Shown: positions 1 through 64,000 of the stretch, in pieces
Numbering within the stretch: position 1 is the stretch's first letter
Layout of the letters: every line of letters starts with the position of its first letter
Assembly: GCA_001783145.1 (NCBI GenBank)
Contig: MFQT01000017.1
Coordinates: 30,119 to 94,118 of the forward strand
Source of the DNA: Candidatus Magasanikbacteria bacterium RIFOXYB2_FULL_38_10
Lineage (GTDB): Bacteria > Patescibacteriota > Patescibacteriia > Magasanikbacterales > UBA10003
Direction of reading: 5' to 3'
Length of the DNA: 64,000 bases
The notes under the pieces: model-generated
Databases searched by the model: none
Told to the model about the DNA's origin: nothing
Seen by the model: only the letters and a program-made list of their open reading frames with translations
Made by a program: the position numbers and the translations under genes

Positions 1-86
1 CTCTCCACCAAAGGCTTTAATGCCAAGTCTTTTAGCTTGTGAATCGCGGCCCAGCGAGGTAGAACTCCCAGCTTTCTTATGTGCCA
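1..86 (-). CDS. rpmA: 50S ribosomal protein L27, N-terminal part (gene runs off the left edge)
   Basis: Reverse complement of 1-86 translates to [29 protein letters not shown], the conserved L27 N-terminus. It is absent from the ORF track because it is truncated. Confidence 0.85.
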
Positions 87-174
87 TATTTGTTTTAAAA
101 TAAGATAATTTTAAGGTAAATACAGTATAAAACAAATCTTGCCTTATGTCAAGAGCTGTGCTAAAATACAGGAT

Positions 175-534
175 ATGTTGCGAATTCCTTTAAAATTGTT
201 TTTTAAAGATAAAATAATTTCTTTTTTAACAGCCCTTAACGTTATTTCTTTTTTGGCTTTATTTTTTTATCTATTTTTTTCCTTGCTTAAAGCTAAAGAA
301 GAAACAATTTTTCTTCATTATACCGTTCATTTGGGCGTAGATTTAATCGGTTCAAAATCAGGTATTTATTTATTGGCTTGGGGTGCTTTTTTAATTGTTA
401 TTTGCAACACTACTGTGGCTTATCTGGCTTACCCTAATTATAAAAAAATCAGCCGTTTGATTTTAATTGCCACCGTGTTTATGCAAATATTTTTGTGGCT
501 AGCCGGTGGATTTTTAGTTTTTATTAATTTATAG
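175..534 (+). CDS. hypothetical small integral membrane protein
   Basis: The ORF is 139-534 with a TTG at 139 and the first ATG at 175. The translation has 3-4 hydrophobic helices. No family recognised. Confidence 0.45.
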
Positions 535-579
535 AAAACGGTTTTTTAAAATAAACTCTTTGTAGATAATAATTTTATT

Positions 580-1638
580 ATGCTGGAAGATGTGATTATA
601 ATTTTAGTGCTGTCCGGTTTGGCTTTTTTGATTGCCTTTTTTTGGGCGCCTTTTTTAATCAAAATTTTAGTAAAATATAAATGCTATAAAAAACAAGTCC
701 GGACAGAAGCTCCCGACGGTTCCGGTACTCCTATTTTTGCCGCTTTGCATAAATTTAAAGAAACCGGCACTCCGCGCATGGCGGGTGTCTTATTTTGGGT
801 GACTACCGGCTTTTTGGCTTTAGTTATGTTTTTGCTGGGTAATTCGTATCCGGAATTTTTTGCTAAATTTAATTTTGTCAATCGCGCGCAGACCTGGATT
901 CCCTTGTTTACTTTAATTGCGGCTTCTATTTTAGGTTTTGTGGATGATCTCTTGGTGGTTAAAGGATCCGGACGCATTAACAAAGGAGGCGGTTTAAAAT
1001 TTCGCCATCGTTTGTTGGTGGTATTTTTAATTAGTTTGGTGGGCGCTTATTGGTTTTATTTTAAATTGGGCTGGGATACAATTCATCTTCCTTTTTACGG
1101 AGATGTAAATTTAGGTTTTTTGTACATTATTCTTTTCATCATCACTATGATTGGGCTTTTTAGCGGCAGTGTGATAGATGGTCTGGACGGACTGGCCGGC
1201 GGAGTTTTTGCCATTATTTTTACAACTTACGGCGTAATTTCTTTTGTGCGCGGCCAATATGACCTTTCCGCTTTTTGCGGCATTTTGGCGGGTACCTTGG
1301 CGGCGTTTTTATGGTTTAATATCCCGCCCGCTAAATTTTACATGGGAGAAACCGGTATTTTGGGATTGACTACCACTTTGGCTGTGGTGGCCTTTTTAAC
1401 CAATACGGTTTTGCTTTTGCCATTTATTGCCTGCGTGCTTTTGATAGAAATTCTTTCGGTGGTGTTGCAAATGTTCTCCAAAAAATTTCGCCATAAAAAG
1501 ATATTTTTGGTCGCGCCCTTGCATCATCATTTTGAAGCCAAGGGTTGGCCGTCGTATCAAGTGACCATGCGTTTTTGGCTCATCAGCGGCGCTACGGCCA
1601 TTGCCGGTTTAATTTTATTTTTGATTGATAAGGTTTAG
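580..1638 (+). CDS. mraY: phospho-N-acetylmuramoyl-pentapeptide transferase
   Basis: 352-aa polytopic membrane protein with MraY hallmarks (VDDLL, DGLDGLAGG, APLHHHFE). Sits upstream of ftsW-murG. Confidence 0.9.
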   Translation: MLEDVIIILVLSGLAFLIAFFWAPFLIKILVKYKCYKKQVRTEAPDGSGTPIFAALHKFKETGTPRMAGVLFWVTTGFLALVMFLLGNSYPEFFAKFNFVNRAQTWIPLFTLIAASILGFVDDLLVVKGSGRINKGGGLKFRHRLLVVFLISLVGAYWFYFKLGWDTIHLPFYGDVNLGFLYIILFIITMIGLFSGSVIDGLDGLAGGVFAIIFTTYGVISFVRGQYDLSAFCGILAGTLAAFLWFNIPPAKFYMGETGILGLTTTLAVVAFLTNTVLLLPFIACVLLIEILSVVLQMFSKKFRHKKIFLVAPLHHHFEAKGWPSYQVTMRFWLISGATAIAGLILFLIDKV

Positions 1639-1707
1639 GATAAATTAAAATTTTTTTGTTTTTCCATTTGATAAATTCACCAGAAAATATACCATCAAAT
1701 TTTTCAT

Positions 1708-2808
1708 ATGCTTTCTCGTAAAAGTGACATTTATTTCTTGGGTTCTTTGGTTATCTTGTTATTTTTTGGTTTGCTCATGCTTTTTTCCGCCTCTTCTCCG
1801 GAGTCATATGCCATTTTTCATGATCCTTATTTTTTAATCAAAAGGCAGATTCTTTTGGGAGTGTTGCCGGGTGTTATTTTATTTTATATCTTCAGCCGAC
1901 TAGACTTTAATTTTTGGCAAAAAGCCGCTTTGCCTCTTTTTTTATTTTCCCTAGGTCTTTTGATTTTGGTTTTAATTCCTGGTGTGGGAGGGGACTTTGG
2001 CTCAGCCCGCTCTTGGTTTTCTATTTTTGGTTTTTCCTTTCAACCCTCGGAACTAATGAAACTGGCTCTGGCAATTTATTTGGCCTCTTGGCTTAGTCGC
2101 TTAAGTAAAGAAGATTTTACCAATTACACTAAAAGTTTTTTTCCTTTTTTGGCTATCGTCGCAGTAATTGGTTTGCTTTTGATGAAACAACCGGATATGG
2201 GCACCTTTTTGGTTTTATTTTTAATTTCTTTGGGTATTTATTTTGTTGCCGGAGGGCCTTTACTGCATTTGCTTATTTTATTTGGTGGGGGTCTGGTGGG
2301 ATTTATTAGTCTGGTTTTTATTAGTTCCTATCGCCTGCATCGTTTGTTGGCTTTTTTAAACCCCAAAGAGGATGTTTTAGGCATTGGTTATCATATCAAT
2401 CAAGCTCTGTTAGCCCTGGGTTCCGGGGGATTTTTTGGTTTGGGCTGGGGTCACTCGCGTCAAAAATTTCAATACCTGCCGGAAGTGAGCGCCGATTCTA
2501 TTTTTGCCATCATTGGCGAGGAGTTGGGTTTTTTAATTTCAGTTATTTTTATTTGCTTGTTGTTTTTTATTTTTTTCAGAGGATTAAAAATTGCCCAAAA
2601 CGCGCCTAATCATTTTGGCAAACTTTTGACTGTGGGTATAATGGTTTGGTTCATTGGGCAAAGCTGTTTAAATATTGGCGCTATGGTTGGGCTATTGCCT
2701 TTAACCGGCCTACCTTTGCCCTTTGTTAGCCATGGCGGTTCGGCTTTAATGATTTTACTTGCGGCCTTGGGTATTGTAGTTAATATCTCCAAACAAATGA
2801 AAACTTAG
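1708..2808 (+). CDS. ftsW: SEDS-family peptidoglycan glycosyltransferase/lipid II flippase (FtsW/RodA)
   Basis: 366-aa, ~10-TM protein with SEDS motifs (QPSELMKL, PDMGT, LPLTGLPLPFVSHGGSA). Lies between mraY and murG. Confidence 0.85.
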   Translation: MLSRKSDIYFLGSLVILLFFGLLMLFSASSPESYAIFHDPYFLIKRQILLGVLPGVILFYIFSRLDFNFWQKAALPLFLFSLGLLILVLIPGVGGDFGSARSWFSIFGFSFQPSELMKLALAIYLASWLSRLSKEDFTNYTKSFFPFLAIVAVIGLLLMKQPDMGTFLVLFLISLGIYFVAGGPLLHLLILFGGGLVGFISLVFISSYRLHRLLAFLNPKEDVLGIGYHINQALLALGSGGFFGLGWGHSRQKFQYLPEVSADSIFAIIGEELGFLISVIFICLLFFIFFRGLKIAQNAPNHFGKLLTVGIMVWFIGQSCLNIGAMVGLLPLTGLPLPFVSHGGSALMILLAALGIVVNISKQMKT

Positions 2809-2809
2809 T

Positions 2810-3982
2810 ATGAATAAAGGAAAAGAAGAAACAATTTTTAGTTCCATTGAGAAAAATTTTGCGGAAGAATTTAAAAGCAAAAAAAGAGTGATTTTTTCCG
2901 GCGGTGGCACTTTAGGACCGGTAATGCCTCTACTTGCCGTTTTTCAGGAACTTAAAAAACAATTTCCCGATCAATATGATTTTTTGTGGGTAGGCGTTAA
3001 AGGCGGTTTGGAAAAAGAGGTGACGGAAAAATATGGTTTAAAATTTGTCGCTTTGCCCGAAGCTAAATTACGCCGCTATTTTAGTTGGCGCAATTTTAGC
3101 GATATATTTAATTTTGCGGCGGCCTTTTTTAAAAGTTGGATGATTATAAAAAGATTCCAGCCTAATATTTTAGTTTCGGCCGGCGGTTTTATGAGCGTAC
3201 CTCTGCATTTGGCTGCCTGGTTGCAAAAAAAAACCACCTTAATTCATCAAGAAGATGTGGAAGTGGGTTTAGCCAATAAAATTATGGCTCTCTGGGCAGA
3301 TCATATCACTGTGTCTTTGGAAAAAAATTTGCAAAATTTTCCGGCCAAGAAAACTTTATGGATTGGTAATCCTGTGCGCGAGGGGGTTTTATCAGGCCAA
3401 AAAGAAGAAGCTATTAAAGATTTTTTATTGGACCCAAATTTGCCAACGGTTTTGGTTTTGGGTGGAGGCACGGGCGCTCTGTCTTTAAATAAAATGATCG
3501 CCGGCAATATTGGAGAGTTGGTTAAAAAATGTCAAATAATTCATATGCTGGGAAATGGCAAAGAAATGGCCGTGCCTTTTTTTCAAGGTGGGGAATTGGA
3601 TGCTCTTATTAAAGAAAGATATCATCCTGTAAAATTTTTAAATGAAAAAATACTTTCTCGCGCCTATGCCATTAGTGATGTAGTGGTGACTCGTGCGGGA
3701 TTTTCTACTTTGACCGAGCTGGCAGTTTTAGGCAAGCCGTTTGTGGCCGTGCCTATTCCAGATAGCCATCAAGAAAAAAATGCCAGAGTATTTTGGTCTA
3801 AAGCCCAGACGCCGGTATTTTTAAGCAATCATGAGCCGGTGAGCGGTTTAATCAAAAAAATTTTGGATTTGGTATCTAACAAAGAAGAGCAATTATATTT
3901 GGCCCGTCATTTGGTGAAAATAATACCCAAAGACGCGCGAGAGAAAATGTCTTTTTTGATCAATGGTATTTTGAGTAATTAG
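2810..3982 (+). CDS. murG: undecaprenyldiphospho-muramoylpentapeptide beta-N-acetylglucosaminyltransferase
   Basis: GT28-like protein with an N-terminal SGGGTLGPVMP glycine loop, GGGTGA and a C-terminal VTRAGFSTLTE. dcw-cluster context. Confidence 0.85.
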   Translation: MNKGKEETIFSSIEKNFAEEFKSKKRVIFSGGGTLGPVMPLLAVFQELKKQFPDQYDFLWVGVKGGLEKEVTEKYGLKFVALPEAKLRRYFSWRNFSDIFNFAAAFFKSWMIIKRFQPNILVSAGGFMSVPLHLAAWLQKKTTLIHQEDVEVGLANKIMALWADHITVSLEKNLQNFPAKKTLWIGNPVREGVLSGQKEEAIKDFLLDPNLPTVLVLGGGTGALSLNKMIAGNIGELVKKCQIIHMLGNGKEMAVPFFQGGELDALIKERYHPVKFLNEKILSRAYAISDVVVTRAGFSTLTELAVLGKPFVAVPIPDSHQEKNARVFWSKAQTPVFLSNHEPVSGLIKKILDLVSNKEEQLYLARHLVKIIPKDAREKMSFLINGILSN

Positions 3983-4019
3983 TTGTTTATTTTTAAATAG
4001 AAGGCTCATAAATTAAAAA

Positions 4020-4045
4020 CCCTCCGTCAAATGCGGAGGGTTTTT
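4020..4045 (+). terminator. rho-independent terminator after murG
   Basis: Stem CCCTCCG (4020-4026) pairs with CGGAGGG (4034-4040) across a 7-nt loop, followed by TTTTT (4041-4045). Confidence 0.7.
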
Positions 4046-4234
4046 GTGGCTAAGATTAACAGGTACAAGGTTCGTTGCCACAACCTGGGCAAGGATCAAA
4101 CCTCATATTTTTATTTGTTTACAAGGGTTAACCCCTTTTTACCTCTATTATATTATAGCATTGTTGAGAAAGGACCGCAAGATAAGCGAAATAATTAAAA
4201 AACCCCACACAAATTTTAACAAGAGTCTTTTTTT

Positions 4235-4255
4235 TGGTGACCCGGCTGGGGATCG
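4235..4255 (-). repeat. 21-nt exact copy of the tRNA-Lys 3' end (acceptor/T-arm half including CCA); pseudo-tRNA or att-like scar
   Basis: tggtgacccggctggggatcg at 4235-4255 is identical to 4302-4322, in the same orientation. The sequence diverges immediately afterwards and cannot fold as a tRNA. Confidence 0.8.
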
Positions 4256-4301
4256 TGACCAAGCGTACCAGAGAAGCTGTGCAGCGCTTTTGTTTTTTAA
4301 A

Positions 4302-4377
4302 TGGTGACCCGGCTGGGGATCGAACCCAGGACCATCAGCTTAAAAGGCTGTTGCTCTACCAGCTGAGCTACCGGGCC
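4302..4377 (-). tRNA. tRNA-Lys (anticodon UUU), CCA encoded
   Basis: Minus-strand read GGCCCGGTAGCTCAGCTGGTAGAGCAACAGCCTTTTAAGCTGATGGTCCTGGGTTCGATCCCCAGCCGGGTCACCA folds as a 76-nt cloverleaf. Anticodon loop is CTTTTAA and the T-loop is TTCGATC. Confidence 0.9.
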
Positions 4378-4456
4378 GTCACTAGTGTTTAAAAAAACTG
4401 ACAAAAAATTTTAATTGATTTTTTACCAAAAAGTTTCACCCACTAGCATACACCTC

Positions 4457-4485
4457 TTGACAAAATCTGTCAAATGTGCTATGAT
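4457..4485 (+). promoter_or_regulatory. near-consensus sigma70-type promoter upstream of the GC-rich ORF
   Basis: TTGACA (4457-4462), a 17-nt spacer, then TATGAT (4480-4485) preceded by TGc (extended -10). The -35 box lies in the palindrome TTGACAaaatcTGTCAA (4457-4473). Confidence 0.6.
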
Positions 4486-4665
4486 ATGTAGTTAATTTGA
4501 TCTTTGATAATAGGGTGAAGGCTTTGTCCAACCAGATAAGTTTGGCTAAATTAAGGCAAAAATAAAGAAAATAAGATTAAATTTGTCCTAAATAAGCTTG
4601 ATTTATCCGGTTGGGCGAAGGTTTTCGCCCTCTCGAGGAAGGCTCCCCTTAAGGAGCTGTTTGGT

Positions 4666-4671
4666 AGGAGG
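4666..4671 (+). promoter_or_regulatory. Shine-Dalgarno site of the GC-rich ORF
   Basis: AGGAGG lies 5 nt upstream of the ATG at 4677. Native genes in this window lack such motifs. Confidence 0.7.
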
Positions 4672-4676
4672 TTCCT

Positions 4677-6155
4677 ATGGAACTCGTTCGTCAGTTCTTC
4701 GCGGCCCTGGTGTCCATGACGGACACGGCCATCGCGGCCGTGTTCCAGAGCCTGGAGCAGGAGAACGTGCTGACCAGCGCGCGTCTGCGCGCCGCGGTCA
4801 AGAAGAGCGAGGGTAACGAGTTCCGGCGCCTCAAGGTGGCTCTGGGCTATGCCGTGGACCACCAGCTCACCCTCTCCATCGCGAACATCCCGTTCATGAC
4901 GGACGAGGAGCTGGTGCTGGCGTTCCTGGAGGCCACGCCCGACCAGCGCGCCGAGTTCGTGGTGGCGCTGGACGAGATCACCGACGAGAGCGGTGTGCGC
5001 GGTCAGCAGGTGCTCTCCTCCGTGCAGGAGCGCCTCAACATCGAGAAGGCCGTGGCGCAACGCCAGGCCGAGGAGGAGCGTCTGGAGCGCGAGCTGGCCA
5101 AGAAGGCCGCCAGGCGCCTGGAGCTCCTGGAGCACACGGATCGCCTGATCCTGCACATCCTGCGGACCGGCGACGCCTGCGATATGACCGACGAATTGGC
5201 GGTCCAGTACATAGAGGATCAGCCCCTGGGCTACTTCAAGGTGCTCTCGGACATCGCCGGGCTCATCACCCCCGCCACCGCGGCGGAGGGCGAGGCGGCC
5301 CTGACCGGCCTGGACGCGCTGCGCGGCGGCACCATCGTGGACATGCTCACGGGCGCCACCCTGGCGGTGAAGGACGCGCGGAGCATCCGGGGTTGCTTCA
5401 TCACCGACGAGGAGGGCGCCAAGCGCCTCGTCAAGAAGCTCCCGAAGAAGGAGGGGGGAAGGGAGATCTACAGGCACCTGACGGGCGAGAGCCCCGAGGG
5501 TGTCCTGGAACGCCTGGACAGGCACGACGCGGAGTACGCGGCGCGCCAGAAGCGCGACGAGGCCTTCGTGGCCGAGGTGAAGAAGGCGATCGGCGAGGCC
5601 GACGCCACCTTCGTGGCCCTGGCCAAGGCGGTGGCCGAGCTGGTGGAGATCAACTCCGTCGGGACCAGCGGGCCCGAGGAGTGGAAGATGCGGATCATCC
5701 GCGACATCTCCGGCGAGTTCGGCGAGTTCCTGCGGCGGTCCTACATCGGCCAGTTGCGCCAGGCCTACCCCGACGCCTCGACGATCCCGGCGCTCAACGC
5801 CCGGATCGAGGAGGTCAAGGCGGCCTGGAACCAGGCGCGCGCGACGGGCGCCCCCTCCTACGAGCAGGATGCCATCCTCAAGGAGGTCCACGTCCTGGAG
5901 CGGCACCGGCAGTACCTGTCCGAGGCTCCCCAGCTCAAGCCGCAGCAGGGCAAGCCGACCGTCGGCACCCACGCCCACACCAAGGGCAAGGAGGGTGCCC
6001 CGGTCCTGACCGACCACTCCCGCGACGAGGACAGGGAGCGCAAGGAGCGCGAGCGGCGCGACGCCGACCGGAAGCGCACCCTGGACACCAAGGGCAAGGG
6101 CGGCGGCCAGCCCCAGCTCACGGGCAAGGGCAAGCACCAGAAGGGCAAGAAGTAG
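4677..6155 (+). CDS. orphan 492-aa protein on a high-GC island; helix-rich with a lysine/glycine/arginine-rich charged C-terminal tail; function unknown
   Basis: Long ORF with SD plus ATG. 36 of the first 40 codons end in G/C, a strong third-position bias that marks this frame as coding. No TM segment, signal peptide or catalytic motif recognised. Confidence 0.75.
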   Translation: MELVRQFFAALVSMTDTAIAAVFQSLEQENVLTSARLRAAVKKSEGNEFRRLKVALGYAVDHQLTLSIANIPFMTDEELVLAFLEATPDQRAEFVVALDEITDESGVRGQQVLSSVQERLNIEKAVAQRQAEEERLERELAKKAARRLELLEHTDRLILHILRTGDACDMTDELAVQYIEDQPLGYFKVLSDIAGLITPATAAEGEAALTGLDALRGGTIVDMLTGATLAVKDARSIRGCFITDEEGAKRLVKKLPKKEGGREIYRHLTGESPEGVLERLDRHDAEYAARQKRDEAFVAEVKKAIGEADATFVALAKAVAELVEINSVGTSGPEEWKMRIIRDISGEFGEFLRRSYIGQLRQAYPDASTIPALNARIEEVKAAWNQARATGAPSYEQDAILKEVHVLERHRQYLSEAPQLKPQQGKPTVGTHAHTKGKEGAPVLTDHSRDEDRERKERERRDADRKRTLDTKGKGGGQPQLTGKGKHQKGKK

Positions 6156-6285
6156 CCCAGCTACTTCGGCTCCTCAAGTGCCCCCAGTGTCCCTGGCAAC
6201 ATTAACAACGCGGCGGCCAACTAAATAACCGCCCACAACGTCACATGATCTTTCAACAGGTTACAGAGGGTCGCAACGATCCTTA

Positions 6286-6340
6286 CCGGCAATCAAAGTT
6301 CAGTGCTAACACACTGTTCCCACGATTGCCGGTTTTTTTT
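6286..6340 (+). terminator. rho-independent terminator closing the GC-rich cassette
   Basis: Outer stem CCGGCAATC (6286-6294) pairs with GATTGCCGG (6324-6332). Inner stem CAGTG (6301-6305) pairs with CACTG (6312-6316). Followed by T8 (6333-6340). Confidence 0.65.
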
Positions 6341-6365
6341 ATTTCTGCTAAAATGAAGTAAGGAT

Positions 6366-6440
6366 TTTAATAATAAATTTATCTTTTTTGCAGACGATGG
6401 CTTTAGTCCGCGGCGCAAAAAAGATAAATTTATTATTAAA
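6366..6440. repeat. perfect 26-bp inverted repeat with a 23-nt GC-richer loop
   Basis: 6366-6391 (tttaataataaatttatcttttttgc) is the exact reverse complement of 6415-6440. The loop is agacgatggctttagtccgcggc. Confidence 0.85.
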
Positions 6441-6450
6441 TAAAATCATT

Positions 6451-7029
6451 ATGCCCCTTAATCAAAAATATTTTAAAACCCTTAGTACTGTGTTTGCCGA
6501 TTGGGAAAAGTCCCGCCGCTCTGTTCAAGAAGCCTCGGCCAATGCTTTGCAAAAAGCCAAACAGGCTATTTTTTCTTTTCATCGCAATAATTGGAAAGAG
6601 GCCGAGGTTCTACTTAAAACCGCTTTGGAAAACATTAAAATCGCCGGCAAACTGCAAGAAAAAAGCATTGCCACAGATGATGAAGGAATTTTTAAATCAT
6701 CTTTAGAAGAATATGCCGAAGCTGAATTATTTCGTCAGTTTTTGTATAAAGAAACTATTGGTCCAATAAAAAATTTGGAAATTTCTCCGGAAACATATAT
6801 GGGTGGCCTAGCGGATTTGGTAGGGGAGATTCAGCGTTATGCTATGAAAATGGCCACGGAAAGAAATTTTAGCGAACTAACGCGCGCGGAAAAAGTGACC
6901 GAGGAAATTATGGGCGCAATTTTGTCTTTTAATTTTACCGGTTATCTGCGTACTAAATTTGATCAAGCCAAAGGCGCCCGTCGCAAAATAGAAGAGATCG
7001 CCTACGAAGTAAGTTTGCGTCAAAAATAA
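6451..7029 (+). CDS. translin/TRAX-family protein
   Basis: About 190 aa and all-helical. YMGGLADLVGEIQRYAM matches the translin/TRAX signature (G-x-ADLTGELMR). The ORF opens at 6388, inside the hairpin, and the ATG at 6451 is the likely start. Confidence 0.6.
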   Translation: MPLNQKYFKTLSTVFADWEKSRRSVQEASANALQKAKQAIFSFHRNNWKEAEVLLKTALENIKIAGKLQEKSIATDDEGIFKSSLEEYAEAELFRQFLYKETIGPIKNLEISPETYMGGLADLVGEIQRYAMKMATERNFSELTRAEKVTEEIMGAILSFNFTGYLRTKFDQAKGARRKIEEIAYEVSLRQK

Positions 7030-7042
7030 ATTCCGATTCTTT

Positions 7043-7699
7043 ATGCCCGTTTCCGTTATCGTTCCGGCTTACAACGAACAAAAAACTATTTATAATCTAA
7101 TCCGCGTTTTAAAAGATTCCGGACTTTTTGCCGAGGTAATTGTAATTAATGATGGTTCTAAAGACAGAACGGCCTATTTAGCCAAACAAGCCGGTGCCAA
7201 AGTAATAAATCAATCCAAAAATTTGGGCAAAGGAGAGGCTTTGTTGGCTGGAGTAAAAGAGGCTAAAGAAAATTTTTTGTTATTTTTGGATGCCGATCTT
7301 TTTAATGTTAGAAGAAAACACTTAACAGATTTGATTAAACCAGTAGAACAAGGCGAAGCGGATATGATGATAGGCCTGCAACCCAAATACAAAGATTTTT
7401 ACGCGCTTAATGAAACTATTCCCAAAATTAGCGGACAAAGAGCTTTGCGTCGGGAAATTTTTGAAGCTATTGATCCTAAACTTTTATCTGGTTATCAAGT
7501 GGAGGAGGCTTTAAATGATTATTGCAAAACTAACAATTTAAAAGTTAAAACAATAATTTTGGCAGGATTGGGACATGTTTCCAAGATGGCTAAAAGCAAT
7601 TTTTTGGTGGGGTTATGGGGCTATATTAAAATGGATTGGCAGCTGACAAAAATTTTTATTTGGGTAAGGATATTAAGAGTGTTTAAAAAAATAAAATAA
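7043..7699 (+). CDS. family 2 glycosyltransferase
   Basis: VIVPAYNE, INDGSKDRT and LDADL (DxD) motifs of GT2/GT-A enzymes. Confidence 0.75.
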   Translation: MPVSVIVPAYNEQKTIYNLIRVLKDSGLFAEVIVINDGSKDRTAYLAKQAGAKVINQSKNLGKGEALLAGVKEAKENFLLFLDADLFNVRRKHLTDLIKPVEQGEADMMIGLQPKYKDFYALNETIPKISGQRALRREIFEAIDPKLLSGYQVEEALNDYCKTNNLKVKTIILAGLGHVSKMAKSNFLVGLWGYIKMDWQLTKIFIWVRILRVFKKIK

Positions 7700-9003
7700 T
7701 GAAATCATTAATAAAAAAATTTACGCCACGATTTTTAATTCGCTTATATCATCTTGTCTTGGCCAAACTGGCGGCTTTGTGGTATGGGTACCCTTCGCGC
7801 AAATTAATTGTGGTGGGTGTTACGGGCACGGGCGGCAAGTCCAGTACGGTTTATCTTTTGGCCAAATTATTAGAAGCGGCTGGCTGGAAGGTGGGAGTTA
7901 CCTCCACGGTTTTTTTTAAAGTTGGTGAGTGGGAAAAATTAAATGATAAAAAAATGACAATGTTGGGGCGTTTTGCTACACAAAATTTTTTACGCCGCAT
8001 GGTAGATGCTGATTGTCAGGTGGCTATTGTGGAGACAACCTCCCAAGGCATAGAACAGTATCGGCATTTGGATATAGATTATGATATTGTTGTTTTAACC
8101 AATTTGTATCCGGAACATATAGAAGCGCATGGCGGTTTTGAAAATTATCAAAAGGCCAAAGGTAAATTATTTGCCGCTTTAACCAAAACTTATCGCAAAA
8201 AAATATTTCCAGCCAAAACCATTATTGTTAATGGCGATGATGAATACGCCTCATATTTTTTAAATTTTCCCGCTGATGAAAAAATTACTTTTGGACTAAA
8301 AGAAAATTCCTTGCCTGTTAAAGAAAAAATTATTGCTGTGCAACCTTTGCCCTTGGGAGAACAAATTTCTTTTACTGTTAAGGGAACTGATTTTGTCTTG
8401 CCTCTTTTAGGCGAAATGAATATCTATAATTCTTTATGTGCCATTACTGTGGCCAAAGTTTTGGGATTAAGCTTAGAGGAAATTAAAAGATTTTCCGGAG
8501 CGATGAAAAACATTCCCGGCCGGCAGGAGTTTATAAACGAAGGACAGAATTTTAAAGTGCTGGTTGATTATGCCTTTGAACCCAAAGCCTTGGCCTCTCT
8601 TTATGAAATTTTAGAAATGATTCCTCATAAGCGTTTGATTCATGTTTTAGGTTCGGCTGGTGGTGGTAGGGATGTAGCGCGGCGGCCTGTTTTGGGTAGT
8701 CTGGCCGGGGAAAATGCGCAGATAGTAATTGTGACCAATGAAGACCCCTATGATGATGATTCCGAGCAAATTATAGAAGAGGTAGCACAAGGAGCAAGCG
8801 AAAAAAGCAAAATAGAAGGGCAGGATTTGTTTAAAATTTTGGATAGGCGTGAGGCTATTAAAAAGGCTTTGCAACTGGCAAAGGAAGGGGATTTGGTTTT
8901 GGTCACCGGCAAAGGATCGGAGCAAGCCATTTGTGTTGGGGGTGGCCAAAAATTACCTTGGGATGATAGAAAGGTTATAAGGGAGGAGTTGGTAAAAATA
9001 TAA
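7699..9003 (+). CDS. Mur ligase family protein (MurE-like UDP-MurNAc-peptide ligase)
   Basis: GVTGTGGKSST P-loop, LTNLYPEHIEAHGGFENYQKAKGKLF and a C-terminal Mur ligase domain (VTGKGSE). Confidence 0.75.
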   Translation: MKSLIKKFTPRFLIRLYHLVLAKLAALWYGYPSRKLIVVGVTGTGGKSSTVYLLAKLLEAAGWKVGVTSTVFFKVGEWEKLNDKKMTMLGRFATQNFLRRMVDADCQVAIVETTSQGIEQYRHLDIDYDIVVLTNLYPEHIEAHGGFENYQKAKGKLFAALTKTYRKKIFPAKTIIVNGDDEYASYFLNFPADEKITFGLKENSLPVKEKIIAVQPLPLGEQISFTVKGTDFVLPLLGEMNIYNSLCAITVAKVLGLSLEEIKRFSGAMKNIPGRQEFINEGQNFKVLVDYAFEPKALASLYEILEMIPHKRLIHVLGSAGGGRDVARRPVLGSLAGENAQIVIVTNEDPYDDDSEQIIEEVAQGASEKSKIEGQDLFKILDRREAIKKALQLAKEGDLVLVTGKGSEQAICVGGGQKLPWDDRKVIREELVKI

Positions 9004-9004
9004 T

Positions 9005-9604
9005 ATGTCCATCATTTTACACCCACGTGAACAAATCATTAAAAAAATACGCCGGTATTATCTTACTTATTTTTGGCACTGGCTATTGGTTTTTATTTTT
9101 ATCGCCGCACCTTTCTTTTTTATGTTTGTTCTTTTTTCCTGGGGCAAGTGGGGCGTGGGCATTTTTATTGCCTTGTTGGTTGTGGGTTTGTTAGTTTTAG
9201 TGCGCGGTTTATTTTTTTGGCGTAAAAATGTGACCCTAATTTCTACCGGAAGGATTTTAAAAATGGAACAGCACGGGCTTTTAAATAAAACCGTCACTGA
9301 TTTGGGTTTTTACAACATCAGAAGCGTTTCTTATAAAATTAAAGGCTTTTGGCCCACAATTCTGCGCTATGGCAAGATTGTGATAGAAACCAATGACGAC
9401 AAGAAAAATTTAGAAATTTTAGCGGTCAAAAAACCGGCCGAGGTGACAGAGACAATTACTCTTTTGCAACAGAAGCAATTAAAGGAAAACAGCCGTTCCG
9501 GTTATAATTTAGAGGATATTTTTAATTTTATATCTCATCAGCCCAAAGAACAGCTAAATAAGATTAAAGAATTAGTAGACAAAAAACTCAAAGAAATGGT
9601 ATAA
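9005..9604 (+). CDS. membrane protein, possible bacterial PH (DUF304-like) domain
   Basis: Two N-terminal TM helices followed by a ~100-aa soluble domain. Family assignment is weak. Confidence 0.4.
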   Translation: MSIILHPREQIIKKIRRYYLTYFWHWLLVFIFIAAPFFFMFVLFSWGKWGVGIFIALLVVGLLVLVRGLFFWRKNVTLISTGRILKMEQHGLLNKTVTDLGFYNIRSVSYKIKGFWPTILRYGKIVIETNDDKKNLEILAVKKPAEVTETITLLQQKQLKENSRSGYNLEDIFNFISHQPKEQLNKIKELVDKKLKEMV

Positions 9605-9614
9605 TTTTAAAGCT

Positions 9615-10013
9615 ATGCAAAAAAGGTCTTTGGCGGGAAAAATTGGAAAGAACCGACTTTTTATAGTTGTGGTAAGTATTTTTTTAATCTTATTTTTAAT
9701 TGGTTTTCTGCGTTCTTTTTGGCGGGATTATCAAATAAGAAAAGAAATAAAGGACATGCAGGAGGAAAGAATTCGTTTAGAGGGTCAGAAATTAAAAACT
9801 TTGGATTTTCTTAATAATTTACAAGGAGACAACGAAGCAGAAAAAGAAGCACGATTAAATTTTGGTTTGGCTAAACCGGGTGAACAGGTGGTGATTATTG
9901 CCGGTGGATTGCAAAAGACTACTGAAAAAAATAATAATGAAGAAAAACGAGAAGAAAATAATTCAAATATGATCTTGTGGTGGAGATATTTTTTCGCGCC
10001 CAAGAATAATTAA
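9615..10013 (+). CDS. septum formation initiator (FtsB/DivIC-like)
   Basis: Single N-terminal TM helix, a coiled coil, then the NFGLAKPGEQVVII motif typical of the FtsB/DivIC family. Confidence 0.55.
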   Translation: MQKRSLAGKIGKNRLFIVVVSIFLILFLIGFLRSFWRDYQIRKEIKDMQEERIRLEGQKLKTLDFLNNLQGDNEAEKEARLNFGLAKPGEQVVIIAGGLQKTTEKNNNEEKREENNSNMILWWRYFFAPKNN

Positions 10014-10019
10014 TTTTTT

Positions 10020-10976
10020 ATGGAAAATCAAATAGACTCCCTGGAGGAAAAAAAAACAGAACAAGAAAAAAATAAACGCCCGGTTTATCAGTATGCCCTT
10101 TGGGGGTTGGGTGCAGCCGCCTTTTTGGCAATAATTTTAATTGTTTCTTTTGTTTGTTATAGAGCAGAAAAGAATTTATCTACGGATTCTTTTACCTTGG
10201 GCGTAGCGCGTTACATTGGCTTGCCGGCCGGTTTTGTAGATGGTACGCGTGTTTCCTATGTTGAGTATATTGATAATCTGCGGGCAGTGAAACAATATTA
10301 TTCAACTCTGGACGCCGCTCAGGCCAAACCAACTGATGAGCAACTTAATCAATATGTTTGGGATATGTTAGCTCATAACGCGGTTATAAAAAAGATGGCG
10401 GCAGAAAATAATATTGTCGTCACCGGTGAGGAAATAGATAAAGAATATCAAAATTTTATTCAAAATTTTAGTTCGGAAACAGAAGCAGGTAAATATGTAA
10501 GCGATCAATACGGTTGGACAGTTGATAAATTCAAACTGCAAATGCTTCGTCCTTATCTTTTAGCGCAAAAAATTTCTGTCTCTGAAAGTGTGGGACAAAA
10601 AATGGAGGAAAAAGCCAAGCCTAAAGCCGAGGAAGTTTTAAAACAAATTAAAGAAGGGAAAAAATCTTTTGCTGATTTAGCCAAAGAGTTTGGGGAGGAT
10701 GCCACTAAAGACAAGGGCGGTGATTTAGGTTGGTTTGGTACAGGTGTCATGATTAAAGAATTTGAAGATGTGGTATCTAAAATGTCCCCGGGAGAAATTA
10801 GTGATTTGGTAAAAACGCAATTTGGTTATCATATTATCAAATTAGAAGAAAAGAGATTAAATGATAAGAAAGAAACCGAATGGCACGCGAGTCACATTTT
10901 GATTAAGGCTGGTTTTCAGGATTATTTAGAAGAGTTGTTTAAAAATGCCAAAATAAGAAAATGGATTAAAATTTAA
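10020..10976 (+). CDS. parvulin-type peptidyl-prolyl cis-trans isomerase (PpiC/PrsA-like), membrane anchored
   Basis: GGDLGWFGTGVMIKEFEDVV...FGYHIIKLEE is the rotamase (PpiC) signature. An N-terminal TM helix is present. Confidence 0.8.
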   Translation: MENQIDSLEEKKTEQEKNKRPVYQYALWGLGAAAFLAIILIVSFVCYRAEKNLSTDSFTLGVARYIGLPAGFVDGTRVSYVEYIDNLRAVKQYYSTLDAAQAKPTDEQLNQYVWDMLAHNAVIKKMAAENNIVVTGEEIDKEYQNFIQNFSSETEAGKYVSDQYGWTVDKFKLQMLRPYLLAQKISVSESVGQKMEEKAKPKAEEVLKQIKEGKKSFADLAKEFGEDATKDKGGDLGWFGTGVMIKEFEDVVSKMSPGEISDLVKTQFGYHIIKLEEKRLNDKKETEWHASHILIKAGFQDYLEELFKNAKIRKWIKI

Positions 10977-10986
10977 AATAAAAATT

Positions 10987-11035
10987 AAAGAATTAACCGC
11001 GGGTTTGGGTATTTAAACCTCGCGGTTAATTCTTT
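10987..11035 (+). terminator. long hairpin after the PPIase gene
   Basis: Perfect 15-bp stem AAAGAATTAACCGCG (10987-11001) with CGCGGTTAATTCTTT (11021-11035), plus an inner GGTTT/AAACC stem. The T-tail is weak. Confidence 0.55.
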
Positions 11036-11043
11036 ATCGGGCC

Positions 11044-11115
11044 GCGGGTATCGTATAGTGGCTATTATGCATCCTTCCCAAGGATGAAAGACGGGTTCGA
11101 TTCCCGTTACCCGCT
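11044..11115 (+). tRNA. tRNA-Gly (anticodon CCC), CCA not encoded
   Basis: Acceptor GCGGGTA/TACCCGC, anticodon arm CATCC-TTCCCAA-GGATG, T-arm ACGGG-TTCGATT-CCCGT. Confidence 0.85.
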
Positions 11116-11119
11116 TTGG

Positions 11120-11192
11120 GCCGATGTAGCTCAGTTAGCAGAGCAACGGTATCGTAAACCGTGGGTCGTGGGTGCAAGTCCCACCATCGGCT
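11120..11192 (+). tRNA. tRNA-Thr (anticodon CGU), CCA not encoded, unusual T-loop
   Basis: Acceptor GCCGATG/CATCGGC, D-arm GCTC-AGTTAGCA-GAGC, anticodon arm ACGGT-ATCGTAA-ACCGT, T-arm GTGGG-TGCAAGT-CCCAC. Confidence 0.8.
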
Positions 11193-11210
11193 TTGGATAA
11201 AGTTTTTCCT

Positions 11211-11891
11211 ATGATCTATTTTAAAAATGTCAGTAAAATTTATCCCCCGGATGTGGCGGCAGTGAAAGATATCCATTTGCAAATAGAACCCGGTGAGTTT
11301 GTTTCTATTGTAGGGCAAAGCGGTACGGGCAAAACCACCTTAGTAAAATTGATGATCGCCGAAGAAAAACCAACGCAGGGAGAAATTTCCATTAATGGTT
11401 GGGATGTTAGCAAATTAAGCTCAACAGAAATTCCTATTTTGCGCCGTCAAATCGGTGTTATTTTTCAAGATTTTAAATTATTGGAAAAGAAAACGGTATT
11501 TGAAAATGTAGCTTTTGCGTTGCAGGTTTGCGGCACACCTTCTGAACGTATTAATAAAGTAGTACCGCAGGTTTTGGATATTGTGGGATTAAGTCAAAAA
11601 ACCGGTCGTTATCCCGGTCAGCTTTCGGGCGGTGAACAGCAAAGAGTGGTGGTAGCCAGATCTTTAGTCCACGCGCCAAAGATAATTGTAGCTGATGAGC
11701 CCACTGGAAATTTGGATGCTTTAAATACTCACGAGGTGATAGAAATTTTAAAAAGAATTAACGAGCTGGGCGTGACCGTGGTGTTAGTGACGCATAACAG
11801 GGAAATTGTTAATATGTTGCGTCGCCGTGTAGTCACTTTGGATCAAGGAATGATTGTCAACGATCAAGAAAAAGGGAAATATGTAATTTAA
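11211..11891 (+). CDS. ftsE: cell division ATP-binding protein FtsE
   Basis: ABC ATPase with GQSGTGKTT (Walker A), LSGGEQQR (signature) and IIVADEPT (Walker B), followed by ftsX. The ORF's 5' extension overlaps tRNA-Thr, so the ATG at 11211 is used. Confidence 0.85.
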   Translation: MIYFKNVSKIYPPDVAAVKDIHLQIEPGEFVSIVGQSGTGKTTLVKLMIAEEKPTQGEISINGWDVSKLSSTEIPILRRQIGVIFQDFKLLEKKTVFENVAFALQVCGTPSERINKVVPQVLDIVGLSQKTGRYPGQLSGGEQQRVVVARSLVHAPKIIVADEPTGNLDALNTHEVIEILKRINELGVTVVLVTHNREIVNMLRRRVVTLDQGMIVNDQEKGKYVI

Positions 11892-11895
11892 TTTT

Positions 11896-12819
11896 TTGTT
11901 TTTTATGTATATTTTTTTCTCACGTATCATCAAATTTGCCTGGCAAAATTTTTGGAGAAATTTAGGCCTGTCTTTAATTACTATTTTGGTTTTGGTGACA
12001 ACTTTAATTTCAGTAGATGTGGTTTTTTTGGTTCGCGGCATTACCAATATGGCTGTTAATTTGGTGCAAGAAAGAATTGATATGAGTTTAATTTTTAAAC
12101 CAGTTGCCGCTGATGAAAAAATTCAAGAAATAAAATCAATTTTAGAAAAAAATTCTTTTGTCACTAACCTTATTTATAAAGATAAAAAAACAGTGCTGGA
12201 AGAGTTTAAAACTAAACATCAAAATGATGAAGGGGTGATTGCGGCTTTGGGGGAATTGGGTGAAAATCCTTTGGGGGCGGTTTTGGTAATCCACGCTCAG
12301 AATACCAAGGATTATGAAGAGATAATGAAAGAGGTAGACGTACCAGAATACAGTGCTTTGATAGAAAATAAGACTTTTGATGACCACGGCCCGGTAATTC
12401 AAAAAATCAGTTCCTTAACGGAAAAAACCGAACAAATTGGCATTATTTTGGGAATCATCTTGACAATTGTGGCGTTTTTGATTATTTTTAATGTGATACG
12501 TTTGAGCATTATTATGCATGGGGAGGAAATTGGTATTATGAAATTGGTAGGAGCCACCAACTCCTTTGTGCGTTGGCCCTTTTTAGTGGAGATGATTTTT
12601 ATTAGCTTAGTGGCTTGGTTAATAAATTTAGGAGTGGTTTTTAGCTCAACATATTTTGTTGATCCGTATTTGGTCAAATTTTTTGAAGGTAGCGGTTTTA
12701 GTTTGCGAAATTATTTTGTGGGTAATTTCGGTTGGTTTTTTGGGGCGGAATTGGTGGGATTGATTATTTTAAGTTTTGTTTCCGCCGGTTTGGCTATGAG
12801 AAAGTATCTGAAGGTTTAA
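11896..12819 (+). CDS. ftsX: cell division permease FtsX
   Basis: N-terminal TM helix, a periplasmic domain and a C-terminal 3-TM FtsX domain, directly after ftsE. The start is TTG at 11896 or ATG at 11905. Confidence 0.75.
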   Translation: MFFMYIFFSRIIKFAWQNFWRNLGLSLITILVLVTTLISVDVVFLVRGITNMAVNLVQERIDMSLIFKPVAADEKIQEIKSILEKNSFVTNLIYKDKKTVLEEFKTKHQNDEGVIAALGELGENPLGAVLVIHAQNTKDYEEIMKEVDVPEYSALIENKTFDDHGPVIQKISSLTEKTEQIGIILGIILTIVAFLIIFNVIRLSIIMHGEEIGIMKLVGATNSFVRWPFLVEMIFISLVAWLINLGVVFSSTYFVDPYLVKFFEGSGFSLRNYFVGNFGWFFGAELVGLIILSFVSAGLAMRKYLKV

Positions 12820-12865
12820 AATTAATGTTATTCTGAGTCTGCGAAAGAGCGGACGCAGAATTTAT

Positions 12866-12936
12866 TCCGGGATCGTCTAATGGTAGGACAGCAGCCTTTG
12901 AAGCTGTATATCGGGGTTCGAATCCCTGTCCCGGAG
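12866..12936 (+). tRNA. tRNA-Gln (anticodon UUG), CCA not encoded
   Basis: Acceptor TCCGGGA/TCCCGGA (U1:A72 as in bacterial tRNA-Gln), anticodon arm GCAGC-CTTTGAA-GCTGT, T-arm CGGGG-TTCGAAT-CCCTG. Confidence 0.85.
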
Positions 12937-13028
12937 TTGTAAAAATAGCAGCTTTAAAGGCTGTTATTTTTTATCTTTTTAGCCAACCTTGACTAAAGGC
13001 ATTCTTTTTGGTATAATCTGCATATTAT

Positions 13029-14822
13029 ATGGAAATTAGAAATATCGCCATTATTGCGCATGTAGATCACGGCAAAACCAAATTGACCGATGCTCTAATG
13101 CGTCAAACAGGCATGGTGACGGATGAAAAAATAAGCATGGATTCTAACGCTCTGGAAAAGGAGCGTGGTATTACTATTTACTCAAAAAATACCAGTGTGT
13201 TTTATAAGGGTACCAAAATCAACATTGTGGACACTCCCGGACACGCGGATTTTGGTTCCGAGGTAGAGCGTGTTTTGCGTTCTATCGATTCGGTTCTTTT
13301 AATTGTGGATGCCCAGGAAGGGCCAATGCCTCAAACCAAATTTGTCTTAAAAAAATCTTTAGAATTAGGTTTAAAACCAATTGTGGTAATCAATAAAATT
13401 GATAAACCGGCCGCCAGACCAGAGTGGACACATGATAAGGTTTTGGAACTTTTTATGGATTTAGGAGCAACAGATGAACAACTGGATTTTACAACTGTTT
13501 TTGCCATTGCTAAACAGGGGATTGCCAAGATGAAATTAACAGATGAATCAACTGATTTAAGCCCTCTTTTAGATGCCATTTTGACCAAAGTTCCTCCGGT
13601 TAAAGCAGATGTAATGTTGCCTTTCACTTTCCAGCCTTTTAATTTGGCCTATGATAATTATTTGGGTCGTTTAGGTATTGGCAGAATTTATCAAGGAACT
13701 TTAAAAGATGGAGATAAGGTTTTTATTAAGAAACAAGACGGAGAAATCATTTCTGGCTATGTCAACAAAATATTCACTTTTGAGGGTGTCACTCGTAAGG
13801 AAGTTATGGAAGCTGTGGCCGGAGATATTGTAATGATTGCCGGTCTACCTCAAATTTATATTGGTGATACTATTTGTGCCGAGCAAAATCAAGAATTGTT
13901 ACCGGCGATTAAAATTGATGAACCGACAATTTCTTTAAACTTTTTAGTCAATAATTCTCCTTTTGCCGGGCAAGAAGGAAAGTATGTCACTAGCCGTCAA
14001 ATTAAAGAACGTTTAGAAAAAGAATTGGAAGTTAATGTGGGGTTAAAAATAGATTTTTCCGCCATTGATTTTTTTAAAGTTAATGGGCGCGGTGAATTAC
14101 ATGTGGCTATTTTGTTAGAAAATATGCGTCGCGAAGGTTTTGAAGTTCAAGTTTCCCAGCCTCAGGTAATTATCAAACAAATTGATGGAGTAAAATGCGA
14201 GCCGTTTGAAGAGGTGACTATTGATGTACCGCCGGAATGTGTTGGTACGGTAATAGAAAAGATGTCTAAAAGAAAAGGGCAAATGAAGTCAATGAATCCA
14301 GAACAAAATCACACTCGTTTAATTTATGAAATTCCTACTCGTGGCTTGCTTGGCTATCGTTCGGAATTTATTGTTGATACTCGTGGAGAAGGTATTTTGT
14401 GCAGTGAAATGGTTGGCTTCAAGCCTTACGTTGGAGAAATTTCTAAACGCGACGTTGGGTCTATGGTTTCTGGCGAAACCGGCAAGGTTTTGGCCTATTC
14501 TTTATCCAATTTACAAGAGCGCGGCGTGTTGTTTGTCGGGGCCAATACAGACGTTTATGAAGGCGAGGTTATTGGTAACACTGCTAAAGGACAAGATATG
14601 ACAGTCAATCCCATTAAAGGAAAACATCTTACCAATATGCGTTCTTCCAATTCCGACATGGCCATTCAATTTACACCACCAATGGAATTAACTTTGGAAC
14701 GCGGTTTGGAAATTATGGCTGAAGATGAATACTTAGAAATTACGCCTAAAAGCATTCGTTTGCGCAAACAGTTTTTAACAGAAAATGATCGTTTGCGTTT
14801 TGCCCGTAAAAATTCCAAATAA
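13029..14822 (+). CDS. typA: translational GTPase TypA/BipA
   Basis: [27 protein letters not shown] and NKID GTPase motifs. The length and domain order match BipA. Confidence 0.9.
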
Positions 14823-14834
14823 TTTTAGCAGTTT

Positions 14835-14862
14835 AAAAAATCCGCTTAAAAGCGGATTTTTT
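14835..14862. terminator. bidirectional terminator between convergent typA and the nucleotidase gene
   Basis: AAAAA-ATCCGC (14840-14845), loop TTAAAA, GCGGAT (14852-14857), then TTTTT. Confidence 0.7.
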
Positions 14863-14884
14863 GTTATTTTGTTTTTTTAAAATT

Positions 14885-15724
14885 TTACCAATTTTCAATT
14901 AAATTATTTATTTCTTTAAAATCTGCATCCTCTTCTAAAATAAGATCAAATTTTTTTTCGTATTCTTTTTTCAGTTTTTTGTAATCAAAATTTAAAAATC
15001 CTATTTTTAATAAATGCGCATATTTAAATCCTGCAGTCATTCCTAAATCTCCCACGCTGTCGCCTAATAAAATAACATTGCGCCGATTTTTAATTAGTGA
15101 ATAAACCTTGGGTAGTTTTTTTAAAATAGTCTTATCTTTATTTAGGCTGTGAATTATCGGTTTTTTGGTGGAAATAGCACGGCCGGTTTTGTTCCAATTA
15201 AATTTATTAACAATGTAGACAATGTTGGGATAATCTTTTTTTATTTTTTGGAAAAAAAGTTGAATGGCCTCGCCGCAACCACTGGCAGAAAAAATAATCA
15301 AAGGAATTTTGTGTTGAAAAAGAAAATCTAAAAAAATTGGAACACCTTTTCTAAATTTAATTGAGCCTTTTTTTACAATATCCTCCAGATCGGCTCTAGA
15401 TAATCCCGATTCAATCAATAATTTGTTGTGTTTTTCCCACCATTCTTGCATGGCCTCTTTTCTCTCAGCCAGAGAAATTTTCGGATCTGTTTCCAACGGA
15501 TGATATTTGTTAAACAAAGCGTGGGCCTTGGGTGCGTAATCTTTGGTTAAGTGTTGGCCGTCCCTAAGCATAGAGATAATTGAAGGGGTTTTAACGCCGT
15601 CAACAGATCCGTAAGTTAGAGTTCGATCAAAGTCACACAAGATATACAGATTTTTAAAACCATCCTCTTTAATTTGGAATAAAAGTTTTTTTAACTTTTT
15701 AGGATAGGGGATCAAGGATGACAT
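14885..15724 (-). CDS. HAD-superfamily pyrimidine 5'-nucleotidase, UMPH-1/NT5C3-like
   Basis: CDFDRTLT (DxDxT), IIFSASG and LLGDSVGDLGM, plus a cap-domain region resembling cytosolic 5'-nucleotidase III. Confidence 0.65.
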   Translation of the reverse strand: MSSLIPYPKKLKKLLFQIKEDGFKNLYILCDFDRTLTYGSVDGVKTPSIISMLRDGQHLTKDYAPKAHALFNKYHPLETDPKISLAERKEAMQEWWEKHNKLLIESGLSRADLEDIVKKGSIKFRKGVPIFLDFLFQHKIPLIIFSASGCGEAIQLFFQKIKKDYPNIVYIVNKFNWNKTGRAISTKKPIIHSLNKDKTILKKLPKVYSLIKNRRNVILLGDSVGDLGMTAGFKYAHLLKIGFLNFDYKKLKKEYEKKFDLILEEDADFKEINNLIENW

Positions 15725-15814
15725 ATTTTTTGTTTATTTTTACTTGACAAGAAAGTGTAATTATGGTGAGATGGATGTAGTTCCATAACCTTGCCATAAA
15801 ACGAGGAGAATCAC

Positions 15815-16111
15815 ATGGATTCTGTAACCAAGAAGCCTGCTCACGAGGTCATTCTCCGGCGTGTTGAAGAGACTACCGACATGTTAATGAAAAACTATCC
15901 TTTTGAGAGTGCTCTAGTTGGCTTGTACTGTAGTATCATTCTTGTGGTAGGGAAAGATCTTGTGCGTATTTTGTGGGAAATGAATATTCCGCCACAAGAT
16001 ATTGATGGAGTTTGTTTGCGACTTCTAGATACTGCGGAATGTGCGAATGTTCCTGGTTTGGAAGATTGGGTATCTCTTTTAATCTCCTTAGTTGAAGAGC
16101 TTAAAAATTGA
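15815..16111 (+). CDS. orphan 98-aa protein in its own transcription unit
   Basis: GAGGAG SD (15803-15808) lies 6 nt before the ATG. Candidate promoter TTGACA at 15744-15749 and a strong terminator at 16173-16203. G+C is visibly above the neighbours. No family recognised. Confidence 0.5.
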   Translation: MDSVTKKPAHEVILRRVEETTDMLMKNYPFESALVGLYCSIILVVGKDLVRILWEMNIPPQDIDGVCLRLLDTAECANVPGLEDWVSLLISLVEELKN

Positions 16112-16172
16112 TACTAGTCAGGAAATCGATCTTTAATTAAATTGAAACTAAAAACTAACTTTTAGACCGTTT

Positions 16173-16203
16173 GCCCATTCGAGACTACTCGAGTGGGCTT
16201 TTT
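16173..16203 (+). terminator. rho-independent terminator
   Basis: 11-bp stem GCCCATTCGAG/CTCGAGTGGGC (one G-U pair), loop ACTA, then TTTTT. Confidence 0.7.
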
Positions 16204-16322
16204 ATTTAGACTTTTCTTAAATATATCAAATAACTTAAAAAAATCCAAAATATGATATAATTTAATAAGCCATCAAAATCTTTAACTATGGTAAAAATAT
16301 TCACGATACTAAAAAACATTTT

Positions 16323-17267
16323 ATGATACGCCGTTTTTTAAATTTACTCGGTTCACTTTTATCTCTGATTATTATAGTTGGTCTGGTTTATTTTTTAAGA
16401 AATCCCTTGTGGCAAATTTATCTGCGCTTAGAAAGTAAGTTTTTTCCCTGTAGCCGTCCCATCACTTATTCTTTGGGTAATTTTGATAAATTTTTTAATA
16501 TCAGTCAAAAAGATTTTTTAAGCGCGTTAAATCAAGCAGAAAGCCTTTGGGAAAAATCTGTTAATAGAAATTTATTCGAGTCTGCAACTAGCGGCACTTT
16601 AACTATAAATTTGGTTTATGATTATCGCCAAGAAGCAACTCAAAAATTGCAAAAATTAGGCATAACTATTACAGATGATCAGGGAACTTACGAGGCTTTA
16701 AAGAAAAAATACGCCGGTTTGTTAGATTCTTATAATACCCAAAAAGCAAATTTAGATTTAATGATTAAAAATTTTGAAGCAGAAAAAAAAGGTTTTGAAA
16801 GTCAAATAGATTTTTGGAATAAAAAAGACGGAGCTCCGGATAAAGAATATGATTTACTTACAAATAAGCAAGAGGAACTTAACGCCGAAGTGAAAAAGAT
16901 AAATCAGGCTCAAGATAATCTAAATTTTTTGGTTGATGATATTAACGCGGTGGTTAATGTTTTAAATCAATTGGCCTATGAATTGAATTTGACCGTTGAT
17001 AAATATAATAATATTGGACAACAACGCGGAGAGGAATTTCAAGAAGGAGAATATAAAAGTGATTTGAAAGGTACGGAAATAAATATCTATCAATTTGATG
17101 ATAAGGCCAGCTTAGTGAGAGTTTTGGAACATGAATTGGGCCATGCCTTGGGACTGGATCATTTGGATGATTCTAAAGCTATAATGTATCGTCTGAATGA
17201 AGGCCGCAATGATAAACTGACCGATGGTGACATCGCGGCGTTAAAAAAAGTTTGCGGGATAAAATAA
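16323..17267 (+). CDS. membrane-anchored zinc metalloprotease, matrixin (M10)-like
   Basis: HELGHALGLDH followed by a Met-turn (AIMY). N-terminal TM helix with a coiled-coil insert. Confidence 0.7.
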   Translation: MIRRFLNLLGSLLSLIIIVGLVYFLRNPLWQIYLRLESKFFPCSRPITYSLGNFDKFFNISQKDFLSALNQAESLWEKSVNRNLFESATSGTLTINLVYDYRQEATQKLQKLGITITDDQGTYEALKKKYAGLLDSYNTQKANLDLMIKNFEAEKKGFESQIDFWNKKDGAPDKEYDLLTNKQEELNAEVKKINQAQDNLNFLVDDINAVVNVLNQLAYELNLTVDKYNNIGQQRGEEFQEGEYKSDLKGTEINIYQFDDKASLVRVLEHELGHALGLDHLDDSKAIMYRLNEGRNDKLTDGDIAALKKVCGIK

Positions 17268-17656
17268 TAAAGTTTGGAAGGTTTGCTTCATTATCAGTTT
17301 AAATTATATGCTTTAGATGCTATACTTGACTTGCCTATTACAACAATTAAAGAAGACCTGGAGAAAAGTATGCAAGCTCATATTTTAGATCAAGCGACAT
17401 TGATGGGGGTGTATCAAAGATAATTTATTTAATTAAAATTTATCAATATGAATAAAAAGATGAAATTAGCCCAAAGAAAGCACGCCAAACGTTCTGGCAA
17501 AAAAATTTCTTTAAGAAATCGATAAAAATTGGCGGACTTTTACGCTAAGAAAATGGCTAAAAATAAAAAAATAAATTGGCTTAATTTTTTTCTCAGCTAG
17601 GATAGGGAGTAATCATAGGCGCTCCCGATCTTATTTTGTTTCAATTTTAAATTAAT

Positions 17657-18994
17657 ATGCCAAAAAGAAAAAACAATCATCCTTGGGTTGTCACAGTAGA
17701 TATGGGTTATGGACATCAAAGAGCCGCTTATCCTTTAGTCGGTGAATCTTTTCGCGGGATAATTAATGCCAATAATTATAAAGGAATTCCGGAAGCGGAT
17801 AAAAAAATTTGGGAAACCACCCGTCATTTTTATGAATTTATATCTCGTTTAACTAAGGTACCCCTGGTGGGTCAGCCCATTTTTGATCTTTATGATAAAT
17901 TGCAAAGCATCCCCGATTTTTATCCCAAGAGAGATTTATCTGAACCGAGTTTGCAATTGAGGGAGATAGAATTTATGATTAAACATAAAAATTGGGGCAA
18001 AGATTTAATTGATAAATTAAATAAAAATCCACGTCCTTTGGTGACTAGTTTTTTTGCCGTGGCTTTTATGGCCGAACATTATAATTATCAAGGAGAGATT
18101 TATTGCATAATTTGTGATGCTGATATTGCCAGAGTTTGGGTTGATTATAAAGCTAAGGAAAGTCGTATTAATTATTTTGCCCCGTGTTATCGCGTAGTGG
18201 AGCGGTTAAAGCTTTACGGTGTAAAACCCGAAAGAATTTTTTTAACCGGCTTTCCTTTGCCGGCAGAAAATTTAGGCGGTCCGCAATTGAAGGTTTTAAA
18301 ACATGATTTAAGTCATCGTCTAATTAATTTGGATCCGCGTGGGCGTTATTTTTGGCGTTATGGGCAAACCGTGGTTAAGCATCTTGGACTAACTAATTTT
18401 CATGCGCGGCCGGATCATCCTTTAACCTTAACTTTTGCTGTGGGTGGAGCGGGCGCTCAAAGAGAAATTGCCAGTCAAATCGTGAAGAGTTTAAGGGAAA
18501 AAATTTCTTCTGGGAAAATAGTTGTTAATTTGGTGGCCGGTACTCATTCTACTGTTAAAAAATATTTTGGAGAGATCATTAAAGATAATAAATTAGAGGG
18601 AGAAAAAGGAATAAAAATTTTATATTCTACTAACAAATCAAATTATTTTAAAGAATTTAGCAAATGCATGAGAAAGACTGATGTTTTATGGACTAAACCA
18701 AGCGAATTAAGTTTTTATCCGGCTCTAGGTATTCCCATTATTATGGCTCCGCCCATTGGCTCCCAAGAAAAATTTAATCGTCTGTGGTTAAAAACCATTG
18801 GCGCAGGCATTTCTCAAAATAATCCCAAGTACACCGATGAATGGCTTTTTGATTGGGTTGAGTCCGGTTGGCTGGCGCAGGCGGCTATGCGAGGTTTTTT
18901 GGAGATGCCACGGCTGGGAACTTATAATATTGAAAAGATTTTGGCTAAAAAACCAGAGGAGATGGAAGAGGTGCGTACGGTTATGCAGTACTAG
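17657..18994 (+). CDS. hypothetical protein, possible GT-B glycosyltransferase (MGDG-synthase/GT28-like)
   Basis: N-terminal DMGYGHQRAA resembles the G-x-GH-xxAA motif. C-terminal TKPSELSF...PPIGSQEKFN resembles the GT28 C-terminal PGQE-N region. Assignment is weak. Confidence 0.4.
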   Translation: MPKRKNNHPWVVTVDMGYGHQRAAYPLVGESFRGIINANNYKGIPEADKKIWETTRHFYEFISRLTKVPLVGQPIFDLYDKLQSIPDFYPKRDLSEPSLQLREIEFMIKHKNWGKDLIDKLNKNPRPLVTSFFAVAFMAEHYNYQGEIYCIICDADIARVWVDYKAKESRINYFAPCYRVVERLKLYGVKPERIFLTGFPLPAENLGGPQLKVLKHDLSHRLINLDPRGRYFWRYGQTVVKHLGLTNFHARPDHPLTLTFAVGGAGAQREIASQIVKSLREKISSGKIVVNLVAGTHSTVKKYFGEIIKDNKLEGEKGIKILYSTNKSNYFKEFSKCMRKTDVLWTKPSELSFYPALGIPIIMAPPIGSQEKFNRLWLKTIGAGISQNNPKYTDEWLFDWVESGWLAQAAMRGFLEMPRLGTYNIEKILAKKPEEMEEVRTVMQY

Positions 18995-19038
18995 AGTCTG
19001 TTGCCAAACGTTTAATTTTATTGTATATTTATTAGACT

Positions 19039-19626
19039 ATGTTAAATGAAATAGTAATTGATATTGAAACACAAAATACTTTTTTGGATGTTGGCCAGGG
19101 TAATCATGACAAGTTAAAAGTTTCTTTGGTCTGTGTTTATAATTACGCCGATGATAAATTTTCTGCTTTTAAAGAAGCGGAATTAATTAATTTGTGGCCG
19201 TTATTGGAAAAGGCAGACAGAATAATCGGGTATAACAGCCGTTATTTTGATCTTCCGGTGTTGAATAATTATTATCCCGGCGATTTAAACAAATTTCCTC
19301 AATTAGATATGTTGGAGGAAATAAAAAAAGTTTTAGGATTTCGTTTAAAACTTAATGATTTGGCTAAAGCAACTTTGGGGTTGGCCAAAAGCGGCAACGG
19401 GTTAGAAGCGGTAGACTGGTTTAAAAAAGGGGAGTGGGAAAAAATAGAAAAATATTGTTTGGATGACGTTAAGATTACAAGAAATCTTTATGAATATGGT
19501 AAAAATAATAAACAATTATTTTATCCCGATTTGCAAAGCCAAACCAAACGTCCTTTTCCAGTAAATTTTTCTGTTCCCGAATCTTTGGCAGGATCAAATG
19601 CTGTTAATTTAACCTTACCTTTTTAA
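19039..19626 (+). CDS. RNase H-fold 3'-5' exonuclease (DEDD-like)
   Basis: Motifs IDIET, YNSRYFDLPVL and CLDDV spaced as Exo I-III. Confidence 0.5.
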   Translation: MLNEIVIDIETQNTFLDVGQGNHDKLKVSLVCVYNYADDKFSAFKEAELINLWPLLEKADRIIGYNSRYFDLPVLNNYYPGDLNKFPQLDMLEEIKKVLGFRLKLNDLAKATLGLAKSGNGLEAVDWFKKGEWEKIEKYCLDDVKITRNLYEYGKNNKQLFYPDLQSQTKRPFPVNFSVPESLAGSNAVNLTLPF

Positions 19627-19639
19627 AGTGTTTGAATTT

Positions 19640-20902
19640 ATGCTTAAACAAATTTATTTAGATCATGCCGCCACAACTTATGTGGATGAAAGAGTAGCTA
19701 AAAAAATGCTGCCTTTTTTTACCAAAGAATTTGGCAATCCTTCCTCCCTGTATGCTTTGGGACGTCGGGCTAATTTAGCTGTTTCTGTTGCCAGAAAGGA
19801 TGTGGCCGTCATTTTAGGTTGTAATCCCTTAGAAATTATTTTTACCGGTGGAGGCACAGAATCAGACAATTTGGCAATCTTGGGAGCGGCGCGAGCCAAT
19901 AAATCTTTTGGTAATCATATTGTCACTTTAAAAATAGAGCATCATGCTGTTTTATATGCCTGTGGGCAATTGGAAAAAGAGGGTTTTGTTGTTACTTATC
20001 TTCCTGTAGACGAATTTGGTTTAGTGACACCAGAAAAAATTATCGCCGCCATTAAACCGGAAACAATTTTAGTGACCATAATGTATGCCAATAATGAAAT
20101 AGGCACCATTGAGCCGATTGCGGAAATTGGCAGGGCGATAAAAAAGTATAATGAAATTCATAGAAAAGGTAAATCACCGGTATTGTTTCACACCGACGCT
20201 TGCCAGGCGGCCGGAACTTTGGATTTGGATGTAAATAGGTTGCATGTTGATTTTTTGACTTTGAATGCCAGTAAAATTTATGGGCCCAAAGGTGTGGGAG
20301 TTTTATATAAAAAGAAGGGTTTTAAAATACAGCCCTTAGTTTTTGGCGGAGGACAAGAATTTGGATTAAGGTCAGGCACGGAGAATGTGGCTGGAATCGT
20401 GGGGCTCTCTGAGGCTTTAAAATTGGCGCAAGACAATAAAGAAAAAGAAAATAAACGTTTGACAGATTTGCGCGATTATCTTTGGAAAGGTTTGAGCAAA
20501 AAAATTTCCAAATTAAAATTAAATGGTCATCCTCTTAAAAGATTGCCAAATAATTTAAATTTAAGTATTTTGGATATTGAGGGTGAGGCCATGCTTTTGT
20601 ATTTAGATGAAATTGGGGTACAAGCGGCCACCGGTTCGGCTTGCAATTCCGAATCCCTTGAGCCTTCCTATGTGCTTTTGGCCATTGGCTTGCCTTACGA
20701 ATTTGCCCACGGTTCTTTGCGTTTTACTTTGGGCCATTGCAACACCAAAGCCGAGATGGATTTTTTAATTAAAAATTTACCCCCCATTGTAGAGAAATTA
20801 AGAGAAATGTCTCCGGTGAGGTTAAATTTAAAAGAGGAAAAAACAAGAAAACACCCTGAGTATAAAAGGGCGTGTTGTGTAATTGTACCTAATAAAAAAT
20901 GA
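19640..20902 (+). CDS. nifS: cysteine desulfurase (NifS/IscS class)
   Basis: IYLDHAATT, the PLP-lysine region NASKIYGPKGVG and the catalytic ATGSAC loop, followed by nifU. The ORF opens with GTG at 19628. Confidence 0.85.
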   Translation: MLKQIYLDHAATTYVDERVAKKMLPFFTKEFGNPSSLYALGRRANLAVSVARKDVAVILGCNPLEIIFTGGGTESDNLAILGAARANKSFGNHIVTLKIEHHAVLYACGQLEKEGFVVTYLPVDEFGLVTPEKIIAAIKPETILVTIMYANNEIGTIEPIAEIGRAIKKYNEIHRKGKSPVLFHTDACQAAGTLDLDVNRLHVDFLTLNASKIYGPKGVGVLYKKKGFKIQPLVFGGGQEFGLRSGTENVAGIVGLSEALKLAQDNKEKENKRLTDLRDYLWKGLSKKISKLKLNGHPLKRLPNNLNLSILDIEGEAMLLYLDEIGVQAATGSACNSESLEPSYVLLAIGLPYEFAHGSLRFTLGHCNTKAEMDFLIKNLPPIVEKLREMSPVRLNLKEEKTRKHPEYKRACCVIVPNKK

Positions 20903-20908
20903 ACTAAT

Positions 20909-21565
20909 ATGTCTAATCAACCAACAACTGATGGATTTTCCTCGGCGGGAGGAACTTGGTTTTATACTGATAAGGTAAAAGACCACTTTTTTAATCCGCG
21001 CAATTTTATGAAAACTGATGAGGAGGATAAGTTTAAGGCCGACGGAGTGGGACGCGTGGGTTCTCCTGCTTGCGGCGATGAAATGGTTTTATGGATTAAA
21101 ATTGATACCAAAGAAGATAAGATACAAGAATGTCGATGGCGTACCTTTGGCTGTGGCAGCGCTATTGCTTCCACCTCTGTTTTAAGTGAAATGATTACGG
21201 AAAATGGCGGCATGAAAATTGAAAAGGCCTTGAAAATTAGACCTCAAGATATTATGGAAAGACTCGGGGGTCTTCCGGCGCGTAAAGTACACTGTTCGGT
21301 TTTAGGAGATAAGGCTTTGAGGGCCGCTATTAACGATTATTTTCATAAATCTGGACAGCATGAACGCGTAATAATAGAAGGTGGTCGCATAATTGATCCA
21401 GAATTAAAGATTACCGATCAAGATATTGAACAAGCCGTGTTGGACGGGGCCACAACTTTAGAAGAAGTGCAAAAAAAATTAAAGGTAGGTATTGGTAATC
21501 CGGAAACCCTTCCCGCTATTGAAGAGCTAATTAGATTTTATAAAGAAAAATATTTTGGAGCCTAA
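20909..21565 (+). CDS. nifU: Fe-S cluster assembly scaffold NifU/IscU-like
   Basis: Scaffold cysteines in GSPACGDEM, FGCGSAIAS and HCSV, with a C-terminal extension. Confidence 0.8.
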   Translation: MSNQPTTDGFSSAGGTWFYTDKVKDHFFNPRNFMKTDEEDKFKADGVGRVGSPACGDEMVLWIKIDTKEDKIQECRWRTFGCGSAIASTSVLSEMITENGGMKIEKALKIRPQDIMERLGGLPARKVHCSVLGDKALRAAINDYFHKSGQHERVIIEGGRIIDPELKITDQDIEQAVLDGATTLEEVQKKLKVGIGNPETLPAIEELIRFYKEKYFGA

Positions 21566-21582
21566 AAATTATCATTAAATTT

Positions 21583-21771
21583 ATGAAACCAGTTGTAGAT
21601 AAAGATAAATGTATTGGTTGCGGGGTTTGCATCGCACTTTGCCCTACGTCTTTTAAATGGGATGAGAGTGGAGTTAAGGCTGAGTCAGTAAATGCTTCGG
21701 GAGACACAGAAGAAATGATTAAAGGGGCAACGGAAGCATGTCCTGTGCAGGCAATTAGTTTGGGAGAGTAA
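21583..21771 (+). CDS. small [4Fe-4S]-type ferredoxin
   Basis: CIGCGVCIALCP plus a distal ACP motif in 62 aa. Confidence 0.75.
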   Translation: MKPVVDKDKCIGCGVCIALCPTSFKWDESGVKAESVNASGDTEEMIKGATEACPVQAISLGE

Positions 21772-21826
21772 AAACTATCTTAATTCGTTTGCTTTTAAGC
21801 CAATTTTAAGATATAATAATACCGCT

Positions 21827-22504
21827 ATGAATAGCGGCATTTTATATATAGTGGCTACTCCCATTGGCAACTTAAAAGATGTTACGGCGCGCGCTTTGGA
21901 AACACTTAAGGATGTTGATTATATTCTTTGTGAAGACACGCGTGATTCGCAAAAACTTTTAAGTCCTTTTGGTATTACTACCAAAACTTTAAGTTTGCAC
22001 CAGCACAGTCCGGAAAAAAGATTTAAAGAAGTTTTGGGTTTATTGGAGAACGGAAAAAATTTGGCTTTAATAACCGATGCCGGGACACCCGGAATCAGCG
22101 ATCCGGGTAATTTATTGATTGATTTTTTAATTAAAAATAATTCAGATCTTAAAATTGTCCCCATGCCAGGTCCATCTGCGCTTATTGCCGCTTTATCTAT
22201 CTCTGGTTTTTCAACGGATAAATTTTATTTTGCCGGTTTTCCCCCTTTGAAAAATAAACGTGAAAAATTTTTTAAAGAATTGGCTGTAATTAAGAATACG
22301 ATCGTTTTGTATGAATCAACTCATCGTATTTTAAGAACTTTAGAAGACATTAAAAATAATTTTGAATCCAATAAAAAAATTGTGGTTTGCCGCGAATTAA
22401 CTAAACAATTTGAAACTATCTATCGCGCGACTGTTGTCAACATTGCAGATTTATTGAATGCGGGTTCTCTTAAAGGAGAATTTGTCGTTGTGATAGAAAA
22501 TTAA
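21827..22504 (+). CDS. rsmI: 16S rRNA (cytidine1402-2'-O)-methyltransferase
   Basis: LYIVATPIGNLKDVTxRALETLKDVDYILCEDTR is the RsmI N-terminal signature. Tetrapyrrole-methylase fold length. Confidence 0.85.
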   Translation: MNSGILYIVATPIGNLKDVTARALETLKDVDYILCEDTRDSQKLLSPFGITTKTLSLHQHSPEKRFKEVLGLLENGKNLALITDAGTPGISDPGNLLIDFLIKNNSDLKIVPMPGPSALIAALSISGFSTDKFYFAGFPPLKNKREKFFKELAVIKNTIVLYESTHRILRTLEDIKNNFESNKKIVVCRELTKQFETIYRATVVNIADLLNAGSLKGEFVVVIEN

Positions 22505-22515
22505 AAAATTGAATT

Positions 22516-24033
22516 ATGGAAAAATTTTACCTCACTACTCCTATTTATTATGTTAACGGTTTGCCGCACATTGGCCATGCTTACACAACTTTAACCGCCG
22601 ATACGATTGCTCGCTACCGCCGTTTAAAAGGCGATGAAGTTTTGTTTGTGACAGGTACAGATGAAAATAGCCAGAAAAATTGGGAAGCGGCTAAAGCCAA
22701 AGGCGAGGATGATTTGCCAAAGTATTTAGATGAGATGAGTGCTCGTTGGAGAGAAACTTGGGATGAATTGGATATTACTAATGATTATTTTATTCGCACT
22801 ACGGAAGAACGGCATCACAGGGCTGTTAAAATTTTTTTTGATAAAGTAAATGCTCGCGGCGATATTTACAAAGGCACTTATGAAGGTTTGTATTGTGATG
22901 CTTGCGAAGCTTTTTGGACAGAAAAAGATTTGGTAGACGGCAAGTGCCCCTATCATTTAAAAGAGCCGCGCAAAATCAGCGAGGAAAATTATTTTTTTCG
23001 TCTAACCAATTATCGCCAGGCGCTTTTAAAACATATAGAGGACAATCCTAATTTTATCCGTCCGGAAAAAAGAAGAGCCGAGGTTGTTAATTACATCAAT
23101 AATTTAAACGACATCAGTATTTCTAGGCCTAATTTAAAATGCGGTATTCCTTTTCCCTTGGATAAAACTCATGGCATTTATGTTTGGTTTGATGCTTTAA
23201 TAAATTATTTAACCGCAGCCGGTTATGGGCAGGATGAAGAAATGTTTAAAAAGTGGTGGCCGGCGGATTTGCATTTAATGGCAAAGGATATCCTAAAATT
23301 TCACGCTGTCATTTGGCCGGCTATGTTGTTATCCGCCGAGTTACCCTTGCCCACGACAGTGTATGCTCATGGTTTTTTTACTGTTAATGGAGAAAAAATG
23401 AGCAAATCCTTGGGTAATGTAATTGATCCTGTGGAGCTGTCTAAAATTTATCCTTTAGACGCCATCCGCTATTTTCTTTTGCGTGAAATTAAATTTGGCG
23501 AAGATGGCGATTTTTCTTTGGTGCATTTAAAGGAACACTATAATAATGATTTAGCCAATGTTTTTGGAAATCTTTTACATCGCACTCTTTCCATGACGGA
23601 AAAATATTTTGCCGGAGTAGTGCCAGAGCCCAGTGTTGCAGCTGAAGGGCTGGATCAGTTATGTGAAATTGATGTCTGGAATAATTTTGAAAAAAAGATG
23701 AATAATTATGCTTTTGATGAGGCGCTAGATGAAATTTGGAAAGTAGTTGACGAATCCAATCGGCTTATAGAAAAACAAAAGCCCTGGGATTTGGCCAAAA
23801 CAGATGAAAAAAAATTAAAAGATGTGATGTATAATTTACTGGAGTCCTTGCGGCAAATTGGCTGGCTTTTATTGACAATAATGCCTGAAACAGCGGAGAA
23901 AGTTTGGTTGCAATTAGGTTTAGACCCACTTAAAGAAAAAGAAAAAACTTTAATCAAGGCTAAAATTTGGGGCGGTTTGCCAGTTGGCACAAAAATTCAA
24001 AAAGGCGAACCAATTTTTCCCAGGATGTTATAA
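22516..24033 (+). CDS. metG: methionine--tRNA ligase
   Basis: Class I HIGH (PHIGHAYT) and KMSKS motifs, plus a zinc knuckle CDAC...CPYH. Confidence 0.9.
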   Translation: MEKFYLTTPIYYVNGLPHIGHAYTTLTADTIARYRRLKGDEVLFVTGTDENSQKNWEAAKAKGEDDLPKYLDEMSARWRETWDELDITNDYFIRTTEERHHRAVKIFFDKVNARGDIYKGTYEGLYCDACEAFWTEKDLVDGKCPYHLKEPRKISEENYFFRLTNYRQALLKHIEDNPNFIRPEKRRAEVVNYINNLNDISISRPNLKCGIPFPLDKTHGIYVWFDALINYLTAAGYGQDEEMFKKWWPADLHLMAKDILKFHAVIWPAMLLSAELPLPTTVYAHGFFTVNGEKMSKSLGNVIDPVELSKIYPLDAIRYFLLREIKFGEDGDFSLVHLKEHYNNDLANVFGNLLHRTLSMTEKYFAGVVPEPSVAAEGLDQLCEIDVWNNFEKKMNNYAFDEALDEIWKVVDESNRLIEKQKPWDLAKTDEKKLKDVMYNLLESLRQIGWLLLTIMPETAEKVWLQLGLDPLKEKEKTLIKAKIWGGLPVGTKIQKGEPIFPRML

Positions 24034-24061
24034 TTTTAAAAATTAAAATTTATAAATTTAT

Positions 24062-24574
24062 ATGTCCCACTTAGATATTATTCTACTAATAATTTTGGGC
24101 GGGTTTACCTTGTTTGGTTTGTGGTTTGGTTTTATTCATACCTTAGGTGCCTTGATAGGAACTTTTGTGGGTGCTTTTTTAAGCAGTCATTTTTACGAGC
24201 CTATTGCCAGTTGGGTATGGTCAATGACCGGTGGCAATTCCAATTTGGTTAAATTCATAGTTTTTATTTTACTTTTCTTTATTGCCAATCGTTTGGTGGG
24301 TTTTGTTTTTTGGCTCATTGAAAAGATATTTAATGTAATAAAGATTATTCCGTTTTTAAGTACTATCAATAGATTGTTAGGGGGAATTTTAGGATTAGCC
24401 GAGGGAGTTTTGTCTTTAGGGTTATTTTTATTTTTTATCAGCAAATTTCCTTTTAGCGAATGGCTGTCCGCTTCTTTAGCGGGATCCAATGTAGCTACAT
24501 CGCTTATTAAAATTTCCAGCATTCTTTGGCCGCTGTTGCCGGCGGCTTTAAAACAAATTCAGAGTATTTTGTAA
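24062..24574 (+). CDS. cvpA: CvpA-family membrane protein
   Basis: 170 aa with 4 TM helices. The N-terminus DIILLIILGGFTLFGLWFGFI is typical of CvpA. Confidence 0.6.
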   Translation: MSHLDIILLIILGGFTLFGLWFGFIHTLGALIGTFVGAFLSSHFYEPIASWVWSMTGGNSNLVKFIVFILLFFIANRLVGFVFWLIEKIFNVIKIIPFLSTINRLLGGILGLAEGVLSLGLFLFFISKFPFSEWLSASLAGSNVATSLIKISSILWPLLPAALKQIQSIL

Positions 24575-24593
24575 CAAAGAAAATTTAATCAAT

Positions 24594-25445
24594 ATGATTT
24601 TTGATTCTCATTGTCATGTTCAATTTAATGCTTATAAAGGAGAAACCGATGAAATAATCAAGCGCACTTTAGCGGAAGATGTTTGGATGTTAGTGGTTGG
24701 TTCACAAAAAAGCACCAGTGAAAGAGCTGTGGAGTTCGCTAATAATTATGATACAGGAGTTTGGGCGGCGATTGGCTTGCATCCTGTCCACTTAACTGAA
24801 CAAGAGATAGATGAAGAAGAGATAAGTTTTACTAGCCGTCAAGAAATTTTTTATTTTGCTGAATATTTTAAATTGGGCCAAAATAAAAAAGTGGTGGCTG
24901 TTGGCGAAGTGGGTTTGGAATATTTTCATCAACCCAAAAATACCACTCAAGACGAATTGCGCAATCTTCAGGCAAAAAATTTTATTGAACATTGCCGCTT
25001 GGCCGATGAATTAAATTTGCCAATAATTATTCATTGCCGCGACGCTCATGCTGATCAAATTAAATTGGTACAAGAAATTATTAATAAAGGTGGATTAAAA
25101 AATAGGGGAGTAGTGCACTGCTTTACCGGCAATTGGTTAGAAGCCAAAGCTTATTTAGATTTGGGCTTTTATCTGGGGTTTACCGGGGTTATTAATTTTC
25201 CACCTAAAAAAACCAACCCTCAGCCAAGTTTAGATCTTTTGGAAGTTGTTAAAAATACACCTTTAGATAAAATTTTAGCGGAGACAGACTCGCCCTATTT
25301 AACGCCCCCGCCGTATCGAGGCAAACGCAATGAACCAATCTATGTTAAATTTGTGATTGAAAAAATAGCTGAAATTAAAGGAATTTCTTTTAAGGAGGCG
25401 GCGGAGGCAACATTCCAAAATACTCGTAATTTGTTTAAAGTCTAA
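24594..25445 (+). CDS. tatD: TatD-family metal-dependent hydrolase
   Basis: DSHCH, GEVGLEY, IIHCRDA, HCFTG and ETDSPYL motifs. Confidence 0.8.
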   Translation: MIFDSHCHVQFNAYKGETDEIIKRTLAEDVWMLVVGSQKSTSERAVEFANNYDTGVWAAIGLHPVHLTEQEIDEEEISFTSRQEIFYFAEYFKLGQNKKVVAVGEVGLEYFHQPKNTTQDELRNLQAKNFIEHCRLADELNLPIIIHCRDAHADQIKLVQEIINKGGLKNRGVVHCFTGNWLEAKAYLDLGFYLGFTGVINFPPKKTNPQPSLDLLEVVKNTPLDKILAETDSPYLTPPPYRGKRNEPIYVKFVIEKIAEIKGISFKEAAEATFQNTRNLFKV

Positions 25446-25483
25446 AAATAAAAATTTATTCACAATTTAAGTTAAAAAAATAC

Positions 25484-25512
25484 TTGACTTAAATAGTTTT
25501 TTTTAGTAAAAT
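25484..25512 (+). promoter_or_regulatory. candidate promoter of the ATP synthase operon
   Basis: TTGACT (25484-25489), a 17-nt spacer, then TAAAAT (25507-25512), 18 nt before the first operon ORF. Confidence 0.5.
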
Positions 25513-25529
25513 ACCGCCATCTTAGTTTT

Positions 25530-25787
25530 ATGATAATTCAACCGCCCAAAAAAAAATCCAGCGATCGCGCATACTATTTATTTGCTTTGCGTATTGTTGG
25601 CGATTTTGGAATCGCTATCGCCCTGCCGGCGGTTTTGGGGGCAATTTTAGGAAGATATTTGGATGAAAAATATGGTCGCTCCGCTCTCTTTACCATCTTT
25701 TGTCTAATTGTGGCATTTTTAATCACCATAAGTATTGTTTATAAAAAAGCCAAACTTTACGGTGGTGAATATCAAAAAATGAAATAA
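25530..25787 (+). CDS. AtpZ/AtpI-like small membrane protein
   Basis: 85 aa with two TM helices, immediately upstream of atpB. Confidence 0.45.
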   Translation: MIIQPPKKKSSDRAYYLFALRIVGDFGIAIALPAVLGAILGRYLDEKYGRSALFTIFCLIVAFLITISIVYKKAKLYGGEYQKMK

Positions 25788-25799
25788 ATCAAATTAGTT

Positions 25800-26576
25800 A
25801 TGCATATCCCGGAATTACCACCAGATATTTTATTCCATCTCGGAAACATTTCCATTACTAACACCATGATAAATGTTTGGCTGGCGATTATAATTTTTTT
25901 GATTTTAGGTCTGACATTACGCCGAAAAATATCATTACGACCGGGAAAATTACAAAATATCTGCGAATATTTCTTGGAGGTTATTTTAGATTATTTTGAT
26001 CAAGTGACGGGAGACAGAAAAAAGACAAGACGCTTTTTGCCTATTGCCGGTTCTGTCTTCTTTTTTATTTTGCTCTCTAATTGGCTGGGGTTATTGCCCG
26101 GTACCGGCAGTATTACTTGGGGTCATACTATGCTACTTCGTCCAGCCAATACCGATTTAAATTTAACCGTAGCTATGGCTCTTTCGGCAGTGGTTCTATC
26201 ACATCTTTTTGGTTTATTTACTGTTGGTGTTTTTACCCATCTAAACAAATTTATTCAAATCAAGGGTTTAATTAAAAGCTTAAAGCACGGTCCGGTGGCA
26301 ATTTTTGCCGCTTTGGTAGAAATGGTAGTGGGTGTTATAGAAATTATCAGTGAAATTGCCAAGGTTCTTTCACTTTCCTTGCGTCTTTTTGGTAATATTT
26401 TTGCCGGAGAAGTTTTAATTTCCGTCATCTCCGCTTTATTTGCAGCTATAATGCCAACTCCGTTTATGTTATTGGAATTATTGGTTGGTTTAATTCAGGC
26501 CGCGGTTTTTACCATGTTGACCTTGGTGTATTTAACAGTTATGACCACTGCGCCACACGGGGAAGAAGAGCACTAA
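25800..26576 (+). CDS. atpB: ATP synthase Fo subunit a
   Basis: Polytopic protein with the conserved LSLRLFGNIFAGE arginine helix. Confidence 0.85.
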   Translation: MHIPELPPDILFHLGNISITNTMINVWLAIIIFLILGLTLRRKISLRPGKLQNICEYFLEVILDYFDQVTGDRKKTRRFLPIAGSVFFFILLSNWLGLLPGTGSITWGHTMLLRPANTDLNLTVAMALSAVVLSHLFGLFTVGVFTHLNKFIQIKGLIKSLKHGPVAIFAALVEMVVGVIEIISEIAKVLSLSLRLFGNIFAGEVLISVISALFAAIMPTPFMLLELLVGLIQAAVFTMLTLVYLTVMTTAPHGEEEH

Positions 26577-26668
26577 ATAAACTAATTAATTAATAAATAA
26601 TTTATAGTGATCTTTGCGAGGCTAAAATTTTTCCCCCTCGTGGAAATTACTAAGAAAGGTCAAAAAAT

Positions 26669-26890
26669 ATGGATCACGAATCAGTCGTAGCCTTAGCTAA
26701 AGCCTTTACCATGGGTATCGGTACAATTGCTCCGGCCTTGGGTATTGGTAAATTGGTGGCCAAAGCCATGGAAGCTATTGGTCGTAACCCAGAAGCATCT
26801 GGTAAAATATTTGTTCCGATGTTACTTGGCGCCGCTTTTGCGGAAGCTATTGCCATTTACGCTTTGGTGGTTGTTTTCACCTTGAAATAA
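26669..26890 (+). CDS. atpE: ATP synthase Fo subunit c
   Basis: 73-aa hairpin with the GIGxxG loop region, RNPE, and the carboxylate helix AFAEAIAIYALVV. Confidence 0.85.
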   Translation: MDHESVVALAKAFTMGIGTIAPALGIGKLVAKAMEAIGRNPEASGKIFVPMLLGAAFAEAIAIYALVVVFTLK

Positions 26891-27022
26891 TTCAAGAAGT
26901 TAGATCAGTTATAAAATTGGTCTAACTAAATGGAATTATTTGTGAAATGAGTGAGAGAAAAACAAAATTTTGTTTTTCCGAGCGAATGAGCAAATATAAT
27001 CCACTATATTTTAAAAAAAATT

Positions 27023-27598
27023 ATGAATTTTATTGATATCGCTTGGGCATCTTCAGAAGAAGAAGCCACAACGCTAGAACAAACTTCAAATTCAGGTCAA
27101 GAAAGCGTGGCCGCTTCTTTGGGTTTGAATGGCCAATTATTCGCCTTTCAGTTGCTTAATTTTGTTATTGTGGCTGTGGTTATCTGGTTTTTGATCTTGA
27201 AACCTTTAGTCAAACAATTAGAAGAGCGCCGAAAAATTATTGATGAAAGTTTGAATAAGGCCAAAAAAATTGATGAAAATATGGCGCAAAGCCAGGCTGA
27301 ATTTAGTGCTAAATTGGATGAAGCTAGAGGAGAAGCTAATAAAATCATTGAAAAAGCCGGAATTGAAGCTGATAATTTGGTTGGAGAAATAAAAATTAAA
27401 TCTAAAAAAGAAATAGAAGGATTAGTTGAGCAAGCTAAACGCAATATAAAAATCGAACAGGAAGAAATGTTACTTAGTCTTAAAGCAGAAACAGCTGAAT
27501 TGGTTGTAGCGGCAGTGGAGAAAATTTTAGAGGAAAAATTAAACGATAAAAAAGACAAAGAATTAGTTGAAAGCGCCTTAAAAGATTTGAAAAAATAG
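27023..27598 (+). CDS. atpF: ATP synthase Fo subunit b
   Basis: One TM helix followed by a long charged helix. Operon position supports the call. It has a ~35-aa acidic N-terminal extension. Confidence 0.75.
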   Translation: MNFIDIAWASSEEEATTLEQTSNSGQESVAASLGLNGQLFAFQLLNFVIVAVVIWFLILKPLVKQLEERRKIIDESLNKAKKIDENMAQSQAEFSAKLDEARGEANKIIEKAGIEADNLVGEIKIKSKKEIEGLVEQAKRNIKIEQEEMLLSLKAETAELVVAAVEKILEEKLNDKKDKELVESALKDLKK

Positions 27599-27615
27599 TC
27601 AGCAGTGATTTATTT

Positions 27616-28002
27616 ATGAAGAAAAAAATTAGTAACAAACAATTTGCCAGTGCCTTGTGTGAAATTACAGAGGGTTTAAAAGGTGAACGATTGCGTGAAA
27701 CGATTAAGCAGTTTGTTTTGTTGCTGGTAAAATATCACAAATTAAAACAAGGCGCGCGGATTATTGTGGAATTTGAAAAATATGCTAAAAAGCAAGCGGG
27801 TGTAGTGGAAATAGAAATTACTTCAGCACGAAAATTATCTGAAACTACTTTGAATCACATTAAAAAAATCTTTGGCGAACATACTGAGTCAGTAGAAAAT
27901 GTTGATGAAGCGCTTTTAGGTGGCATGAAAGTAAAAACCGAAGATAAAATTTTAGACGCTTCATTAAAAACACAATTAAATATTTTAAAACAAAAATTGT
28001 AA
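27616..28002 (+). CDS. atpH: ATP synthase F1 subunit delta (short form)
   Basis: Operon position and the C-terminal OSCP-like LLGGMKVKTEDKILDAS motif. Only 128 aa. Confidence 0.6.
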   Translation: MKKKISNKQFASALCEITEGLKGERLRETIKQFVLLLVKYHKLKQGARIIVEFEKYAKKQAGVVEIEITSARKLSETTLNHIKKIFGEHTESVENVDEALLGGMKVKTEDKILDASLKTQLNILKQKL

Positions 28003-28015
28003 TTAAATTTGAATT

Positions 28016-29503
28016 ATGTCTACCAATACTATAGTAAACGAACTAAAAAAACACATTGCTGAATTTGAAAAAACTGTGCAAGTGGAAGAAATTGGCACAG
28101 TAATTGAAGTCGGCGATGGCATTGCCCGTATGTCTGGCTTGACCAAGTGTCAATATCAGGAAATGTTAGAGTTTCCGGGTGAAGTATTCGGTGTGGCTTT
28201 GAACTTGGAAGAAGAAACTGTCGGCGCCATGATTTTGGGTGATTTTAAAAAGATTAAAGAAGGCGACACAGTAAAACGCACTGGCCGTATTTTGTCTGTA
28301 CCGGTTGGACCGGAAATGGTTGGCAGAGTAGTAAATGCTTTGGGGCAGGCAATTGATGGTAAAGGCGAAATCAAGACCAAACAATTTTATCCAGTAGAAA
28401 AAATTGCTCCGGGCGTAATGACTCGCCAAGGTGTGCATCAACCAGTGCAAACTGGTATCAAAGCTATTGACGCCATGATTCCAATTGGCCGCGGACAACG
28501 TGAATTGATTATCGGCGACCGCCAGACTGGCAAGACTGCTATTGCTGTGGATACCATTATCAATCAAAAAGGCCAGAACATGAAATGTATATATGTGGCA
28601 GTCGGGCAAAAAGAATCCAAAGTCGCGCGTATTTTTGCTAAATTGCAAGAAACTGGCGCTATGGAATATACCACCATTGTCGTGGCCGGTGCTTCAGACC
28701 CAGCTTCAATGTCATATATTGCTCCTTATGCTGGCGTGGCCATGGCCGAATATTTTGCTGACCAAGGTGAAGATGTTTTGGTGGTTTATGATGATTTAAC
28801 TAAACAAGCTTGGGCTTATCGTGAAATTTCACTCTTGCTCCGCCGCCCACCAGGACGCGAAGCTTATCCAGGTGATGTTTTTTATTTACACTCACGCCTT
28901 TTGGAACGCGCTTGCAAATTAAACAAAGAAAATGGTGGTGGTTCTATTACTGCTCTGCCAATTATTGAAACTCAAGCCGGTGATGTAACTGCTTACATCC
29001 CCACAAATGTAATTTCCATTACTGATGGCCAGATCTTTTTGGAAACTGATCAATTTTACAAAGGTATTCGCCCTGCCTTGAATGTGGGTATTTCTGTTTC
29101 TCGCGTGGGCGCTGCTGCACAGATTAAGTCTATGAAAAAAGTGGCCGGTAAATTAAAATTGGCTATGGCTCAATTTCGTGAGTTGGAAGCCTTTGCCCAA
29201 TTTGCCTCTGATTTGGATCCGGAAACCAAAAAGCAAATTGATTTGGGACAGAGAATGACCGAATTATTAAAACAACCTCAATATAGCCCGATGCCGGTAG
29301 TCAATCAGGTGGCTGTCATTTATGCGGTAAGTAATGGTTATTTTAATAAATTTACTGTGAAAGAAGTGGCCGAGCAAGAAAAGAAGTTTATTGATTTTGT
29401 AAATCGTTCCAAACGCGCATTGCTGGAGAAGCTGGCAAAAGGGGATTGGGATGAAATGGTTGAGAAAGAATTAAAAGAAGCCTGTGAAGAATTTATCAAG
29501 TAA
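28016..29503 (+). CDS. atpA: ATP synthase F1 subunit alpha
   Basis: GDRQTGKT Walker A, plus [31 protein letters not shown]. Confidence 0.95.
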
Positions 29504-29505
29504 TT

Positions 29506-30459
29506 ATGGCAGTCAACACTAAAGCAATTAAACGCCGCATTAAATCCGTGGGCAATACCAAAAAGATTACCAAAGCCATGGAAATGGTGTCGGCAGCCAA
29601 GATGAGAAAAGCCGTGGACGCGGCTGTTAAAACCCGCGCTTATGCTGCATTGGCTTGGAATTTGCTTGTAAATTTATCAAAGACGCAAAAAGTCAGCTTG
29701 CCTTTGTTAGAAGTGCGTCCGGTTAAAAATATCTTAATCATTTTAATTACTTCCAATAAAGGTTTTTGCGGAAGTTTCAATAGTAACATTATTAAAAAAA
29801 CAGCTGAACAGTTGTTGAATCCCAGTAATCTTGCCAAACAACGTATTAAAGAAGTGAATGCTGAGCCAAGCACAGAAATTAATGTTGACATTTTGGGAAT
29901 TGGCAAGAAAGGATCGGAATTTATCAGGCGCTTAGATAAAAATTTAATTGCCGCTTTTACTGATCTGCCCGATACACCGTGCTTGAATGATGTCTTGCCG
30001 GTGAGTCAGATGATCATTGATGCTTACAAGGAAAAAAAGTATGATAAGGTGGTGGTAGCCTATACAGATTTTAAATCAGCTATTACTCAAATTGCCAAAT
30101 TGCGTCAGGTTTTGCCAATTTCTGAATTTGATTTGGAAAAAATGATTACTGATTTGGGTAAAAATTTACCGGCTGGTTCCACAAAACCGGAAATGGAATT
30201 GAATGAATATTTGTTTGAACCGGATCGCGATGAAATCTTGTCAGTTATCCTGCCGCGCTTAGTGGAGACACAAATTTATCAGGCAGTTTTGGAATCTTCC
30301 GCTTCGGAACAAAGTGCCCGTATGATGGCTATGCGCAATGCTTCCGATGCCGCCGAAGATATGATTAAAGATTTGAGTTTAGCTTTTAATAAAGCCCGTC
30401 AAGCCGGTATTACTCAGGAAATTGCCGAAATTAGTGGTGGCGCGGCGGCGCTTGGATAA
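29506..30459 (+). CDS. atpG: ATP synthase F1 subunit gamma
   Basis: N-terminal IKRRIKSVGNTKKITKAMEMVSAAKMRKA and C-terminal ITQEIAEISGGAAAL. Confidence 0.9.
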   Translation: MAVNTKAIKRRIKSVGNTKKITKAMEMVSAAKMRKAVDAAVKTRAYAALAWNLLVNLSKTQKVSLPLLEVRPVKNILIILITSNKGFCGSFNSNIIKKTAEQLLNPSNLAKQRIKEVNAEPSTEINVDILGIGKKGSEFIRRLDKNLIAAFTDLPDTPCLNDVLPVSQMIIDAYKEKKYDKVVVAYTDFKSAITQIAKLRQVLPISEFDLEKMITDLGKNLPAGSTKPEMELNEYLFEPDRDEILSVILPRLVETQIYQAVLESSASEQSARMMAMRNASDAAEDMIKDLSLAFNKARQAGITQEIAEISGGAAALG

Positions 30460-30464
30460 TATAA

Positions 30465-31874
<1,410 letters not shown>

Positions 31875-31879
31875 CTTTT

Positions 31880-32335
31880 ATGCAAAAAATAGATTTACAA
31901 ATTACAACTCCTGAAGGTGTAGCTTATAAAGCCAGTGACATTGACGCTATTTCTTTGCCTACTAGCACGGGTGAAATTACTATTTTACCAGGCCATATTC
32001 CTTTAGTTTCCGCCTTGATTGCCGGTGAGGCTCGTATAAAAAGAGGGGAAGAAACTGAATTTTTAGCAGTTTCCGGAGGTTTTATAGAGGTCCAACCCAA
32101 TTTTAAAGTGGTGGTTTTGGCAGACACGGCCGAAAGAGCAGAACATATTGACATAGATAGAGCCAAAAAGGCCAGACAAAAAGCAGAAGAGTTGATGAAA
32201 CAAAAACACGTCAATGACGTTGAATATGCGGCTTTGACCTCCAAAATTGAAAGAGAAATGGCTCGTGTTAAAGTGGCGCGCCGTCATAAGGCGCATCGTA
32301 CGCCGGGGGAGTTTATAAAAACTGACGACGAATAA
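31880..32335 (+). CDS. atpC: ATP synthase F1 subunit epsilon
   Basis: Beta-sandwich N-terminus (ITILPGHIPLVS) and a helical C-terminus with a basic extension. Last gene of the operon. Confidence 0.8.
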   Translation: MQKIDLQITTPEGVAYKASDIDAISLPTSTGEITILPGHIPLVSALIAGEARIKRGEETEFLAVSGGFIEVQPNFKVVVLADTAERAEHIDIDRAKKARQKAEELMKQKHVNDVEYAALTSKIEREMARVKVARRHKAHRTPGEFIKTDDE

Positions 32336-32362
32336 TTAAGGATTTAAATAAAATTATTTATT

Positions 32363-32785
32363 ATGTCACATCATTGCAAGGCCTTAATAATTCATTGCAT
32401 GGATTTTCGTTTTGGCGAAGCGATCAAAAATTGGCTTGTAGAAAAGCATTTGTTGAATGATTGCGATATTGTTTCGTTGGCCGGTGCAGCCAAGGGTTTA
32501 GTGAGTCCTAAAAATCCCGCAGAAACCGATGTTATTTTAAGACAGATAGAAATTTCCACCAGTTTGCACCACATCTCAGAGGTTATTTTAATGAATCATA
32601 CTGATTGCGGAGCTTATGGCGGCCGCGATGCCTTTGAATCAAGCGAAGCGGAATATAATCAGCATTTGGGTGATATGCGATTGGCTAAGGAAAAAATCTT
32701 GGCCAAATTTCCAGATTTAAAAGTTAAAATTGATTTGGCAAAAATAAACCCCTTGGGACAAATTGCAATAGAAGAAGTAGAGTAA
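32363..32785 (+). CDS. hypothetical protein with beta-carbonic-anhydrase-like motifs
   Basis: HCMDFR and NHTDCGA resemble the CxDxR and HxxC zinc-ligand motifs of beta-class carbonic anhydrases. At 140 aa it is shorter than canonical enzymes. Confidence 0.4.
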   Translation: MSHHCKALIIHCMDFRFGEAIKNWLVEKHLLNDCDIVSLAGAAKGLVSPKNPAETDVILRQIEISTSLHHISEVILMNHTDCGAYGGRDAFESSEAEYNQHLGDMRLAKEKILAKFPDLKVKIDLAKINPLGQIAIEEVE

Positions 32786-32857
32786 ATAAAAAATCCCTCC
32801 GGTTAACGGGGGATGTTTTGGTTGTAAGGAAGTGTAGGCTTAGCATATAATGATTTT

Positions 32858-33523
32858 ATGGTCAACACCAAACAGTCTAAAATTTTCACTCTCAATCCCA
32901 CAGCTTCTGATCTTAATTTTTCCCGTTTGTTAAAAACCCATGGTCCGCAATATTGGTGGCCAATTAGTGGTTCAAAAAAAGATGTGCTTCTAGAAATTGC
33001 TCTGGGAGCAATTTTGACGCAAAACACCTCTTGGAGTAATGTGGAGAAAGCCTTGGACTGCCTTAAAAAAGAACATTTTTTAAATTTACCGGCAATTTTA
33101 AAATGTCCTCAGGCAAAATTGGAAAAATGTTTGAAATCATCAGGGTATTTTCGTCAAAAAGCTAAAAAGATAAAAATTTTTACCAAATGGCTAGAGAAAA
33201 AATACGGGGGTAGTTTAGGAAACTTTTTTAAAAGTGAGGATGTTTTAAAAATGCGCGGAGAACTTTTGTCTTTATGGGGGATTGGGCGGGAGACAGCTGA
33301 TTCCATTTTACTTTATGCCGGGGGGAAACCGATTTTTGTTATAGATACTTATACCAAAAGATTTTGCGCAAAAATGGGAATACAGTTTAAAGATTATGAT
33401 GAATATCGCGCATTTTTTGAAAATAAACTATACAATAAATTAAAAAAGTGGCCCCGAGTTAAATTATACAACGAATTCCATGCTTTAATTGTTAGGTGGG
33501 GTAAAGAAAAAAACGGCCGTTAA
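32858..33523 (+). CDS. HhH-GPD superfamily base-excision repair protein (endonuclease III-related)
   Basis: ILTQNTSWSNV and the helix-hairpin-helix LWGIGRETADSILLYA. Confidence 0.65.
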   Translation: MVNTKQSKIFTLNPTASDLNFSRLLKTHGPQYWWPISGSKKDVLLEIALGAILTQNTSWSNVEKALDCLKKEHFLNLPAILKCPQAKLEKCLKSSGYFRQKAKKIKIFTKWLEKKYGGSLGNFFKSEDVLKMRGELLSLWGIGRETADSILLYAGGKPIFVIDTYTKRFCAKMGIQFKDYDEYRAFFENKLYNKLKKWPRVKLYNEFHALIVRWGKEKNGR

Positions 33524-33524
33524 T

Positions 33525-36485
33525 ATGTCCCTTGATTTATCACAACTAAATTCCGCTCAAAAAGAAGCCGTCACTCATGGCAATGGCCCGCTTTTGATTG
33601 TTGCCGGAGCAGGTACGGGGAAGACTTCGGTTATTACCAAAAGGCTAGCTTATTTAATAGATTCCGGGCTGGCCAAAACCGATGAAATTTTGGCTCTAAC
33701 TTTTACTGATAAAGCCGCCGGAGAATTAGAAGAAAGGATTGATAGCCTTTTACCTTATGGTTATTTAGATTTGTGGGTGCACACTTTTCATTCTTTTGCC
33801 GAAAGAATTTTAAAACAACACGGCTTGGATATTGGACTCCCTGGTGATTTTAAGCTTTTAACCCAAACCGAGGTTTGGCTTTTGGTGCGCGAAAATTTAA
33901 GTAAATTTGATTTGGATTATTACCGCCCTTTGGGCAACCCTTCTAAATTTATCCACGCTTTGTTAAAACATTTTTCTCGTTGTAAAGATGAAATGATCTC
34001 TCCAACGGATTACTTGGATTATGCTGACAATTTAATTTTGGATTCCGATGTTGTTTTATCTGGTAAAGATTCAGCCGCAGGGAGTGAAAAAAAACGCTTG
34101 CAAGAAATTGCGGGTGCCTATCACACCTATAACCAACTATTATTAGATAACAATAGTTTAGATTTTGGTGATTTGATTTTTTATACTTTGCAATTGTTTA
34201 AAAAACGTCCCCAGTTGTTAGATGCTTATAGAAAAAAGTTTAAATATATTTTAGTGGATGAATTTCAAGACACCAATTTGGCGCAATATGAGCTGATTAA
34301 ATTATTAGCTGAACCCGCTAATAATTTAACGGTAGTTGGTGATGATGACCAGTCTATTTATAAATTTCGCGGCGCTTCCATTTCCAATATTTTGCATTTT
34401 AAAAAAGATTTTCCTCAGGCAGATCTTATAACTTTGGTAAATAATTATCGCAGTGCGCAGAAAATTTTGGACTACGCTTACAATTTAATCGTTAAAAATA
34501 ACCCCGATCGTTTGGAGGAGAAATTAAAAATTAATAAAAAATTAGTGGCTCAAAAAGATGAAGTGGGAATAGTAGAGATTATCTCCACTAAAACAGGGGA
34601 ATCCGAAGCCAAAAAAGTGGCGGAAAAAATTTTAAAAATCAAGTTGGAAGCTGAAGAAAAAGGTGAAAATGTCAGTTGGAATGATTTTGCAATTTTGGCC
34701 CGCTCCAATAGCGCCGCTGATTTATTTTTGGTCGCTTTAGATCGATGCGGAATACCTTTTCAGTTTTTGGCCTCTTCTGGTTTATTTCGTCAAGACTTGG
34801 TTTTGGATATTGTTGCTTATCTTAAGCTTTTGGACAATTATCATGAAAATCCGGCCGTGTTTAGAATTTTAAATTCTTCTTTTTTAAACATTGAAGCTAA
34901 GGATATTATAAAAATCAACCATCAAGCCAAAAAGAAAACGTGGTCTATTTTTGAAACTTTAAAAAACGCGCGTTCTTTAGGGGTGGCTGAAGAAGGTATT
35001 AAAAAAATTGATTCCTTTTTATCTTTGGTAGAAAAACACACTCAATTTGCCAAAACGGCCAACGTGACAATGGTAATTTATGCCTTTTTAAATGAATCCG
35101 GTTATTTAAAAAATTTGGTAGCACAAAGTAGCGCGGGGGACTTAACGGCGGCCAAGCAAATTATTTATTTAAAACAATTTTATAATTTGGTGGAAAGTTT
35201 TGAAGGGGGGCATGCGGAAAAATTAGTTAAACATTTTTTAGATTATTTTAATTATGTGATGGAATCCGGCGATGAGGGCGCTCTTTCCCAAGAACTTATG
35301 GCCGGGCCGGAAGCGGTTAAAATAATGACAGCCCACTCTGCTAAAGGTTTGGAGTTTAAATATGTTTTTCTGGTTAATTTGGTAGAAATGCGTTTTCCTT
35401 CTGTTAATCGTGCCGATCCTATTGAGTTGCCGGAAAAATTAGTTAAGGAAATTTTGCCTGAAGGAGATAGCCATCTGCAAGAAGAACGCCGCCTTTTTTA
35501 TGTTGGCTTAACGCGCGCTAAAAAAGGTTTATTTTTAACTTGGGCAGAAAATTATGGTTTAAGCGGCCGCGAACGCAAGCCCTCTAGATTTTTGCAAGAA
35601 TTAGGTGTAATAGAAATTAGAAAAGAAAAAGAAGCAGAGATAATTCCTGACACAGAAAAAAAATCGGCGTATTCCTCGTCTTTAAAAGAATATGCACCGA
35701 CGCATTTTAGTTTTACTCAATTAAAGACTTTCAGTACCTGTCCATTTCAATATCGTTTTGCTCATATTTTGCAAATTCCTGTTAAAGGCAATGCCAGTTT
35801 TAGTTTTGGCAAAACTATGCATTTAACTCTGCAGAAATTCTATAATGCTATGATAGAGAGGAATTCTGTTAGTCAGGGTAACTTATTTGAAACTCCGGCT
35901 CCTAAAAATAAGGGATCTTTAAAAATACCCGGCGAACAGGAATTGTTGGATTGGTATGAAAAAGCTTGGATTGATGATTGGTATTTAGATAAACACCAAA
36001 AAGAGGAATATTTTGCTAAAGGCAAGAACATTTTAAGAAAATTTTATGAGACAACAGAATGGAAGGTTCCTAAGCTTTTAGAGGTGGGGTTTCATATTAA
36101 ATTTGGTGAGTATAAATTAAGAGGGCAAATAGACAGAATAGATCCTTTGCCCGATGGGACCGTAGAGATTATTGATTACAAAACAGGGGAACCTCCAAAA
36201 AATGAACAACTGGATTTGGAAGCTAAAGAGCAATTGTTGATTTATCAAATAGCCACCGCTCAATTTTTAAGAGAAAAACCCTCTATTTTAAGTTTTTATT
36301 ACTTAAATAATAATTCCAAAATTTCTTTTATCGGAAAAGGAGATGATTTAGTCAAAATAGAATCTAAAATAGTGAAAGAAATTGAAGAAATTAAAAATTC
36401 ACAATTTTCAGCTAAACCCTCGCCTTTTAATTGTGCTCACTGTGATTATAAAAGTATCTGTCAGCACGCGGATTTAAGAGCTTAA
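33525..36485 (+). CDS. UvrD/PcrA-type helicase fused to a C-terminal PD-(D/E)XK (RecB/AddB/Cas4-like) nuclease with a Cys cluster
   Basis: GAGTGKT, VDEFQDTN, YRS and TAHSAKGLEF helicase motifs. C-terminus has STCP...IDRID...EIIDYKTG...QLLIYQ...CAHCDYKSIC. The ATG at 33525 follows the previous stop. Confidence 0.8.
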   Translation: MSLDLSQLNSAQKEAVTHGNGPLLIVAGAGTGKTSVITKRLAYLIDSGLAKTDEILALTFTDKAAGELEERIDSLLPYGYLDLWVHTFHSFAERILKQHGLDIGLPGDFKLLTQTEVWLLVRENLSKFDLDYYRPLGNPSKFIHALLKHFSRCKDEMISPTDYLDYADNLILDSDVVLSGKDSAAGSEKKRLQEIAGAYHTYNQLLLDNNSLDFGDLIFYTLQLFKKRPQLLDAYRKKFKYILVDEFQDTNLAQYELIKLLAEPANNLTVVGDDDQSIYKFRGASISNILHFKKDFPQADLITLVNNYRSAQKILDYAYNLIVKNNPDRLEEKLKINKKLVAQKDEVGIVEIISTKTGESEAKKVAEKILKIKLEAEEKGENVSWNDFAILARSNSAADLFLVALDRCGIPFQFLASSGLFRQDLVLDIVAYLKLLDNYHENPAVFRILNSSFLNIEAKDIIKINHQAKKKTWSIFETLKNARSLGVAEEGIKKIDSFLSLVEKHTQFAKTANVTMVIYAFLNESGYLKNLVAQSSAGDLTAAKQIIYLKQFYNLVESFEGGHAEKLVKHFLDYFNYVMESGDEGALSQELMAGPEAVKIMTAHSAKGLEFKYVFLVNLVEMRFPSVNRADPIELPEKLVKEILPEGDSHLQEERRLFYVGLTRAKKGLFLTWAENYGLSGRERKPSRFLQELGVIEIRKEKEAEIIPDTEKKSAYSSSLKEYAPTHFSFTQLKTFSTCPFQYRFAHILQIPVKGNASFSFGKTMHLTLQKFYNAMIERNSVSQGNLFETPAPKNKGSLKIPGEQELLDWYEKAWIDDWYLDKHQKEEYFAKGKNILRKFYETTEWKVPKLLEVGFHIKFGEYKLRGQIDRIDPLPDGTVEIIDYKTGEPPKNEQLDLEAKEQLLIYQIATAQFLREKPSILSFYYLNNNSKISFIGKGDDLVKIESKIVKEIEEIKNSQFSAKPSPFNCAHCDYKSICQHADLRA

Positions 36486-36542
36486 ATTAGCTAAAAAAAG
36501 ACCCTTGATTTTTTAGCTAATTAACGTTAAGATACTAAGGAT

Positions 36543-36929
36543 ATGACCTTGCGTTATTATACTTTTATCATGATTATTGCCACCCTGCTTTGTTGGGCTG
36601 CTTGGTTTTTAGTTGTGCTTAATGTTAATCCCTTTGAGGCAAGTTTTTTGAGCTTAAGTATCTTTTATTTAAGTCTTTTCCTTTCTTTGGCCGGAACTAT
36701 CTCCATTTTGGGTTTTCTTGTTAGGGTTTATTTTTTAAAAAATAAAGAGCCATATTTTAAAATAGTAGCACGTGCTTTTAGGCACAGTTTATTTTTTGCA
36801 TTACTCTTAACCATTGCTTTATTTTTTCAGAGTTTTCATCTTTTGAATTGGTGGAATTTAAGTATTTTAGTTTTAGCTTTGTTATTTTTTGAAATGTCAT
36901 TTTTAACCGGAAAAGGCCGACTGATGTAA
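36543..36929 (+). CDS. hypothetical integral membrane protein
   Basis: 128 aa with four hydrophobic helices. No family recognised. Confidence 0.4.
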   Translation: MTLRYYTFIMIIATLLCWAAWFLVVLNVNPFEASFLSLSIFYLSLFLSLAGTISILGFLVRVYFLKNKEPYFKIVARAFRHSLFFALLLTIALFFQSFHLLNWWNLSILVLALLFFEMSFLTGKGRLM

Positions 36930-36932
36930 AAT

Positions 36933-37973
36933 ATGTTTGGAAAAATTATTAAAAAATTTAATAGAAACATTGGCATTGATTTGGGTACTGCCAATACACT
37001 TGTTTATACTCCGGATAAAGGCATTGTCATAAATGAACCCTCGGTAATTGCTATTAATTTGCGTACCGAACAAATTTTAGCCGTAGGTCAAGAAGCTAAG
37101 ATGATGTTGGGTAAAACCCCTCCTTATATTACGGTGACCAGGCCTTTAACTGGTGGAATTATTTCTGATTTTGAAGTGACGGAAAAAATGATTAAATATT
37201 TTATTAATAAAATTAGCACCAGTGCTTTTTTCTCTCCACGTCCTTCCGTAGTTATTGGCGTGCCGTTAGAAATCACAGAAGTAGAACGTAAAGCCGTAGA
37301 AGACGCAGTTTTGGGAGCTGGGGGAAAAAGAGCTGTTATTGTGGAAGAACCCATGGCGGCAGCCATTGGGGCTAAACTACCGGTTGAAGAGGCGGTGGCT
37401 AGTATGGTTGTGGATATTGGCGGAGGTACAACGGAAATCGCTGTAATTTCTTTAAGCGGGATTGTTACTGCCAAATCTGTTAAAATAGCCGGGGATGAAC
37501 TAAATAAGAACATCATCCATTATGCTAAGGAAAAATTTAACCTTTTGATTGGTGAAACTCACGCTGAGGAATTAAAAGTTAAAATTGGTTCAGCCAAAGA
37601 GCTGGAGGAATCTTTTGAGTATACTATTCGCGGAAGAGATTTGATGACGGGACTGCCCAGAGAAAACATTATTTCCGATAATGAGGTAAGGGAAGCGATA
37701 CAAAGGTCTGTCTGGACCATAGTTGATAGTATTAAATCAGTTTTGGAAACGACCCCTCCAGAATTAATATCTGATATTCATGAACGTGGCATTGTCTTAA
37801 CGGGCGGTGGAGCTTTACTTAGAGGGTTGGATAAGGCAATAGAGGATGCTACCAATATTCCGGTTAGAATTGCCGAAGATCCTTTGACTTGTGTAGTTAG
37901 AGGCACTGCGCTTTTAATTGAACGCCCGGAATTGCTTAATAACGTGGCCTTGCCCTCGTCAACAGATAACTAA
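36933..37973 (+). CDS. mreB: rod shape-determining protein MreB
   Basis: Actin-fold motifs IGIDLGTANT and VDIGGGTTEIAV, followed by mreC and mreD. Confidence 0.9.
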   Translation: MFGKIIKKFNRNIGIDLGTANTLVYTPDKGIVINEPSVIAINLRTEQILAVGQEAKMMLGKTPPYITVTRPLTGGIISDFEVTEKMIKYFINKISTSAFFSPRPSVVIGVPLEITEVERKAVEDAVLGAGGKRAVIVEEPMAAAIGAKLPVEEAVASMVVDIGGGTTEIAVISLSGIVTAKSVKIAGDELNKNIIHYAKEKFNLLIGETHAEELKVKIGSAKELEESFEYTIRGRDLMTGLPRENIISDNEVREAIQRSVWTIVDSIKSVLETTPPELISDIHERGIVLTGGGALLRGLDKAIEDATNIPVRIAEDPLTCVVRGTALLIERPELLNNVALPSSTDN

Positions 37974-37995
37974 TTTTTGCTAAAGTTCAGGTTTT

Positions 37996-38784
37996 ATGTT
38001 TCAAAAAAAAGTTATTTTAATTTCTTTTTTATTTTTTTTTATAGTTATTTTTTTTCATTATCAAGGTTGGTTTGTCACTGTGGAAACAGCCTTGCAGACT
38101 ATTTTGGGGAAGGGTAGTCGGGGAGTTTATACTTTTAATAATGATATTAAAAATTATTTTGCGCGTTGGGTTAGTTACCGTAATCTTTTTGAAGAAAATA
38201 AAAAATGTTTAGAAAAAATTTCCTCTCTATCAATAAAACAAGGAGAATTGGCGCAAATACAAGATGAAAATAAAATTTTAAGGTCCTCGCTCAATTTTTT
38301 AAAAAAAGAAAATAATTTTGTCATGGCTAATGTTATTGGCAAGGCTCCCGACCCAATCAACAATGTTCTTTTAATTGATAAAGGCTTAAAAGATGGTTTA
38401 AAAGAAGGTTTGGGAGTTTTAGCAGAAGAAGGCATATTAATTGGCAAAATAATTAAAGTGGAAGAAAAAAATTCTCAAATAAGAATAATTACTGATAATG
38501 AGAGCAAGATTGCTGTTTCCATCCTTAATCCGGATCAGGCTTCTGGAATTATGTCCGGTGAACATAATTTACGGTTATTGTTAACCATGATTCCTCTTAC
38601 TGAAAATATAAAGCCTGGAGATAAAGTGGTTACTTCTAATTTAGATTCTGGTATTAAAAAAGGGATGTTAATAGGACAAATCGAGTCTGTTCAAAAAGAA
38701 CTTTACCAGCCTTTTCAAAGTGCTATTGTTAAGCCGGCAGTTGACTTAAATAAGTTAAACATAATTTACGTTTTATTGGATTAG
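37996..38784 (+). CDS. mreC: rod shape-determining protein MreC
   Basis: N-terminal TM helix, a coiled coil (ENKILRSSL) and beta-rich C-terminal domains. Sits after mreB. Confidence 0.75.
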   Translation: MFQKKVILISFLFFFIVIFFHYQGWFVTVETALQTILGKGSRGVYTFNNDIKNYFARWVSYRNLFEENKKCLEKISSLSIKQGELAQIQDENKILRSSLNFLKKENNFVMANVIGKAPDPINNVLLIDKGLKDGLKEGLGVLAEEGILIGKIIKVEEKNSQIRIITDNESKIAVSILNPDQASGIMSGEHNLRLLLTMIPLTENIKPGDKVVTSNLDSGIKKGMLIGQIESVQKELYQPFQSAIVKPAVDLNKLNIIYVLLD

Positions 38785-38788
38785 GTCT

Positions 38789-39313
38789 ATGTTTTGGCGT
38801 TTTTTGTTATCCTTTTTAATAATTTTTTTAGCTTTTATTTTACAAATTGGTTTAATTGTTTTTTTGCCAACGCCTTTTTCTTTTATAAATATCGTTTTTA
38901 TAATTTTAATTCTTAATAGTTTTTTTAACAAAAGAAGCTCCACTAATTTTTTTTTGATTCTTTCCGCCGGATTATTAAGTGAAATGTTCGCTCAAATTTT
39001 CGGAATTTTCACTTTTTGCCTTTTAACAACCTTTATTTTATTTTTTTGGATAGCAGAGCATTTTGTGACTAACAAAACCAATATTGCCCTGGGTCTTTTA
39101 AGCATCTTTGTTTTTTTTGTCTTTAACTTTTTAATTTCTTTTTTTAGTTTTTTACTTAATCTTAAATTTGGTTTAGCTATAAATTATTCTTTTTTAAATC
39201 ATTTGCAAACTGCTTGGACGGGGGCCTTGGTAAATACACCATTAATTTTAATAATTAATCTTTTTAATTCCAAATTTGAAAGATTAGTAAAATCATTTGT
39301 GATTATTAAATAA
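38789..39313 (+). CDS. mreD: rod shape-determining protein MreD-like membrane protein
   Basis: 174-aa polytopic protein between mreC and the PBP2 gene. Confidence 0.5.
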   Translation: MFWRFLLSFLIIFLAFILQIGLIVFLPTPFSFINIVFIILILNSFFNKRSSTNFFLILSAGLLSEMFAQIFGIFTFCLLTTFILFFWIAEHFVTNKTNIALGLLSIFVFFVFNFLISFFSFLLNLKFGLAINYSFLNHLQTAWTGALVNTPLILIINLFNSKFERLVKSFVIIK

Positions 39314-41352
39314 TGAAAAAGTTTTTATTTTGGAAATTGAGGCGTTCTAGAGATCACAACCCCTTTTTAATTCAAGAGGGTAAAATTTTGGATGAAAATA
39401 TTGAAGAGATAAGCAGAAAACGCTGGGTAGAAGATGCTTGGATACCACGCCAAGAAGAAAAAGGCGCCCCGTCGACCCTTTCTGAATTTATTGGAAAGTC
39501 CACTAGTCAAAAACGAATTAAAATGGCATTGTTAGGCATATTTTTAATTTTGTTTTGTATTTTATTACGTTCTTTTTATTTACAAATATTAAATGCAAAT
39601 AAATTTAGAAAATTGGCCGAAAATAATCGTTTGCGTTTTGAGCCGATTATTGCTGAAAGAGGAATCATTTATGACCGCAATTTAGTTCCTTTGGTAAGTA
39701 ATGTTCCATCTTTTAATCTAATTTTATTGCCCCAAGACTTACCTAAGGACCAGAATAAAAGGAAAGAAACTTTAAATAAAATTTCACAAATTAGTAATTT
39801 AGATTATTTTAAATTAGAAGAGAAGTTACAAAATACCAATTCTTCCTTTTTTCAGTATATTAATTTGATGGAAAATTTGGATTATGATAAGGCGCTGTCT
39901 CTAATTATGCAAGGAACTGATGTGCCGGGTATGGGTATTGAACAGGTTTATAATCGGCATTATCTTTTTTCCCCCGAAATTAAAATTTCCCCCTCAACTT
40001 CAGATTTTTTATCAAATAAAAAAAATCAAAATTCTATTTTGTCCCTATCGCATTTGTTGGGTTACACCGGTAAAATTAATAAAGATGAATTACACAATAA
40101 TCCAAATTATTTATTGACGGATGATATTGGTAAAACGGGATTGGAAAAAACTTACGAAAAAGATTTAAGGGGAGAATACGGTGAAAAAGCCATTGAAGTT
40201 GATGCCTTGGGTAAAGAAAAAAATATTATCAAGGTATTTCCTCCTGTTGTGGGAAAAAATTTAGTGTTAACTATTAATCTTGAATATCAAAAAAAATTAG
40301 AAGAATTTTTAACTGGGCAGCTCAAGGCTTCTCAAAAGCAGAAGGCGGTTGCAATACTAATGGATCCTCATAATGGAGAAATTTTGGCCCTAGTCAATTG
40401 GCCATCTTTTAATAATAATTTCTTTGCCTCGGGAATTAGTAATGAAGATTATGAAAAATTAATTAATGACGACAACGATCCTCTTTTTCCCAGGGCTTGG
40501 AGTGGACTCTATCCTTCCGGCTCAACCATTAAGCCTTTATATGCTGCTGCGGCATTAAATGAAAGAGTAATTGATAAAAATACCAGTTTTTTAAGCGATG
40601 GAGGAATTAGGGTAGATAAGTGGTTTTTTCCTGATTGGAAAGCTGGCGGACACGGCGTAACTTCGGTGCGCAAAGCTATCGCGGAATCAGTAAATACATT
40701 TTTTTACTATATTGGAGGTGGTTATCAAAATTTTTCTGGACTAGGGCTAGAAAAAATTATTACTTACCTGCAAAAATTTAAGTTTGGCGAAAAATTGGGA
40801 ATAGATTTACCGGGAGAGGCAATGGGATTCATTCCCAGTCGTGAGTGGAAGCTTAAAACAAAAAAAGAACAGTGGTATATTGGTGATACTTATAATTTAT
40901 CAATTGGTCAGGGCGATTTGTTAGTGACACCTTTGCAAATTGCCAGTCTAACCGCGGCCATAGCTAATGGCGGAAAAATTTTTCAACCTCATCTTGTTTT
41001 AGAATTTTCAGATAATATTACAAAAAAAACTAATAAAATCGAAATTAAAACTTTGGCTACTAATCTAATTCCTGATGAATACCTGAAAGTGGTTCGAGAG
41101 GGTATGAGACAAACGGTTACTTCTGGTAGCGCTCAATCTTTGGCAAATTTGCCTATAACTGTAGCAGGGAAAACAGGTACGGCGCAATGGTCCCAAAACA
41201 AAGAAAATCACGCCTGGTTTACTTGTTTTGCGCCTTACGAAAAACCCGAATTGGTTTTAACTGTTTTGGTAGAAGAGGGTGGGGAGGGGAGCAGTATCGC
41301 CGTACCAATAGCCAGACAATTCTTAACTTGGTTTGCTAATAAAAATCCCTAA
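39313..41352 (+). CDS. mrdA: penicillin-binding protein 2 (class B transpeptidase)
   Basis: SGSTIKP (SxxK), SVN and KTGTA motifs, an N-terminal TM anchor, and mreBCD context. Confidence 0.85.
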   Translation: MKKFLFWKLRRSRDHNPFLIQEGKILDENIEEISRKRWVEDAWIPRQEEKGAPSTLSEFIGKSTSQKRIKMALLGIFLILFCILLRSFYLQILNANKFRKLAENNRLRFEPIIAERGIIYDRNLVPLVSNVPSFNLILLPQDLPKDQNKRKETLNKISQISNLDYFKLEEKLQNTNSSFFQYINLMENLDYDKALSLIMQGTDVPGMGIEQVYNRHYLFSPEIKISPSTSDFLSNKKNQNSILSLSHLLGYTGKINKDELHNNPNYLLTDDIGKTGLEKTYEKDLRGEYGEKAIEVDALGKEKNIIKVFPPVVGKNLVLTINLEYQKKLEEFLTGQLKASQKQKAVAILMDPHNGEILALVNWPSFNNNFFASGISNEDYEKLINDDNDPLFPRAWSGLYPSGSTIKPLYAAAALNERVIDKNTSFLSDGGIRVDKWFFPDWKAGGHGVTSVRKAIAESVNTFFYYIGGGYQNFSGLGLEKIITYLQKFKFGEKLGIDLPGEAMGFIPSREWKLKTKKEQWYIGDTYNLSIGQGDLLVTPLQIASLTAAIANGGKIFQPHLVLEFSDNITKKTNKIEIKTLATNLIPDEYLKVVREGMRQTVTSGSAQSLANLPITVAGKTGTAQWSQNKENHAWFTCFAPYEKPELVLTVLVEEGGEGSSIAVPIARQFLTWFANKNP

Positions 41353-41421
41353 ATTTAGCTAATTTATTAAAAATCTAAAATCAAAGTGACTAATTTGTAA
41401 TACAGACTATTGGTGTAAATA

Positions 41422-41450
41422 TTGACAAAAATTGAAAAAAATTATATAAT
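41422..41450 (+). promoter_or_regulatory. consensus sigma70-type promoter upstream of greA
   Basis: TTGACA (41422-41427), a 17-nt spacer, then TATAAT (41445-41450). Confidence 0.6.
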
Positions 41451-41506
41451 ATTTTCACTTAAATTAACCGGCCCTAAGAGGACGGTCTTAATTTTTAAAA
41501 AATACT

Positions 41507-41974
41507 ATGGCTGATGAAGACAATTTAACTTATTTAACTCCGGAGGGTTTAGAAAAAATTAAATCTGAAATATCTTCCCTTAAAAATAAGCTTCACGAAG
41601 TGTCTGAGCATATAGAAAAAGCTAAAGAATTGGGTGATCTTTCAGAAAATGCAGAGTATCACGAAGCTAAAGACGATTTTGCCTTTACTCAAGGTAGAAT
41701 TCAAGAGTTGGAAGCAATAACTATGAGAGCACAAATTGTGCCAAAAAGCAGCCGGGACATGGTTAGCATTGGCTCCTCGGTTAAGATTAAAAGTGACAAG
41801 GGGCGCGAATCAGAATATTCTATTGTTGGTTCTAACGAAGCTGACCCTTTACGTGGAAAAATTTCTAATGAGTCACCCTTGGCTTTGGCTTTTTTAGGCA
41901 AAAAAAGAGGGGATAGGGTAGAAGTAAAAACTCCCACCGGTTCCACCGGTTATCAAATTTTAGAAATAAGTTAA
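41507..41974 (+). CDS. greA: transcription elongation factor GreA
   Basis: LTPEGLEKIKSEISSLK...GDLSENAEYHEAKD coiled-coil finger plus the C-terminal FKBP-like domain. Confidence 0.9.
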   Translation: MADEDNLTYLTPEGLEKIKSEISSLKNKLHEVSEHIEKAKELGDLSENAEYHEAKDDFAFTQGRIQELEAITMRAQIVPKSSRDMVSIGSSVKIKSDKGRESEYSIVGSNEADPLRGKISNESPLALAFLGKKRGDRVEVKTPTGSTGYQILEIS

Positions 41975-41988
41975 ATAAAATAATATTT

Positions 41989-42021
41989 AAAATAAGCTCC
42001 ATTAAATAGGGAGCTTATTTT
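41989..42021 (+). terminator. rho-independent terminator after greA
   Basis: AATAAGCTCC pairs with GGAGCTTATT around an ~8-nt loop, followed by a T-rich tail. Confidence 0.65.
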
Positions 42022-42128
42022 AAATATTTAATCTTTTAATTTGCTTGATCTTTATCTTAAAATGGGCTATAATCTTTAAAAGGCCGTTTGATAAATTTAA
42101 AACAAAAAACGGATATTATTATAATAAT

Positions 42129-43622
42129 ATGTCTGAAGAAATGCAAAAAACAATCATTGAAGAAACAGGAGTTAGATTAAAAAAATTAGAAGAGATTAAA
42201 AAGCTTGGTTTAAATCCCTTTCCTTCTTGGGGTGATCTTGAAAGAAAGAAAATTAAAAATGTTGTTGAAGATTTTGAAAGATTATCAGAGCGTCAAGAAA
42301 TTATTGAGGTTGCCGGTAGATTAAGAGCTATTCGAGGCCATGGCGGTTCCACTTTTGCCCATCTAAACGATGACACTGATAAGATTCAAATATATTTTAA
42401 AAAAGACGAAGTAGGTGATGATGTCTATGATTTTTTTTCTAATTTAATTGACGTTGGAGATTTTGTCGCTGTCAAAGGTTCTTGTTTTATCACCAAAAGG
42501 GGAGAAAAAACCTTATTAGTTAAAAGCTGGCAATTGCTTTCTAAAAGTCTTTTACCCTTACCAGATAAATTTCATGGTCTGTCTGATGTGGAAATAAGAT
42601 TTAGACAGAGATATCTAGACCTTTTGTCTAATCCCGAAGTTAAAGAAAAAGCTCTAAAAAGAATTCAAATTGTTAAGAGCACTAGAGATTTCTTTGATAT
42701 GGAAGGTTTTGCAGAGGTAGAAACACCGATCCTGCAACCACTTTATGGCGGCGCTACGGCTAAACCTTTCATTACCCACCATAACGCCTTAAATACCGAC
42801 TTATATTTGCGTATTGCTCCAGAACTTTATCTTAAAAGATTAATTGTGGGGGGGTTTGAAAAAGTTTTTGAAATTGCCCGTTGTTTTCGTAATGAGGGTA
42901 TAGATTATAGCCATAATCCAGAATTCACTCAAATAGAATTTTATTGGGCTTATGCCACTTATGAAGATTTAATGAAACTGATGGAAAAGTTTTTTTCTTA
43001 TCTTTTACCAAGATTAGGAATGGGCTTAAAGTTTGTTTATCAGGGACAAGAGATAGATATGACACCGCCGTATCCAAGAAAGACTTTTCGGGAACTTTTA
43101 ATAGAATATGCCAAGATGGATATTGAGGAATTTTTAGAAAGCGCCGATCTCTACGTTTGGTCCAAAAAACAAGGCTTGGAATTGAATAAAAAAGATGGGC
43201 GCGGCAAAATGTTAGATGACATTTATAAACATTTTGTTAGACCTAAAATTATTCAGCCGTTGTTTATGACAGATCATCCGGTAGAATTGTCGCCTTTAGC
43301 AAAACGTCAAGAAAAAAGTCCGGCTTATGTGGAAAGAATGCAGCTTTTAGTGGCGGGTGGCTTTGAATTGTGTAATGGCTTTTCCGAATTAAATGATCCC
43401 TTGGATCAAGAAGAAAGATTAAGAGAACAAGAAGAATTAAGAAAAAAAGGGGATGAAGAGGCACAACGTTACGATGAAGATTTTGTCACAGCTTTAAAGC
43501 ACGGTTTGCCCCCTACAGCGGGTTTAGGCATGGGAATTGATAGGTTGTCCGCCTTATTAAGTGATTCACACAATTTAAAAGAGATCATTTTATTTCCCAC
43601 GCTGAAACCGGAAAATAAATAA
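42129..43622 (+). CDS. lysS: lysine--tRNA ligase (class II)
   Basis: OB-fold N-domain and class II motifs (FRNEGID, GLGMGIDRL). The ATG at 42129 (MSEEMQK) is preferred over the longer ORF from 42045. Confidence 0.9.
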   Translation: MSEEMQKTIIEETGVRLKKLEEIKKLGLNPFPSWGDLERKKIKNVVEDFERLSERQEIIEVAGRLRAIRGHGGSTFAHLNDDTDKIQIYFKKDEVGDDVYDFFSNLIDVGDFVAVKGSCFITKRGEKTLLVKSWQLLSKSLLPLPDKFHGLSDVEIRFRQRYLDLLSNPEVKEKALKRIQIVKSTRDFFDMEGFAEVETPILQPLYGGATAKPFITHHNALNTDLYLRIAPELYLKRLIVGGFEKVFEIARCFRNEGIDYSHNPEFTQIEFYWAYATYEDLMKLMEKFFSYLLPRLGMGLKFVYQGQEIDMTPPYPRKTFRELLIEYAKMDIEEFLESADLYVWSKKQGLELNKKDGRGKMLDDIYKHFVRPKIIQPLFMTDHPVELSPLAKRQEKSPAYVERMQLLVAGGFELCNGFSELNDPLDQEERLREQEELRKKGDEEAQRYDEDFVTALKHGLPPTAGLGMGIDRLSALLSDSHNLKEIILFPTLKPENK

Positions 43623-43623
43623 T

Positions 43624-44049
43624 ATGCAAAAAGTGATGGTTTTTGGTTCTTTTGATATCCTTCATAAAGGACATGAGAAATTTTTTAAGCAAGCACATAA
43701 ATTCGGAGATTTTTTGTTGGTTTGTTTGGCTAGAGATTCTACAATCAAAAAGGTAAAAAAAAATGACCCCATTTTTCCTGAGAAAGAAAGACTGTCTAAT
43801 TTAAAAAAGACAGGTTGGGCGGATAAAGTTATTTTGGGGGACAAAAAAAATTATTTTAAGCCAATCTTAAATTTTAAACCACAGGTAATTTGTTTAGGTT
43901 ATGACCAATTTTTTTTTATTAAAGAATTAGAGGAGGAAATTAAAAAAAAAGGTTTAAAAATAAAAGTCGTTCGATTAACTAGTTTTAAGCCCCATCTTTA
44001 TAAATCATCACTATTAAGAAAAAAATATGTTAGACATCAAATTTATTAG
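43624..44049 (+). CDS. cytidylyltransferase-like nucleotidyltransferase (RibL/TagD-type fold)
   Basis: FGSFDILHKGH is the (H/T)xGH nucleotidyltransferase motif. 141 aa. Confidence 0.55.
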   Translation: MQKVMVFGSFDILHKGHEKFFKQAHKFGDFLLVCLARDSTIKKVKKNDPIFPEKERLSNLKKTGWADKVILGDKKNYFKPILNFKPQVICLGYDQFFFIKELEEEIKKKGLKIKVVRLTSFKPHLYKSSLLRKKYVRHQIY

Positions 44050-45310
44050 AGATAATTTAAAGTTAGTCAAACAAAATAATAAAAATAAAAAAGTAGATGT
44101 GGATGTAGAAAAAATGATTGAATTGGATAGCCGGAGAAGGGAATTTCAAATTGAATTGGAAAGCCTTAGAAACGAAAAAAATAAAATATCAAAAACTAAA
44201 CCCAATGAAGTGGAAATTCTTGAAATGAAAAAGATGGGTGAAAAAATTAAGAGTTTAGAAAGTCAAATTAAAGAGATGGAACCGCAAGTTGAAGAGATTT
44301 TATTAAAAATTCCTAATCTTGTTCATGAATCAACCCCGGTTGGCCCTGATGAGAGTGGTAATAAAGTTTTAAGAGAGGTGGGAAAGAAACCGAAGTTTTC
44401 TTTTAAACCAAAGGAACATTGGGAACTGGGTAAAGAGCATGATTTAATAGATAATGAAAAAGCTGCACAAATTGCCGGGTCTCGTTTTACTTATTTAAAG
44501 GGAAAACTAGCCCTGCTTCAGTTTGCCTTAATTAATCACGCTTTAAGCATTTTGACTGACAAAGAATATCTTAAAAAAATAATAGAAAAAAATAATTTAA
44601 GTGTTGTTGACACTCCCTTTATACCAATTATCCCACCGGTTTTTATTAAACCAGAAATTTTTAATAAAATGGCAAGATTGGAACCAAAAGAAGAGCGTTA
44701 TTATATTCCCAGCGATGATTTGTTCTTAATAGGTAGCGCCGAGCATACCTTAGGTCCTTTGCATATGGACGAAACAATTGATGAACGAATTTTGCCAATC
44801 CGCTATGTGGGGATTTCTTTAGCTTTTCGTCGCGAGGCGGGATCTTACGGCAAAGACACTAAGGGTATTTTGCGAGTACATCAATTTGATAAAATAGAGA
44901 TGGAATCCTTTTCCTTGCCGGAAAAATCAACTGAAGAACAGAATTTTTTTGTTGCCATTCAAGAAGAGTTAATGAATACACTAAATTTACCCTACAGAAT
45001 AGTGCAAATTTGCACAGGGGATATGGGAGGCCCGGATGCTCGACAGATTGATTTAGAAACCTGGATGCCCGGTCAAAATAAATACCGTGAAACGCACACC
45101 TCCGATTTAATGACAGATTATCAGTCTCGCCGTTTAAAAACCAAATATAAGAAGATTGATGGTACTACCAACCTGGTTCATATGAATGATGCTACAGCTT
45201 ATGCTGTTGGGCGCACTTTAATTGCTATAATGGAAAATTATCAGCAAGAAGACGGGATAATAATTGTTCCGGAGGCACTTCGCAAGTATGTAGGGTTTGA
45301 AAAAATTTAG
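44027..45310 (+). CDS. serS: serine--tRNA ligase
   Basis: N-terminal coiled-coil arm and class II core (FRREAGS, TGDMG, NDATAYAVGRTLIAIMENYQ). Confidence 0.9.
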   Translation: MLDIKFIRDNLKLVKQNNKNKKVDVDVEKMIELDSRRREFQIELESLRNEKNKISKTKPNEVEILEMKKMGEKIKSLESQIKEMEPQVEEILLKIPNLVHESTPVGPDESGNKVLREVGKKPKFSFKPKEHWELGKEHDLIDNEKAAQIAGSRFTYLKGKLALLQFALINHALSILTDKEYLKKIIEKNNLSVVDTPFIPIIPPVFIKPEIFNKMARLEPKEERYYIPSDDLFLIGSAEHTLGPLHMDETIDERILPIRYVGISLAFRREAGSYGKDTKGILRVHQFDKIEMESFSLPEKSTEEQNFFVAIQEELMNTLNLPYRIVQICTGDMGGPDARQIDLETWMPGQNKYRETHTSDLMTDYQSRRLKTKYKKIDGTTNLVHMNDATAYAVGRTLIAIMENYQQEDGIIIVPEALRKYVGFEKI

Positions 45311-45323
45311 TATCAAAATAAAT

Positions 45324-46211
45324 ATGCTAAGCCGTCATAGTTATAAAAAATCCCGGCTTTTACATAATAAATTTAAGAAAAGGGATTTTTTAATTAAAAA
45401 ATTTAAAAATCCTTATTTTCTTAAAGATAGAATGCCGCGTCGGACCAGGGCCCCACGTCTAAAACTTGCCTTAGGTGTCCTAAGTTTATTGGGGATTGTG
45501 ATTATTTTTTTAATACATCCCTATTTTTTGATTAATAAAATAGAGATAGACGGAGCCCAAACTATTTCCGAAGAATTTGTAAAAAATTTAGCGGAAAAAG
45601 TGATGTCTAAGAAAAGATTTTTATTTTTTAACGGCCACAATATATTTTTAGTTGATTTAAATAAAATTAAAGAGGAAATCAAAAATAAAATAGTTTTGGA
45701 AAATTTAGATGTAAATAGTAAAAGTCAGCGATCCTTACAAATTAAAATTAGTGAAAAATCCCCCAAGCTTATTTTACAAAGTAATTTAATAAATGCATCT
45801 TCCACCATTGCTAATTTTTTTTCTTTAGATTCCGAAGGTAAAATAATAACAGAGGCGAATAAATCCGATAACCTAACTCTACCGGTTATTATTTTTGAAA
45901 AAAATCCTCCTAATTTTTCTTTAAATAATCAAATAATTTCCCAAGCGACAATTGAATTTATTTATTTCTTAAATAAAAATATTGATAAAGTAAATAATGT
46001 CAACATCAGCCATTTTTTAGTAGACGGGATCAATGAAAGGGTTATTAATGTACAAACTGATGAAGGGTGGAAGATAATTTTAGATCGTCAAAATGATTGG
46101 CAAAAACAAGTGCAAGTTTTAAATCTTTTATTGCAGGAAAAAATCAAAAAAGAAAGAAAAAGCATAAAATATATAGATGTTAGGTATGAAAATAGGTCCT
46201 ATTATCAATAA
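45324..46211 (+). CDS. FtsQ/DivIB-like cell division protein
   Basis: Basic N-terminus, one TM helix and a POTRA-like IEIDGAQTISEEFV segment. Assignment is moderate. Confidence 0.45.
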   Translation: MLSRHSYKKSRLLHNKFKKRDFLIKKFKNPYFLKDRMPRRTRAPRLKLALGVLSLLGIVIIFLIHPYFLINKIEIDGAQTISEEFVKNLAEKVMSKKRFLFFNGHNIFLVDLNKIKEEIKNKIVLENLDVNSKSQRSLQIKISEKSPKLILQSNLINASSTIANFFSLDSEGKIITEANKSDNLTLPVIIFEKNPPNFSLNNQIISQATIEFIYFLNKNIDKVNNVNISHFLVDGINERVINVQTDEGWKIILDRQNDWQKQVQVLNLLLQEKIKKERKSIKYIDVRYENRSYYQ

Positions 46212-46260
46212 TGAATTGGTATAGGGAAGGCTGTAGAGGACTAGTTTATTGAGTTTAAGT

Positions 46261-46290
46261 AGTGTCGCACAATATACCTTATGCGACACT
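46261..46290. terminator. hairpin between convergent genes
   Basis: AGTGTCGCA (46261-46269) pairs with TGCGACACT (46282-46290) across a 12-nt loop. There is no clear T-tract. Confidence 0.45.
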
Positions 46291-46357
46291 GTATTAATAA
46301 ATAAGATGGACAAGCTGTAAACTCCAACCCTTTCTTTTGATAATAAAAATCCACATT

Positions 46358-47548
46358 TTATTTTAAATAATCCATTGGGTCTACGGGTAAACCGTTAACT
46401 CTAACCTCAAAATGTAAATGTGGACCGGTAGAAAAACCGGCCCCGGGAGTGCCTGGCATGCCACCGCTGTAGCCAATTATGTCACCTCTAGCCACATAGG
46501 AGCCTTCTGAGGCGTTAAAGCGTGATAAATGGCCATATAAGGTGGCAATACCGTTATTATGAATAATCATTATATTATTGCCGTAAGATTTGCTATTATT
46601 TCTTACCCACGCCACATAACCTGAAGCCGCCGCCCTTAAGGCAGTTCCTGTCTTAATTGGTAAATCAATACCGGTATGTTCAAAAAGGTATTTAAAGGGA
46701 TAAGTGGAATCTCTAAAATAAGTAGATATGCCTTTAACCGGATCTGCCGGCCAAGAAAGTACGGACGGGTTGGTATCTAGTTTACTGTCTTTATTCAGTT
46801 CTTTTTTTAATTTGTTTTGCAAATTAATGATCTCTTGGTCAAAAGAGCTCTGTTCTCGCTTTAATTGTGCCAAAAGAGACTTAAACTTACTTTCTGAGAG
46901 TTTTGTCTGATTAAGTAGATAACTATTAGCCTCTTTTTGATTATTAAGTGAAGCATTATGGTCTAAAAGTTGCTTATTTAATTTTTGAACTTGTTGCTTT
47001 TTGGCTTCGGTAAAATTTTGTTTATCTTCTAAATCTTTTTTTTCGGTTTTTATTATTTTTAAGACCTGGGTTATTTGACTATTAATATCCTCTAAATATT
47101 TTAATTGATTAAAATATTCTGAAAATGAGGGGCGGGATAAAATAACATTTAAATAATCCCTTTGATCGTTGATGTTGATTTGACGTAAAAGATTTTGGAT
47201 ATAGTGCTTTTGTTTCTCAATTTTTTCCTTTTTTTCGGTGATATTTTGTCCCAAAGAATTAATCTCTAAATCTAAAGATTCAATTTGCGTTTCTGTTAAT
47301 CTTATGTCCAGCCCTGCCTTGCTAATTTTACTTTTTAAAATAGCCAATTGATTACTAAGATTGACAGCTTCCTTTTGTTTAGATTCTATGTCTTTTTGAT
47401 AAACGTTTATTTTATCTTGCAAAGTTTTAATTGAGTCCTGTTTTTCTTTAATCTGTTCACTAATGTCATCAGTAACTGAAGATAAGGCCCTATTTATGGG
47501 CCAAAATATGAAGAGTAAAAAGACCATAACAAGCAGGGTCTTTTTCAT
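46358..47548 (-). CDS. M23-family peptidoglycan endopeptidase with a long coiled coil (EnvC-like)
   Basis: Signal/TM N-terminus, ~250 aa of coiled coil, and a C-terminal HTGIDL...GPHLHFEV LytM domain. Confidence 0.8.
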   Translation of the reverse strand: MKKTLLVMVFLLFIFWPINRALSSVTDDISEQIKEKQDSIKTLQDKINVYQKDIESKQKEAVNLSNQLAILKSKISKAGLDIRLTETQIESLDLEINSLGQNITEKKEKIEKQKHYIQNLLRQININDQRDYLNVILSRPSFSEYFNQLKYLEDINSQITQVLKIIKTEKKDLEDKQNFTEAKKQQVQKLNKQLLDHNASLNNQKEANSYLLNQTKLSESKFKSLLAQLKREQSSFDQEIINLQNKLKKELNKDSKLDTNPSVLSWPADPVKGISTYFRDSTYPFKYLFEHTGIDLPIKTGTALRAAASGYVAWVRNNSKSYGNNIMIIHNNGIATLYGHLSRFNASEGSYVARGDIIGYSGGMPGTPGAGFSTGPHLHFEVRVNGLPVDPMDYLK

Positions 47549-47550
47549 AA

Positions 47551-49068
47551 TTAGATATTAATCAATTTTTCTAAAGATTCTTTAATGCGTCTTAAGGACT
47601 CTTCTTTGCCTAAGACCCATAAAAGATCAAAGGGGCCTGGCGATTTTTCCAATCCAGAAAGGGACACGCGTAAAGGCCAAAGAGTTGTTCCGATGTCCCA
47701 CTTTTTGTTGTCAATTTTTTTCAAAACAGCCTCTTCTATCCCCCGCACAGTCCATTCCCCAGAATAAACTTTAAAAAAGTTTATTAGTTCACTCAATCTT
47801 TCCTCGGTAATTTTTTTATCACTTTTTTTCCAAATCATTATTTGCGGATTAAAGTTGGGCTGTTTAAAGAAAAAATAAGTCGCCTCTGTTATTTCAGAGA
47901 CTTTTTTTAATCTTTCTTGAGTAATAGTTACAATTTTGGCGATTTTTTCTTTTTCTTCTATTGATAAATTTTGAACAACTAAATTACTTTCAATTAAATA
48001 GGGTAAACATTGGTCAATTAGATTATCAACGGTCATTTTTTTAAGGTATTGACTATTCAACCATTCTAATTTAGTCAAATCAAAAATAGCGCTAGCTTTT
48101 TGAATTTTATGTATATCAAAAAATTTGACTAATTCATCCAAACTAAAAACCTCTTGCTCTGTTCCCGAGTTCCAACCGAGCATAGCCACAAAATTATTCA
48201 GTGTTTCTGGTAAAAAACCATTTTTCAAATAATCTTCTACCGCCACGTCGCCTTGGCGTTTGCTCATCTTAACAATTTTACCGGTGACGGGATCCTTTCT
48301 CATGATTAAAGGCAAATGAATAAATTGTGGCCTGGGCCAACCTAAATAATCAAACAGAATTACATGTTTAGGGGTTGATGACAACCATTCTTCACCGCGT
48401 ATGATATGGGTTATTTTCATTAAATAGTCATCTACCACAACTGCCAGATGATAAGTGGGAAAGCCGTCGGATTTAATTAAAACTTGATCATCAATTAATT
48501 TATTTTCAAATACTATTTCACCGTGTACCAAATCATTAAATTTCGTCGTTCCTTTTCTTGGCACGGCTAACCTGATAACATAAGGCAAATTTTGTTCCAA
48601 ATTTTTAGCCACAGTCTCTTTATCTAAGTTACGACACAAACCATCATACATGGTGGGCTGATGGTTTAATTCTTGTTTGCGACGTACTTCATCCAAGCGT
48701 TCTGTAGAACAAAAACAATAATAGGCGTGGCCTTTTTTAACCAAATCCGAGGCGTATTTATTATAAATTTCCAGTCTTTTTGATTGAACATATGGACAGC
48801 AGTCCCCTCTTTCTATTATTTTTCCATTTTCCAAAAAAGGTCCTTCATCCCATTTCAAACTTAATTTTTCCAAAACAGAAAGGATATTTTCTAAAGCCCC
48901 TTCTACAAAACGTGTCCTGTCAGTATCTTCTATACGTAAAACAAAAGAGCCATTATTTTGTTTGGCAAAAAGATAGTTATAAAGAGCCGTTCTTAAACTG
49001 CCAATATGAACAAATCCTGTTGGGCTCGGGGCAAATCTAACCCTTATTTTGTTATTGTTTTTAAACAT
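47551..49068 (-). CDS. gltX: glutamate--tRNA ligase
   Basis: RFAPSPTGFVHIGSLRTALYNY (HIGH region) and KMSKR. Confidence 0.9.
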   Translation of the reverse strand: MFKNNNKIRVRFAPSPTGFVHIGSLRTALYNYLFAKQNNGSFVLRIEDTDRTRFVEGALENILSVLEKLSLKWDEGPFLENGKIIERGDCCPYVQSKRLEIYNKYASDLVKKGHAYYCFCSTERLDEVRRKQELNHQPTMYDGLCRNLDKETVAKNLEQNLPYVIRLAVPRKGTTKFNDLVHGEIVFENKLIDDQVLIKSDGFPTYHLAVVVDDYLMKITHIIRGEEWLSSTPKHVILFDYLGWPRPQFIHLPLIMRKDPVTGKIVKMSKRQGDVAVEDYLKNGFLPETLNNFVAMLGWNSGTEQEVFSLDELVKFFDIHKIQKASAIFDLTKLEWLNSQYLKKMTVDNLIDQCLPYLIESNLVVQNLSIEEKEKIAKIVTITQERLKKVSEITEATYFFFKQPNFNPQIMIWKKSDKKITEERLSELINFFKVYSGEWTVRGIEEAVLKKIDNKKWDIGTTLWPLRVSLSGLEKSPGPFDLLWVLGKEESLRRIKESLEKLINI

Positions 49069-49089
49069 AAATCTTAAATCCAGTATATC

Positions 49090-50373
49090 TTATTTAATTT
49101 GAGCCGGCAACCTACAAGAGCAATCTTCAAGCAAGATTTCTAGCGATCGGCGTCTTAAAGGATGGATTATCCTTTTTAATTCTTCTAAACTAACCCACTT
49201 ATAATCACATAATTCCTGCTTATCTAAATTTATTTCCAGCCCATCACCGTCATATTTAAGTAAAAAAATATATTTTTCAACGCCGCGATATTTTTTAAAC
49301 CTGCTTTTTTTAGCGGAATTGGTTGTCCGCTCGTAAAAGTAAGGTTTTTTAGCTTCACACAAAACAGAGGTCTTAAAACCAGTTTCTTCTTCTATTTCTC
49401 TTATAACCGCCCTTTCAAGTGATTCGCCTGGTTCAACTCCGCCTTGAGGCGGTTGCCATTGTTCTGTGTATAAAGAATAGAAATCAAAATGTTCCGGAGT
49501 CCTTTTGGCAATAAAAAATTGACCGGAGTTATTGACTATAAAGCCAGCTACTCCCCTTCTAAATTTTTTTTTGAGTATTTTTTTATATTCCCAAATTAAG
49601 CGTAAAAATATAATAGTAGCTTTGAACACTCTTTGTGTTCGATACCTAGGATTAGTAAACAAACGCCATAACCATTCTAAACCGATAACACGGGCTAATT
49701 TAGGCGCTCTTAAGGCCACTCCGGAGATATAATCAAAAGCTCCTCCCACCCCCACAGCTATTTTAACACTTGGCATTTGCGACAAAAAAGAAACCAACCA
49801 CTTTTCTTGTTTAAGGTGGCCAAAAGCTACAAATAAAAGATCGGGTTTAACTTGATTAATGTCGTTTATTATTTTTTGATTTTCTTTTCTATTAAACGAC
49901 AAACCGGTTAAAAACTCATTATGCCAAATTCTTTTATTTTTATCATTTTGAGAGAATTCAATTTTTAATCCGGGATTAGCTCCTGCAATTCTAAGGTGAG
50001 GATATAATTTAACTAATTTTTTAGCAGTTTCTTCCACTACTTTTTTACTTGCCCCTAAAAGATAAATACTCTTATTTTCCATTTGAGCAATCTTGCAGAT
50101 GCCCAACATCAGGTCACTTCCGGGAAACCGAGAAATTTTTTTACCATAAAGAAATAAAGAAGCTAAAATTAAACCAAAACCATCAGCGATATTTAAACTG
50201 CTACGGTAAAAAATTTCCTTAAAAAACCAATCTTGTTCACTATCTACCAGTATTTCTGGATTGGGCGTAGTAATTAGGTTTTGCCCCTTATTCTGTAAAA
50301 ATTCTTTAATTTTAACTAAAATTTGGTTTCTAGATAGGTTGTCTATAGGAACACCTAAAATAGGAGTACGCAT
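49090..50373 (-). CDS. fusion protein: WecG/TagA/CpsF (GT26) glycosyltransferase plus C-terminal NUDIX hydrolase
   Basis: The N-terminal ~255 aa is GT26-like (ITTPNPE, VGVGGAFD, GLEWLWR). The C-terminus carries the Nudix box GGVEPGESLERAVIREIEEETG. Confidence 0.7.
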   Translation of the reverse strand: MRTPILGVPIDNLSRNQILVKIKEFLQNKGQNLITTPNPEILVDSEQDWFFKEIFYRSSLNIADGFGLILASLFLYGKKISRFPGSDLMLGICKIAQMENKSIYLLGASKKVVEETAKKLVKLYPHLRIAGANPGLKIEFSQNDKNKRIWHNEFLTGLSFNRKENQKIINDINQVKPDLLFVAFGHLKQEKWLVSFLSQMPSVKIAVGVGGAFDYISGVALRAPKLARVIGLEWLWRLFTNPRYRTQRVFKATIIFLRLIWEYKKILKKKFRRGVAGFIVNNSGQFFIAKRTPEHFDFYSLYTEQWQPPQGGVEPGESLERAVIREIEEETGFKTSVLCEAKKPYFYERTTNSAKKSRFKKYRGVEKYIFLLKYDGDGLEINLDKQELCDYKWVSLEELKRIIHPLRRRSLEILLEDCSCRLPAQIK

Positions 50374-50450
50374 ATAACCATATAATAACTTAAAATTGAA
50401 TTTTTGGCAAAAAAAATAATTAAGCTAATTTCAGCCAAAAAATTCACTTC

Positions 50451-50479
50451 TTGACTTATTCATATAATAAATGTAATAT
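50451..50479 (+). promoter_or_regulatory. candidate promoter of clpB
   Basis: TTGACT (50451-50456), a 17-nt spacer, then TAATAT (50474-50479). Confidence 0.5.
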
Positions 50480-50486
50480 AAGAATA

Positions 50487-50513
50487 TTAGCACTCTCACT
50501 TAATGAGTGCTAA
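50487..50513 (+). promoter_or_regulatory. CIRCE operator (HrcA binding site)
   Basis: TTAGCACTC-N9-GAGTGCTAA is a perfect match to the CIRCE consensus, sitting between the -10 box and the clpB start. Confidence 0.85.
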
Positions 50514-50533
50514 AAAATAATTGATTTTATTTT

Positions 50534-53170
50534 ATGAACCCACAAAATTTTACAGTTAAATCTCAAGAAGCTTTAGCTCGTGCTCAACAAATTTCTCAAG
50601 AATATAATAATCCTAATTTAGAATCAATTCATTTGTTAGCTTCTTTAACCGAACAAGAAGAAGGTGTGCCGGTTTTGGTATTTAGAAAAATTGGTTTAAA
50701 TATTGGTATTTTAAAACAGCAAATTGAACAAGAGCTAAATAAAATTCCTAAAGGACAGCCTCCGCGCCAAGGCGGAGTTGGTCAAATTTTTATTAGTCAG
50801 GACATGATGAATATTTTAAATGAATCTGGGAAACAGGCGCAAAATTTAAAAGATGATTATATTTCTACCGAACATTTACTTCTGGCACTTTTAGAATTTA
50901 ACTCTCCTACTAAAAAATTACTGAATAACTTGGGCATTGATTATGATCAAACTTTAAAAGTTTTGGCCAGTGTACGTGGCACACAAAAGGTTGATTCTCC
51001 GGAACCGGAAACCAAATATAATGCTTTAGAAAAATATGGCAAAAATTTAACTCAACTGGCTAGACAAAAAAAGTTAGACCCCGTAATTGGGCGCGACGAA
51101 GAGATTCGTCGGGTAATGCAAGTTTTATCTCGTCGTACAAAAAATAATCCGGTGTTGATTGGCGAACCAGGTACTGGCAAAACTGCCATTGCCGAAGGTT
51201 TGGCTCAACGTATTATTTCCGGCGATGTACCAGAAACACTAAAGGACAAAGAATTAATATCTTTAGATATTGGTTCTTTAGTTGCCGGTACCAAATTTCG
51301 CGGCGAATTTGAAGAACGCCTTAAAGCTGTTTTAAAAGAAATTGGGGCGGCTACTGGTAAAATTATTTTGTTTATTGATGAATTGCACACCATTGTGGGC
51401 GCAGGTGGATCTGAAGGGGCGATTGATGCTTCTAACATGCTTAAACCGGCCTTGGCACGCGGAGAATTACACGCCATTGGAGCCACAACCTTAAAAGAAT
51501 ATCAAAAATACATAGAAAAAGATGCGGCTCTAGAGAGACGCTTTCAACCGGTACTTGTTAATGAGCCAAATACTGCCGATGCTATCGCTATTTTGCGCGG
51601 TATTAAAGAAAAATATGAAGTCCATCACGGCGTACGTATTACGGATTCGGCTATTGTTTCGGCCGTGGAATTATCCGTTCGTTATATTACTGATAGATTT
51701 TTACCCGATAAGGCCATTGATTTAATAGACGAAGCCGCCTCTTCTCTGCGTATGGAAATAGATTCCATGCCTTTGGATTTAGATAAAATGAAACGGGAAA
51801 TAATGAAATTAGAGATTGAAAAAACGGCTTTATCCAAAGAATCTGATAAAGACAGTAAAGATAAAATTAAGAAAATAGAAAGACAACTGGCTGATTTAAA
51901 AGAACAATCGGCAGAATTAGAATTACACTGGAAAAATGAAAAAGAAATTATTACCAAAATCAGAGAATTAAAAAAGAAGCTAGAACAATTAAAACAAGAA
52001 GCGGAAATTGCCGAACGTAAAAGTGAATTACAAAAAGTGGCGGAAATTCGTTATGGCACCATTCCGGCTACGGAAAAAGAAATCAAAAGTCAAGAAAAAA
52101 AATTGGTGGAAACTCAAAAATCACACCGTATCTTGAAAGAAGAAGTTTCCGAAGAAGATGTTGCCAATATCGTGGCCCGTTGGACCGGTATTCCCGTTTC
52201 TAAAATGTTACAAAAAGAAACAGCTAAATTGGCAAAGATGGAAAGTGAATTGCAAAAACGAGTCGTTGGTCAAATGGATGCCATCAAATCTGTTTCTAAC
52301 GCTGTCCGTCGTAACCGTGCCGGCATTAGTGAAGAGAATCGCCCTATCGGTTCCTTTATCTTTTTAGGTCAAACGGGCGTAGGCAAAACAGAACTGGCCA
52401 AGGCTTTGGCTGAATTTATGTTTAACAGTGAAGATTCTTTGGTTAGATTGGATATGTCTGAATATATGGAGAAACATAGTGTTTCTAAGATGGTAGGGTC
52501 CCCTCCCGGCTATGTCGGCTATGAGGAAGGAGGCCAACTTACGGAAATAGTGCGTCGCAAACCCTACTGTGTCATTTTGTTTGATGAAATTGAGAAAGCC
52601 CATCCTGACATTTTTAATATGTTATTACAAATTTTAGAAGACGGAAGGCTTACTGATACCAAGGGCCGCCATGTTAATTTTAAAAACACCATTATTATCA
52701 TGACTTCCAATTTGGGAAGTGAATTAATTTTAGAAGCCAAAGAAAAAGGAGATTTTGGTTTTACCTCGGGAGACGAAAAAAACAAAAATCTTGACAGGAT
52801 TATTCAAGATAAGATATTGGAAGTTCTTCGCGATCATTTTAAGCCGGAATTTTTAAACAGAATTGATGAAATTATAACTTTTCACTCTCTTAAGGAAAAA
52901 GAAATTGAGCAAATTGTTGATTTACAATTAGTTAGGGTTGTTAAAAGATTGGAAGAAAAGAAAATTAAGATTAAAATTGTTGAAAAGGCTAAAAAATATT
53001 TAGCGGAAAAAGGATTTAGCCCTATTTTTGGTGCCAGACCCTTAAAAAGAGTTATTCAATCAGAGCTTTTAGATCCTTTGGCCTTAGAGATAATTGAAGG
53101 AAAAATTAAGTCAGGAGATAGCGTTTTAGTTGATTTAGAAAAAAACAAGCTTAATTTAACAATTAAATAA
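50534..53170 (+). CDS. clpB: ATP-dependent chaperone/disaggregase ClpB
   Basis: Clp N-domain, two AAA+ modules ([16 protein letters not shown]) and a long middle coiled coil. Confidence 0.95.
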
Positions 53171-53207
53171 TTTTGATTTTTGCGTCCAAAAATGGTAAAC
53201 TTAAAAC

Positions 53208-54644
53208 ATGAAAAATAAGATTAGAATAACAATTTTTATATTGGCTTTTTTGGTATTTTTTTTACCCAATTTCTCGCCTCTTTTAGCTCAAATTGCGGCA
53301 ATAAATGAACCCGTTAATCCTCTTTTTAATCCTAATCATATTATTTCTGACGCGGAGATGACAGATTACGCTTGTATGAATTTGGAAGAAATAGATAATT
53401 TTTTAAAAAATAAGACCGGAATTTTAAACAATTATGAAATTCTTGAACCTTCTACCAGCCTAAACTTAAAAGCTTCACAAATAATTTACAATGCGGCACA
53501 GAATTATAAAATAAATCCTAAGGTTCTTCTGGTACTTCTTCAAAAAGAACAAAGCTTAGTGGAAAATCCCAACCCCACTCAATATAACTTTGATTGGGCC
53601 GCCGGTTACGCTCGTTGTGATTCTTGCGGACCGCTTGATCCAACCGCCTTAAGATACAAAGGTTTTGCTAAACAAGTTGATGGAGCCGCAGGAGCTTTGC
53701 GATTTTATACCGACAACCAAAATGAAGGTTGGGCTAAAAAGCCAGGCTTAATCTACAATATTGATTCCATTCCAGTCATTCCCGCTAATGTAGCTACGGC
53801 AAATCTTTACACCTATACCCCCCATTTTCGCGGTAATTACAATTTTTGGAAAATTTGGAATAGATGGTTTTCGCAAAAATTTCCCGACGGTATGATTGTA
53901 CAAGTTCCCAATAGCGATCAAATTTATCTTATCCAAAGTGGTAAAATCTTACCTTTTAAAAATAAAGCGGTCTTTTTATCTAGATACAACCCCAAAAGCA
54001 TCACTTTTGTTTCCGAAGTTGACCTAAATTTTTATCCCAAGGGACAGGAGATCAAATTTTTAAATTATTCTTTAATTAAAACCGATAAAAACCATACTTA
54101 TCTTTTGGTAGATGAAAAAAAACGGTTGATTGATAAAATGGCCATGAAATATTACGGATTTGGCACTGATGAAGTGATTACCGGCACAGAAGAAAATTTA
54201 GCAATCTATCTTGAGGGTGCCCCTGTCTCTGTTAAAGCTAAATATCCTTTAGGTGCTTTGATGTTGGAAACCAAAAGTAATTCCTATTTTTTGGTAGAAG
54301 ATAGCATTAAGCATCCTATCTATGATAAAGAAATTGTTAAAATAAATTTTCCTAATAAAAAAATTGTAAAAACTACAGCCACGACTCTTAAAAAATACAG
54401 GGAAGGAAATCCCATCCTTTTAAATGATGGCGTTTGGGTAAAAACCAGTTCTTCTCCCGATGTCTTTATTATTTCTAATGGTAATAGAAGACTAATCAAA
54501 GACGAGACAACTTTTGAAGCACTGGGAGGCCGACAAGAAAACTTAGTAATTCTTAATGAAAAAGCCCTGGCTACTCATCCTTTGGGTGACACCATCAGTT
54601 TAAACAATCAATCAATTTCTCTAACTCAAGCTAATAACAATTAA
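53208..54644 (+). CDS. hypothetical secreted or anchored protein
   Basis: N-terminal hydrophobic signal/anchor in a 478-aa protein. No family confidently recognised. Confidence 0.45.
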   Translation: MKNKIRITIFILAFLVFFLPNFSPLLAQIAAINEPVNPLFNPNHIISDAEMTDYACMNLEEIDNFLKNKTGILNNYEILEPSTSLNLKASQIIYNAAQNYKINPKVLLVLLQKEQSLVENPNPTQYNFDWAAGYARCDSCGPLDPTALRYKGFAKQVDGAAGALRFYTDNQNEGWAKKPGLIYNIDSIPVIPANVATANLYTYTPHFRGNYNFWKIWNRWFSQKFPDGMIVQVPNSDQIYLIQSGKILPFKNKAVFLSRYNPKSITFVSEVDLNFYPKGQEIKFLNYSLIKTDKNHTYLLVDEKKRLIDKMAMKYYGFGTDEVITGTEENLAIYLEGAPVSVKAKYPLGALMLETKSNSYFLVEDSIKHPIYDKEIVKINFPNKKIVKTTATTLKKYREGNPILLNDGVWVKTSSSPDVFIISNGNRRLIKDETTFEALGGRQENLVILNEKALATHPLGDTISLNNQSISLTQANNN

Positions 54645-54645
54645 T

Positions 54646-55440
54646 ATGTCCTTAGTTTTTGCTGCCCTCTCCCCCCACCCTCCGCTTTTGATACCTACTA
54701 TTGGCAGAGAAAATTTAAATAAATTAGAAAAAACCAAACAAGCCTTAGAGGAATTGGAAAAAGCTCTATATATTTCCCAGCCTGATACTCTTGTTTTAAT
54801 TACCCCTCATGGAAAAATTTTTAAAGATTCATTTACTATCAATGCCAACCCGGAATTTAATTTTGATTTTAAAGAATTTGGAGATATTTCAACACAGGGT
54901 AATTTTAAAGCCGATTTGAATTTAATAGCCGATGTTTCTAATGCGGCTAAAAATCAAAATTTTCCCTTAATTTTGAATAGTGAACCCTCTCTTGATTACG
55001 GTTCGGCCGTACCTTTATATTACTTATCAAGACATCTTAATAGGTTAAAGGTTGTACCTATCAGTTATTCCTTACTTGAGCTTAAAAGACAAGTGGATTT
55101 TGGTTATTTTTTAAAAGAAGTTTTCATGAATTCTGCCAAACGTATTGCTGTTATTGCATCGGGCGATCTTTCCCACTGTTTATCCGATTCTGGTCCCGGG
55201 GGTTTTTCCCCGGCTGGGAAAAAATTTGATGATTTGGTTTTAGAAAGTTTAAAAAATAAAAATACTACAGGCTTGATGAATATTGAACAAACGATGAGTT
55301 CAGAGGCTCGCGAATGCGGTTTGCGTTCCCTATTAATACTTATGGGCGTACTAAGAAACGTTAATTATGATTTAAAAATTTATTCTTACGAAAGTCCTTT
55401 TGGCATAGGTCACCTAGTGGTTAATTTTTCTTTAGAATAA
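54646..55440 (+). CDS. LigB/Memo-superfamily protein (class III extradiol dioxygenase-like fold)
   Basis: ALSPHPP, SLDYGSAVPL and ASGDLSH motifs resemble LigB-family metal ligand regions. Confidence 0.45.
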   Translation: MSLVFAALSPHPPLLIPTIGRENLNKLEKTKQALEELEKALYISQPDTLVLITPHGKIFKDSFTINANPEFNFDFKEFGDISTQGNFKADLNLIADVSNAAKNQNFPLILNSEPSLDYGSAVPLYYLSRHLNRLKVVPISYSLLELKRQVDFGYFLKEVFMNSAKRIAVIASGDLSHCLSDSGPGGFSPAGKKFDDLVLESLKNKNTTGLMNIEQTMSSEARECGLRSLLILMGVLRNVNYDLKIYSYESPFGIGHLVVNFSLE

Positions 55441-55454
55441 ATTTTAAAATATCT

Positions 55455-55706
55455 ATGGAAGGGATCCAAAAAATAATCAAGCAGAAATTATCAGCAGAAA
55501 ATAAACAGATTCATTCCCCTTTGCAATACTGGGCCGATATCATTTCTCAGTCTTTTGGCGAAAGAAAAAAGTTTGGTATGTATTTAGGGATTATTAAACG
55601 AATAGGTTTAGAAGAAGCCAAAAAAATTTTTGCTGAAATAAAACAAAGCAATGTCCAAAATCCCGGAAAATTGTTTTTGTGGAAAAGTAAGCAAAAAAAA
55701 GATTAA
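55455..55706 (+). CDS. hypothetical 83-aa protein
   Basis: ORF only. It is tightly packed between neighbouring genes and has a basic C-terminus. Confidence 0.35.
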   Translation: MEGIQKIIKQKLSAENKQIHSPLQYWADIISQSFGERKKFGMYLGIIKRIGLEEAKKIFAEIKQSNVQNPGKLFLWKSKQKKD

Positions 55707-55707
55707 T

Positions 55708-56160
55708 ATGAGTTTACTTAATATAGTAACAACCCCCAGTTCAAAGCTCAAAAAACCTTCGGAGGATATTAAAAAGGAAAAAATTAAAGAATTTAAATCT
55801 TTGATTAAGAACATGCTGGAAACAATGTACCTTTCCGACGGTATTGGACTGGCGGCCGTACAAATAGGTCTAAACATAAACCTGGCAGTTATTGGCAAAG
55901 AAGCTACTTTAGATGACAAGGATTTGATTTTAATAAATCCTAAAATAATTAAACACTCTTGGAGAAAAATAATTGCCGAGGAAGGATGCCTCTCTGTTCC
56001 CGGAATAACTAAAAGAGTGCCCAGGTTTGCTAAAATAAAAGTTAAAGCCCTAAATCAAGATGGTCAATCTTTAAATTTTGATGCTTCTGATTTTTTAGCC
56101 AGAGTCATCCAGCATGAAATAGATCATTTGCAGGGTATTCTAATTACCGATTATGTATAA
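55708..56160 (+). CDS. def: peptide deformylase
   Basis: GIGLAAVQIG, EGCLS and HEIDHL motifs. The ATG at 55708 is used because the ORF's 5' extension overlaps the previous gene. Confidence 0.85.
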   Translation: MSLLNIVTTPSSKLKKPSEDIKKEKIKEFKSLIKNMLETMYLSDGIGLAAVQIGLNINLAVIGKEATLDDKDLILINPKIIKHSWRKIIAEEGCLSVPGITKRVPRFAKIKVKALNQDGQSLNFDASDFLARVIQHEIDHLQGILITDYV

Positions 56161-57076
56161 AGTTGTTTTTTTTGGAACACAAGAATTTGCTAAAGAAATT
56201 TTAGAAAAATTAATATCTGATAAGAATTTTAGCATAGAATTAGTAATTACCCCACCGGATAAACCTATTGGCAGAAAAAAAGAAATTTTTTTTTCTCCAG
56301 TTAAAAACTTGGCCTTAAAAGAAAAGATTAAAGTAGAACAGCCGGAAAATTTAAAAAATACTGCTTTAAATTTAAATTTTTTTGATGTAGGCGTGGTGGC
56401 TCAATATGGCTTTCTTATACCAAAAAAAATTCTAGAAATGCCTAAATTTGGAATGATTAATGTCCACACTTCTCTTTTACCTCTTTATCGCGGACCATCT
56501 CCTCTGCAAAGCGCTATTTTAAATAATGAAAAAAATACCGGTGTAACCATAATGAAGATGGATGAAGGTATGGATACCGGTCCGATTTTAAGTCAAAAAA
56601 AAATCAGCATCAATCCGGATGATATTTATCCTGTTTTGGAAAAAAAACTGGCACAAAAGGGATCCGACTTGTTAATACAAACTTTAAAGGATTATTTGCA
56701 AGGAAGAGTTGAACCACAAAATCAGATTGGCTCGCAGGCAACTTATACTAAAATTCTGCAAAAAAACGATGGTAAAATTGATCCTCAAAATTCTTGTCAA
56801 AAAATTTATGATAAATGGAGAGCTTTCTTTTCCTGGCCGGGAATTTTTTTAGAAGTTAATCCTTTAAAAATTAAATTAGTCAAAGTTGAATGCATTGAGG
56901 AATCCTTAACCCATTTATCCCCCGGATATTTAGTGGAATTCAAAAAAAACCGCTTAGGATTAATTTGCGGTGATAAGAAAATTCTAGAAATATTAGAAAT
57001 TCAGCCGGAAAATAAAAAGATAATGTCCGCCTCCTCATTTATTTCCGGATATAAAAAATTATTAAACACTCTTTAA
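56153..57076 (+). CDS. fmt: methionyl-tRNA formyltransferase
   Basis: INVHTSLLPLYRGPSPLQ motif, def-fmt pairing, and the C-terminal Fmt domain. Confidence 0.85.
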   Translation: MYKVVFFGTQEFAKEILEKLISDKNFSIELVITPPDKPIGRKKEIFFSPVKNLALKEKIKVEQPENLKNTALNLNFFDVGVVAQYGFLIPKKILEMPKFGMINVHTSLLPLYRGPSPLQSAILNNEKNTGVTIMKMDEGMDTGPILSQKKISINPDDIYPVLEKKLAQKGSDLLIQTLKDYLQGRVEPQNQIGSQATYTKILQKNDGKIDPQNSCQKIYDKWRAFFSWPGIFLEVNPLKIKLVKVECIEESLTHLSPGYLVEFKKNRLGLICGDKKILEILEIQPENKKIMSASSFISGYKKLLNTL

Positions 57077-57778
57077 TTTGTGCTTAGAAAGAACAAAATT
57101 TTTCCAATAAAAATATTTTTTTAGGGTCGGCAAGGGCAACCAAGGCATTTTATAAAGAAAAGAAGGCAGCCAACTGCTTAATCCATTGCTCCGTATATTA
57201 GCTTTAAATAAAAATTCCGGTACCCAAATGCCGGTTTTATTTTTTTCCAACATCGTCAGCCACATATCCCAATCTTGAAATTTTTGCAAATCTTCATCAA
57301 AGCCGGGAAAATCCCCCCTTCTAATTAAAGAGGCCATGGGGATAAAGTTAAAGGTTTTTAATTTTTGAGCATTAAATTTTTGACAGGGAAAGTCTTTCCA
57401 TCCGAATTTAAAAGAAGAATAAGCGTAAGAATTTTCAGGGTTATTTTGTAAGGCAGTTAAAAGTTTTTCTAAAAACAATTTATCGGCTTCAAGATCCGCA
57501 TCCCAAAAAATAACAAATTCGCCTTGAGATCGCTTAAAACCAAAATTTCTGGCTGCCGGTGCTCCTTGATGCGATCTTTCAAAAAAAAGAATCTGAGGAA
57601 AAAGTTTAGTTAAAATATTTTTATCATAAGAAGCATCTTTGGCATTAGAACCATCATCCACAACGATAATTTCTATTTTTTTAAAGATAGTTTGTTTAAC
57701 TAAAAACTTTAATGAGTTAAATAGCTCTGTATAATGATTGTAAACGGGAATAATTACAGAGATTAAAGGATTGGGCAT
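57062..57778 (-). CDS. family 2 glycosyltransferase
   Basis: ISVIIPVYN, VVDDGS and WDADL motifs. Confidence 0.7.
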   Translation of the reverse strand: MPNPLISVIIPVYNHYTELFNSLKFLVKQTIFKKIEIIVVDDGSNAKDASYDKNILTKLFPQILFFERSHQGAPAARNFGFKRSQGEFVIFWDADLEADKLFLEKLLTALQNNPENSYAYSSFKFGWKDFPCQKFNAQKLKTFNFIPMASLIRRGDFPGFDEDLQKFQDWDMWLTMLEKNKTGIWVPEFLFKANIRSNGLSSWLPSFLYKMPWLPLPTLKKYFYWKNFVLSKHKLKSV

Positions 57779-57841
57779 ATTTAGTGATTTTTATAATTCC
57801 TATGAGGCGAGCGACGGAATGCACAAGCGCCATGACAGCGC

Positions 57842-58894
57842 TTATATTTCTTTCAACTTAGCAAACTGTTCCTGACAGCTAAATCTTTCTTCAACCAATC
57901 TTCTACCAGCCTCCCCCATTTCCCTAGCTCTATCTTTGTCAGACAGAATTTGAATAAGCGCCTGTTCGAGGTCGTTTAAGGATTCTGGATCAATAATTAA
58001 GCCGGTCTGATTGTTAATAACAGCCTCCGGTACACCACCGGAATTACCGGCTATCACAGGTTTACTGTAGGCTCCGGCTTCAAGGAAAACTGTACCAAAA
58101 CCTTCTGCATCAGGACCTATTTGTCTTGAAGGCATAACAAACACCGAACATTTTTGATACCAGTTAGATATTTCTTCGTCAGCTAAATTATTAAAGAATA
58201 AAACTTTTTTATCAACCTGCAAATTTGCAGCCATTTTTTTTAATTCGTTTTCATATCTGCCAGAGCCAATAATGATATATTGAGCATTAGGAAAAAAATG
58301 CAAAATTTTCGGCATAGCCTCAATTACCTTATCAAAACCCTTTCTTTCAACCAATCTTCCCACCGACAAGATCGTTTGTCCTTCTTCTGGAGTTGATTTT
58401 ATCGAATTTATTTGAAACGGAAAAGCAACACACGGGTAAATAATTATTATTTTTTTTGAATTTAAGCCTAATCTTTCTAATTCTTTTTTAGTAAACTCGC
58501 TATTAGCAACCACCCAATCAGCCGAACATAATATTTTTTTAAGCCAAATTTTTTTCCACCAAAAATTCTGAGGAAATAAGATATCCATACCGTGAGTAAA
58601 CACCAAGTAATGAATACCAAAAAAACTTTTAATAAAAAGAGCGATATAACCCAAAGGCAGTACCTGTCCTATAAAAAGAAAATCAAAATTATTTTTTTTG
58701 ATTTCTTTCACTGTTTTAAACAAAAGAGGGATCCATTTAGGCCAAAATTTTCCTAAGGTCTCCTGAAATAAAACAGTGATATTCAAATTAGAAATTTTTA
58801 CTAAATTATGGTAATAACGAGAAACTCCTCCCTTTAGGGGGGGGAAATCCAGGGTTAAAAATAAAATTTTTTCTTGTTTACTTAGATTCTTCAT
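57842..58894 (-). CDS. GT4-type (GT-B) glycosyltransferase
   Basis: C-terminal EGFGTVFLEAGAYSKPVIAGNSGGVPE (E-x7-E region). The ORF extends to 58927, but the ATG at 58894 is preferred. Confidence 0.75.
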   Translation of the reverse strand: MKNLSKQEKILFLTLDFPPLKGGVSRYYHNLVKISNLNITVLFQETLGKFWPKWIPLLFKTVKEIKKNNFDFLFIGQVLPLGYIALFIKSFFGIHYLVFTHGMDILFPQNFWWKKIWLKKILCSADWVVANSEFTKKELERLGLNSKKIIIIYPCVAFPFQINSIKSTPEEGQTILSVGRLVERKGFDKVIEAMPKILHFFPNAQYIIIGSGRYENELKKMAANLQVDKKVLFFNNLADEEISNWYQKCSVFVMPSRQIGPDAEGFGTVFLEAGAYSKPVIAGNSGGVPEAVINNQTGLIIDPESLNDLEQALIQILSDKDRAREMGEAGRRLVEERFSCQEQFAKLKEI

Positions 58895-60368
58895 AATAAT
58901 TTTTTCTGAAAATTGACAGAAATTCATCCACTTCTTTTTTACTTAAAATTTTAGTTATCCACAGCAAAAACAAATAGAACAGACCACCAAAAGTTATCAA
59001 GAGGCCCAAAAAAATAAGGGTCTTGACAAAACCTGTTGGAGTAAAAATGTTTATCAGCCAAATTTTAAAATAATTAACCGTAACTCCCATCAAAAGAGAG
59101 GAAAGAAAAATTTTTAGGATAGTGAACCAATAACTTTTTTTATGCATGCCAACAATTTGTGGAACTGCCGAGTACCCAAAAAATAATAGAAATGAGTTAC
59201 TTGCCACTGCCGCTAAAGCCGCTCCCTTTATTTCCCAAATTGGTATTAGTATTAAATTTAAAATTATATTTAAACACATGGTTAAAACCATAGCCGTTGT
59301 TTGCCAAGCTTGTCTATTACAGGCGTTTAATAGAGAACCGACAGGAAAATCTAAAAAAGCAAAAACCAAACCAAAAACTAGTATTTTTAAAGCAGGAATA
59401 GAAGAAGAGTAAGTCAAACCATAGACCTTATTTATAAAAACATCAGAAAGAACATAAACGCCAAAAGCCAAGGGAAAAGCAATTAAAGACAAATAAATAA
59501 CAGCTTTTTCGAAAAGATACTTTAATCTTTCTTTATTAGAGATAAAAGAGTGGCTCATGGCGGGATACAAAGAAGCGGCAAAGGCCATGGGAATAAACTG
59601 AAAAGCAAAAACCACTTTGTTGGGAATACTATAAAACCCAACGCTTTTAGTATTGATGAGGATAGAAATAAGCACGGCATCAATATAAGAGTAAATTTTA
59701 GTGGAAATTCCAGCCAAAGAAAAAGGCAATGTCAGTTTTACTATTTTTTTAAAATAGTCCTTGTGCCAAATTAGTTTAATTTTTATGTTTAAACGACTAA
59801 CAATCGTTAAAGAAAAAATGAAGTTAAAAAAACTACCGGCGCCTAAGGCTACAAGTAAAAAATAAATGGGTTGTTTTAAAACCAACGCTATAACCCCGGC
59901 GATAATAGTTAAAATTTGTCCAACAATAACACCAAAAGATTCATAAAAAAGATTTTGCAAAGACCTTAAAACTCCGTAAAAAGCCAAAGAGAGAGAATCC
60001 AGGATCATTAAAATGCCGGAAAGAAATATTAAAAAACGCAATTCACCGGAGTATCCTAACGGATAAGTAATCAAAATTAAAAAAACATAAGCAAATACGG
60101 CTAAAAATATCTTTAAAAAGATAACTTGACCTAACCAAATGTCAATTTTTATTTTTTCTCTAGCGCCTTCTCTTATTAAAACTTGTGTTAAACCCAGATC
60201 GGCAAAAATAGAGAAAAGGCTGGAAAAGGACAAGGCAGTGACATAAAGACCAACATTCTCTACACCCACGAATCTAGCTATTAAACTAAAATAGATAAAA
60301 GAAAAAATCTTCTGGCCAATATAAGCCGAGGTTAAAAAGAAGGTATTTTTAGCTATTTTAGCTGTCAT
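58878..60368 (-). CDS. polysaccharide biosynthesis protein / MOP-family flippase (Wzx-like)
   Basis: About 14 TM helices, N-terminus MTAKIAKNTFFLTSAYIGQKIFSF, next to glycosyltransferases. The ORF opens with GTG at 60398. Confidence 0.7.
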   Translation of the reverse strand: MTAKIAKNTFFLTSAYIGQKIFSFIYFSLIARFVGVENVGLYVTALSFSSLFSIFADLGLTQVLIREGAREKIKIDIWLGQVIFLKIFLAVFAYVFLILITYPLGYSGELRFLIFLSGILMILDSLSLAFYGVLRSLQNLFYESFGVIVGQILTIIAGVIALVLKQPIYFLLVALGAGSFFNFIFSLTIVSRLNIKIKLIWHKDYFKKIVKLTLPFSLAGISTKIYSYIDAVLISILINTKSVGFYSIPNKVVFAFQFIPMAFAASLYPAMSHSFISNKERLKYLFEKAVIYLSLIAFPLAFGVYVLSDVFINKVYGLTYSSSIPALKILVFGLVFAFLDFPVGSLLNACNRQAWQTTAMVLTMCLNIILNLILIPIWEIKGAALAAVASNSFLLFFGYSAVPQIVGMHKKSYWFTILKIFLSSLLMGVTVNYFKIWLINIFTPTGFVKTLIFLGLLITFGGLFYLFLLWITKILSKKEVDEFLSIFRKNYYEESK

Positions 60369-60419
60369 AGTCTGGTTTAATACTATCAAAGTTATCACTT
60401 CTTTTCAATAAACAAATCA

Positions 60420-60450
60420 CCCCCTGCCTCTTTAAAGAAGAGGCAGGGGG
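60420..60450 (-). terminator. GC-rich hairpin downstream of tRNA-Ser
   Basis: 13-bp perfect stem CCCCCTGCCTCTT/AAGAGGCAGGGGG with a 5-nt loop. The minus-strand downstream tail is moderately T-rich. Confidence 0.55.
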
Positions 60451-60503
60451 GGATTACCCTTAAAGTTATCCCCCAATTAATAAAAAATCCGAATTCTGAA
60501 AAT

Positions 60504-60591
60504 TGGCGGAAGGTGAGGGATTCGAACCCTCGATACCTTGCGGTATGCACGCTTTCCAAGCGTGTGCACTAGACCACTATGCGAACCTTCC
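60504..60591 (-). tRNA. tRNA-Ser (anticodon GGA), CCA encoded
   Basis: The minus-strand read runs GGAAGGTTCGCATAGTGGTCTAGTGCA, then CACGCTTGGAAAGCGTG, then CATACCGCAAGGTATC, then GAGGGTTCGAATCCCTC, then ACCTTCCGCCA. It has a long variable arm and the anticodon loop TTGGAAA. Confidence 0.9.
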
Positions 60592-61341
60592 TTTTTTAAT
60601 TTTTTTCAGCAACTTCAAACCAATAAAAACTAAAATTAAACTCCCCCATTGCGCCACGGTAAAGCCACCATATCTTGCATCAGCTCCGGCAATATCATCA
60701 GCTCGTAAAAAATCCAGTAAAAATCTGCCCATACCATACCACAAAAACAGCCGAGAAGACAAGAGGCCGGACGTAGATAACATTTTAAGACCCTTTAAGG
60801 CAAAAATAATTAAAAGTGGCACTAACATCAATATCTCCAATAAGGCCATATCTAACCTGGGCCCACTGGTAAAATTAATAGCCAAAAAAGAGTTAAATAA
60901 AACACCCAAATGATCATGAATTAACAAACAACCCATTCTTCCCACTGTCCAACCAAAAGGAAAAACAAAAGCCAATATGTCTAAGTAATGCCAATCAATT
61001 TTTTTCTTGTACCAAAACCAAAATAATATTATTCCCACTCCCGCAAAACCGCCAAAAGAATCCAAACCACCTTGCCAAATTTTAAAAATCTCCAGTGGAT
61101 GCCAAAGATAAAAATTCCGGCTGTTTTCTAAAAAAACATAAAATAATCTTCCTCCAACCAAAGAGGCGATGATAATCCAAATCAATAAATTCAGAAGTCT
61201 ATCTTTATTTAATTTTTGCTTTTTAACCAACCAAGAAGCCAAAAAAGTGCCAATCAAAAAACCCAAAGAAACAAACAAGCCCCAAGATTGAATTTTTAAA
61301 AATCCTATTTGCCAACCGGTTGTGCCAAAAAAGGGTATCAT
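60577..61341 (-). CDS. lgt: prolipoprotein diacylglyceryl transferase
   Basis: Polytopic protein with GGRLFY, GGLDSFGG and GRMGC motifs typical of Lgt. Its 3' end overlaps tRNA-Ser by ~15 nt. Confidence 0.8.
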   Translation of the reverse strand: MIPFFGTTGWQIGFLKIQSWGLFVSLGFLIGTFLASWLVKKQKLNKDRLLNLLIWIIIASLVGGRLFYVFLENSRNFYLWHPLEIFKIWQGGLDSFGGFAGVGIILFWFWYKKKIDWHYLDILAFVFPFGWTVGRMGCLLIHDHLGVLFNSFLAINFTSGPRLDMALLEILMLVPLLIIFALKGLKMLSTSGLLSSRLFLWYGMGRFLLDFLRADDIAGADARYGGFTVAQWGSLILVFIGLKLLKKIKKGRFA

Positions 61342-62711
61342 TTTGCTAATTTAGGTATATATTGTTCCGCTTCTTCAACACTATCAACAATTTTATACAA
61401 ATCAACATATTCCGGAGCAATAGTGTCATATTTTTTAAGCAAGGTCTCGCGGATAAATTTATCCAAAGGTTCCCAATACTTTTTGCCGTATAAAAGCACA
61501 GTCATCTCGCTCATTTTTTTAGTTTTCATCAAAGTTAAAACCTCAAACAACTGGTGTAGAGTTCCAAAACCGCCGGGAAAGAATATAAAGGCCTTGGAAG
61601 GAACGGTCAGCATTAATTTTCTAATATAAGGAAAATTAAAACTTAAAGATTTGGTAAGATATTGATTAGTTCTGGCCACATCCTCAAATTTTAAACTAAA
61701 ACCGATGGATTCAGCACCGGCTTCTTTGGCGCCTTTACTAGCCGCCTCCATAATCCCTGGGCCGCCACCGGTAATTACCATGTATCCCTTCTTGCCTAAA
61801 TTAAAAGACATTTTTTCCGCCGCTTGGTAATAAGGACTTTCCGCGCCCAAACTATTGGTACCCAAAATAGTAATATCATCTCTAACTTCGCGAGTTAAGA
61901 ATTCAAATCCCTCCACCACCTCCGCCATGATTCTAAAAATTCGCCAATTCATTGTTTGAGCGCAATGCGGATCGGCGGGATCCGATGGATCACATAAAAC
62001 CTTATGCACTCCCGACCGACGGACAATTTCCACAGCCTCCTCGGCCGAATCAACTACTTGCAGTAAATCAAGATGGGTTTGACTGATGGATCCAATTAAT
62101 TCCAATGGGCTTTGTTTTAAAAAGTCAATTAAAGGATTCCAAAAATCTTTGCCCACAGCAATAACCGGAATTTTTTTAACTTTGCCGATTTCTATTAAAT
62201 CCAAAAGTTCAAAAATTTCATCCATGGTACCATAACCGCCGGGAAAAAAAATAGCGGCTTCGGCCGGTGAAACCAGCATTATTTTTCTGATAAAAAAGTA
62301 ATTAAAACCGGCATTCTTGGTTACGTAAGGATTAAGAATCTGCTCCTCGGGTAGTTGAATGGAAATAGCCACTGATTCCGCACCGGCTTCTTTTGCTCCC
62401 CTATTGCCCGCCTCCATTACTCCCGGTCCTCCACCGGTAATTACCGCGTAACCCTGTTTTCCCAAAAATAAACCGCATTCACGCGCTTCTTTATAAGCAA
62501 AAGAATCTTCTGTAGAACGAGCTGAGCCAAAAATAGTGGCGGTTTTTTCAAATTTTCCCAGTAATTGATAGCCGGAAACGAATTCCGACATAATTCTAAA
62601 AATTTGCCAAGTATCCCTGTAGTTTACCGGCTCATGAAATTTTTCAAAAATACGAGCCTTTTGTTCAAACAGACTGTGATAATGATGCGGACTGATTTTT
62701 CTTTTAAACAT
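61338..62711 (-). CDS. tandem LOG/TIGR00730-family (Rossmann nucleotide-binding, 'lysine decarboxylase-like') protein
   Basis: Two repeats each carry ITGGGPG(V/I)MEA...GAKEAGAES. The PGGxGTxxE motif reads PGGYGTMDE in the first repeat and PGGFGTLHQ in the second. Confidence 0.7.
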   Translation of the reverse strand: MFKRKISPHHYHSLFEQKARIFEKFHEPVNYRDTWQIFRIMSEFVSGYQLLGKFEKTATIFGSARSTEDSFAYKEARECGLFLGKQGYAVITGGGPGVMEAGNRGAKEAGAESVAISIQLPEEQILNPYVTKNAGFNYFFIRKIMLVSPAEAAIFFPGGYGTMDEIFELLDLIEIGKVKKIPVIAVGKDFWNPLIDFLKQSPLELIGSISQTHLDLLQVVDSAEEAVEIVRRSGVHKVLCDPSDPADPHCAQTMNWRIFRIMAEVVEGFEFLTREVRDDITILGTNSLGAESPYYQAAEKMSFNLGKKGYMVITGGGPGIMEAASKGAKEAGAESIGFSLKFEDVARTNQYLTKSLSFNFPYIRKLMLTVPSKAFIFFPGGFGTLHQLFEVLTLMKTKKMSEMTVLLYGKKYWEPLDKFIRETLLKKYDTIAPEYVDLYKIVDSVEEAEQYIPKLAK

Positions 62712-62717
62712 AAAATA

Positions 62718-64000
62718 TTAGTTATTGATTTTTTCTATTCTCTCTCCGATTGATAACAGAAAATTTTCGGAAAAATGCGGCCCAATGATCTGCAAACCCA
62801 CAGGTAATTTATCTACCAAACCATTAGGAACAGATAAAGCGGGCAAACCGGCTAAATTGACCGGCGCGGTATAAATATCGGATAAATACATCTGTAATGG
62901 ATCATTACTTTTTTCCCCTATCTTAAAAGCCGTGGAGGGAGCAGTGGGAGTAATTAAACAATCCACTTCTTTAAAAACTTTTTCAAAATCTTCTCTGACT
63001 AAATTTTGTACTTGTTTGGCTTTTTTGTAGTAGGCGTCATAATAACCGGAGGATAAAGCAAAAGCACCTAGCATTATTCTCCTCTTTGCCTCTGCCCCAA
63101 AACCCGTAGCTCGACTTTTTTTATAAACACCTTTTAAATCTTCCCCTTTATTCCTTATAGACAAACCATATTTTATACCATCAAACCTGGCTAAATTAGA
63201 CGAAACTTCAGCGGGCATAATTAAATAATAAGACGCCAGAGCGTATTCGGAATTGGGTAGAGTTACTTCTTTTATTTTTGCGCCCTCTGCTTTTAGCAGT
63301 TCTACTTTTTTTAAAATATTATTTTCTACTTTGGCATCTAATCCCTTGGCAAAATATTCTTTGGGCAGACCGATGGTTAGGTTTTTTAAAACTTTTTCTT
63401 TTGAATCTTTAAAATTTTTAGATGTGGCATCCTTTTCATCCCGGCCTTTTAAAATTTCAAATAAAACTTTGGCATCTTCTACATTATTGGTTAAAGGCCC
63501 AATTTGATCCAATGACGAAGCCATAGCCATAAGACCGTAGCGTGAGACGGCTCCATAAGTTGGTTTTAAACCAACCAGATTGCAAAAAGCTGCGGGCTGA
63601 CGAATTGAGCCTGCGGTATCGGAACCAAGGGCGGCCGCGCACATGCCGGCGGCCACTGCAGCGGCCGAACCTCCGGAAGAACCTCCTGGAACCCTTTCTA
63701 AATCATAAGGGTTCCTGGTTATTCCATAAGCGCTATTTTCCGTAGAAGATCCCATAGCAAATTCATCCATATTGGTGCGCCCAATTATAATAGCCCCGGC
63801 ATCTTTTATTTTTTTAACAGCCGTGGCGGTATAAGGAGAAACAAAATTCTCTAAAATTTTAGAGCCGGACGAAGCAAGGTGCCCCTCGTAAAGCAAATTA
63901 TCTTTAAGAGCCATGGTAATCCCATCTAAAGCTCTCATGCTTTCCCCTTTTTTAATTTTTTCGTCAACTTTTTTGGCTTCTGCCAAAGCCTCTTTTTCAA
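62718..64000 (-). CDS. gatA: Asp/Glu-tRNA amidotransferase subunit A (N-terminus beyond the right edge)
   Basis: Amidase signature GGSSGGSAAAVAAG and KDN...; the reading frame stays open through 64000, and the track's start at 63986 is a TTG. Confidence 0.85.
   Translation of the reverse strand, partial: EKEALAEAKKVDEKIKKGESMRALDGITMALKDNLLYEGHLASSGSKILENFVSPYTATAVKKIKDAGAIIIGRTNMDEFAMGSSTENSAYGITRNPYDLERVPGGSSGGSAAAVAAGMCAAALGSDTAGSIRQPAAFCNLVGLKPTYGAVSRYGLMAMASSLDQIGPLTNNVEDAKVLFEILKGRDEKDATSKNFKDSKEKVLKNLTIGLPKEYFAKGLDAKVENNILKKVELLKAEGAKIKEVTLPNSEYALASYYLIMPAEVSSNLARFDGIKYGLSIRNKGEDLKGVYKKSRATGFGAEAKRRIMLGAFALSSGYYDAYYKKAKQVQNLVREDFEKVFKEVDCLITPTAPSTAFKIGEKSNDPLQMYLSDIYTAPVNLAGLPALSVPNGLVDKLPVGLQIIGPHFSENFLLSIGERIEKINN

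Follow-up and report, generated by a model that had tools for sequence, protein, structure and literature searches.

Background

Initiation on leaderless or short-leader, structure-poor mRNAs is known from Actinobacteria, Deinococcus and the "group C" genomes of GeneMarkS-2, and unstructured starts were reportedly described by Scharff et al. in 2011. GC-rich structural RNA genes (rRNA, tRNA) of AT-rich genomes are said to have been screened for by Klein, Misulovin and Eddy in 2002. The closest described systems are those of the Bacteroidia, which combine ribosomes blind to the Shine-Dalgarno (SD) sequence with one conserved SD-bearing gene, rpsU (PMC7797042, PMC9976891, PMC13000453); in Flavobacterium johnsoniae, rpsU is the single conserved strong-SD gene of an SD-less genome (PMC13000453, PMC9976891). 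Tsurumaki et al. (2022, PMC9297842) found the CCTCCT motif in just 48% of Parcubacteria and tied loss of the anti-SD motif to a uL1-lacking subgroup, with no statement for Magasanikbacteria. The DNA analysed here (the window) is a stretch of 64,000 nucleotides from Candidatus Magasanikbacteria bacterium RIFOXYB2_FULL_38_10.

Start sites of ordinary genes

The scan took in the 58 ORF starts of the window, and affinity was scored as pairing with the canonical anti-SD 5'-ACCUCCUUU-3', which may not be the host's own 16S tail. Only two starts had a well-placed strong SD, at 4677 (-10.9 kcal/mol) and 15815 (-8.7 kcal/mol), and this result was unchanged when any alternative start within the first 40 codons was permitted; the third-best start, at 9005 (-5.9 kcal/mol), has its GGAG at -20 to -17, which is too distant. 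The 56 native starts showed a weaker anti-SD affinity than the background of all 20-mers (mean -0.39 vs. -1.78 kcal/mol) and than internal ATGs (mean -2.5 kcal/mol, Mann-Whitney p=2e-9), and three small genes in gaps (ferredoxin at 21583, 25530, and atpE at 26669) were also without SD. These figures agree with the initial annotation, in which more than 40 native starts had been inspected and found to lack an SD; its gene names (the atp operon, mreB, greA, clpB, mraY, ftsW, typA, nifU, rsmI and metG) are backed by Pfam.

Upstream of native starts, G+C was 19% at -20 to -1 and G was 9% at -15 to -1, and U occupied position -1 at 49 of 55 starts, vs. 26% before internal ATGs. Start regions were weakly folded (minimum free energy, MFE, -4.0 +/- 2.8 kcal/mol vs. 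-8.3 within genes), and a search for an alternative upstream motif at native starts found none enriched. Hexamers resembling a -10 box and ending 5-12 nt upstream were 5.5-fold more frequent at real starts than at internal ATGs (0.26 vs. 0.048 per start). In about a quarter of the genes the -10 box is so close to the start codon that hardly any leader can remain on the mRNA, with both starts and leaderless status being predictions. Two native examples are given here:

12989-13031, plus strand: typA promoter, TTGACT-17-TATAAT, ending 11 nt before the ATG (very short or absent first-gene leader)
25800-32335, plus strand: ATP synthase operon atpB, E, F, H, A, G, D, C (Pfam)

Upstream of the atp genes, pairing energies ranged from -3.7 to +2.0 kcal/mol with no SD, and the operon serves as an example of native genes that are presumably well expressed. 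About 29 more native genes at three related Magasanikbacteria loci were also without SD, in support of the earlier proposal that SD-poor initiation is a lineage trait; the pattern recurs in native genes of L004, L006, L008/L021 and L013/L020. The ordinary genes of this Magasanikbacteria lineage have predicted starts that lack an SD and are A/U-rich, G-poor, weakly folded and preceded by U at -1.

The orphan ORF

15803-15808, plus strand: GAGGAG SD-like site, 6 nt upstream of the orphan ORF, -8.7 kcal/mol
15815-16111, plus strand: orphan ORF, 98 aa, followed by a hairpin and T-run at about 16165-16200

The site and its spacing are as the initial annotation had placed them. Outside the GC-rich island, 15 of 1576 ATGs (0.95%) have an SD of -8 kcal/mol or better at -16 to -4, and therefore about 0.5 such sites are predicted among 57 starts; the SD of the orphan is thus indistinguishable from chance. 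Both SD-bearing genes had been described as compositionally atypical, which holds for the GC-rich gene (z=+8.6 for GC and +14.4 for GC3) and not for the orphan, whose GC of 0.407 (z=+1.3) and GC3 of 0.354 (z=+0.9) lie within the native range of 0.24-0.45. The start region of the orphan has an MFE of -10.1 kcal/mol, vs. -4.0 +/- 2.8 for native starts, and no homologues were found: in a set of 5.8 billion proteins, none besides the ORF itself belongs to its family.

The GC-rich gene and its locus

4237-4262, minus strand: partial second copy of the tRNA-Lys 3' end, read from the sequence (ggtgacccggctggggatcgtgacc vs. ggtgacccggctggggatcgaaccc)
4302-4377, minus strand: tRNA-Lys(UUU), divergent from the GC-rich gene (ARAGORN and Rfam)
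4457-4485, plus strand: near-consensus sigma-70 promoter of the GC-rich gene, TTGACA-17-TATGAT with TG extension (promoter scan)
4493-4676, plus strand: structured 5' leader of about 184 nt, with a long hairpin (about 4511-4634), TGGGCG (4612-4617) and a short GC hairpin (4641-4658)
4666-4672, plus strand: SD AGGAGGT, 4-5 nt before the ATG, -10.9 kcal/mol
4677-6155, plus strand: GC-rich gene, 492-aa protein of unknown function, GC 0.69, GC1/2/3 = 0.69/0.42/0.95
6156-6340, plus strand: GC-rich 3' UTR and intrinsic terminator (stem 6286-6294/6324-6332, then T-run), read from the sequence
6451-7029, plus strand: translin-family gene (Pfam PF01997), without SD, with its own TGnTAAAAT promoter at 6326-6354

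The GC-rich gene has a GC of 0.688 and a GC3 of 0.953 (z=+8.6 and +14.4 with the 52 native genes as reference); its codon usage resembles that of a high-GC organism (AAG 33 : AAA 0, CTG/CTC, GCC, CGC), and the amino-acid make-up of its product is of GC type as well (GARP 0.31 vs. 0.225). Public annotation places a 528-aa gene here on the minus strand, which is the wrong strand: the 492-aa plus-strand ORF is taken as real because GC3 is 0.95 in its frame vs. 0.68 in the minus frame. Three-base periodicity (GC3 0.95 vs. GC2 0.42), conserved protein blocks and a dN/dS of 0.26 clearly indicate a protein-coding segment. The product is mostly helical, with a basic, Gly/Lys-rich C-terminal tail, and a search for likeness to ribosomal or ribosome-binding proteins, in sequence or fold, matched only generic helical hairpins.

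The promoters of the GC-rich gene and of tRNA-Lys overlap in the window: the -35 of the former is palindromic with a minus-strand promoter (4473-4445) facing the tRNA, with 11/12 and 10/12 matches in the promoter scan, respectively. The promoter block CTTGACAAA...TGnTATAnT was conserved in all ten lineages for which the 5' flank is available. The long structured leader, common to most lineages of the gene, has fold z-scores of -6.6 in the window and -7.5 in L004; an Rfam search gave generic hairpin matches and no family. Of 9 scanned lineages, 7 have TGGGCG at a distance of 62-79 nt from the start codon; the motif was also found in L013, and the short GC hairpin, immediately 5' of the SD, recurs in eight lineages with varying sequence. 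Downstream, the TTAACA..GCGG element and the terminator of the 3' UTR are conserved in L004 and L005. The start region folds strongly (MFE -17.1 kcal/mol vs. -4.0 in native genes).

The initial annotation had correctly located AGGAGG at 4666-4671, with a 5-nt spacer to the start codon at 4677. All 11 members of the family bear an SD (-8.6 to -12.3 kcal/mol), compared with about 1% of random ATGs preceded by an SD of -8 kcal/mol or better at -16 to -4; it was retained while the surrounding leader diverged, and GGAGGT is invariant among the six closest lineages. Retention in every member amid such divergence argues that selection within these hosts preserves the SD, which is therefore no leftover from a donor.

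Distribution and residency of the GC-rich gene

Homologues were found in 11 lineages with a common promoter cassette, in AT-richer, CPR-type contexts. A profile search among 1.84 billion representative proteins gave 10 matches, nine of which were retrieved as DNA, all nine in CPR-type cassette contexts; no GC-rich donor or homologue outside such contexts was found among these proteins, and pattern scans of GTDB genomes, JGI metagenomes and IMG/VR gave no further family members. NCBI, Logan and JGI data each yielded an independent assembly of the gene. In five lineages it lies upstream of translin, directly so in the window, L004, L006 and L013 and with translin one gene further downstream in L008; a divergent tRNA-Lys could be verified for four of these, namely for all four with the tRNA flank (window, L004, L013/L020 and L008/L021).

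Flanking proteins of the window and L004 share 51-89% identity and are synonymously saturated (pS 0.65-0.82); despite these saturated neighbours, GC3 of the GC-rich gene is 0.95 in the window and 0.99 in L004. Across lineages it is 79-99%, and G+C is lower in the more distant members (L009 0.53, L010 0.51). Between the window and L004, the gene has a pS below that of its neighbours (0.36) and a dN 2.5-6 times theirs (0.52). In the close pair L006/L013, its dS of 0.90 is similar to that of translin (0.81), with dN/dS 0.26, and the 492-aa protein evolves at about 9 times the rate of the neighbouring one. L004 translin is closest to that of L006/L013 (88%), yet the L004 GC-rich protein is nearer to that of the window (41% vs. 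32%); judged by these identities, inheritance must have been other than simply vertical, through exchange within the clade or strong rate differences.

Taken together, these data argue strongly that the GC-rich gene is a clade-specific resident of these genomes and not a recent foreign import. The initial annotation had the SD arriving with the gene, as support for foreign origin; this is contradicted by the cassette in 11 lineages without outside homologues among the 1.84 billion proteins, by the similar dS values in the close pair and by the retention of the SD in every member.

Explanations for the SD and the high G+C

Classical SD sequences are nearly absent from this groundwater bacterium with its tiny genome, and the clear exception precedes a resident, clade-specific gene kept at very high G+C. 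The account favoured here, with moderate confidence, is that native genes are SD-less, that a resident GC-rich gene carries a selected SD, and that a mechanistic link, and not a joint arrival, ties this SD to the high G+C. The start region, being GC-rich, would fold strongly (-17 vs. -4 kcal/mol), closing the route through an open, A/U-rich start, and pairing between SD and anti-SD would be needed to recruit the 30S subunit; the SD is probably selected because such a structured start needs an anchor. This link is a correlation, drawn from two genes in the window and general knowledge. The force holding GC3 at 79-99% would act on the nucleic acid itself, via selection or biased conversion, extending into both UTRs and constraining synonymous sites more than the protein sequence; the GC1 of 0.69 and the GC-rich 3' UTR and proximal leader support a pressure beyond codons. 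The invariance of GGAGG(T) across lineages suggests that ribosomes of these hosts would still keep a usable CCUCC tail; the 48% figure for the CCTCCT motif in Parcubacteria counts against the account. The question raised earlier, how such genes are translated here, gains in force, since a conserved SD implies that the anti-SD works.

A single ancient acquisition by the clade ancestor from a GC-rich, SD-using donor, with G+C and SD then kept by selection, is unlikely; it would fit the GC-type amino-acid make-up and GC1, and the lower G+C of the distant members leaves the starting state unclear. No donor family was traced in the protein, GTDB, JGI or IMG/VR searches, however, the promoter and AT-rich leader are of host type, and the same unexplained long-term G+C-holding force would still be required, so that this reading adds little to the favoured one. 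We likewise give little credence to a recombination hotspot, in which the cassette is exchanged among related lineages, GC-biased gene conversion raises its G+C and the SD is kept merely for expression. The conflict between the gene tree and its neighbours would be expected, as would a coding region diverging far faster than conserved flanks that could guide recombination and an enrichment covering UTRs and first and second codon positions; the G+C plateau, however, has abrupt edges at the terminator and within the leader, with no decay into the flanks, the dS equal to that of the neighbour in L006/L013 argues against frequent replacement there, and to our knowledge a GC3 of 0.99 in a 40% GC genome far exceeds the effects reported for bacterial gene conversion.

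Recent import of the GC-rich ORF, and of the orphan, from a GC-rich, SD-using donor with the SD as an unameliorated signal is very improbable. Extreme GC and GC3, high-GC-like codon usage, the adjoining tRNA gene with its partial repeat and an orphan without homologues are what it would predict; set against them are the constant slot and host-type, AT-rich promoter cassette across lineages with synonymously saturated neighbours, the matching dS in the close pair, the missing donor homologue among 1.84 billion proteins, a locus with neither integrase nor flanking att repeats, a position flanking the 5' end of the tRNA instead of the 3' end, and the ordinary composition of the orphan. Hardly more plausible is a specialised-ribosome circuit as for rpsU in Bacteroidia, with the anti-SD normally masked and the GC-rich protein or mRNA in a feedback loop read by SD-competent ribosomes. 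The single conserved strong-SD gene in an SD-less genome, the very basic C-terminal tail and the frequent lack of bS21 in Parcubacteria (PMC9297842) speak for it; a protein resembling no ribosomal or ribosome-binding protein beyond generic hairpins, and evolving at a rate unusual for a ribosome component, speaks against it. An assembly chimera or contamination, with a GC-rich fragment misjoined into a CPR contig, would produce the abrupt composition change and is practically negligible given identical junctions in independent assemblies and samples (GW2011 and RIFOXYB2 genomes, Logan SRR3309152) and homologous cassettes in eight or more other datasets.

Comparison with known systems

Read as a resident gene with a selected SD, the GC-rich locus shares with tRNA-linked horizontal islands a strong G+C and codon deviation, an adjoining tRNA-Lys and a partial tRNA repeat, which here lies some 40 nt past the tRNA on its far side as seen from the gene. 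Unlike such islands, it is a single gene without integrase, lies on the tRNA 5' side with overlapping promoters and occupies the same slot in five of the five related lineages examined, with no donor family found. Like GC-rich structural RNA genes, it would hold its G+C far above the genomic level through constraint on the nucleic acid itself, but the segment clearly encodes protein.

Ordinary genes resemble leaderless systems in their weakly folded starts and, for roughly one gene in four, in a -10 box 5-12 nt ahead of the start codon. They differ in that internal operon genes are also SD-less and appear to rely on A/U-rich junctions, and in the very strong U at -1, which is unusual; leaderless status here is predicted from sequence. 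Anti-SD-lacking Parcubacteria (PMC9297842) belong to the same superphylum and would explain SD-less initiation as a possible CPR lineage trait, whereas the conserved GGAGG(T) argues for a retained functional anti-SD.

Compared with the Bacteroidia, the host phylum is different (CPR/Parcubacteria), the start context is U at -1 instead of upstream adenines, the SD-bearing gene encodes a 492-aa protein and not bS21, anti-SD masking is hypothetical, and nothing in the Bacteroidia matches the extreme G+C of this SD-bearing gene. Common to both are the genome-wide absence of SD and A/U-rich start regions, scanned here in the window and related loci, and the very few genes that retain a strong conserved SD, which implies that an anti-SD would be present and used for a special purpose.

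Initiation signals at gene starts

For 58 ORF starts in the window, the preceding 20 nt were scored against the canonical anti-Shine-Dalgarno (anti-SD) sequence 5'-ACCUCCUUU-3', from which the host's own tail may differ. No rRNA was found in the window, and 16S was also absent from all 24 loci fetched for comparison (L004, L005, L006, etc.). Strong, well-spaced SDs were present at only two of the 58 starts, 4677 (-10.9 kcal/mol) and 15815 (-8.7 kcal/mol), exactly where the initial annotation had placed them (AGGAGG at 4666-4671 and GAGGAG at 15803-15808). The main features are the following:

4666-4672: AGGAGGT, SD of the GC-rich gene
4677-6155 (+): GC-rich gene, 492 aa
6451-7029 (+): translin gene (PF01997), 3' neighbour of the GC-rich gene
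11044-11193: tandem tRNA-Gly(CCC) and tRNA-Thr(CGU)
13029-14822: typA
15815-16111 (+): orphan, a 98-aa ORF

The -5.9 kcal/mol reached by the start at 9005 stems from a GGAG that is too distant, 17-20 nt upstream and within the preceding gene. Permitting alternative starts in the first 40 codons revealed no hidden SD at plausible starts, and SDs were absent from all three small genes found in gaps (ferredoxin, an 85-aa ORF and atpE).

The claim that the native genes (all except the GC-rich gene and the orphan) lack SDs was borne out by this free-energy scan, and SD-like sequences were even depleted below background. The mean anti-SD energy was -0.39 kcal/mol for 56 native starts, -1.78 for all 20-mers outside the GC-rich island and -2.5 for those preceding 860 internal ATGs; energies of -4.5 or lower were reached at 3.6% of native starts vs. 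14-20% of background (Mann-Whitney p=2e-9). There was thus no enrichment of anti-SD-complementary sequence at -4 to -16, as in SD-poor lineages. Native upstream regions contained 19% G+C (-20 to -1) and 9% G. The gene identities given in the initial annotation were confirmed by Pfam, and its proposal that SD-poor initiation is a lineage trait agrees with about 29 native genes in the related loci L004, L020 and L021, which were likewise SD-less with T at -1.

In the window, T occupied position -1 at 49 of 55 native starts (89%, after start correction; for example 580, 7043, 13029 and 30498) vs. 26% before internal ATGs, an excess for which additional base pairing with A37 in the initiator tRNA is a possible reason. 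A search for enriched upstream k-mers at native starts returned nothing besides T(-1), which argues against an alternative ribosome-binding motif. The starts were also weakly folded and A/U-rich, as is characteristic of SD-poor lineages: the minimum free energy (MFE) of the -30 to +30 region was -4.0 ± 2.8 kcal/mol, vs. -8.3 for 60-nt segments from the interior of these genes. Hexamers resembling TATAAT, with their ends 5-12 nt before the codon, were present at 0.26 per real start vs. 0.048 per internal ATG (typA, rsmI, 9615, 32858 and 49090 are examples), and such close -10 hexamers suggest leaders of some 0-6 nt for many first genes. The result is a gene-by-gene record of SD-free initiation in a CPR lineage (U at -1, open A/U-rich start, probably very short leaders), which matters for gene calling. 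The longest-ORF start of a 525-aa gene, TTG 42045, overlaps a good promoter (TTGATC-17-TATAAT, 42045-42100), so that the true start must lie farther downstream; the TTG/GTG longest-ORF starts at 6388, 11172, 19628, 33489 and 58878 are probably not real starts either.

The orphan at 15815

The initial annotation had described both SD-bearing genes as compositionally atypical. This was correct for the GC-rich gene (z=+8.6 for GC and +14.4 for GC3) but not for the orphan, whose GC of 0.407 and GC3 of 0.354 (z=+1.3 and +0.9) lie close to those of 52 native genes. The orphan is a true ORFan, its sole match among 5.8 billion proteins being itself, and it is followed by a terminator-like hairpin. Of the 1576 ATGs in the window, 15 (0.95%) follow an SD of -8 kcal/mol or lower at -16 to -4. 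At this rate 57 starts would yield about 0.5, and the orphan's single SD is not above chance.

The GC-rich gene and its expression unit

On the 292-kb contig LBYK01000001.1 (GCA_000996105.1), which encodes an identical TypA protein, the window matches about 131.8-195.8 kb. Identical proteins carry source names of Candidatus Magasanikbacteria (GW2011_GWC2_4... and RIFOXYB2_FULL_38), which belong to CPR/Parcubacteria and come from the Rifle aquifer. The G+C of the window is about 0.36, the exception being a single block at 4.6-6.3 kb with 0.66-0.73. In the plus frame of the GC-rich gene, G+C at codon positions 1, 2 and 3 was 0.69, 0.42 and 0.95. A public annotation (LBYK01000001.1, GCA_000996105.1) places a 528-aa ORF on the minus strand (4551-6137) over this segment; its G+C peak falls at codon position 1, indicating a shadow frame, and it was rejected in favour of the 492-aa plus-strand ORF, which is called correctly in a Logan assembly. 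Such wrong-strand calls may conceal further family members from protein databases.

The promoter of the GC-rich gene, TTGACA-17-TATGAT with a TG extension, matched in 11 of 12 positions. Its -35 is palindromic (TTGACAAAAnnTGTCAA) with the overlapping -35 of a minus-strand promoter directed toward tRNA-Lys (4445-4485), and the palindrome was retained in most lineages with the promoter in the fetched DNA, suggesting that transcription of the GC-rich gene and tRNA-Lys may be coupled or mutually exclusive. The leader, about 184 nt, contained a long hairpin (fold z=-6.6 in the window, -7.5 for the same feature in L004) and, at 62-79 nt from the ATG, a TGGGCG that is invariant; next come a short GC hairpin (these elements span 4511-4658), an A/U run and the SD. 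Structured leaders with TGGGCG were found in eight lineages (window, L004, L006, L008, L013 and L022-L024); the sequence of the short GC hairpin upstream of the SD varied per lineage, with the pairing always kept. When whole leaders were aligned with MAFFT, RNAalifold retrieved the structure in part only, and comparison with Rfam gave no family, only miRNA-like hairpin matches. The leader might act in attenuation or as a stabiliser. SD sequestration or a thermometer was dropped, since local folds around the SD had z scores of -1.4 to +0.7 vs. shuffles. The 3' UTR was GC-rich, with an intrinsic terminator at its end.

Codons rare in the host dominate the GC-rich gene (CTC, CGG, and AAG 33:0). 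Among the five tRNAs in the window, the tandem tRNA-Gly(CCC) and tRNA-Thr(CGU), a pair also present in L004, decode G-ending codons alone; such codons are rare among native genes and common in the GC-rich gene.

Distribution of the GC-rich gene and conservation of its SD

In a word-indexed protein search the matches were an identical protein and two others with about 40% identity, and 10 proteins in all came out of an exhaustive profile search covering 1.84 billion representatives. DNA was fetched for nine of these 10 and for the NCBI homologue P0003; an extra member (L013) was found by its promoter pattern in a GTDB Magasanikbacteria genome. The family comprised 11 lineages: window, L004, L005, L006/7, L008/21, L009, L010, L013/20, L022, L023 and L024. 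Protein-pattern scans of genome contigs, JGI metagenomes and IMG/VR found no further member; promoter scans returned the L013 and L008 lineages again and nothing else from metagenomes, and L013 plus seven unrelated strong promoters from genome contigs.

The promoter (CTTGACAAA...TGnTATAnT) preceded the gene in every lineage whose 5' flank was in the fetched DNA. A divergent tRNA-Lys(UUU) was present in the window, L004, L013/20 and L008/21, and translin lay downstream in five lineages, with separate promoters for the two genes and a terminator between them. Translin, amid bacterial cell-wall and division genes (mraY-ftsW-murG ... murC-like ligase, divIC, ftsE/X), may simply reflect conserved gene order. 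The same slot was occupied in the window, L004, L006, L008/L021 and L013/L020, and patchy presence among close relatives was not encountered. The gene was 15-34 G+C points above the surrounding sequence in nine of 11 lineages; in L009 it was not elevated (gene 0.53, flanks 0.55), and the L010 flank (50 nt) was too short to judge.

An SD-like element was located 4-9 nt before the ATG in all 11 lineages (dG -8.6 to -12.3 kcal/mol), and GGAGGT was invariant in the six closest, while spacers and the adjoining leader varied. The 4677 ORF thus has a canonical SD, with a GGAGG core 4-10 nt upstream conserved while its surroundings diverge. Since such SDs precede about 1% of random ATGs, that of the GC-rich gene appears to be selected and not a relic, and this is indirect evidence that ribosomes of these lineages carry a usable CCUCC tail.

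SDs were also observed at other genes of relatives. An M28 peptidase-like gene with AGGAGGT is inserted between the GC-rich gene and translin in L008 (2031-3578, minus strand); at GC 0.47 it is the GC-richest neighbour, which fits a functional link between SD and G+C as well as a joint arrival. In L024, from a GC-richer relative, an HD-domain gene (1675-2394, GC 0.48) has a GGAGG SD. SD use may track local G+C across the clade. The promoter pattern also matched a near-identical strong promoter (TTGACAAAAGTTGTAAAATTTGCTATAGTA) in four Saccharibacteria-type genomes (L012, L015, L016 and L018), three of them with a MAKKKK-starting ORF about 50-210 nt downstream, and a site in L017 (Buchananbacteria) followed by a GGGAGGTG SD, which indicates that SD use differs among CPR lineages.

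Import or residence of the GC-rich gene

The initial annotation had concluded that the SD motifs were imported with the genes and supported a foreign origin. Atypical composition and codon usage, characteristic of horizontal islands, were found in the GC-rich gene and not in the orphan. The GC-rich segment consists of one ORF, and no mobility signatures (integrase/transposase, or direct repeats at the tRNA 3' end) were detected. The gene is located 5' of tRNA-Lys, and the only tRNA-Lys repeat, a partial one, is on the far side: at 4237-4262, about 40 nt past the tRNA, a 25-nt imperfect copy of the tRNA 3' end resembles a scar left by an old event of integration or excision. No fetched copy of the gene came from a GC-rich host genome, and donor-taxon homologues were not found, the nine matches with fetched DNA all lying in CPR-type cassette contexts. 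An assembly chimera was excluded, as independent assemblies share the junctions.

Divergence between relatives was also at odds with a recent import. Proteins flanking the gene were 51-89% identical between the window and L004, and their synonymous sites were saturated (pS 0.65-0.82, dS 1.5 to >2); despite these saturated neighbours, the GC3 of the GC-rich gene was 0.95 in the window and 0.99 in L004. Its pS of 0.36 was below that of the neighbours, and its dN of 0.52 was 2.5-6 times their protein divergence. At conserved four-fold codons, 22 of 64 differed by a C/G swap, remaining G or C, which points to long evolution under G/C-ward constraint. For the L006/L013 pair, dS was 0.90 for the GC-rich gene and 0.81 for translin, so that both genes appear to have been co-resident since the split; dN/dS was 0.26, indicating purifying selection on the protein, which evolves about nine times faster than translin. 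In all comparisons, divergence was faster in the coding part than in the conserved flanks. The gene tree was incongruent: L004 was nearest to L006/L013 by translin (88%) and to the window by the GC-rich protein (41% vs. 32%). Some within-clade exchange, or strong rate heterogeneity, is likely.

Conservation in place, an SD kept in 11 of 11 lineages and the lack of a donor homologue speak against import of the SD with a foreign gene, and these comparisons indicate that the GC-rich gene is not a recent import. With a conserved outlier and neighbours saturated at synonymous sites, the locus is a counter-example to the inference that atypical G+C beside a tRNA reflects recent horizontal transfer.

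A putative link between the SD and high G+C

Without an SD, initiation relies on a start region that is free of structure. The two SD-bearing starts were the most structured: -17.1 kcal/mol for the GC-rich gene (about 4.7 sd from the native mean) and -10.1 for the orphan, more than usual. Native genes would initiate without SDs at open A/U-rich starts, a route which the GC-rich mRNA could not use; barred from it, this mRNA would retain SD:anti-SD anchoring. SD and high G+C would then be coupled by function, not by joint arrival.

Some force holds the gene 30 points above the G+C of its genome. The elevation reaches GC1, the 3' UTR and the proximal leader, ending sharply at the terminator; this extent beyond the codons suggests that the constraint acts on the transcript or DNA segment and does not stem from translational codon choice. 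One speculative explanation, which we consider rather improbable as it stands, is that in this resident gene, with 79-99% GC3 and GC-rich UTRs in genomes of 35-45% GC, the DNA or mRNA composition itself is selected, for example to make the transcript stable, or to protect it from RNases that target A/U or from spurious initiation driven by A/U; it would be read via a separate SD-dependent channel in a cell with otherwise SD-less mRNAs. A foreign origin could then not be deduced from extreme compositional atypicality, and a few special mRNAs would account for survival of the anti-SD in an SD-less lineage.

The encoded protein and comparison with known systems

An AlphaFold model based on 11 sequences (pLDDT 78.5) showed mainly helices, a small beta element and a basic Gly/Lys tail that is disordered; an earlier AF2 run with three sequences was poor (pLDDT 61). 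The 492-aa product and the leader had no significant match to Pfam, PDB, known folds or Rfam, and no description of the cassette was found in the literature on Magasanikbacteria (translin, GC-rich) and on SD or leaderless initiation in CPR. A published survey found the CCTCCT motif in only 48% of Parcubacteria, with overlap between the lineages that lack it and the subgroup lacking uL1; the same work makes no statement for Magasanikbacteria (PMC9297842).

The sequence data describe an SD-free CPR genome with one conserved, putatively SD-dependent cassette kept at high G+C. The closest parallel is in Bacteroidia, where masking of the anti-SD by bS21, bS18 and bS6 makes the ribosomes blind to SDs, and where rpsU is the one strong-SD gene and forms a feedback loop (PMC7797042, PMC9976891, PMC13000453). 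The overall picture, an SD-less genome with one strong-SD gene, is alike, but the window belongs to a different phylum, with another start context and another, GC-locked, SD gene. SD-poor lineages with rare SD genes are known, and the present case adds an unusual compositional constraint on the SD gene. As rpsU in Bacteroidia, a lone conserved SD gene in an SD-less genome offers a handle on the retention of the anti-SD.

Follow-up and report, generated by a model that had tools for sequence, protein, structure and literature searches.

A direct repeat of the tRNA-Lys(UUU) 3' end in Magasanikbacteria as a candidate relic of site-specific integration

The tRNA-Lys gene and the second copy of its 3' end

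The window, that is, the whole 64-kb stretch of Magasanikbacteria DNA analysed here, contains a tRNA-Lys(UUU) gene with an encoded CCA at positions 4302 to 4377 of the minus strand, as placed by ARAGORN, by Rfam (tRNA, 68.6 bits) and by BLAST against relatives. The gene lies in a conserved order in which murG points towards it from one side, while on the other side a divergently oriented GC-rich ORF is followed by a translin-like gene and a GT2 gene in the same direction. A cysteine-rich micro-ORF (4056 to 4106, minus strand) is located between the terminator of murG and tRNA-Lys. The tRNA is identical at 76 of 76 positions to that of two related loci, L007 and L034, and those of L038, L040 and L041 are identical over the parts that these contigs cover. 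A promoter-like site for tRNA-Lys, TTGACA-17-TATGCT at 4445 to 4473 (minus strand), is conserved in L007 and L034.

On its own strand the tRNA-Lys gene ends in ...CTGGGTT-CGATCCCCAGCCGGGTCACCA, and the last 21 nt of this end, from C56 in the T-loop through the 3' strand of the T-stem, the 3' strand of the acceptor stem and the discriminator to the encoded CCA, are present a second time. The 21-mer, TGGTGACCCGGCTGGGGATCG, has exactly two exact occurrences in the window, at 4235 to 4255 and at 4302 to 4322 on the same strand, and it can be assigned to the tRNA-Lys 3' end because ARAGORN and Rfam place the tRNA where they do. Read in the orientation of the tRNA, the copy at 4302 to 4322 (minus strand; the proximal copy) is the working 3' end, and the copy at 4235 to 4255 (minus strand; the distal copy) follows as a direct repeat 46 nt downstream, with no tRNA body attached. 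The exact duplicate and its spacing, which a first, sequence-only reading of this DNA had pointed out, are thereby confirmed by exact search, ARAGORN and Rfam. In 100 dinucleotide-preserving shuffles no match to the 21-mer occurred even with three mismatches allowed, and it is the sole G+C-rich exact repeat of such length within the window.

The two copies are separated by a spacer of 46 nt, TTTAAAAAACAAAAGCGCTGCACAGCTTCTCTGGTACGCTTGGTCA (4256 to 4301, minus strand), which is unrelated to local sequence, lacks a complement to the acceptor strand and has no obvious terminator. Its homology to the tRNA body upstream of the 21-mer is not significant (1278 of 5000 shuffles score as high in the window). 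On the insert side, 2 nt from the distal repeat, the spacer holds a conserved 13-mer, TGGTACGCTTGGT (4258 to 4270, minus strand), and across this junction a T-arm-like imperfect hairpin with one T-C mismatch can be read from the sequence (GCTTGG / TCACGATC / CCCAGC; 4245 to 4264, minus strand). The distal copy does not behave as a tRNA or a tRNA-like RNA. ARAGORN makes no call there, Rfam returns no match to it even at E<=10, and it matches neither a cloverleaf nor a partial tRNA model, in agreement with the earlier claim that the second copy cannot fold as a tRNA. With permissive thresholds, Rfam searches of this region and of the L040 and L045 loci matched the tRNA itself alone. A tmRNA or two-piece tmRNA was rejected as well, as ARAGORN is silent and the acceptor is identical to that of tRNA-Lys.

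The locus in related lineages

The loci of relatives were retrieved by anchoring on MurG and on the adjacent GC-rich ORF. In each lineage the interval from the tRNA 3' end to murG is short and different. Among eight related lineages, four have a single clean tRNA end, one has an exact 20-nt repeat and two have degenerate relics. The closest relative, L041 (MraY 93%, FtsW 90%), has a single end followed by 1.3 kb with two unknown genes, and the 46-nt spacer is missing from it. Single ends are also found in L034 (MurG about 70-72%), L042 (MurG 59%) and L038 (MurG 73%), in which a terminator shared with murG comes directly after. L040 (MurG 73%) has the last 20 nt of the tRNA, from G57, in two exact copies that are 150 nt apart, and the DNA inserted between them bears no relation to the spacer of the window. 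L007/L029 (MurG 73%) have a degenerate distal copy about 60 nt downstream, with the sequence TGGTACGCTTGGT-TAGCCTCCAGCCCTTTCACCA, and in L045 (MurG 62%, FtsW 69%) a relic, GGGTACGCTTGGTTCGAGACCCAGCC, is located at the contig end. The heptamer GATGACC beside the murG terminator in L040 may be a third relic in that lineage. No repeat of the tRNA-Lys end was found at the more distant Patescibacteria loci.

Given this patchy presence among relatives, the duplication cannot be called a conserved part of the locus. The sequence-only reading had named occurrence in all relatives as the finding that would speak against a recombination scar, and this is not what is seen, since the repeat is absent from four of the eight lineages, the closest one included. 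It had also looked to related genomes for larger elements between the repeats. The alignment across relatives does reveal variable content (nothing, 46 nt in the window, about 60 nt in L007 or 150 nt in L040), but none of the relatives compared has a larger insert between repeats.

In integration at tRNA genes, the gene is regenerated by the incoming DNA and its original end is displaced (PMC4383910). In L007 and L040, what follows the distal copy can be aligned to the flank of the single tRNA end in L038 (in each case 0 of 2000 dinucleotide shuffles score as high), whereas after the proximal copy comes a different terminator hairpin, TTACTCC...GGGGT, that is common to L007 and L040 (19 of 2000 shuffles score as high). 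A native flank on the distal copy, as these alignments show it in the subclade of L007, L038 and L040 (clade B), is what would be expected of a tRNA end displaced by integration. In the window, the corresponding alignment with L041 and L034 is suggestive at best: the distal flank scores 25 and the proximal flank 2, but homology to the tRNA flank of L041 is not significant (330 of 2000 shuffles score as high). Because of these shuffles, it is by analogy that we infer the distal copy to be the native one in this genome as well, and we propose that it could be the displaced original 3' end, at an attR-type junction.

The junction between insert and repeat has features of its own. In the window, L007 and L045, a non-tRNA motif of 12-13 nt, GGTACGCTTGGT, lies next to the repeat, towards the insert; it abuts the repeat directly in L007 and L045 and lies 2 nt away in the window. 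In all three it is followed by a loop and then by CCAGCC, and the DNA further out is unalignable. The 13-mer TGGTACGCTTGGT is identical in L007/L029 and agrees at 12 of 13 positions in L045. The hairpin stem has the same sequence in L007 and L045, and since the stems are identical across lineages no covariation is testable. A derivation of GGTACGCTTGGT from the tRNA is not significant. We propose that the 13-mer, by its size and position, may be an element-side recombinase half-site (P-arm core site) that faces the 3' half of the T-stem. The first tRNA position included in the identity is C56 of the T-loop for the window and G57 for L040, 1 nt apart despite unrelated adjoining arms, and such coincident boundaries of two unrelated inserts point to a fixed crossover site. 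The motif GGTACGCTTGGT also provides a concrete search key for the sought element and recombinase.

In L007, the distal copy has kept about 13 of its 21 matches to the tRNA and has a 2-nt gap, next to a 13-mer without any change. Such drift beside an intact 13-mer is not explained by neutral decay of a single event. Possible explanations are that the crossover lay nearer the CCA end, that the relic was re-used as an att site by later elements, or that a functional hairpin is under constraint.

Several other observations were made at these loci. In L009, a distant member of the Patescibacteria, pieces of tRNA-Lys are found upstream of the intact gene (6220-6520), namely one of 22 nt that runs from the D-arm to the anticodon and one of 16 nt that covers the anticodon stem and the variable region, about 90 nt apart, an arrangement that resembles a decayed tRNA-Lys copy split at the anticodon loop, and an inverted copy of the tRNA-Lys 3' end lies downstream of the gene. 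The intergenic space of L041 (4474-5769, with ORFs of 96 aa and 208 aa among others), L006 (6300-7243) and L036 (1400-2143) holds small lineage-specific genes of unknown function. These have no detectable bounding tRNA repeats, and searches of Pfam and PHROGs assigned them to no family and turned up nothing phage- or integrase-like. The space is a variable-cargo spot independent of the repeat. Finally, MurG of L041 (3109-4317) is only 62% identical to MurG of the window (2810-3982) despite the values for MraY (93%) and FtsW (90%), and the DNA just downstream of murG (terminator and micro-ORF) is again about 95% identical, which suggests that murG was replaced by recombination in the lineage of either the window or L041.

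Possible origins of the repeat

We consider it reasonably likely that the distal 21-mer is a decayed att-type scar of site-specific integration. Foreign DNA would have entered the tRNA-Lys(UUU) gene at the T-loop by the action of a site-specific recombinase, and the incoming DNA would have brought its own copy of the last 21 nt, which would complete the gene as the proximal copy. That the incoming DNA was the source of the proximal copy is suggested by analogy with clade B. The original 3' end would have been pushed downstream to become the distal copy, preceded by the element-derived half-site GGTACGCTTGGT. The interior of the element, any recombinase gene included, would later have been deleted, leaving 46 nt and an extreme integrase-less relic of a CIME-like type (see below). 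From its sequence and its absence from the closest relative, the 46-nt spacer is read as inserted DNA, and the comparison of loci supports the view that recombination has struck the 3' end of tRNA-Lys repeatedly in this lineage. As an att-type scar the repeat is genuine but ordinary, a known kind of event in a poorly explored phylum. To our knowledge, few mobile elements have been described for Magasanikbacteria, a small-genome group of the candidate phyla radiation. The locus lends modest, indirect support to the idea that the T-loop of tRNA-Lys is a repeated target of site-specific integrative elements in these bacteria, and it suggests that their genomes trim such insertions down to tens of bases.

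Reiter in 1989 and Williams in 2002 are said to have described tDNA-integrated elements with a displaced 3' tDNA fragment. The crossover sublocations recognised by Islander are the anticodon loop, the T loop and the T/acceptor stem junction, and 3760 of 3919 islands have a 3' fragment (PMC4383910). Like these islands, the locus combines an intact, full-length tDNA with a fragment in direct orientation on the predicted side (a 3' fragment, downstream and on one strand with the tRNA gene), in the window and in L040 alike the fragment begins at a crossover sublocation in the T-loop/T-stem region, and such an interval is present in some relatives and absent from others (L041, L034, L038 and L042). 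The regenerated end, as proposed here, would likewise be supplied by the inserted DNA. Unlike Islander islands, which span 2-200 kb, the locus has an interval of 46 nt (about 60 nt in L007 and 150 nt in L040) and neither integrase nor cargo. No integrase was found in the window, in which ten integrase-sized ORFs are all housekeeping genes, nor at the loci of relatives, their cargo genes included. With such a short interval and no integrase, the length and integrase filters of Islander would reject the locus.

Streptococcal ICE/IMEs at tRNA-Lys decay to att-flanked remnants (CIMEs) and undergo tandem accretion (PMC5704250). A likeness to CIMEs would lie in att sites that were kept after loss of the integration and transfer genes, as we propose here, and both repeat copies and the conserved junction motif are present as candidate att sites. 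The two copies in L040 are candidate serial att copies at one tRNA-Lys 3' end, as in repeat visits by related elements with shared specificity; they are compatible with cis-mobilisation, and the possible third relic in that lineage would, by analogy, fit tandem accretion and decay of the CIME type. Known CIMEs measure kilobases and their mobilisation has been shown experimentally, whereas tens of bases are at issue here. We know of no partner element in this phylum.

The islands at ssrA in Dehalococcoides have a conserved 15-bp motif beside a 20-bp repeat, with insertion in the T-loop, and some of their repeat-bounded intervals without an integration module have been discussed as possible CIMEs (PMC3146451). 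The locus shares with them a direct repeat of about 20 bp of the 3' end of a tRNA or tRNA-like gene and a short conserved motif upstream of each repeat that has no match to the target gene. In contrast, serine-recombinase modules, many genes and a tmRNA target characterise the Dehalococcoides islands, and none of these is found here.

The exact 21-mer has no match in viral contigs and nine in metagenome contigs; eight of these fall by chance in high-GC coding DNA, and the ninth belongs to the species of L007. In viral contigs, neither TGGTACGCTTGGT-N6-8-CCAGCC nor the hairpin of the L040 insert has a match, and the eight matches of the 17-mer GATCCCCAGCCGGGTCA were rejected, all being chance matches in high-GC phage genes. 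BLAST of the spacer and distal copy against phage and plasmid collections gave no match, and for the spacer viral and metagenome collections were likewise empty. Thus, the circular or phage contigs with the 21-mer as attP that the sequence-only reading had hoped for did not appear, and the viral, metagenome, phage and plasmid collections yielded no attP-bearing, circular or full-length element. Its view of tRNA-Lys as an integration site gains from the geometry, the variable site and the recurrent recombination, but its view of the 46 nt as the remnant of a larger element found no counterpart, with no integrase, attP or full-length element in any collection. Since the inserts are all tiny, several independent near-complete deletions are needed. 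Either these small genomes delete very efficiently or the units were always small.

It is conceivable, but rather unlikely, that the duplication arose without a site-specific recombinase, by a Campbell-type single crossover with a small circular or foreign DNA that carried a tRNA-Lys 3' fragment, by homology-facilitated illegitimate recombination anchored in the tRNA, or by replication slippage. The identity of the tRNA across species offers a ready homologous anchor, a Campbell-type or illegitimate event would give the same topology as integration, and the very small inserts together with the lack of any integrase or attP are in keeping with such routes. The proximal flanks of L007 and L040 moreover resemble native tRNA-Lys downstream regions, as if they came from the tRNA-Lys locus of a relative (73 of 2000 and 182 of 2000 shuffles score as high, respectively). 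However, 21 nt are short for RecA-dependent recombination, and these routes predict neither a T-loop boundary that two unrelated inserts share within 1 nt nor a non-tRNA 12-mer at the junction that is common to three lineages. Tandem duplication by slippage was rejected, as TRF finds no tandem repeat and hence no head-to-tail unit, and the spacer is not repeated past the second copy, bar an A-run.

A different scenario, which we regard as improbable, is that the distal unit (GGTACGCTTGG, loop, CCAGCC...) is maintained as a functional element. It would act as a T-arm-like hairpin or tRNA-end mimic in a read-through transcript of tRNA-Lys and would signal processing, termination or regulation, for instance of the micro-ORF downstream. 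Three lineages with otherwise unalignable intergenic DNA have the 12-mer and CCAGCC without a single change, and in L007 they have outlasted the rest of the copy. In addition, the unit of L045 is located 28 nt upstream of the start of the micro-ORF, and the read-through precursor is predicted to pair the 5' acceptor strand of the tRNA with the distal copy. Yet the unit is missing from four or five lineages that have both the tRNA and the micro-ORF, the closest relative included, and its spacing to the two varies widely. Nor do the RNA analyses favour it: there is no covariation, the stems being identical, the spacer and relic fold no better than shuffles (z = -0.25), the fold of the precursor is marginal (z = -1.86) and no Rfam family matches.

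We give still less credence to the idea that the inserts are complete, miniature att-flanked cassettes or, alternatively, that the T-arm-like relic has taken on the role of a signal for RNA processing between tRNA-Lys and the cysteine-rich micro-ORF downstream. The cassettes would form a family of about 67-170 bp, each with a replacement tRNA-Lys 3' end, sometimes with a terminator of its own and in some cases with the conserved 12-nt recombinase half-site, and their movement between Magasanikbacteria would depend on an unlinked recombinase that acts in trans. Last, there is next to no chance that the repeat is an assembly or chimera artefact: several same-species contigs do break at or just past the tRNA, where the GC-rich gene starts, but these breaks do not fall between the repeats, and both copies are present with an identical spacer in six same-species contigs from different samples and pipelines (NCBI, JGI [two], ENA [two] and Logan), whose independent concordance effectively refutes an artefact and shows that the repeat is real and fixed in the population.

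The GC-rich gene and the cysteine-rich micro-ORF

Two neighbours of the repeat, a gene with extreme GC3 and the micro-ORF with 16 codons, are more unusual than the repeat itself and merit their own study. The GC-rich ORF (4677-6155, plus strand) has a GC of 0.69 and a GC3 of 0.95 in a genome with 0.36 GC. Syntenic orthologues lie next to tRNA-Lys in L007 (6639-8057), L034 (4656-6113) and L042 (7646-9118), and another orthologue is found in L035 (51-1532). Their proteins are 24-55% identical, and their GC3 of 0.78-0.99 compares with 0.36-0.45 GC in the surrounding DNA. It is odd in itself that synonymous GC stays so extreme from species to species in genomes that are AT-rich. The product has no Pfam or PHROGs match, and its C-terminal tail is Lys/Gly-rich.

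The sequence-only reading had tied the repeat, circumstantially, to a GC-rich island, which is this gene. The tie does not hold, because at least three other species have the orthologue in synteny, which indicates that the gene was inherited vertically rather than delivered at this tRNA, and because the tRNA separates the repeats from the gene, which leaves no mechanistic link of the gene to the scar. With the gene no longer taken for an island brought in at this site, a false lead is removed. The breaks of same-species contigs mentioned above fall in the tRNA, at the beginning of the GC-rich gene or further inside it (L003, L004, L005 and L044 end at window positions of about 4349-4740, and L002 at about 5556) and probably reflect loss of coverage in the 69% GC stretch.

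The promoter-like site of tRNA-Lys (minus strand) overlaps with a divergent one of the GC-rich gene (TTGACA-17-TATGAT, plus strand) at 4445-4485. A palindrome, TTGACAAAATCTGTCAA, is common to both divergent promoters and is kept in L007, L034 and L042. The GC-rich gene has a leader of roughly 200 nt with a long imperfect hairpin (4514-4629), which explains spurious Rfam matches to miRNA precursors.

The micro-ORF, MRFDPCPGCGNEPCTC, is of the CPxCG type with four cysteines. It is present in the window, L041, L006, L036, L034, L042 and L045 and absent from L007, L038 and L040. Its variable alignment columns are distributed over the three codon positions as 4/3/15, which clearly marks it as coding. 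No Shine-Dalgarno sequence is obvious, and a candidate promoter of its own, TTGCGG-17-TATAAT, is located at 4176-4148.

Follow-up and report, generated by a model that had tools for sequence, protein, structure and literature searches.

Does the abrupt change in base composition beside a tRNA-Lys gene of Candidatus Magasanikbacteria mark where a foreign island was recently inserted, or does this segment control the gene that follows it? We analyzed a stretch of 64,000 nucleotides (the window) from this genome, a member of the Candidate Phyla Radiation (CPR) with about 37% GC. As the first-pass annotation had described, the leader of a GC-rich gene crosses from AT-rich into GC-rich sequence, with GC rising from ~0.37 to above 0.64 across 4600-4700. 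Comparison with related loci indicates that the control region is long conserved and does not mark the edge of a foreign island acquired recently. On the sequence evidence, we consider it reasonably probable that 4445-4679 natively controls a single conserved transcription unit. The gene and its surroundings comprise the following features.

4302-4377, minus strand: tRNA-Lys(UUU), called by ARAGORN and scoring 68.6 bits with the Rfam tRNA model; the divergent partner of the promoter pair.
4666-4671 and 4677-4679, plus strand: Shine-Dalgarno sequence AGGAGG and start codon ATG, by direct reading.
4677-6155, plus strand: GC-rich ORF of 492 amino acids, with a third-position GC content (GC3) of 0.95 against ~0.35 in neighbouring genes.
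6156-6354, plus strand: conserved 3' UTR with a terminator stem CCGGCAATC...GATTGCCGG (6286-6332), followed by a T-run.
6326-6354, plus strand: conserved promoter-like site of translin, TTGCCG-17-TAAAAT, overlapping the terminator of the upstream unit.

The unit consists of promoter, leader of ~185 nt, GC-rich ORF, 3' UTR and terminator, in this order, and was found in nine distinct lineages: the window (W) and eight others, whose loci carry L numbers. Its usual site is between tRNA-Lys and translin. The order tRNA-Lys, unit, translin occurs in W, L001, and L004, and in L009 a peptidase gene precedes translin. In L001, L004, L009/L015, L013, L014, and L011, the promoter is preceded by the tRNA-Lys gene or its 5' part, the tRNA beside the L011 promoter being only a truncated copy. 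All relatives whose neighbour proteins are ~65% identical or more (L001, L004, and L009/L015) harbor the unit at the same place, and it is missing only from the distant L016 and L017; in the latter, MurG, tRNA-Lys, and translin are present without the GC-rich ORF. The genes flanking the unit encode MurG, translin, a GT2 glycosyltransferase, and a Mur ligase. A partial duplicate of the tRNA lies near tRNA-Lys, at 4225-4255.

The encoded protein evolves fast. Its identity across lineages is 22-44%, and it reaches 41, 29, and 24% where the neighbouring genes reach 50-87%. Third codon positions of the orthologues are G or C at 95-99%, whereas the value for other genes in these genomes is ~35%. The saturation of four-fold sites between orthologues shows that the GC-rich gene is old in these genomes. 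The C-terminal tail of the protein is basic. The family forms 10 clusters at 50% identity among 1.84 billion representatives, and no match was obtained in Pfam, PHROGs, the PDB sequence profile search, or a Foldseek search of the PDB with an AlphaFold model (pLDDT 78.5). In the relatives, GGAGG or GGAG stands 6-9 nt before the ATG.

The first-pass annotation had suggested that a foreign segment landed behind a resident promoter, possibly one that once served translin; a GC-rich cassette would then have been inserted at ~4606 behind a promoter formerly belonging to translin or to another gene. The composition jump is sharp enough to invite this explanation (GC from 0.37 to 0.69, GC3 from 0.35 to 0.95). 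Additionally, tRNA-Lys is an integration hot spot in the clade, with a serine recombinase abutting it in L016, W and L011 contain tRNA fragments that are truncated or duplicated, and L017 has the neighbouring genes without the ORF. Like tRNA-linked islands, the segment adjoins tRNA-Lys, deviates strongly in composition and has a partial tRNA duplicate nearby; unlike them, it has no flanking integrase or att repeats, is situated 5' of the tRNA, and has been inherited in place in nine distinct lineages. The interval 4606-6340 contains a single ORF without a recombinase domain, is flanked by neither repeats nor an integrase, and is separated by the tRNA from the only tRNA-derived repeat (4225-4255). 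Promoter, leader, ORF, and 3' UTR are shared by the nine lineages, with the composition switch at the same position of the leader, and this switch lies inside a helix whose two strands covary, which argues that ~4606 is no insertion junction. The age of the gene, as read from its saturated four-fold sites, also stands against capture. No homologue was found in phage or plasmid collections. Protein-pattern scans of genome contigs and of a JGI metagenome confirmed no relative of the ORF either, and these are weak negatives, as the genome scan also missed the true L004 orthologue, which was located via translin in the same collection. As for a promoter that once served translin, this gene has its own conserved promoter-like site. 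Capture is thus contradicted by sequence comparison for any recent event, and its remaining form would be an ancient capture when the family arose; as a whole, we regard it as highly improbable.

The control region itself carries three predicted elements upstream of the leader.

4457-4485, plus strand: forward promoter of the GC-rich gene, -35 TTGACA, 17 nt, TG, -10 TATGAT.
4445-4473, minus strand: reverse promoter facing tRNA-Lys, -35 TTGACA (4473 to 4468), 17 nt, -10 TATGCT (4450 to 4445).
4457-4473: palindrome TTGACA-aaatc-TGTCAA, read as a pair of -35 hexamers set back to back, each located in the spacer of the opposite promoter.

The forward promoter was read directly from the sequence, with TTGACA at 4457-4462, TG at 4477-4478, and TATGAT at 4480-4485. 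The near-consensus promoter of the first-pass annotation was therefore placed exactly, and it proved to be a strongly conserved signal in nine loci. The promoter scan scored it 11/12 with the TG, and only six sites in the window, both strands included, score at least 11/12. A score of 11/12 was also obtained in L009, L010, and L014. The elements CTTGACAAA, AAAT, and TAT are invariant in all nine loci, and the extended -10 is kept as TGTGC in six of them, reads TGTGA in L013, and is absent in L009 and L010. This core has remained invariant although the protein that it drives drops to 22-44% identity, and the first ~30 transcribed nucleotides (TTTGTT...TTGTTCTTTAAAA) are unusually conserved as well. 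By its consensus match, kept at an orthologous position, this is a predicted promoter of the sigma-70 type.

The palindrome, of which the forward -35 is one half, was likewise borne out in sequence and coordinates. It is exact in six of the nine loci, with a five-nucleotide spacer (N5) in W, L004, L009, and L013 and a four-nucleotide spacer (N4) in L011 and L014; it has one mismatch in L001 and is degenerate in L010 and L012. The letters of the spacer differ among loci. A half-site spacing of N4 or N5 is tolerable for promoter spacers. At one mismatch or fewer, the palindrome was matched in 17 of 100 shuffles, which does not exclude chance from one genome alone; its significance comes from conservation, as exact copies with differing spacers occur in six of nine homologous loci. 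A chance feature missing from homologous loci, as the first-pass annotation had considered, is not what was found. Its proposal to look for further copies in the genome was followed over the 64-kb window, where no second copy of the palindrome occurs. In a metagenome pattern scan, three unrelated loci (L005-L007) with TGTnAAATGTGCTAT spacers were retrieved, and they carry TGTTAA or TGTAAA instead of TGTCAA. The remaining strong promoters of the window lack the motif, and both results together indicate that the palindrome is specific to this locus family.

The reverse promoter scored 10/12, with a predicted start at ~4438, about 60 nt before the 5' end of the tRNA, and it is the sole minus-strand candidate of at least 9/12 with a -10 between palindrome and tRNA. 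Its -10, TATGCT, matches the consensus at only 4/6 positions and the distance from it to the tRNA is 67 nt. Reverse promoters of the same arrangement, scoring 10-11/12, occur in L004, L009, L011, L013, and L014, and the scan tool itself detected the one facing tRNA-Lys in W, L009, and L014. The tRNA sequence begins 9 nt past the reverse -10 in both L011 and L014. All six loci with an exact palindrome have a -10-like hexamer at 17-18 nt from the second half-site, toward tRNA-Lys; the chance of such a hexamer at that distance is, per site, 0.106 for at least 4/6 matches and 0.025 for at least 5/6.

The first-pass annotation had read the palindrome as a repressor operator. In this explanation, it would bind a dimeric repressor or activator of the GC-rich gene, and possibly of tRNA-Lys too, and the likeness to -35 boxes would be secondary. 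The inverted repeat is indeed kept in six of nine loci while its spacer letters change, the site overlaps both promoters, so that a bound protein would shut both, and the conserved first ~30 transcribed nucleotides could be a second protein site. However, both half-sites are exact sigma-70 -35 consensus hexamers, each with a correctly spaced -10 (17-18 nt), and their spacing varies between 5 nt (four loci) and 4 nt (two loci), which would be unusual for an operator bound by a rigid dimer. The palindrome is eroded in just those loci (L001, L010, and L012) in which a separate promoter, placed elsewhere, serves the divergent gene. Moreover, the 64 kb hold no further copy, as noted above, and no regulator gene was found among the flanking genes examined. 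Two overlapping divergent promoters would thus explain the palindrome better than a repressor operator. The latter is a rather unlikely account of it, and an operator might be superimposed on the two -35 boxes.

According to the divergent-pair explanation, the left -35 (4457-4462) and TG-TATGAT (4477-4485) would start the mRNA of the GC-rich gene near 4492, whereas the right -35 (4473 to 4468, minus strand) and TATGCT (4450 to 4445) would start a tRNA-Lys precursor near 4438. Because each -35 lies in the spacer of the other promoter, the RNA polymerase sites overlap and the polymerases probably compete. Overlapping divergent, or back-to-back, promoter pairs are known from Tn10 tetA/tetR and E. 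coli bioA/bioBFCD. As in those systems, sigma-70-type promoters on opposite strands have overlapping polymerase regions in a short intergenic region, and the genes are coupled. The present pair differs in that the two consensus -35 hexamers, 4-5 bp apart, form an exact palindrome, one partner is a tRNA gene, and the promoters are predicted ones without a known repressor. In another class, described by Warman, Grainger and colleagues (bioRxiv 10.1101/2020.01.31.928960; PMC12825309), bidirectional promoters share a symmetric -10. There, the -10 elements coincide, the distance between the divergent starts is 18 bp (in other cases 10 or 23 bp), and competition between the two orientations has been shown (PMC12825309). 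Symmetry lets RNA polymerase bind either way in that class and would do so in the present pair; here, however, it is the -35 that is symmetric, the -10 hexamers of W (4480-4485, plus strand; 4450-4445, minus strand) are ~30 bp apart and the predicted starts ~54 bp apart, which places the pair outside the shared -10 class.

Downstream of the forward promoter, the leader contains the following elements.

4492-4676, plus strand: predicted 5' UTR of ~185 nt, its start inferred from the -10.
4501-4639, plus strand: long imperfect rod of ~139 nt, 5' strand 4501-4560 and 3' strand 4582-4639.
4513-4533, plus strand: X' GGGTGAA (4513-4519) and X CTTTGTCCAACC (4522-4533), complementary to hairpin 1.
4610-4630, plus strand: Y GTTGGGCGAAGG (conserved YTGGGCGRR) and Z TTCGCCC, together hairpin 1; Y may pair with X or Z.
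4641-4658, plus strand: hairpin 2, GGCTCC-ccttaa-GGAGCT, rich in GC and located 8-15 nt before the Shine-Dalgarno sequence.

The first-pass annotation had held the leader to be possibly regulatory and had proposed folding 4492-4680. The prediction, run on 4492-4679, gave -69.1 kcal/mol with z = -6.2, and none of 200 shuffles folded as well. Together with covariation, this makes the leader very likely a functional RNA. Most of the 5' UTR that begins the mRNA would fold into the rod, whose 5' strand lies in the AT-rich part and whose 3' strand lies in the GC-rich part, so that it spans the compositional boundary. Each of the eight leaders is independently predicted to fold into the rod. Since MAFFT alignment of whole leaders misaligned the variable apex, and hairpin 1 likewise, trimmed arms were used (alignment A3). 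In A3, 93.8% of cells were paired against 34-52% when slid, with 0 of 500 shuffles as good, although the arms were drawn from each sequence's own predicted fold and the percentage is inflated accordingly. Changes on both sides were found in 14 of 23 rod pairs of A3, with only ~6 independent lineages carrying the rod. RNAalifold, applied to the unaided alignment, also predicted the base of the rod, with 14 pairs, 6 of them compensatory.

The rod might instead act as DNA, in the form of a cruciform, a recombination site, or a miniature transposable element, as would suit a long inverted repeat at a compositional boundary next to a tRNA hot spot. However, many pairs of the rod are G-U, and in the opposite strand the corresponding G-T and T-G pairs would become A-C mismatches. 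In all eight loci, predicted folding favours the sense over the antisense strand by 13-41 kcal/mol, and the covariance model scored sense above antisense. No other copy of the rod was found in the window, nor by the covariance model in 155 kb of sequence, and its orientation and position relative to promoter and ORF are always the same. We therefore give a role as DNA very little credence. The Rfam 15 scan (riboswitches, T-box, 6S, leaders) of the window and seven related loci, at permissive E-values, passed only the tRNA; sub-threshold matches, such as plant and animal miRNA models and Phe_leader, were far below gathering thresholds. Judged by these comparisons, the rod is a previously undescribed leader RNA, covarying and sense-strand specific, with no Rfam counterpart.

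The first-pass annotation had also described two hairpins in the leader, and their fates differed. Hairpin 1, GGGCGAA-ggtt-TTCGCCC, is present at 4613-4630 by direct reading, as claimed, but in the predicted fold of the window leader it does not stand as a local hairpin, as both of its arms pair with 4513-4533 in the rod and forcing it costs ~15 kcal/mol. The second hairpin, GCTCC-ccttaa-GGAGC (4642-4657), is present, and its position is conserved with compensatory changes: a GC-rich hairpin is predicted there in eight of eight full leaders, the 5'-truncated L002 having only a GC core of 3-4 bp, and the sequence differs while the pairing is kept (for example, T-A in W and C-G in L001 and L004). 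The AAGGAG that it was thought to sequester is absent from relatives, and this part of the claim does not hold. The AGGAGG at 4666-4671 does follow both hairpins, and the small GC hairpin and this sequence would lead into translation.

The segments X, Y, and Z change together across loci. The conserved Y (TTGGGCGAA) may pair with the upstream X (TTTGTCC), which gives the rod, or with the downstream Z (TTCGCCC), which gives hairpin 1. In L001, L004, L009, L011, and L013, no more than 1-5 kcal/mol separate the rod from the less stable form with three hairpins. The pairing of Y with Z was scored terminator-like, with a T-run, in L009 (272-287) and L010 (200-224), and a T-run after it also occurs in L011 and L014, whereas W, L001, L004, and L013 have none. 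In some relatives, this pairing with its T-run could thus act as an intrinsic terminator and the pairing of X with Y as the antiterminator. In the window, no T-run follows 4630 and no terminator-like site was called in 4492-4676. As its rod is 15 kcal/mol more stable than the alternative and the T-run is missing, a switch is not evident in this genome; in the window clade, where the rod also absorbs Z, its structure is probably constitutive. The variability of the apex argues against a ligand pocket there.

These pairings raise the question of whether the leader could sense a metabolite, translation, or the charging of tRNA-Lys, as a ligand riboswitch, a leader-peptide attenuator, or a T-box-type attenuator. 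As in terminator/antiterminator leaders (riboswitch platforms, trp- and pyr-type attenuators, T-box), three covarying segments are present, the middle one pairing up- or downstream in mutually exclusive ways, with a T-run behind the downstream hairpin in L009 and L010. Additionally, the conserved 5' motif TTGT(T/A)C(T/C)TTAAA holds a Lys codon, and tRNA-Lys adjoins. In contrast to such leaders, no sensor domain, leader peptide, or tRNA-binding features were found, no Rfam model matched, T-box included, even at permissive E-values, and in the window clade the T-run is missing and the rod strongly favoured. The apex ranges from 10 to 113 nt among relatives without conserved junctions or bulges. 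A candidate mini-ORF of 4 to 22 codons, depending on the locus, lacks a Shine-Dalgarno sequence and, in L009 and L013, also a start codon, and no UGGN bulge is free to pair with a tRNA 3' end. A sensing leader is accordingly a very doubtful explanation. Two specific candidates were tried and rejected, namely a leader peptide in the mini-ORF TTG-TTC-TTT-AAA, which is not conserved as an ORF, and a T-box suggested by the adjoining tRNA-Lys, for which neither T-box features nor an Rfam match were found.

Speculatively, the rod may be a processing or stability element for a double-strand RNase of the RNase III type, or a protein-binding platform. Long double-stranded 5' UTR segments are processed by RNase III in the E. 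coli rnc and pnp leaders and in the lambda N leader. The rod resembles them as an imperfect duplex of more than 20 bp early in the mRNA, before the ribosome-binding site, and the small hairpin left at the 5' end could stabilise the message after a putative cleavage.

A broader, and unlikely, reading is that promoter and rod leader are part of a transcript built with almost no exposed A or U, with selection acting on the RNA itself. The only AU-rich part of the mRNA is its first ~110 nt, which lie almost entirely in the double-stranded rod. The GC3 of 95-99% persists although four-fold sites are saturated between orthologues. Such selection might target resistance to an A/U-specific ribonuclease, extreme stability, or a use of the message outside the cell that produces it. 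If this reading were true, the leader would represent an RNA element of a new class, protective or regulatory in role and confined to these candidate-phylum bacteria.

The locus shows how a sharp GC jump beside a tRNA gene can mimic a fresh island where comparison points to an old, vertically inherited unit. Its compact promoter would couple a tRNA gene to a protein gene by a palindrome of two -35 boxes, a geometry that differs from the recently described bidirectional promoters with a shared -10. To our knowledge, almost nothing is known about gene regulation in the Candidate Phyla Radiation, and the rod adds a new candidate leader RNA from these bacteria. The controlled gene is a puzzle in itself, as it evolves fast and has a GC3 near 1 in an AT-rich genome; with its control region now known, expression experiments on this gene become possible.

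Every feature listed in the first-pass annotation was present on direct reading of the sequence, and the promoter that it proposed for the GC-rich ORF gained support from two results. The promoter scan tool scored the site 11/12 plus the TG, a level reached by just six sites across all 64 kb. Additionally, the promoter core CTTGACAAA, followed by AAAT, G and TAT, showed little or no variation across the nine loci having upstream sequence (the handles L001 to L017 denote other contigs or loci compared with the window, W). The features are as follows:

4302-4377, minus strand: tRNA-Lys(UUU), the divergent gene
4457-4462, plus strand: -35 box TTGACA (direct reading), separated from the -10 by a 17-nt spacer
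4457-4473: palindrome TTGACA-aaatc-TGTCAA (direct reading)
4477-4478, plus strand: TG of the extended -10 (direct reading)
4480-4485, plus strand: -10 box TATGAT (direct reading)
4501-4639: rod, a long, imperfect duplex and the dominant leader element (predicted fold)
4613-4630: hairpin 1, GGGCGAA-ggtt-TTCGCCC (direct reading)
4642-4657: hairpin 2, GCTCC-ccttaa-GGAGC (direct reading)
4666-4671, plus strand: Shine-Dalgarno AGGAGG (direct reading)
4677, plus strand: start codon ATG of the ORF (direct reading)
6286-6332: stem of a conserved terminator at the 3' UTR end, followed by a T-run
6326-6354: promoter-like site TTGCCG-17-TAAAAT upstream of translin (promoter scan)
6451: start codon ATG of translin

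Nearly identical promoter strings (CTTGACAAAAnnTGTnAAATGTGCTATAAT) occur in three metagenome loci unrelated to the unit, at 603-629 of L005, at 401-427 and about 620 of L006, and at 5106-5132 of L007; in one of these loci the string precedes a tRNA. These strings suggest that some Candidate Phyla Radiation-like bacteria share a strong-promoter consensus that includes spacer positions.

The palindrome is exact with a 5-nt spacer in W, L004, L009 and L013 and with a 4-nt spacer in L011 and L014, has one mismatch in L001, and is degenerate in L010 and L012. Its second half-site, read on the minus strand, is TTGACA, and at all six exact-palindrome loci a minus-strand -10-like hexamer (TATGCT, TATGCT, TATATT, TAGAAT, TATTAT and TATTAT) lies 17-18 nt past it. 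Measured from arbitrary positions in the window, the background rate of a -10-like hexamer at this distance was 0.106 (at least 4/6) or 0.025 (at least 5/6). The six reverse promoters total 10-11 of 12, all face tRNA-Lys, and were called by the scan tool in W, L009 and L014; in L011 and L014, the tRNA 5' end lies 9 nt past the reverse -10. The three loci without the exact palindrome have the reverse promoter elsewhere: TTGACT, 16 nt, TATAAT, 18 nt from the tRNA (L001); TTGACA, 17 nt, TATAGT, 34 nt away and facing a protein gene (L012); and TTGTCA, 17 nt, TATAAT, overlapping the forward -35 (L010).

Because the reverse -10s are so spaced in six loci and the promoter sits elsewhere in the other three, we read the palindrome as the two back-to-back -35 boxes of predicted overlapping divergent promoters. 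Each -35 box would sit within the spacer of the opposite promoter, with predicted starts about 54 bp apart. The pair is a variant of an already known arrangement, although in the published bidirectional promoters both directions use one -10 element and transcription begins at points 18 bp (or 10 or 23 bp) apart (PMC12825309). The first-pass annotation had offered the palindrome as a repressor operator. The inverted symmetry that a dimeric repressor would recognize is indeed present, but the distance between half-sites is not constant (4 or 5 nt), the half-sites are exact RNA polymerase consensus, and a search of the 64-kb window found no second copy, all of which makes the operator the less likely reading.

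The leader had also been put forward as possibly regulatory, and folding of 4492-4679 gave a strong structure dominated by the rod; the predicted 5' UTR (4492-4676) reached -69.1 kcal/mol with z = -6.2. Hairpin 1 exists as sequence, but it does not stand alone, since both arms pair within the predicted rod: GGGCGAA (4613-4619) with TTTGTCC (about 4524-4530), and TTCGCCC (4624-4630) with GGGTGAA (4513-4519). Enforcing the local hairpin in the window fold cost about 15 kcal/mol. Full-length leaders folded singly gave an equivalent rod in 8/8 cases, always with YTGGGCGRR on the 3' strand. For the rod-base alignment, the variable apex (10-113 nt) was cut out and replaced by GAAA. In this alignment, which is biased in that the arms were drawn from each sequence's own predicted fold, 93.8% of cells were paired, against 34-52% with the partner slid, changes on both sides affected 14 of 23 pairs, and none of 500 shuffles reached the observed values. 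RNAalifold on an unaided MAFFT alignment recovered the same rod base, with 14 pairs, 6 of them compensatory. G-U pairs are numerous in the helix, the sense strand folded better than the antisense by 13-41 kcal/mol at 8/8 loci and outscored it under a covariance model, and this model found no additional copy in 155 kb of sequence. Together, the equivalent folds, covariation, G-U pairs, strand bias and lack of another copy argue that the rod is an RNA-level element specific to the ORF leader, and a functional leader is supported. No leader, from the window or related loci, matched an Rfam family; the motif is new, and its general kind is already known.

Near the leader 5' end, 9/9 loci carry TTGT(T/A)C(T/C)TTAAA(A), for example at 132-145 in L010 and 868-881 in L012; the window version (about 4499-4510) is degenerate, GATCTTTGATAA. 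L012 has this motif though its leader is only 34 nt and lacks the rod. The first ~35 predicted transcribed nucleotides of L010 and L012 are near-identical, and their proteins are very divergent.

The 5' arm of hairpin 1 (Y, GGGCGAA) is complementary both to an upstream segment, X, and to the 3' arm, Z, and the three covary across loci (GGGCGGGA/TCCCGCTC in L001, GGGTAGA/TCTGCC in L013). Predicted folds place the local-hairpin form 1-5 kcal/mol above the rod in L001, L004, L009, L011 and L013. A T-run follows the Y.Z hairpin in L009 and L010, terminator-like according to the scan tool, and also in L011 and L014, but there the preceding hairpin is weaker; the window, L001, L004 and L013 lack it. 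The layout of the four T-run loci is that of a putative antiterminator (the rod) versus a terminator. In the window, the predicted folds strongly favour the rod over local hairpins, and we speculate that it is more plausibly a constitutive structure for processing, stability or protein binding. Hairpin 2 was predicted at the equivalent position in 8/8 full leaders, its sequence varying and its pairing kept, and the truncated leader of L002 shows only a 3-4-bp GC core there; the hairpin is thus retained, but the AAGGAG it had been said to sequester occurs in the window alone.

At the other end of the unit, TGCTAAAAT directly follows the terminator in W, L001, L002, L004 and L013. The element is degenerate, with only the AAAA core, in L009, L010 (TTGCCAAAAT), L011 and L014; the downstream gene of L010 differs, encoding an HD-domain protein. 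From this distribution, the terminator and the -10 of the next gene look like parts of a single conserved module. With its own promoter-like site, translin would be independent of the 4457 promoter. A perfect 26-nt inverted repeat (6366-6391 and 6415-6440, 23-nt loop) lies between that site and the translin ATG. L001 and L004 lack it, which marks it as a palindrome inserted into the translin 5' UTR in this lineage; its weak matches to Rfam miRNA models were set aside as owed to hairpin shape alone.

GC content rises across 4600-4700 from about 0.37 to above 0.64. The ORF (4677-6155, 492 aa) is a true coding frame, with GC of 0.69, 0.42 and 0.95 at codon positions 1, 2 and 3 and neighbouring genes at a GC3 of about 0.31-0.43; the long antisense ORF at 4551-6137 was rejected as a by-product of high GC content. 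The coding ORF is matched exactly in the databases only by a hypothetical protein of Candidatus Magasanikbacteria bacterium RIFOXYB2_FULL_38, and the family is tiny (ten 50%-identity clusters among 1.84 billion representatives). Searches of Pfam, PHROGs, PDB sequences and Foldseek-PDB found no relatives, and phage and plasmid collections held no homologue. At every related locus but L012, the ORF exceeds its flanks in GC content (GC3 0.78-0.99); in L012, its GC of 0.53 (GC3 0.63) matches that of the flank (0.57). GC3 is 0.95-0.99 in the window, L001 (4656-6113), L002 (51-1532) and L013 (342-1775), as against about 0.35 for the remaining genes of these genomes. The protein changes far more quickly than those around it: in comparisons of the window with L001, L004 and L009, identity is 50-87% for neighbour proteins and 41, 29 and 24% for the ORF. 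Where residues are conserved, orthologues agreed in the third base at four-fold sites at a rate of 0.31-0.64, against a random expectation of 0.38-0.51.

The first-pass annotation had raised promoter capture by a foreign segment landing behind the promoter, and for a recent island this explanation is not supported. L001 has the order MraY, FtsW, MurG, tRNA-Lys (minus strand), ORF, translin, GT2 and Mur ligase; L004 (= L008) shares it, and L009/L015 adds a peptidase gene before translin. In L013 and L014, the tRNA 5' part adjoins the promoter at the contig edge; next to the L011 promoter lies only a truncated tRNA copy, and ARAGORN detected no intact tRNA in L011. The rod strands lie on both sides of the AT-to-GC transition and covary, so that no insertion junction lies there, and the GC-rich segment is judged not to have been inserted recently. 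The ORF is missing from two remoter Magasanikbacteria loci, L016 and L017, and an ancient acquisition of the unit may have occurred.

A partial direct duplicate of the tRNA-Lys 3' end (4225-4255 versus 4292-4322; 87% over 31 nt, 21 nt exact) sits about 45 nt past the tRNA 3' end in the window, with a degenerate counterpart around 2946-2990 in L004; it resembles an ancient att-type scar or the decayed remnant of a tRNA copy. L011 carries a truncated tRNA-Lys(UUU) copy and a second 5' fragment (1-33 and 262-324).

In L016, tRNA-Lys adjoins a large serine recombinase (579 aa, 361-2111). L017 reads MurG, other DNA, tRNA-Lys (plus strand, own promoter) and translin, its tRNA-Lys(UUU) (4366-4439) being inverted beside different neighbouring DNA. 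The abutting recombinase, this inversion and the L011 fragments mark tRNA-Lys(UUU) as a site where Magasanikbacteria often undergo integration and rearrangement, a hot spot of the clade. As for the ORF, near-random third-base identity indicates saturated synonymous sites even as GC3 stays near 1; with the fast-evolving protein, this argues that its deviant composition is no legacy of a recent donor, and that the gene has long resided in these genomes under active maintenance of its composition.

Follow-up and report, generated by a model that had tools for sequence, protein, structure and literature searches.

Correia elements of Neisseria are present in a hundred or more copies and are characterised by the duplication of a TA target and by foreign terminal repeats of 26 bp. 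The 5′ stabiliser stem-loops of the ompA type are conserved, about 10 bp in length and experimentally defined. A stem-loop at the 5′ terminus protects an mRNA from 5′-end-dependent decay, and a duplex of at least 20 bp is a substrate of RNase III. Quasipalindrome template switching is known in E. coli. One template-switch event suffices to produce a perfect stem, as was shown by Monttinen & Loytynoja (2022, PMC8794818). In SPDIR, ectopic single strands of intra- or extragenomic origin are integrated as microindels of 3-100 bp (bioRxiv 10.1101/2023.11.22.568220).

A perfect inverted repeat with 26-nt arms is located upstream of the translin-family gene in a Rifle aquifer strain of Candidatus Magasanikbacteria. 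Similar to template-switch mutations (TSMs), it appears to be derived in one lineage, contains an exact reverse complement of adjacent sequence, looks like one clustered change, and forms a long perfect stem beyond the reach of point mutations. Unlike TSMs, it includes a non-local 23-nt filler and a 10-nt linker and lies in a bacterial 5′ leader, not in an rRNA or miRNA locus. With SPDIR it shares a short patch in the range of 3-100 bp, identical to an ectopic, possibly extragenomic donor and integrated in a replicating chromosome; however, the (extended) microhomologies of SPDIR are not evident here, the donor is deduced from one database match, and the attached inverted duplication is outside the SPDIR model. 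Correia elements and other foldback MITEs have in common with it the 26-bp terminal repeats, a length near 100 bp, a location between genes and beside gene starts and, if co-transcribed, an RNase III-cleavable hairpin RNA, whereas the present hairpin was found in a single copy, lacks a duplication and has one apparently native arm. The ompA-type stabilisers likewise have a stable stem-loop a few nucleotides from the transcript 5′ end, which is a predicted one here, but the present stem is 26 bp long and strain-specific. From the comparison of related lineages, the hairpin is rather probably a recent mutational product of one clonal lineage, a 59-nt insertion generated by template switching or ectopic templating, and no conserved element. 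The kind of event is already known, and the hairpin would be a further instance of it.

Structure and occurrence of the inverted repeat

The whole stretch of DNA that was analysed is 64 kb long and is referred to as the window. The locus order is mraY, ftsW, and murG, followed by tRNA-Lys, a GC-rich ORF, a terminator, the hairpin, translin, and genes for a GT2 glycosyltransferase and a Mur ligase. The features of the locus are as follows:

4302-4377, minus strand: tRNA-Lys gene
4457-4485: near-consensus sigma-70-type promoter of the GC-rich gene (promoter scan)
4677-6155: GC-rich ORF, 492 aa, ~69-70% GC, with a leader of ~190 nt before it and a structured 3′ UTR after it
6285-6340, plus strand: terminator of the upstream GC-rich gene, stem ACCGGCAATC/GATTGCCGGT, 29-nt loop with an inner hairpin, T8 at 6333-6340
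6326-6354, plus strand: predicted translin promoter (promoter scan), -35-like TTGCCG, 17-nt spacer, extended -10 TGcTAAAAT at 6346-6354
6366-6391, plus strand: left arm, TTTAATAATAAATTTATCTTTTTTGC, the exact reverse complement of 6415-6440
6392-6414, plus strand: loop, AGACGATGGCTTTAGTCCGCGGC, 23 nt, 61% GC, with ATG 6397 inside
6397-6450, plus strand: alternative in-frame start in the loop, adding the 18-aa extension MALVRGAKKINLLLNKII and giving a 210-aa form
6415-6440, plus strand: right arm, exact reverse-complement copy of the leader (26/26), probably derived
6441-6450, plus strand: linker of 10 nt, TAAAATCATT, between the hairpin and ATG 6451
6451-7029, plus strand: translin-family gene, 192 aa (Pfam PF01997, E = 8e-13), start MPLNQKY... 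as in relatives

The stem comprises 26 bp with no mismatches and has an A+T content of 88%. The preliminary description of this DNA had reported a mismatch-free 26-bp stem with a 23-nt loop, and both were found again at exactly the same coordinates. Its statement on base composition was right for the GC-rich loop (61% GC) and wrong for the arms, which are not AT-only since each contains three G/C. The spacing was also given correctly, the T-tract at 6333-6340 being separated from the left arm by 25 nt and the right arm from ATG 6451 by 10 nt, as was the inclusion in the structure of two upstream start codons, TTG 6388 and ATG 6397, both in frame with 6451.

With up to 3 mismatches allowed, the arm was detected at just these two sites of the 64-kb window, where none was expected from shuffles. 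The hairpin is the sole perfect inverted repeat of at least 16 nt in the window with arms up to 200 nt apart, and a 26-bp inverted repeat is far beyond chance. The predicted folding energy of the hairpin region was -32.9 kcal/mol (z = -5.8) for RNA and -24.7 kcal/mol (z = -8.1) for DNA. Two other inverted repeats of the window were considered as members of the same hairpin class and rejected. The second long one (55370-55450; 24 nt, 88%) is similar in appearance, with a 33-nt GC-richer loop and an end 4 nt before ATG 55455 of a small ORF, but its setting differs, since the C-terminal codons of the ORF before it (54646-55440, 264 aa) make up its left arm and loop. The repeat at 41968-42042 is imperfect and resembles a terminator.

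That the hairpin is an assembly artefact, a fold-back chimera, had been named earlier as a possibility and has a negligible probability. Assemblers do break at such a repeat: the ENA contig L002 has its start within the right arm, which would follow from a break made there by a de Bruijn assembler. However, five contigs that were assembled independently and come from four sources (Logan L001 and L011, NCBI L008, ENA L009, and JGI L010) contain the identical 75 bases, stem and 23-nt loop included. Over 3-17 kb, four of the five show 100% identity with the window, and L010 is identical across the hairpin region, running out of register only past window position ~13182. On record are 15 contigs with the 210-aa protein form, whose coding sequence includes the right arm and the 3′ part of the loop. 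In addition, a fold-back chimera would stay palindromic to the contig end, and here the palindrome extends over 26 nt with unique flanks on both sides. The occurrence of the same hairpin across contigs of several samples indicates that its carrier is one clonal strain.

Several known element types were compared with the hairpin. No T-tail was observed on either strand, the stem being followed by TAAAATCATT on the plus strand and by ATCCTTACTT on the minus strand, in agreement with the earlier remark that this is not a terminator. An intrinsic terminator was rejected in view of the AT-rich 26-bp stem, the 23-nt loop, the missing T-tail, the lack of a call in the terminator scan, and the conserved terminator upstream. 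An integron attC site was rejected as well: there is no GTTRRRY at the ends, the stem is perfect and without bulges, and the neighbours are mraY, ftsW, murG, translin, the GT2 glycosyltransferase and the Mur ligase. The proposals of a recombination target or a protein-binding operator found no backing, as neither a recombinase nor a regulator is encoded close by and core motifs are absent. The Rfam search returned sub-threshold matches to generic miRNA precursors alone (best 31.6 bits against gathering scores of at least 80).

Translin leaders of related lineages and origin of the 59-nt segment

The same terminator stem (ACCGGCAATC...GATTGCCGG) with a T-run was found in the related lineages L003, L004, L013, L014, and L016. 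In these five relatives, the terminator is followed within a few bases by TGnTAAAAT, then by an AT-rich leader of 25-37 nt and the translin ATG. All six lineages in which translin comes right after the terminator have TGnTAAAAT without variation, and TGNTAWAAT occurs in the window more often than expected (27 times vs 15.5 +/- 3.4). The TTGCCG element, similar to a -35 box, lies inside the descending arm of the terminator. In L005, where translin is displaced by a peptidase gene, TGnTAAAAT is absent after the terminator. On the basis of the promoter scan call, the conservation and enrichment of the motif, and its absence in L005, translin transcription is predicted to start near 6361 (~6360-6362). 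The displacing gene, M28-peptidase-like and on the minus strand, is situated between the terminator of the GC-rich gene and translin at 4184-5881 in L005 and at 2031-3578 in L006; the L005 translin promoter is different (TTGACC, 17-nt spacer, TATTAT), and a similar leader motif is kept.

The hairpin is absent at the orthologous site in all six relatives (L003, L004, L005, L013, L014, and L016). Their translin leaders are nearly unstructured (-0.6 to -8.2 kcal/mol) vs -32.8 kcal/mol for the 96-nt leader of the window. From the -10 box through the left arm, the window is collinear with the leaders of the relatives, and two alignments agree on this. The L016 leader GATTTTAATTATGATTTATCTATTTT matches the window segment GATTTTAATAATAAATTTATCTTTTTT at 22 of 27 positions, with a score of 32 that was reached by 0.4% of shuffles; no significant match of the L016 leader to the right arm was obtained. 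For the L004 leader, the score is slightly higher with the right arm (25) than with the left (21), an ambiguity caused by the self-complementary core ATAAATTTAT present in each arm. The polarity was therefore assigned mainly from L016, L003, and the orientation of T-runs: no relative has an A-rich segment at the position of the right arm, and in all of them the T-run is oriented as …TTTTTT, then ATG. Taken together, these points make the left arm the probable ancestral AT-rich translin leader, whose counterpart in relatives stops 0-3 nt short of the ATG, and the template of the copy. The derived material would then be the 59 nt at 6392-6450, i.e., the 23-nt loop, the 26-nt inverted copy, and the 10-nt linker; the linker itself may be either inserted material or remodelled ancestral sequence.

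A mutational origin through inverted duplication and template switching, which was not among the candidates of the preliminary description, appears to fit these comparative data best. The ancestor would have had the terminator, the extended -10 box (TGnTAAAAT), and a short unstructured AT-rich leader abutting the translin ATG. Between this leader and the ATG, 59 nt would have been gained, in the order 23-nt filler, 26-nt inverted leader copy, and 10 nt. For the inverted copy, a template switch during replication would have led the nascent strand to use the complementary strand or itself as template before returning. Template switching is suggested by an exact reverse complement of neighbouring sequence that appeared in a single step in one lineage. 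The state is derived, being absent in the six relatives, and the copy of the adjacent ancestral sequence is exact (26/26). A single local switch and return does not describe the locus, in which neither the loop nor the linker has a local template. Since a one-step switch leaves the 23-nt filler and the 10-nt linker unexplained, an event of several steps or several templates was assumed. Microhomology at the junctions amounts to 1 nt (G6415) on the right and 0 on the left; because it is nearly absent, the event was treated as SPDIR-like or as multi-template switching, and not as a proven member of either class. The arms have no mismatches although the nearest hairpin-free relative, L004, differs at 9.5% of translin nucleotides, which suggests that the duplication is young relative to the L004 split, or else that the arms were homogenised. 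The locus would be a clean natural example, with the ancestral states kept in relatives, of one replication error creating a long perfect RNA/DNA hairpin in a bacterial 5′ leader.

The insertion of a miniature foldback mobile element (MITE or Correia-like) before translin was also evaluated, and is very unlikely. The form would fit, with terminal inverted repeats of 26 bp around a short unrelated core, a size of 75 bp, and an intergenic location; the distribution would fit too, as the structure occurs in one lineage only and the same site is empty in relatives. On the other hand, no second copy of the arm was found with 3 mismatches allowed in the 64 kb, roughly a tenth of the strain genome. 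A 23-mer of the arm searched against 185,579 species genomes, the source genome not among them, gave one match, in the archaeon L007, and this was rejected as a repeat copy, being a lone AT-rich chance match without an inverted repeat. Viral contigs contained no match for the arm or the loop, and the blastn search of plasmids and phages yielded only weak, partial AT-rich matches of 25-35 nt (E 0.02-1). No target-site duplication was present, the flanks reading ...AAGGAT / element / TAAAAT.... Moreover, removal of the 75 bp does not restore the leader of the relatives, and the left arm itself aligns with the leaders of L016, L003, and L004. The suggestion of a MITE- or REP-like remnant is thus disfavoured by the lack of a further copy in the window and in the species genome, viral, plasmid, and phage collections, by the missing duplication, and by the native left arm. 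The further arm copies that were to be sought according to the preliminary description did not turn up in any of these.

Inverted repeats of smaller size were noted in two related translin leaders. In L003 (5973-6009), the 5′ end of the leader pairs with the start-codon region through a perfect 9-bp inverted repeat, AGTCATAAA / TTTATGACT (p = 0.002). In L014 (~1859-1876), the translin leader includes a perfect palindrome of 18 nt (9+9), TAATTTTAATTAAAATTA (p = 0.02). L013 was borderline, and nothing unusual was detected in L004, L016, and L005. These observations suggest that perfect inverted repeats may have arisen at least three times in the translin leader, at different positions in the window, L003, and L014. 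Such recurrence would suggest either that the site next to the strong terminator hairpin is a hot spot of template switching or that a hairpin in the leader was repeatedly selected for.

Under the template-switch explanation, the 23-nt filler needs a source of its own. Even with 3 mismatches allowed, the window offered no source for the loop; k-mers of length 11 and above do not recur there, the 10-mer count equals the shuffle expectation, and a counterpart of the loop is absent from all relatives. The scan of JGI metagenome contigs with a 20-mer of the loop returned one match, on L012, the strain's own locus not being among the matches returned. This match extends to 24 of 24 positions, i.e., the whole loop and G6415. 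The L012 contig has a GC content of 66%, and the match falls inside a gene for a DegT/DnrJ/EryC1 aminotransferase (Pfam E = 2e-103), in the conserved TPRTKAIV motif; the reverse complement of the loop reads PRTKAIV. The nearest named relative of the L012 gene belongs to a Solirubrobacteraceae bacterium. A gene with 93% identity to that of L012, on a contig of a sister sample, matches the loop and G6415 at 23 of 24 positions. No DegT-like motif is encoded in the 64-kb window. The expected number of chance matches was estimated by us, for this one database match, as E ~0.003-0.02, from ~0.5 random 20-mer matches in a few hundred Gb multiplied by ~0.5% for the four further bases.

From this similarity, descent of the loop from a DegT gene is probable, though not proven. 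The codons (CCG CGG ... GCC ATC GTC) are unlike those of a genome with 37% GC, which points to a high-GC organism, or to an unseen high-GC gene of the same genome, as the donor. A diverged copy of the translin start was considered as another source of the loop and rejected, ATGGCTTTA matching ATGGGCTTA of L016 at 7 of 9 positions; the 24/24 DegT match was preferred. The filler would probably have been templated by an ectopic strand carrying a DegT-family fragment of a high-GC organism, in an SPDIR-like or multi-switch event. Only tentatively can the loop be regarded as a fossil of extragenomic DNA, namely a fragment of a high-GC actinobacterial (Solirubrobacteraceae-like) DegT gene that was taken up and served as an ectopic template at the translin leader. 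If true, it would represent a natural, datable short-patch capture of foreign DNA by a CPR bacterium and a trace of whose DNA is scavenged. With a DegT origin, ~23 nt of foreign DNA would have been captured, which would bear on DNA uptake and mutagenesis in reduced CPR genomes.

The translin gene and the expected effects on its expression

In total, 98 translin homologues were found, and the translin identity of the six related lineages to the window ranges from 70 to 96%. Between the window and L004, 9.5% of the translin nucleotides are different, and the codon differences comprise 41 synonymous and 7 non-synonymous ones; judged by this pattern, the translin ORF is intact and under purifying selection. 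The protein cluster at 90% contains just the two start-codon variants of the strain and L004, so no intermediate state of the hairpin is present in the databases. The codons TTG 6388 and ATG 6397 are positioned 63 and 54 nt upstream of 6451, in frame and with no stop between. A Shine-Dalgarno motif was detected neither before ATG 6451 nor in the translin leader of any relative.

The public records annotate the 210-aa form (P0103; KKR49153.1, KKS57485.1, OGH85201.1), and the effect of the insertion could accordingly lie at the protein level: a 54-nt in-frame addition starting at ATG 6397 would produce a translin of 210 aa with an N-terminal extension of 18 residues, the hairpin being incidental. 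The frame is open from 6397 to 6451. The conserved leader motif of the relatives ends 0-3 nt before their start, and the first ATG after this motif in the window is 6397, 5 nt past the ancestral leader and thus at a distance comparable to that in relatives. This explanation is nevertheless unlikely. An open frame in phase over 18 AT-rich codons would be met by chance in about 1 of 10 cases (rough estimate), the hairpin whose loop contains ATG 6397 has a folding energy of -33 kcal/mol and is predicted to leave this codon partly paired, and all relatives start at the MPLN/MxxN position equivalent to 6451.

Under the template-switch explanation, the translin mRNA would begin ~5 nt before the 26-bp stem, with AUG 6451 located 10 nt past the stem and a second in-frame AUG in the loop; the stem is predicted to begin 12 nt after the conserved extended -10 box. 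The conserved leader motif would be sequestered in the stem. The stability of the mRNA should change, with the 5′-terminal stem-loop protecting it or RNase III cutting the duplex, and initiation should be hindered.

A selected element of the translin mRNA, whatever its mutational origin, would act as a 5′ stabiliser, an RNase III site, or a translational repressor and would be retained for tuning expression or for insulating the gene from read-through out of the upstream gene, which would be strongly expressed. With the conserved extended -10 box before it and the start codon after it, the hairpin should be transcribed, and its predicted fold is very stable. The carrier is abundant and clonal across several samples, with the translin ORF intact and under purifying selection, and the leader inverted repeats of L003 (p = 0.002) and L014 (p = 0.02) are compatible with recurrent selection. 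Even so, such a selected function seems unlikely. The hairpin belongs to a single clonal lineage, with no covariation or conservation to show selection; the inverted repeats of the relatives are elsewhere in the leader and much smaller, and the leaders of L004, L016, and L005 are unstructured. No Rfam family corresponds to the hairpin, and no signature motif of RNase III was found in the 64-kb window. An RNA processing or insulator element is the sole candidate of the preliminary description left standing, as a consequence of the mutation and not as a conserved function.

The upstream GC-rich gene and its surroundings

The GC-rich gene, or its GC-rich 3′ end on short contigs, is syntenic in L003, L004, L005/L006, L013, L014/L015, and L016/L017, and the proteins consist of 468-490 aa. 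The comparison of these sequences identifies the GC-rich segment as a native conserved gene and not a recent insertion. As the gene is present in every relative sampled, all without the hairpin, the hairpin is no border of an island. The island boundary of the earlier description is therefore not retained, the supposed island being native in six related lineages, none of which has the hairpin. The comparison with island-free relatives that had been suggested met none among the lineages sampled, and every island-bearing relative is without the hairpin. A false lead was thereby removed, as the hairpin would mark neither an island boundary nor a mobile element.

The GC3 of the GC-rich gene is 0.95 in the window, 0.99 in L003, and 0.78 in L005 and L014, vs ~0.35 for other genes. 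This bias holds across lineages with merely 39-41% identity in the GC-rich protein. No Pfam, PHROG, or PDB match was obtained for the protein, and the word-based protein search gave just two homologues. Conserved and specific to this gene, such an extreme bias towards GC at synonymous positions is a more striking feature of the locus than the hairpin. The gene locus occupies positions 4457-6340 in the window, 4140-5960 in L003, 2240-4110 in L005, and 300-1870 in L014. Its leader of ~190 nt contains a conserved hairpin (ggttgggcg...cgccc), the gene has a strong Shine-Dalgarno motif, and a conserved hairpin of the 3′ UTR, GGGTCGCAACGATCC, is found at 6268-6282.

The 3′ end of tRNA-Lys (TGGTGACCCGGCTGGGGATCG) forms a direct repeat of 21 nt, with copies at 4238-4258 and 4302-4322, the former 64 nt beyond the intact gene; one copy alone is present in L003. 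The repeat could be an att remnant of a lost integrated element or a decayed tRNA duplicate. Between murG and tRNA-Lys, a non-coding block (…caaggttcgttgccacaacctgggcaaggatcaaa…, a gggttaacccc hairpin, and a T-run) is conserved at 4031-4140 of the window, 3900-3990 of L003, and 1960-2020 of L005. No Rfam match at E <=1 was found for this block, which is a candidate small RNA.
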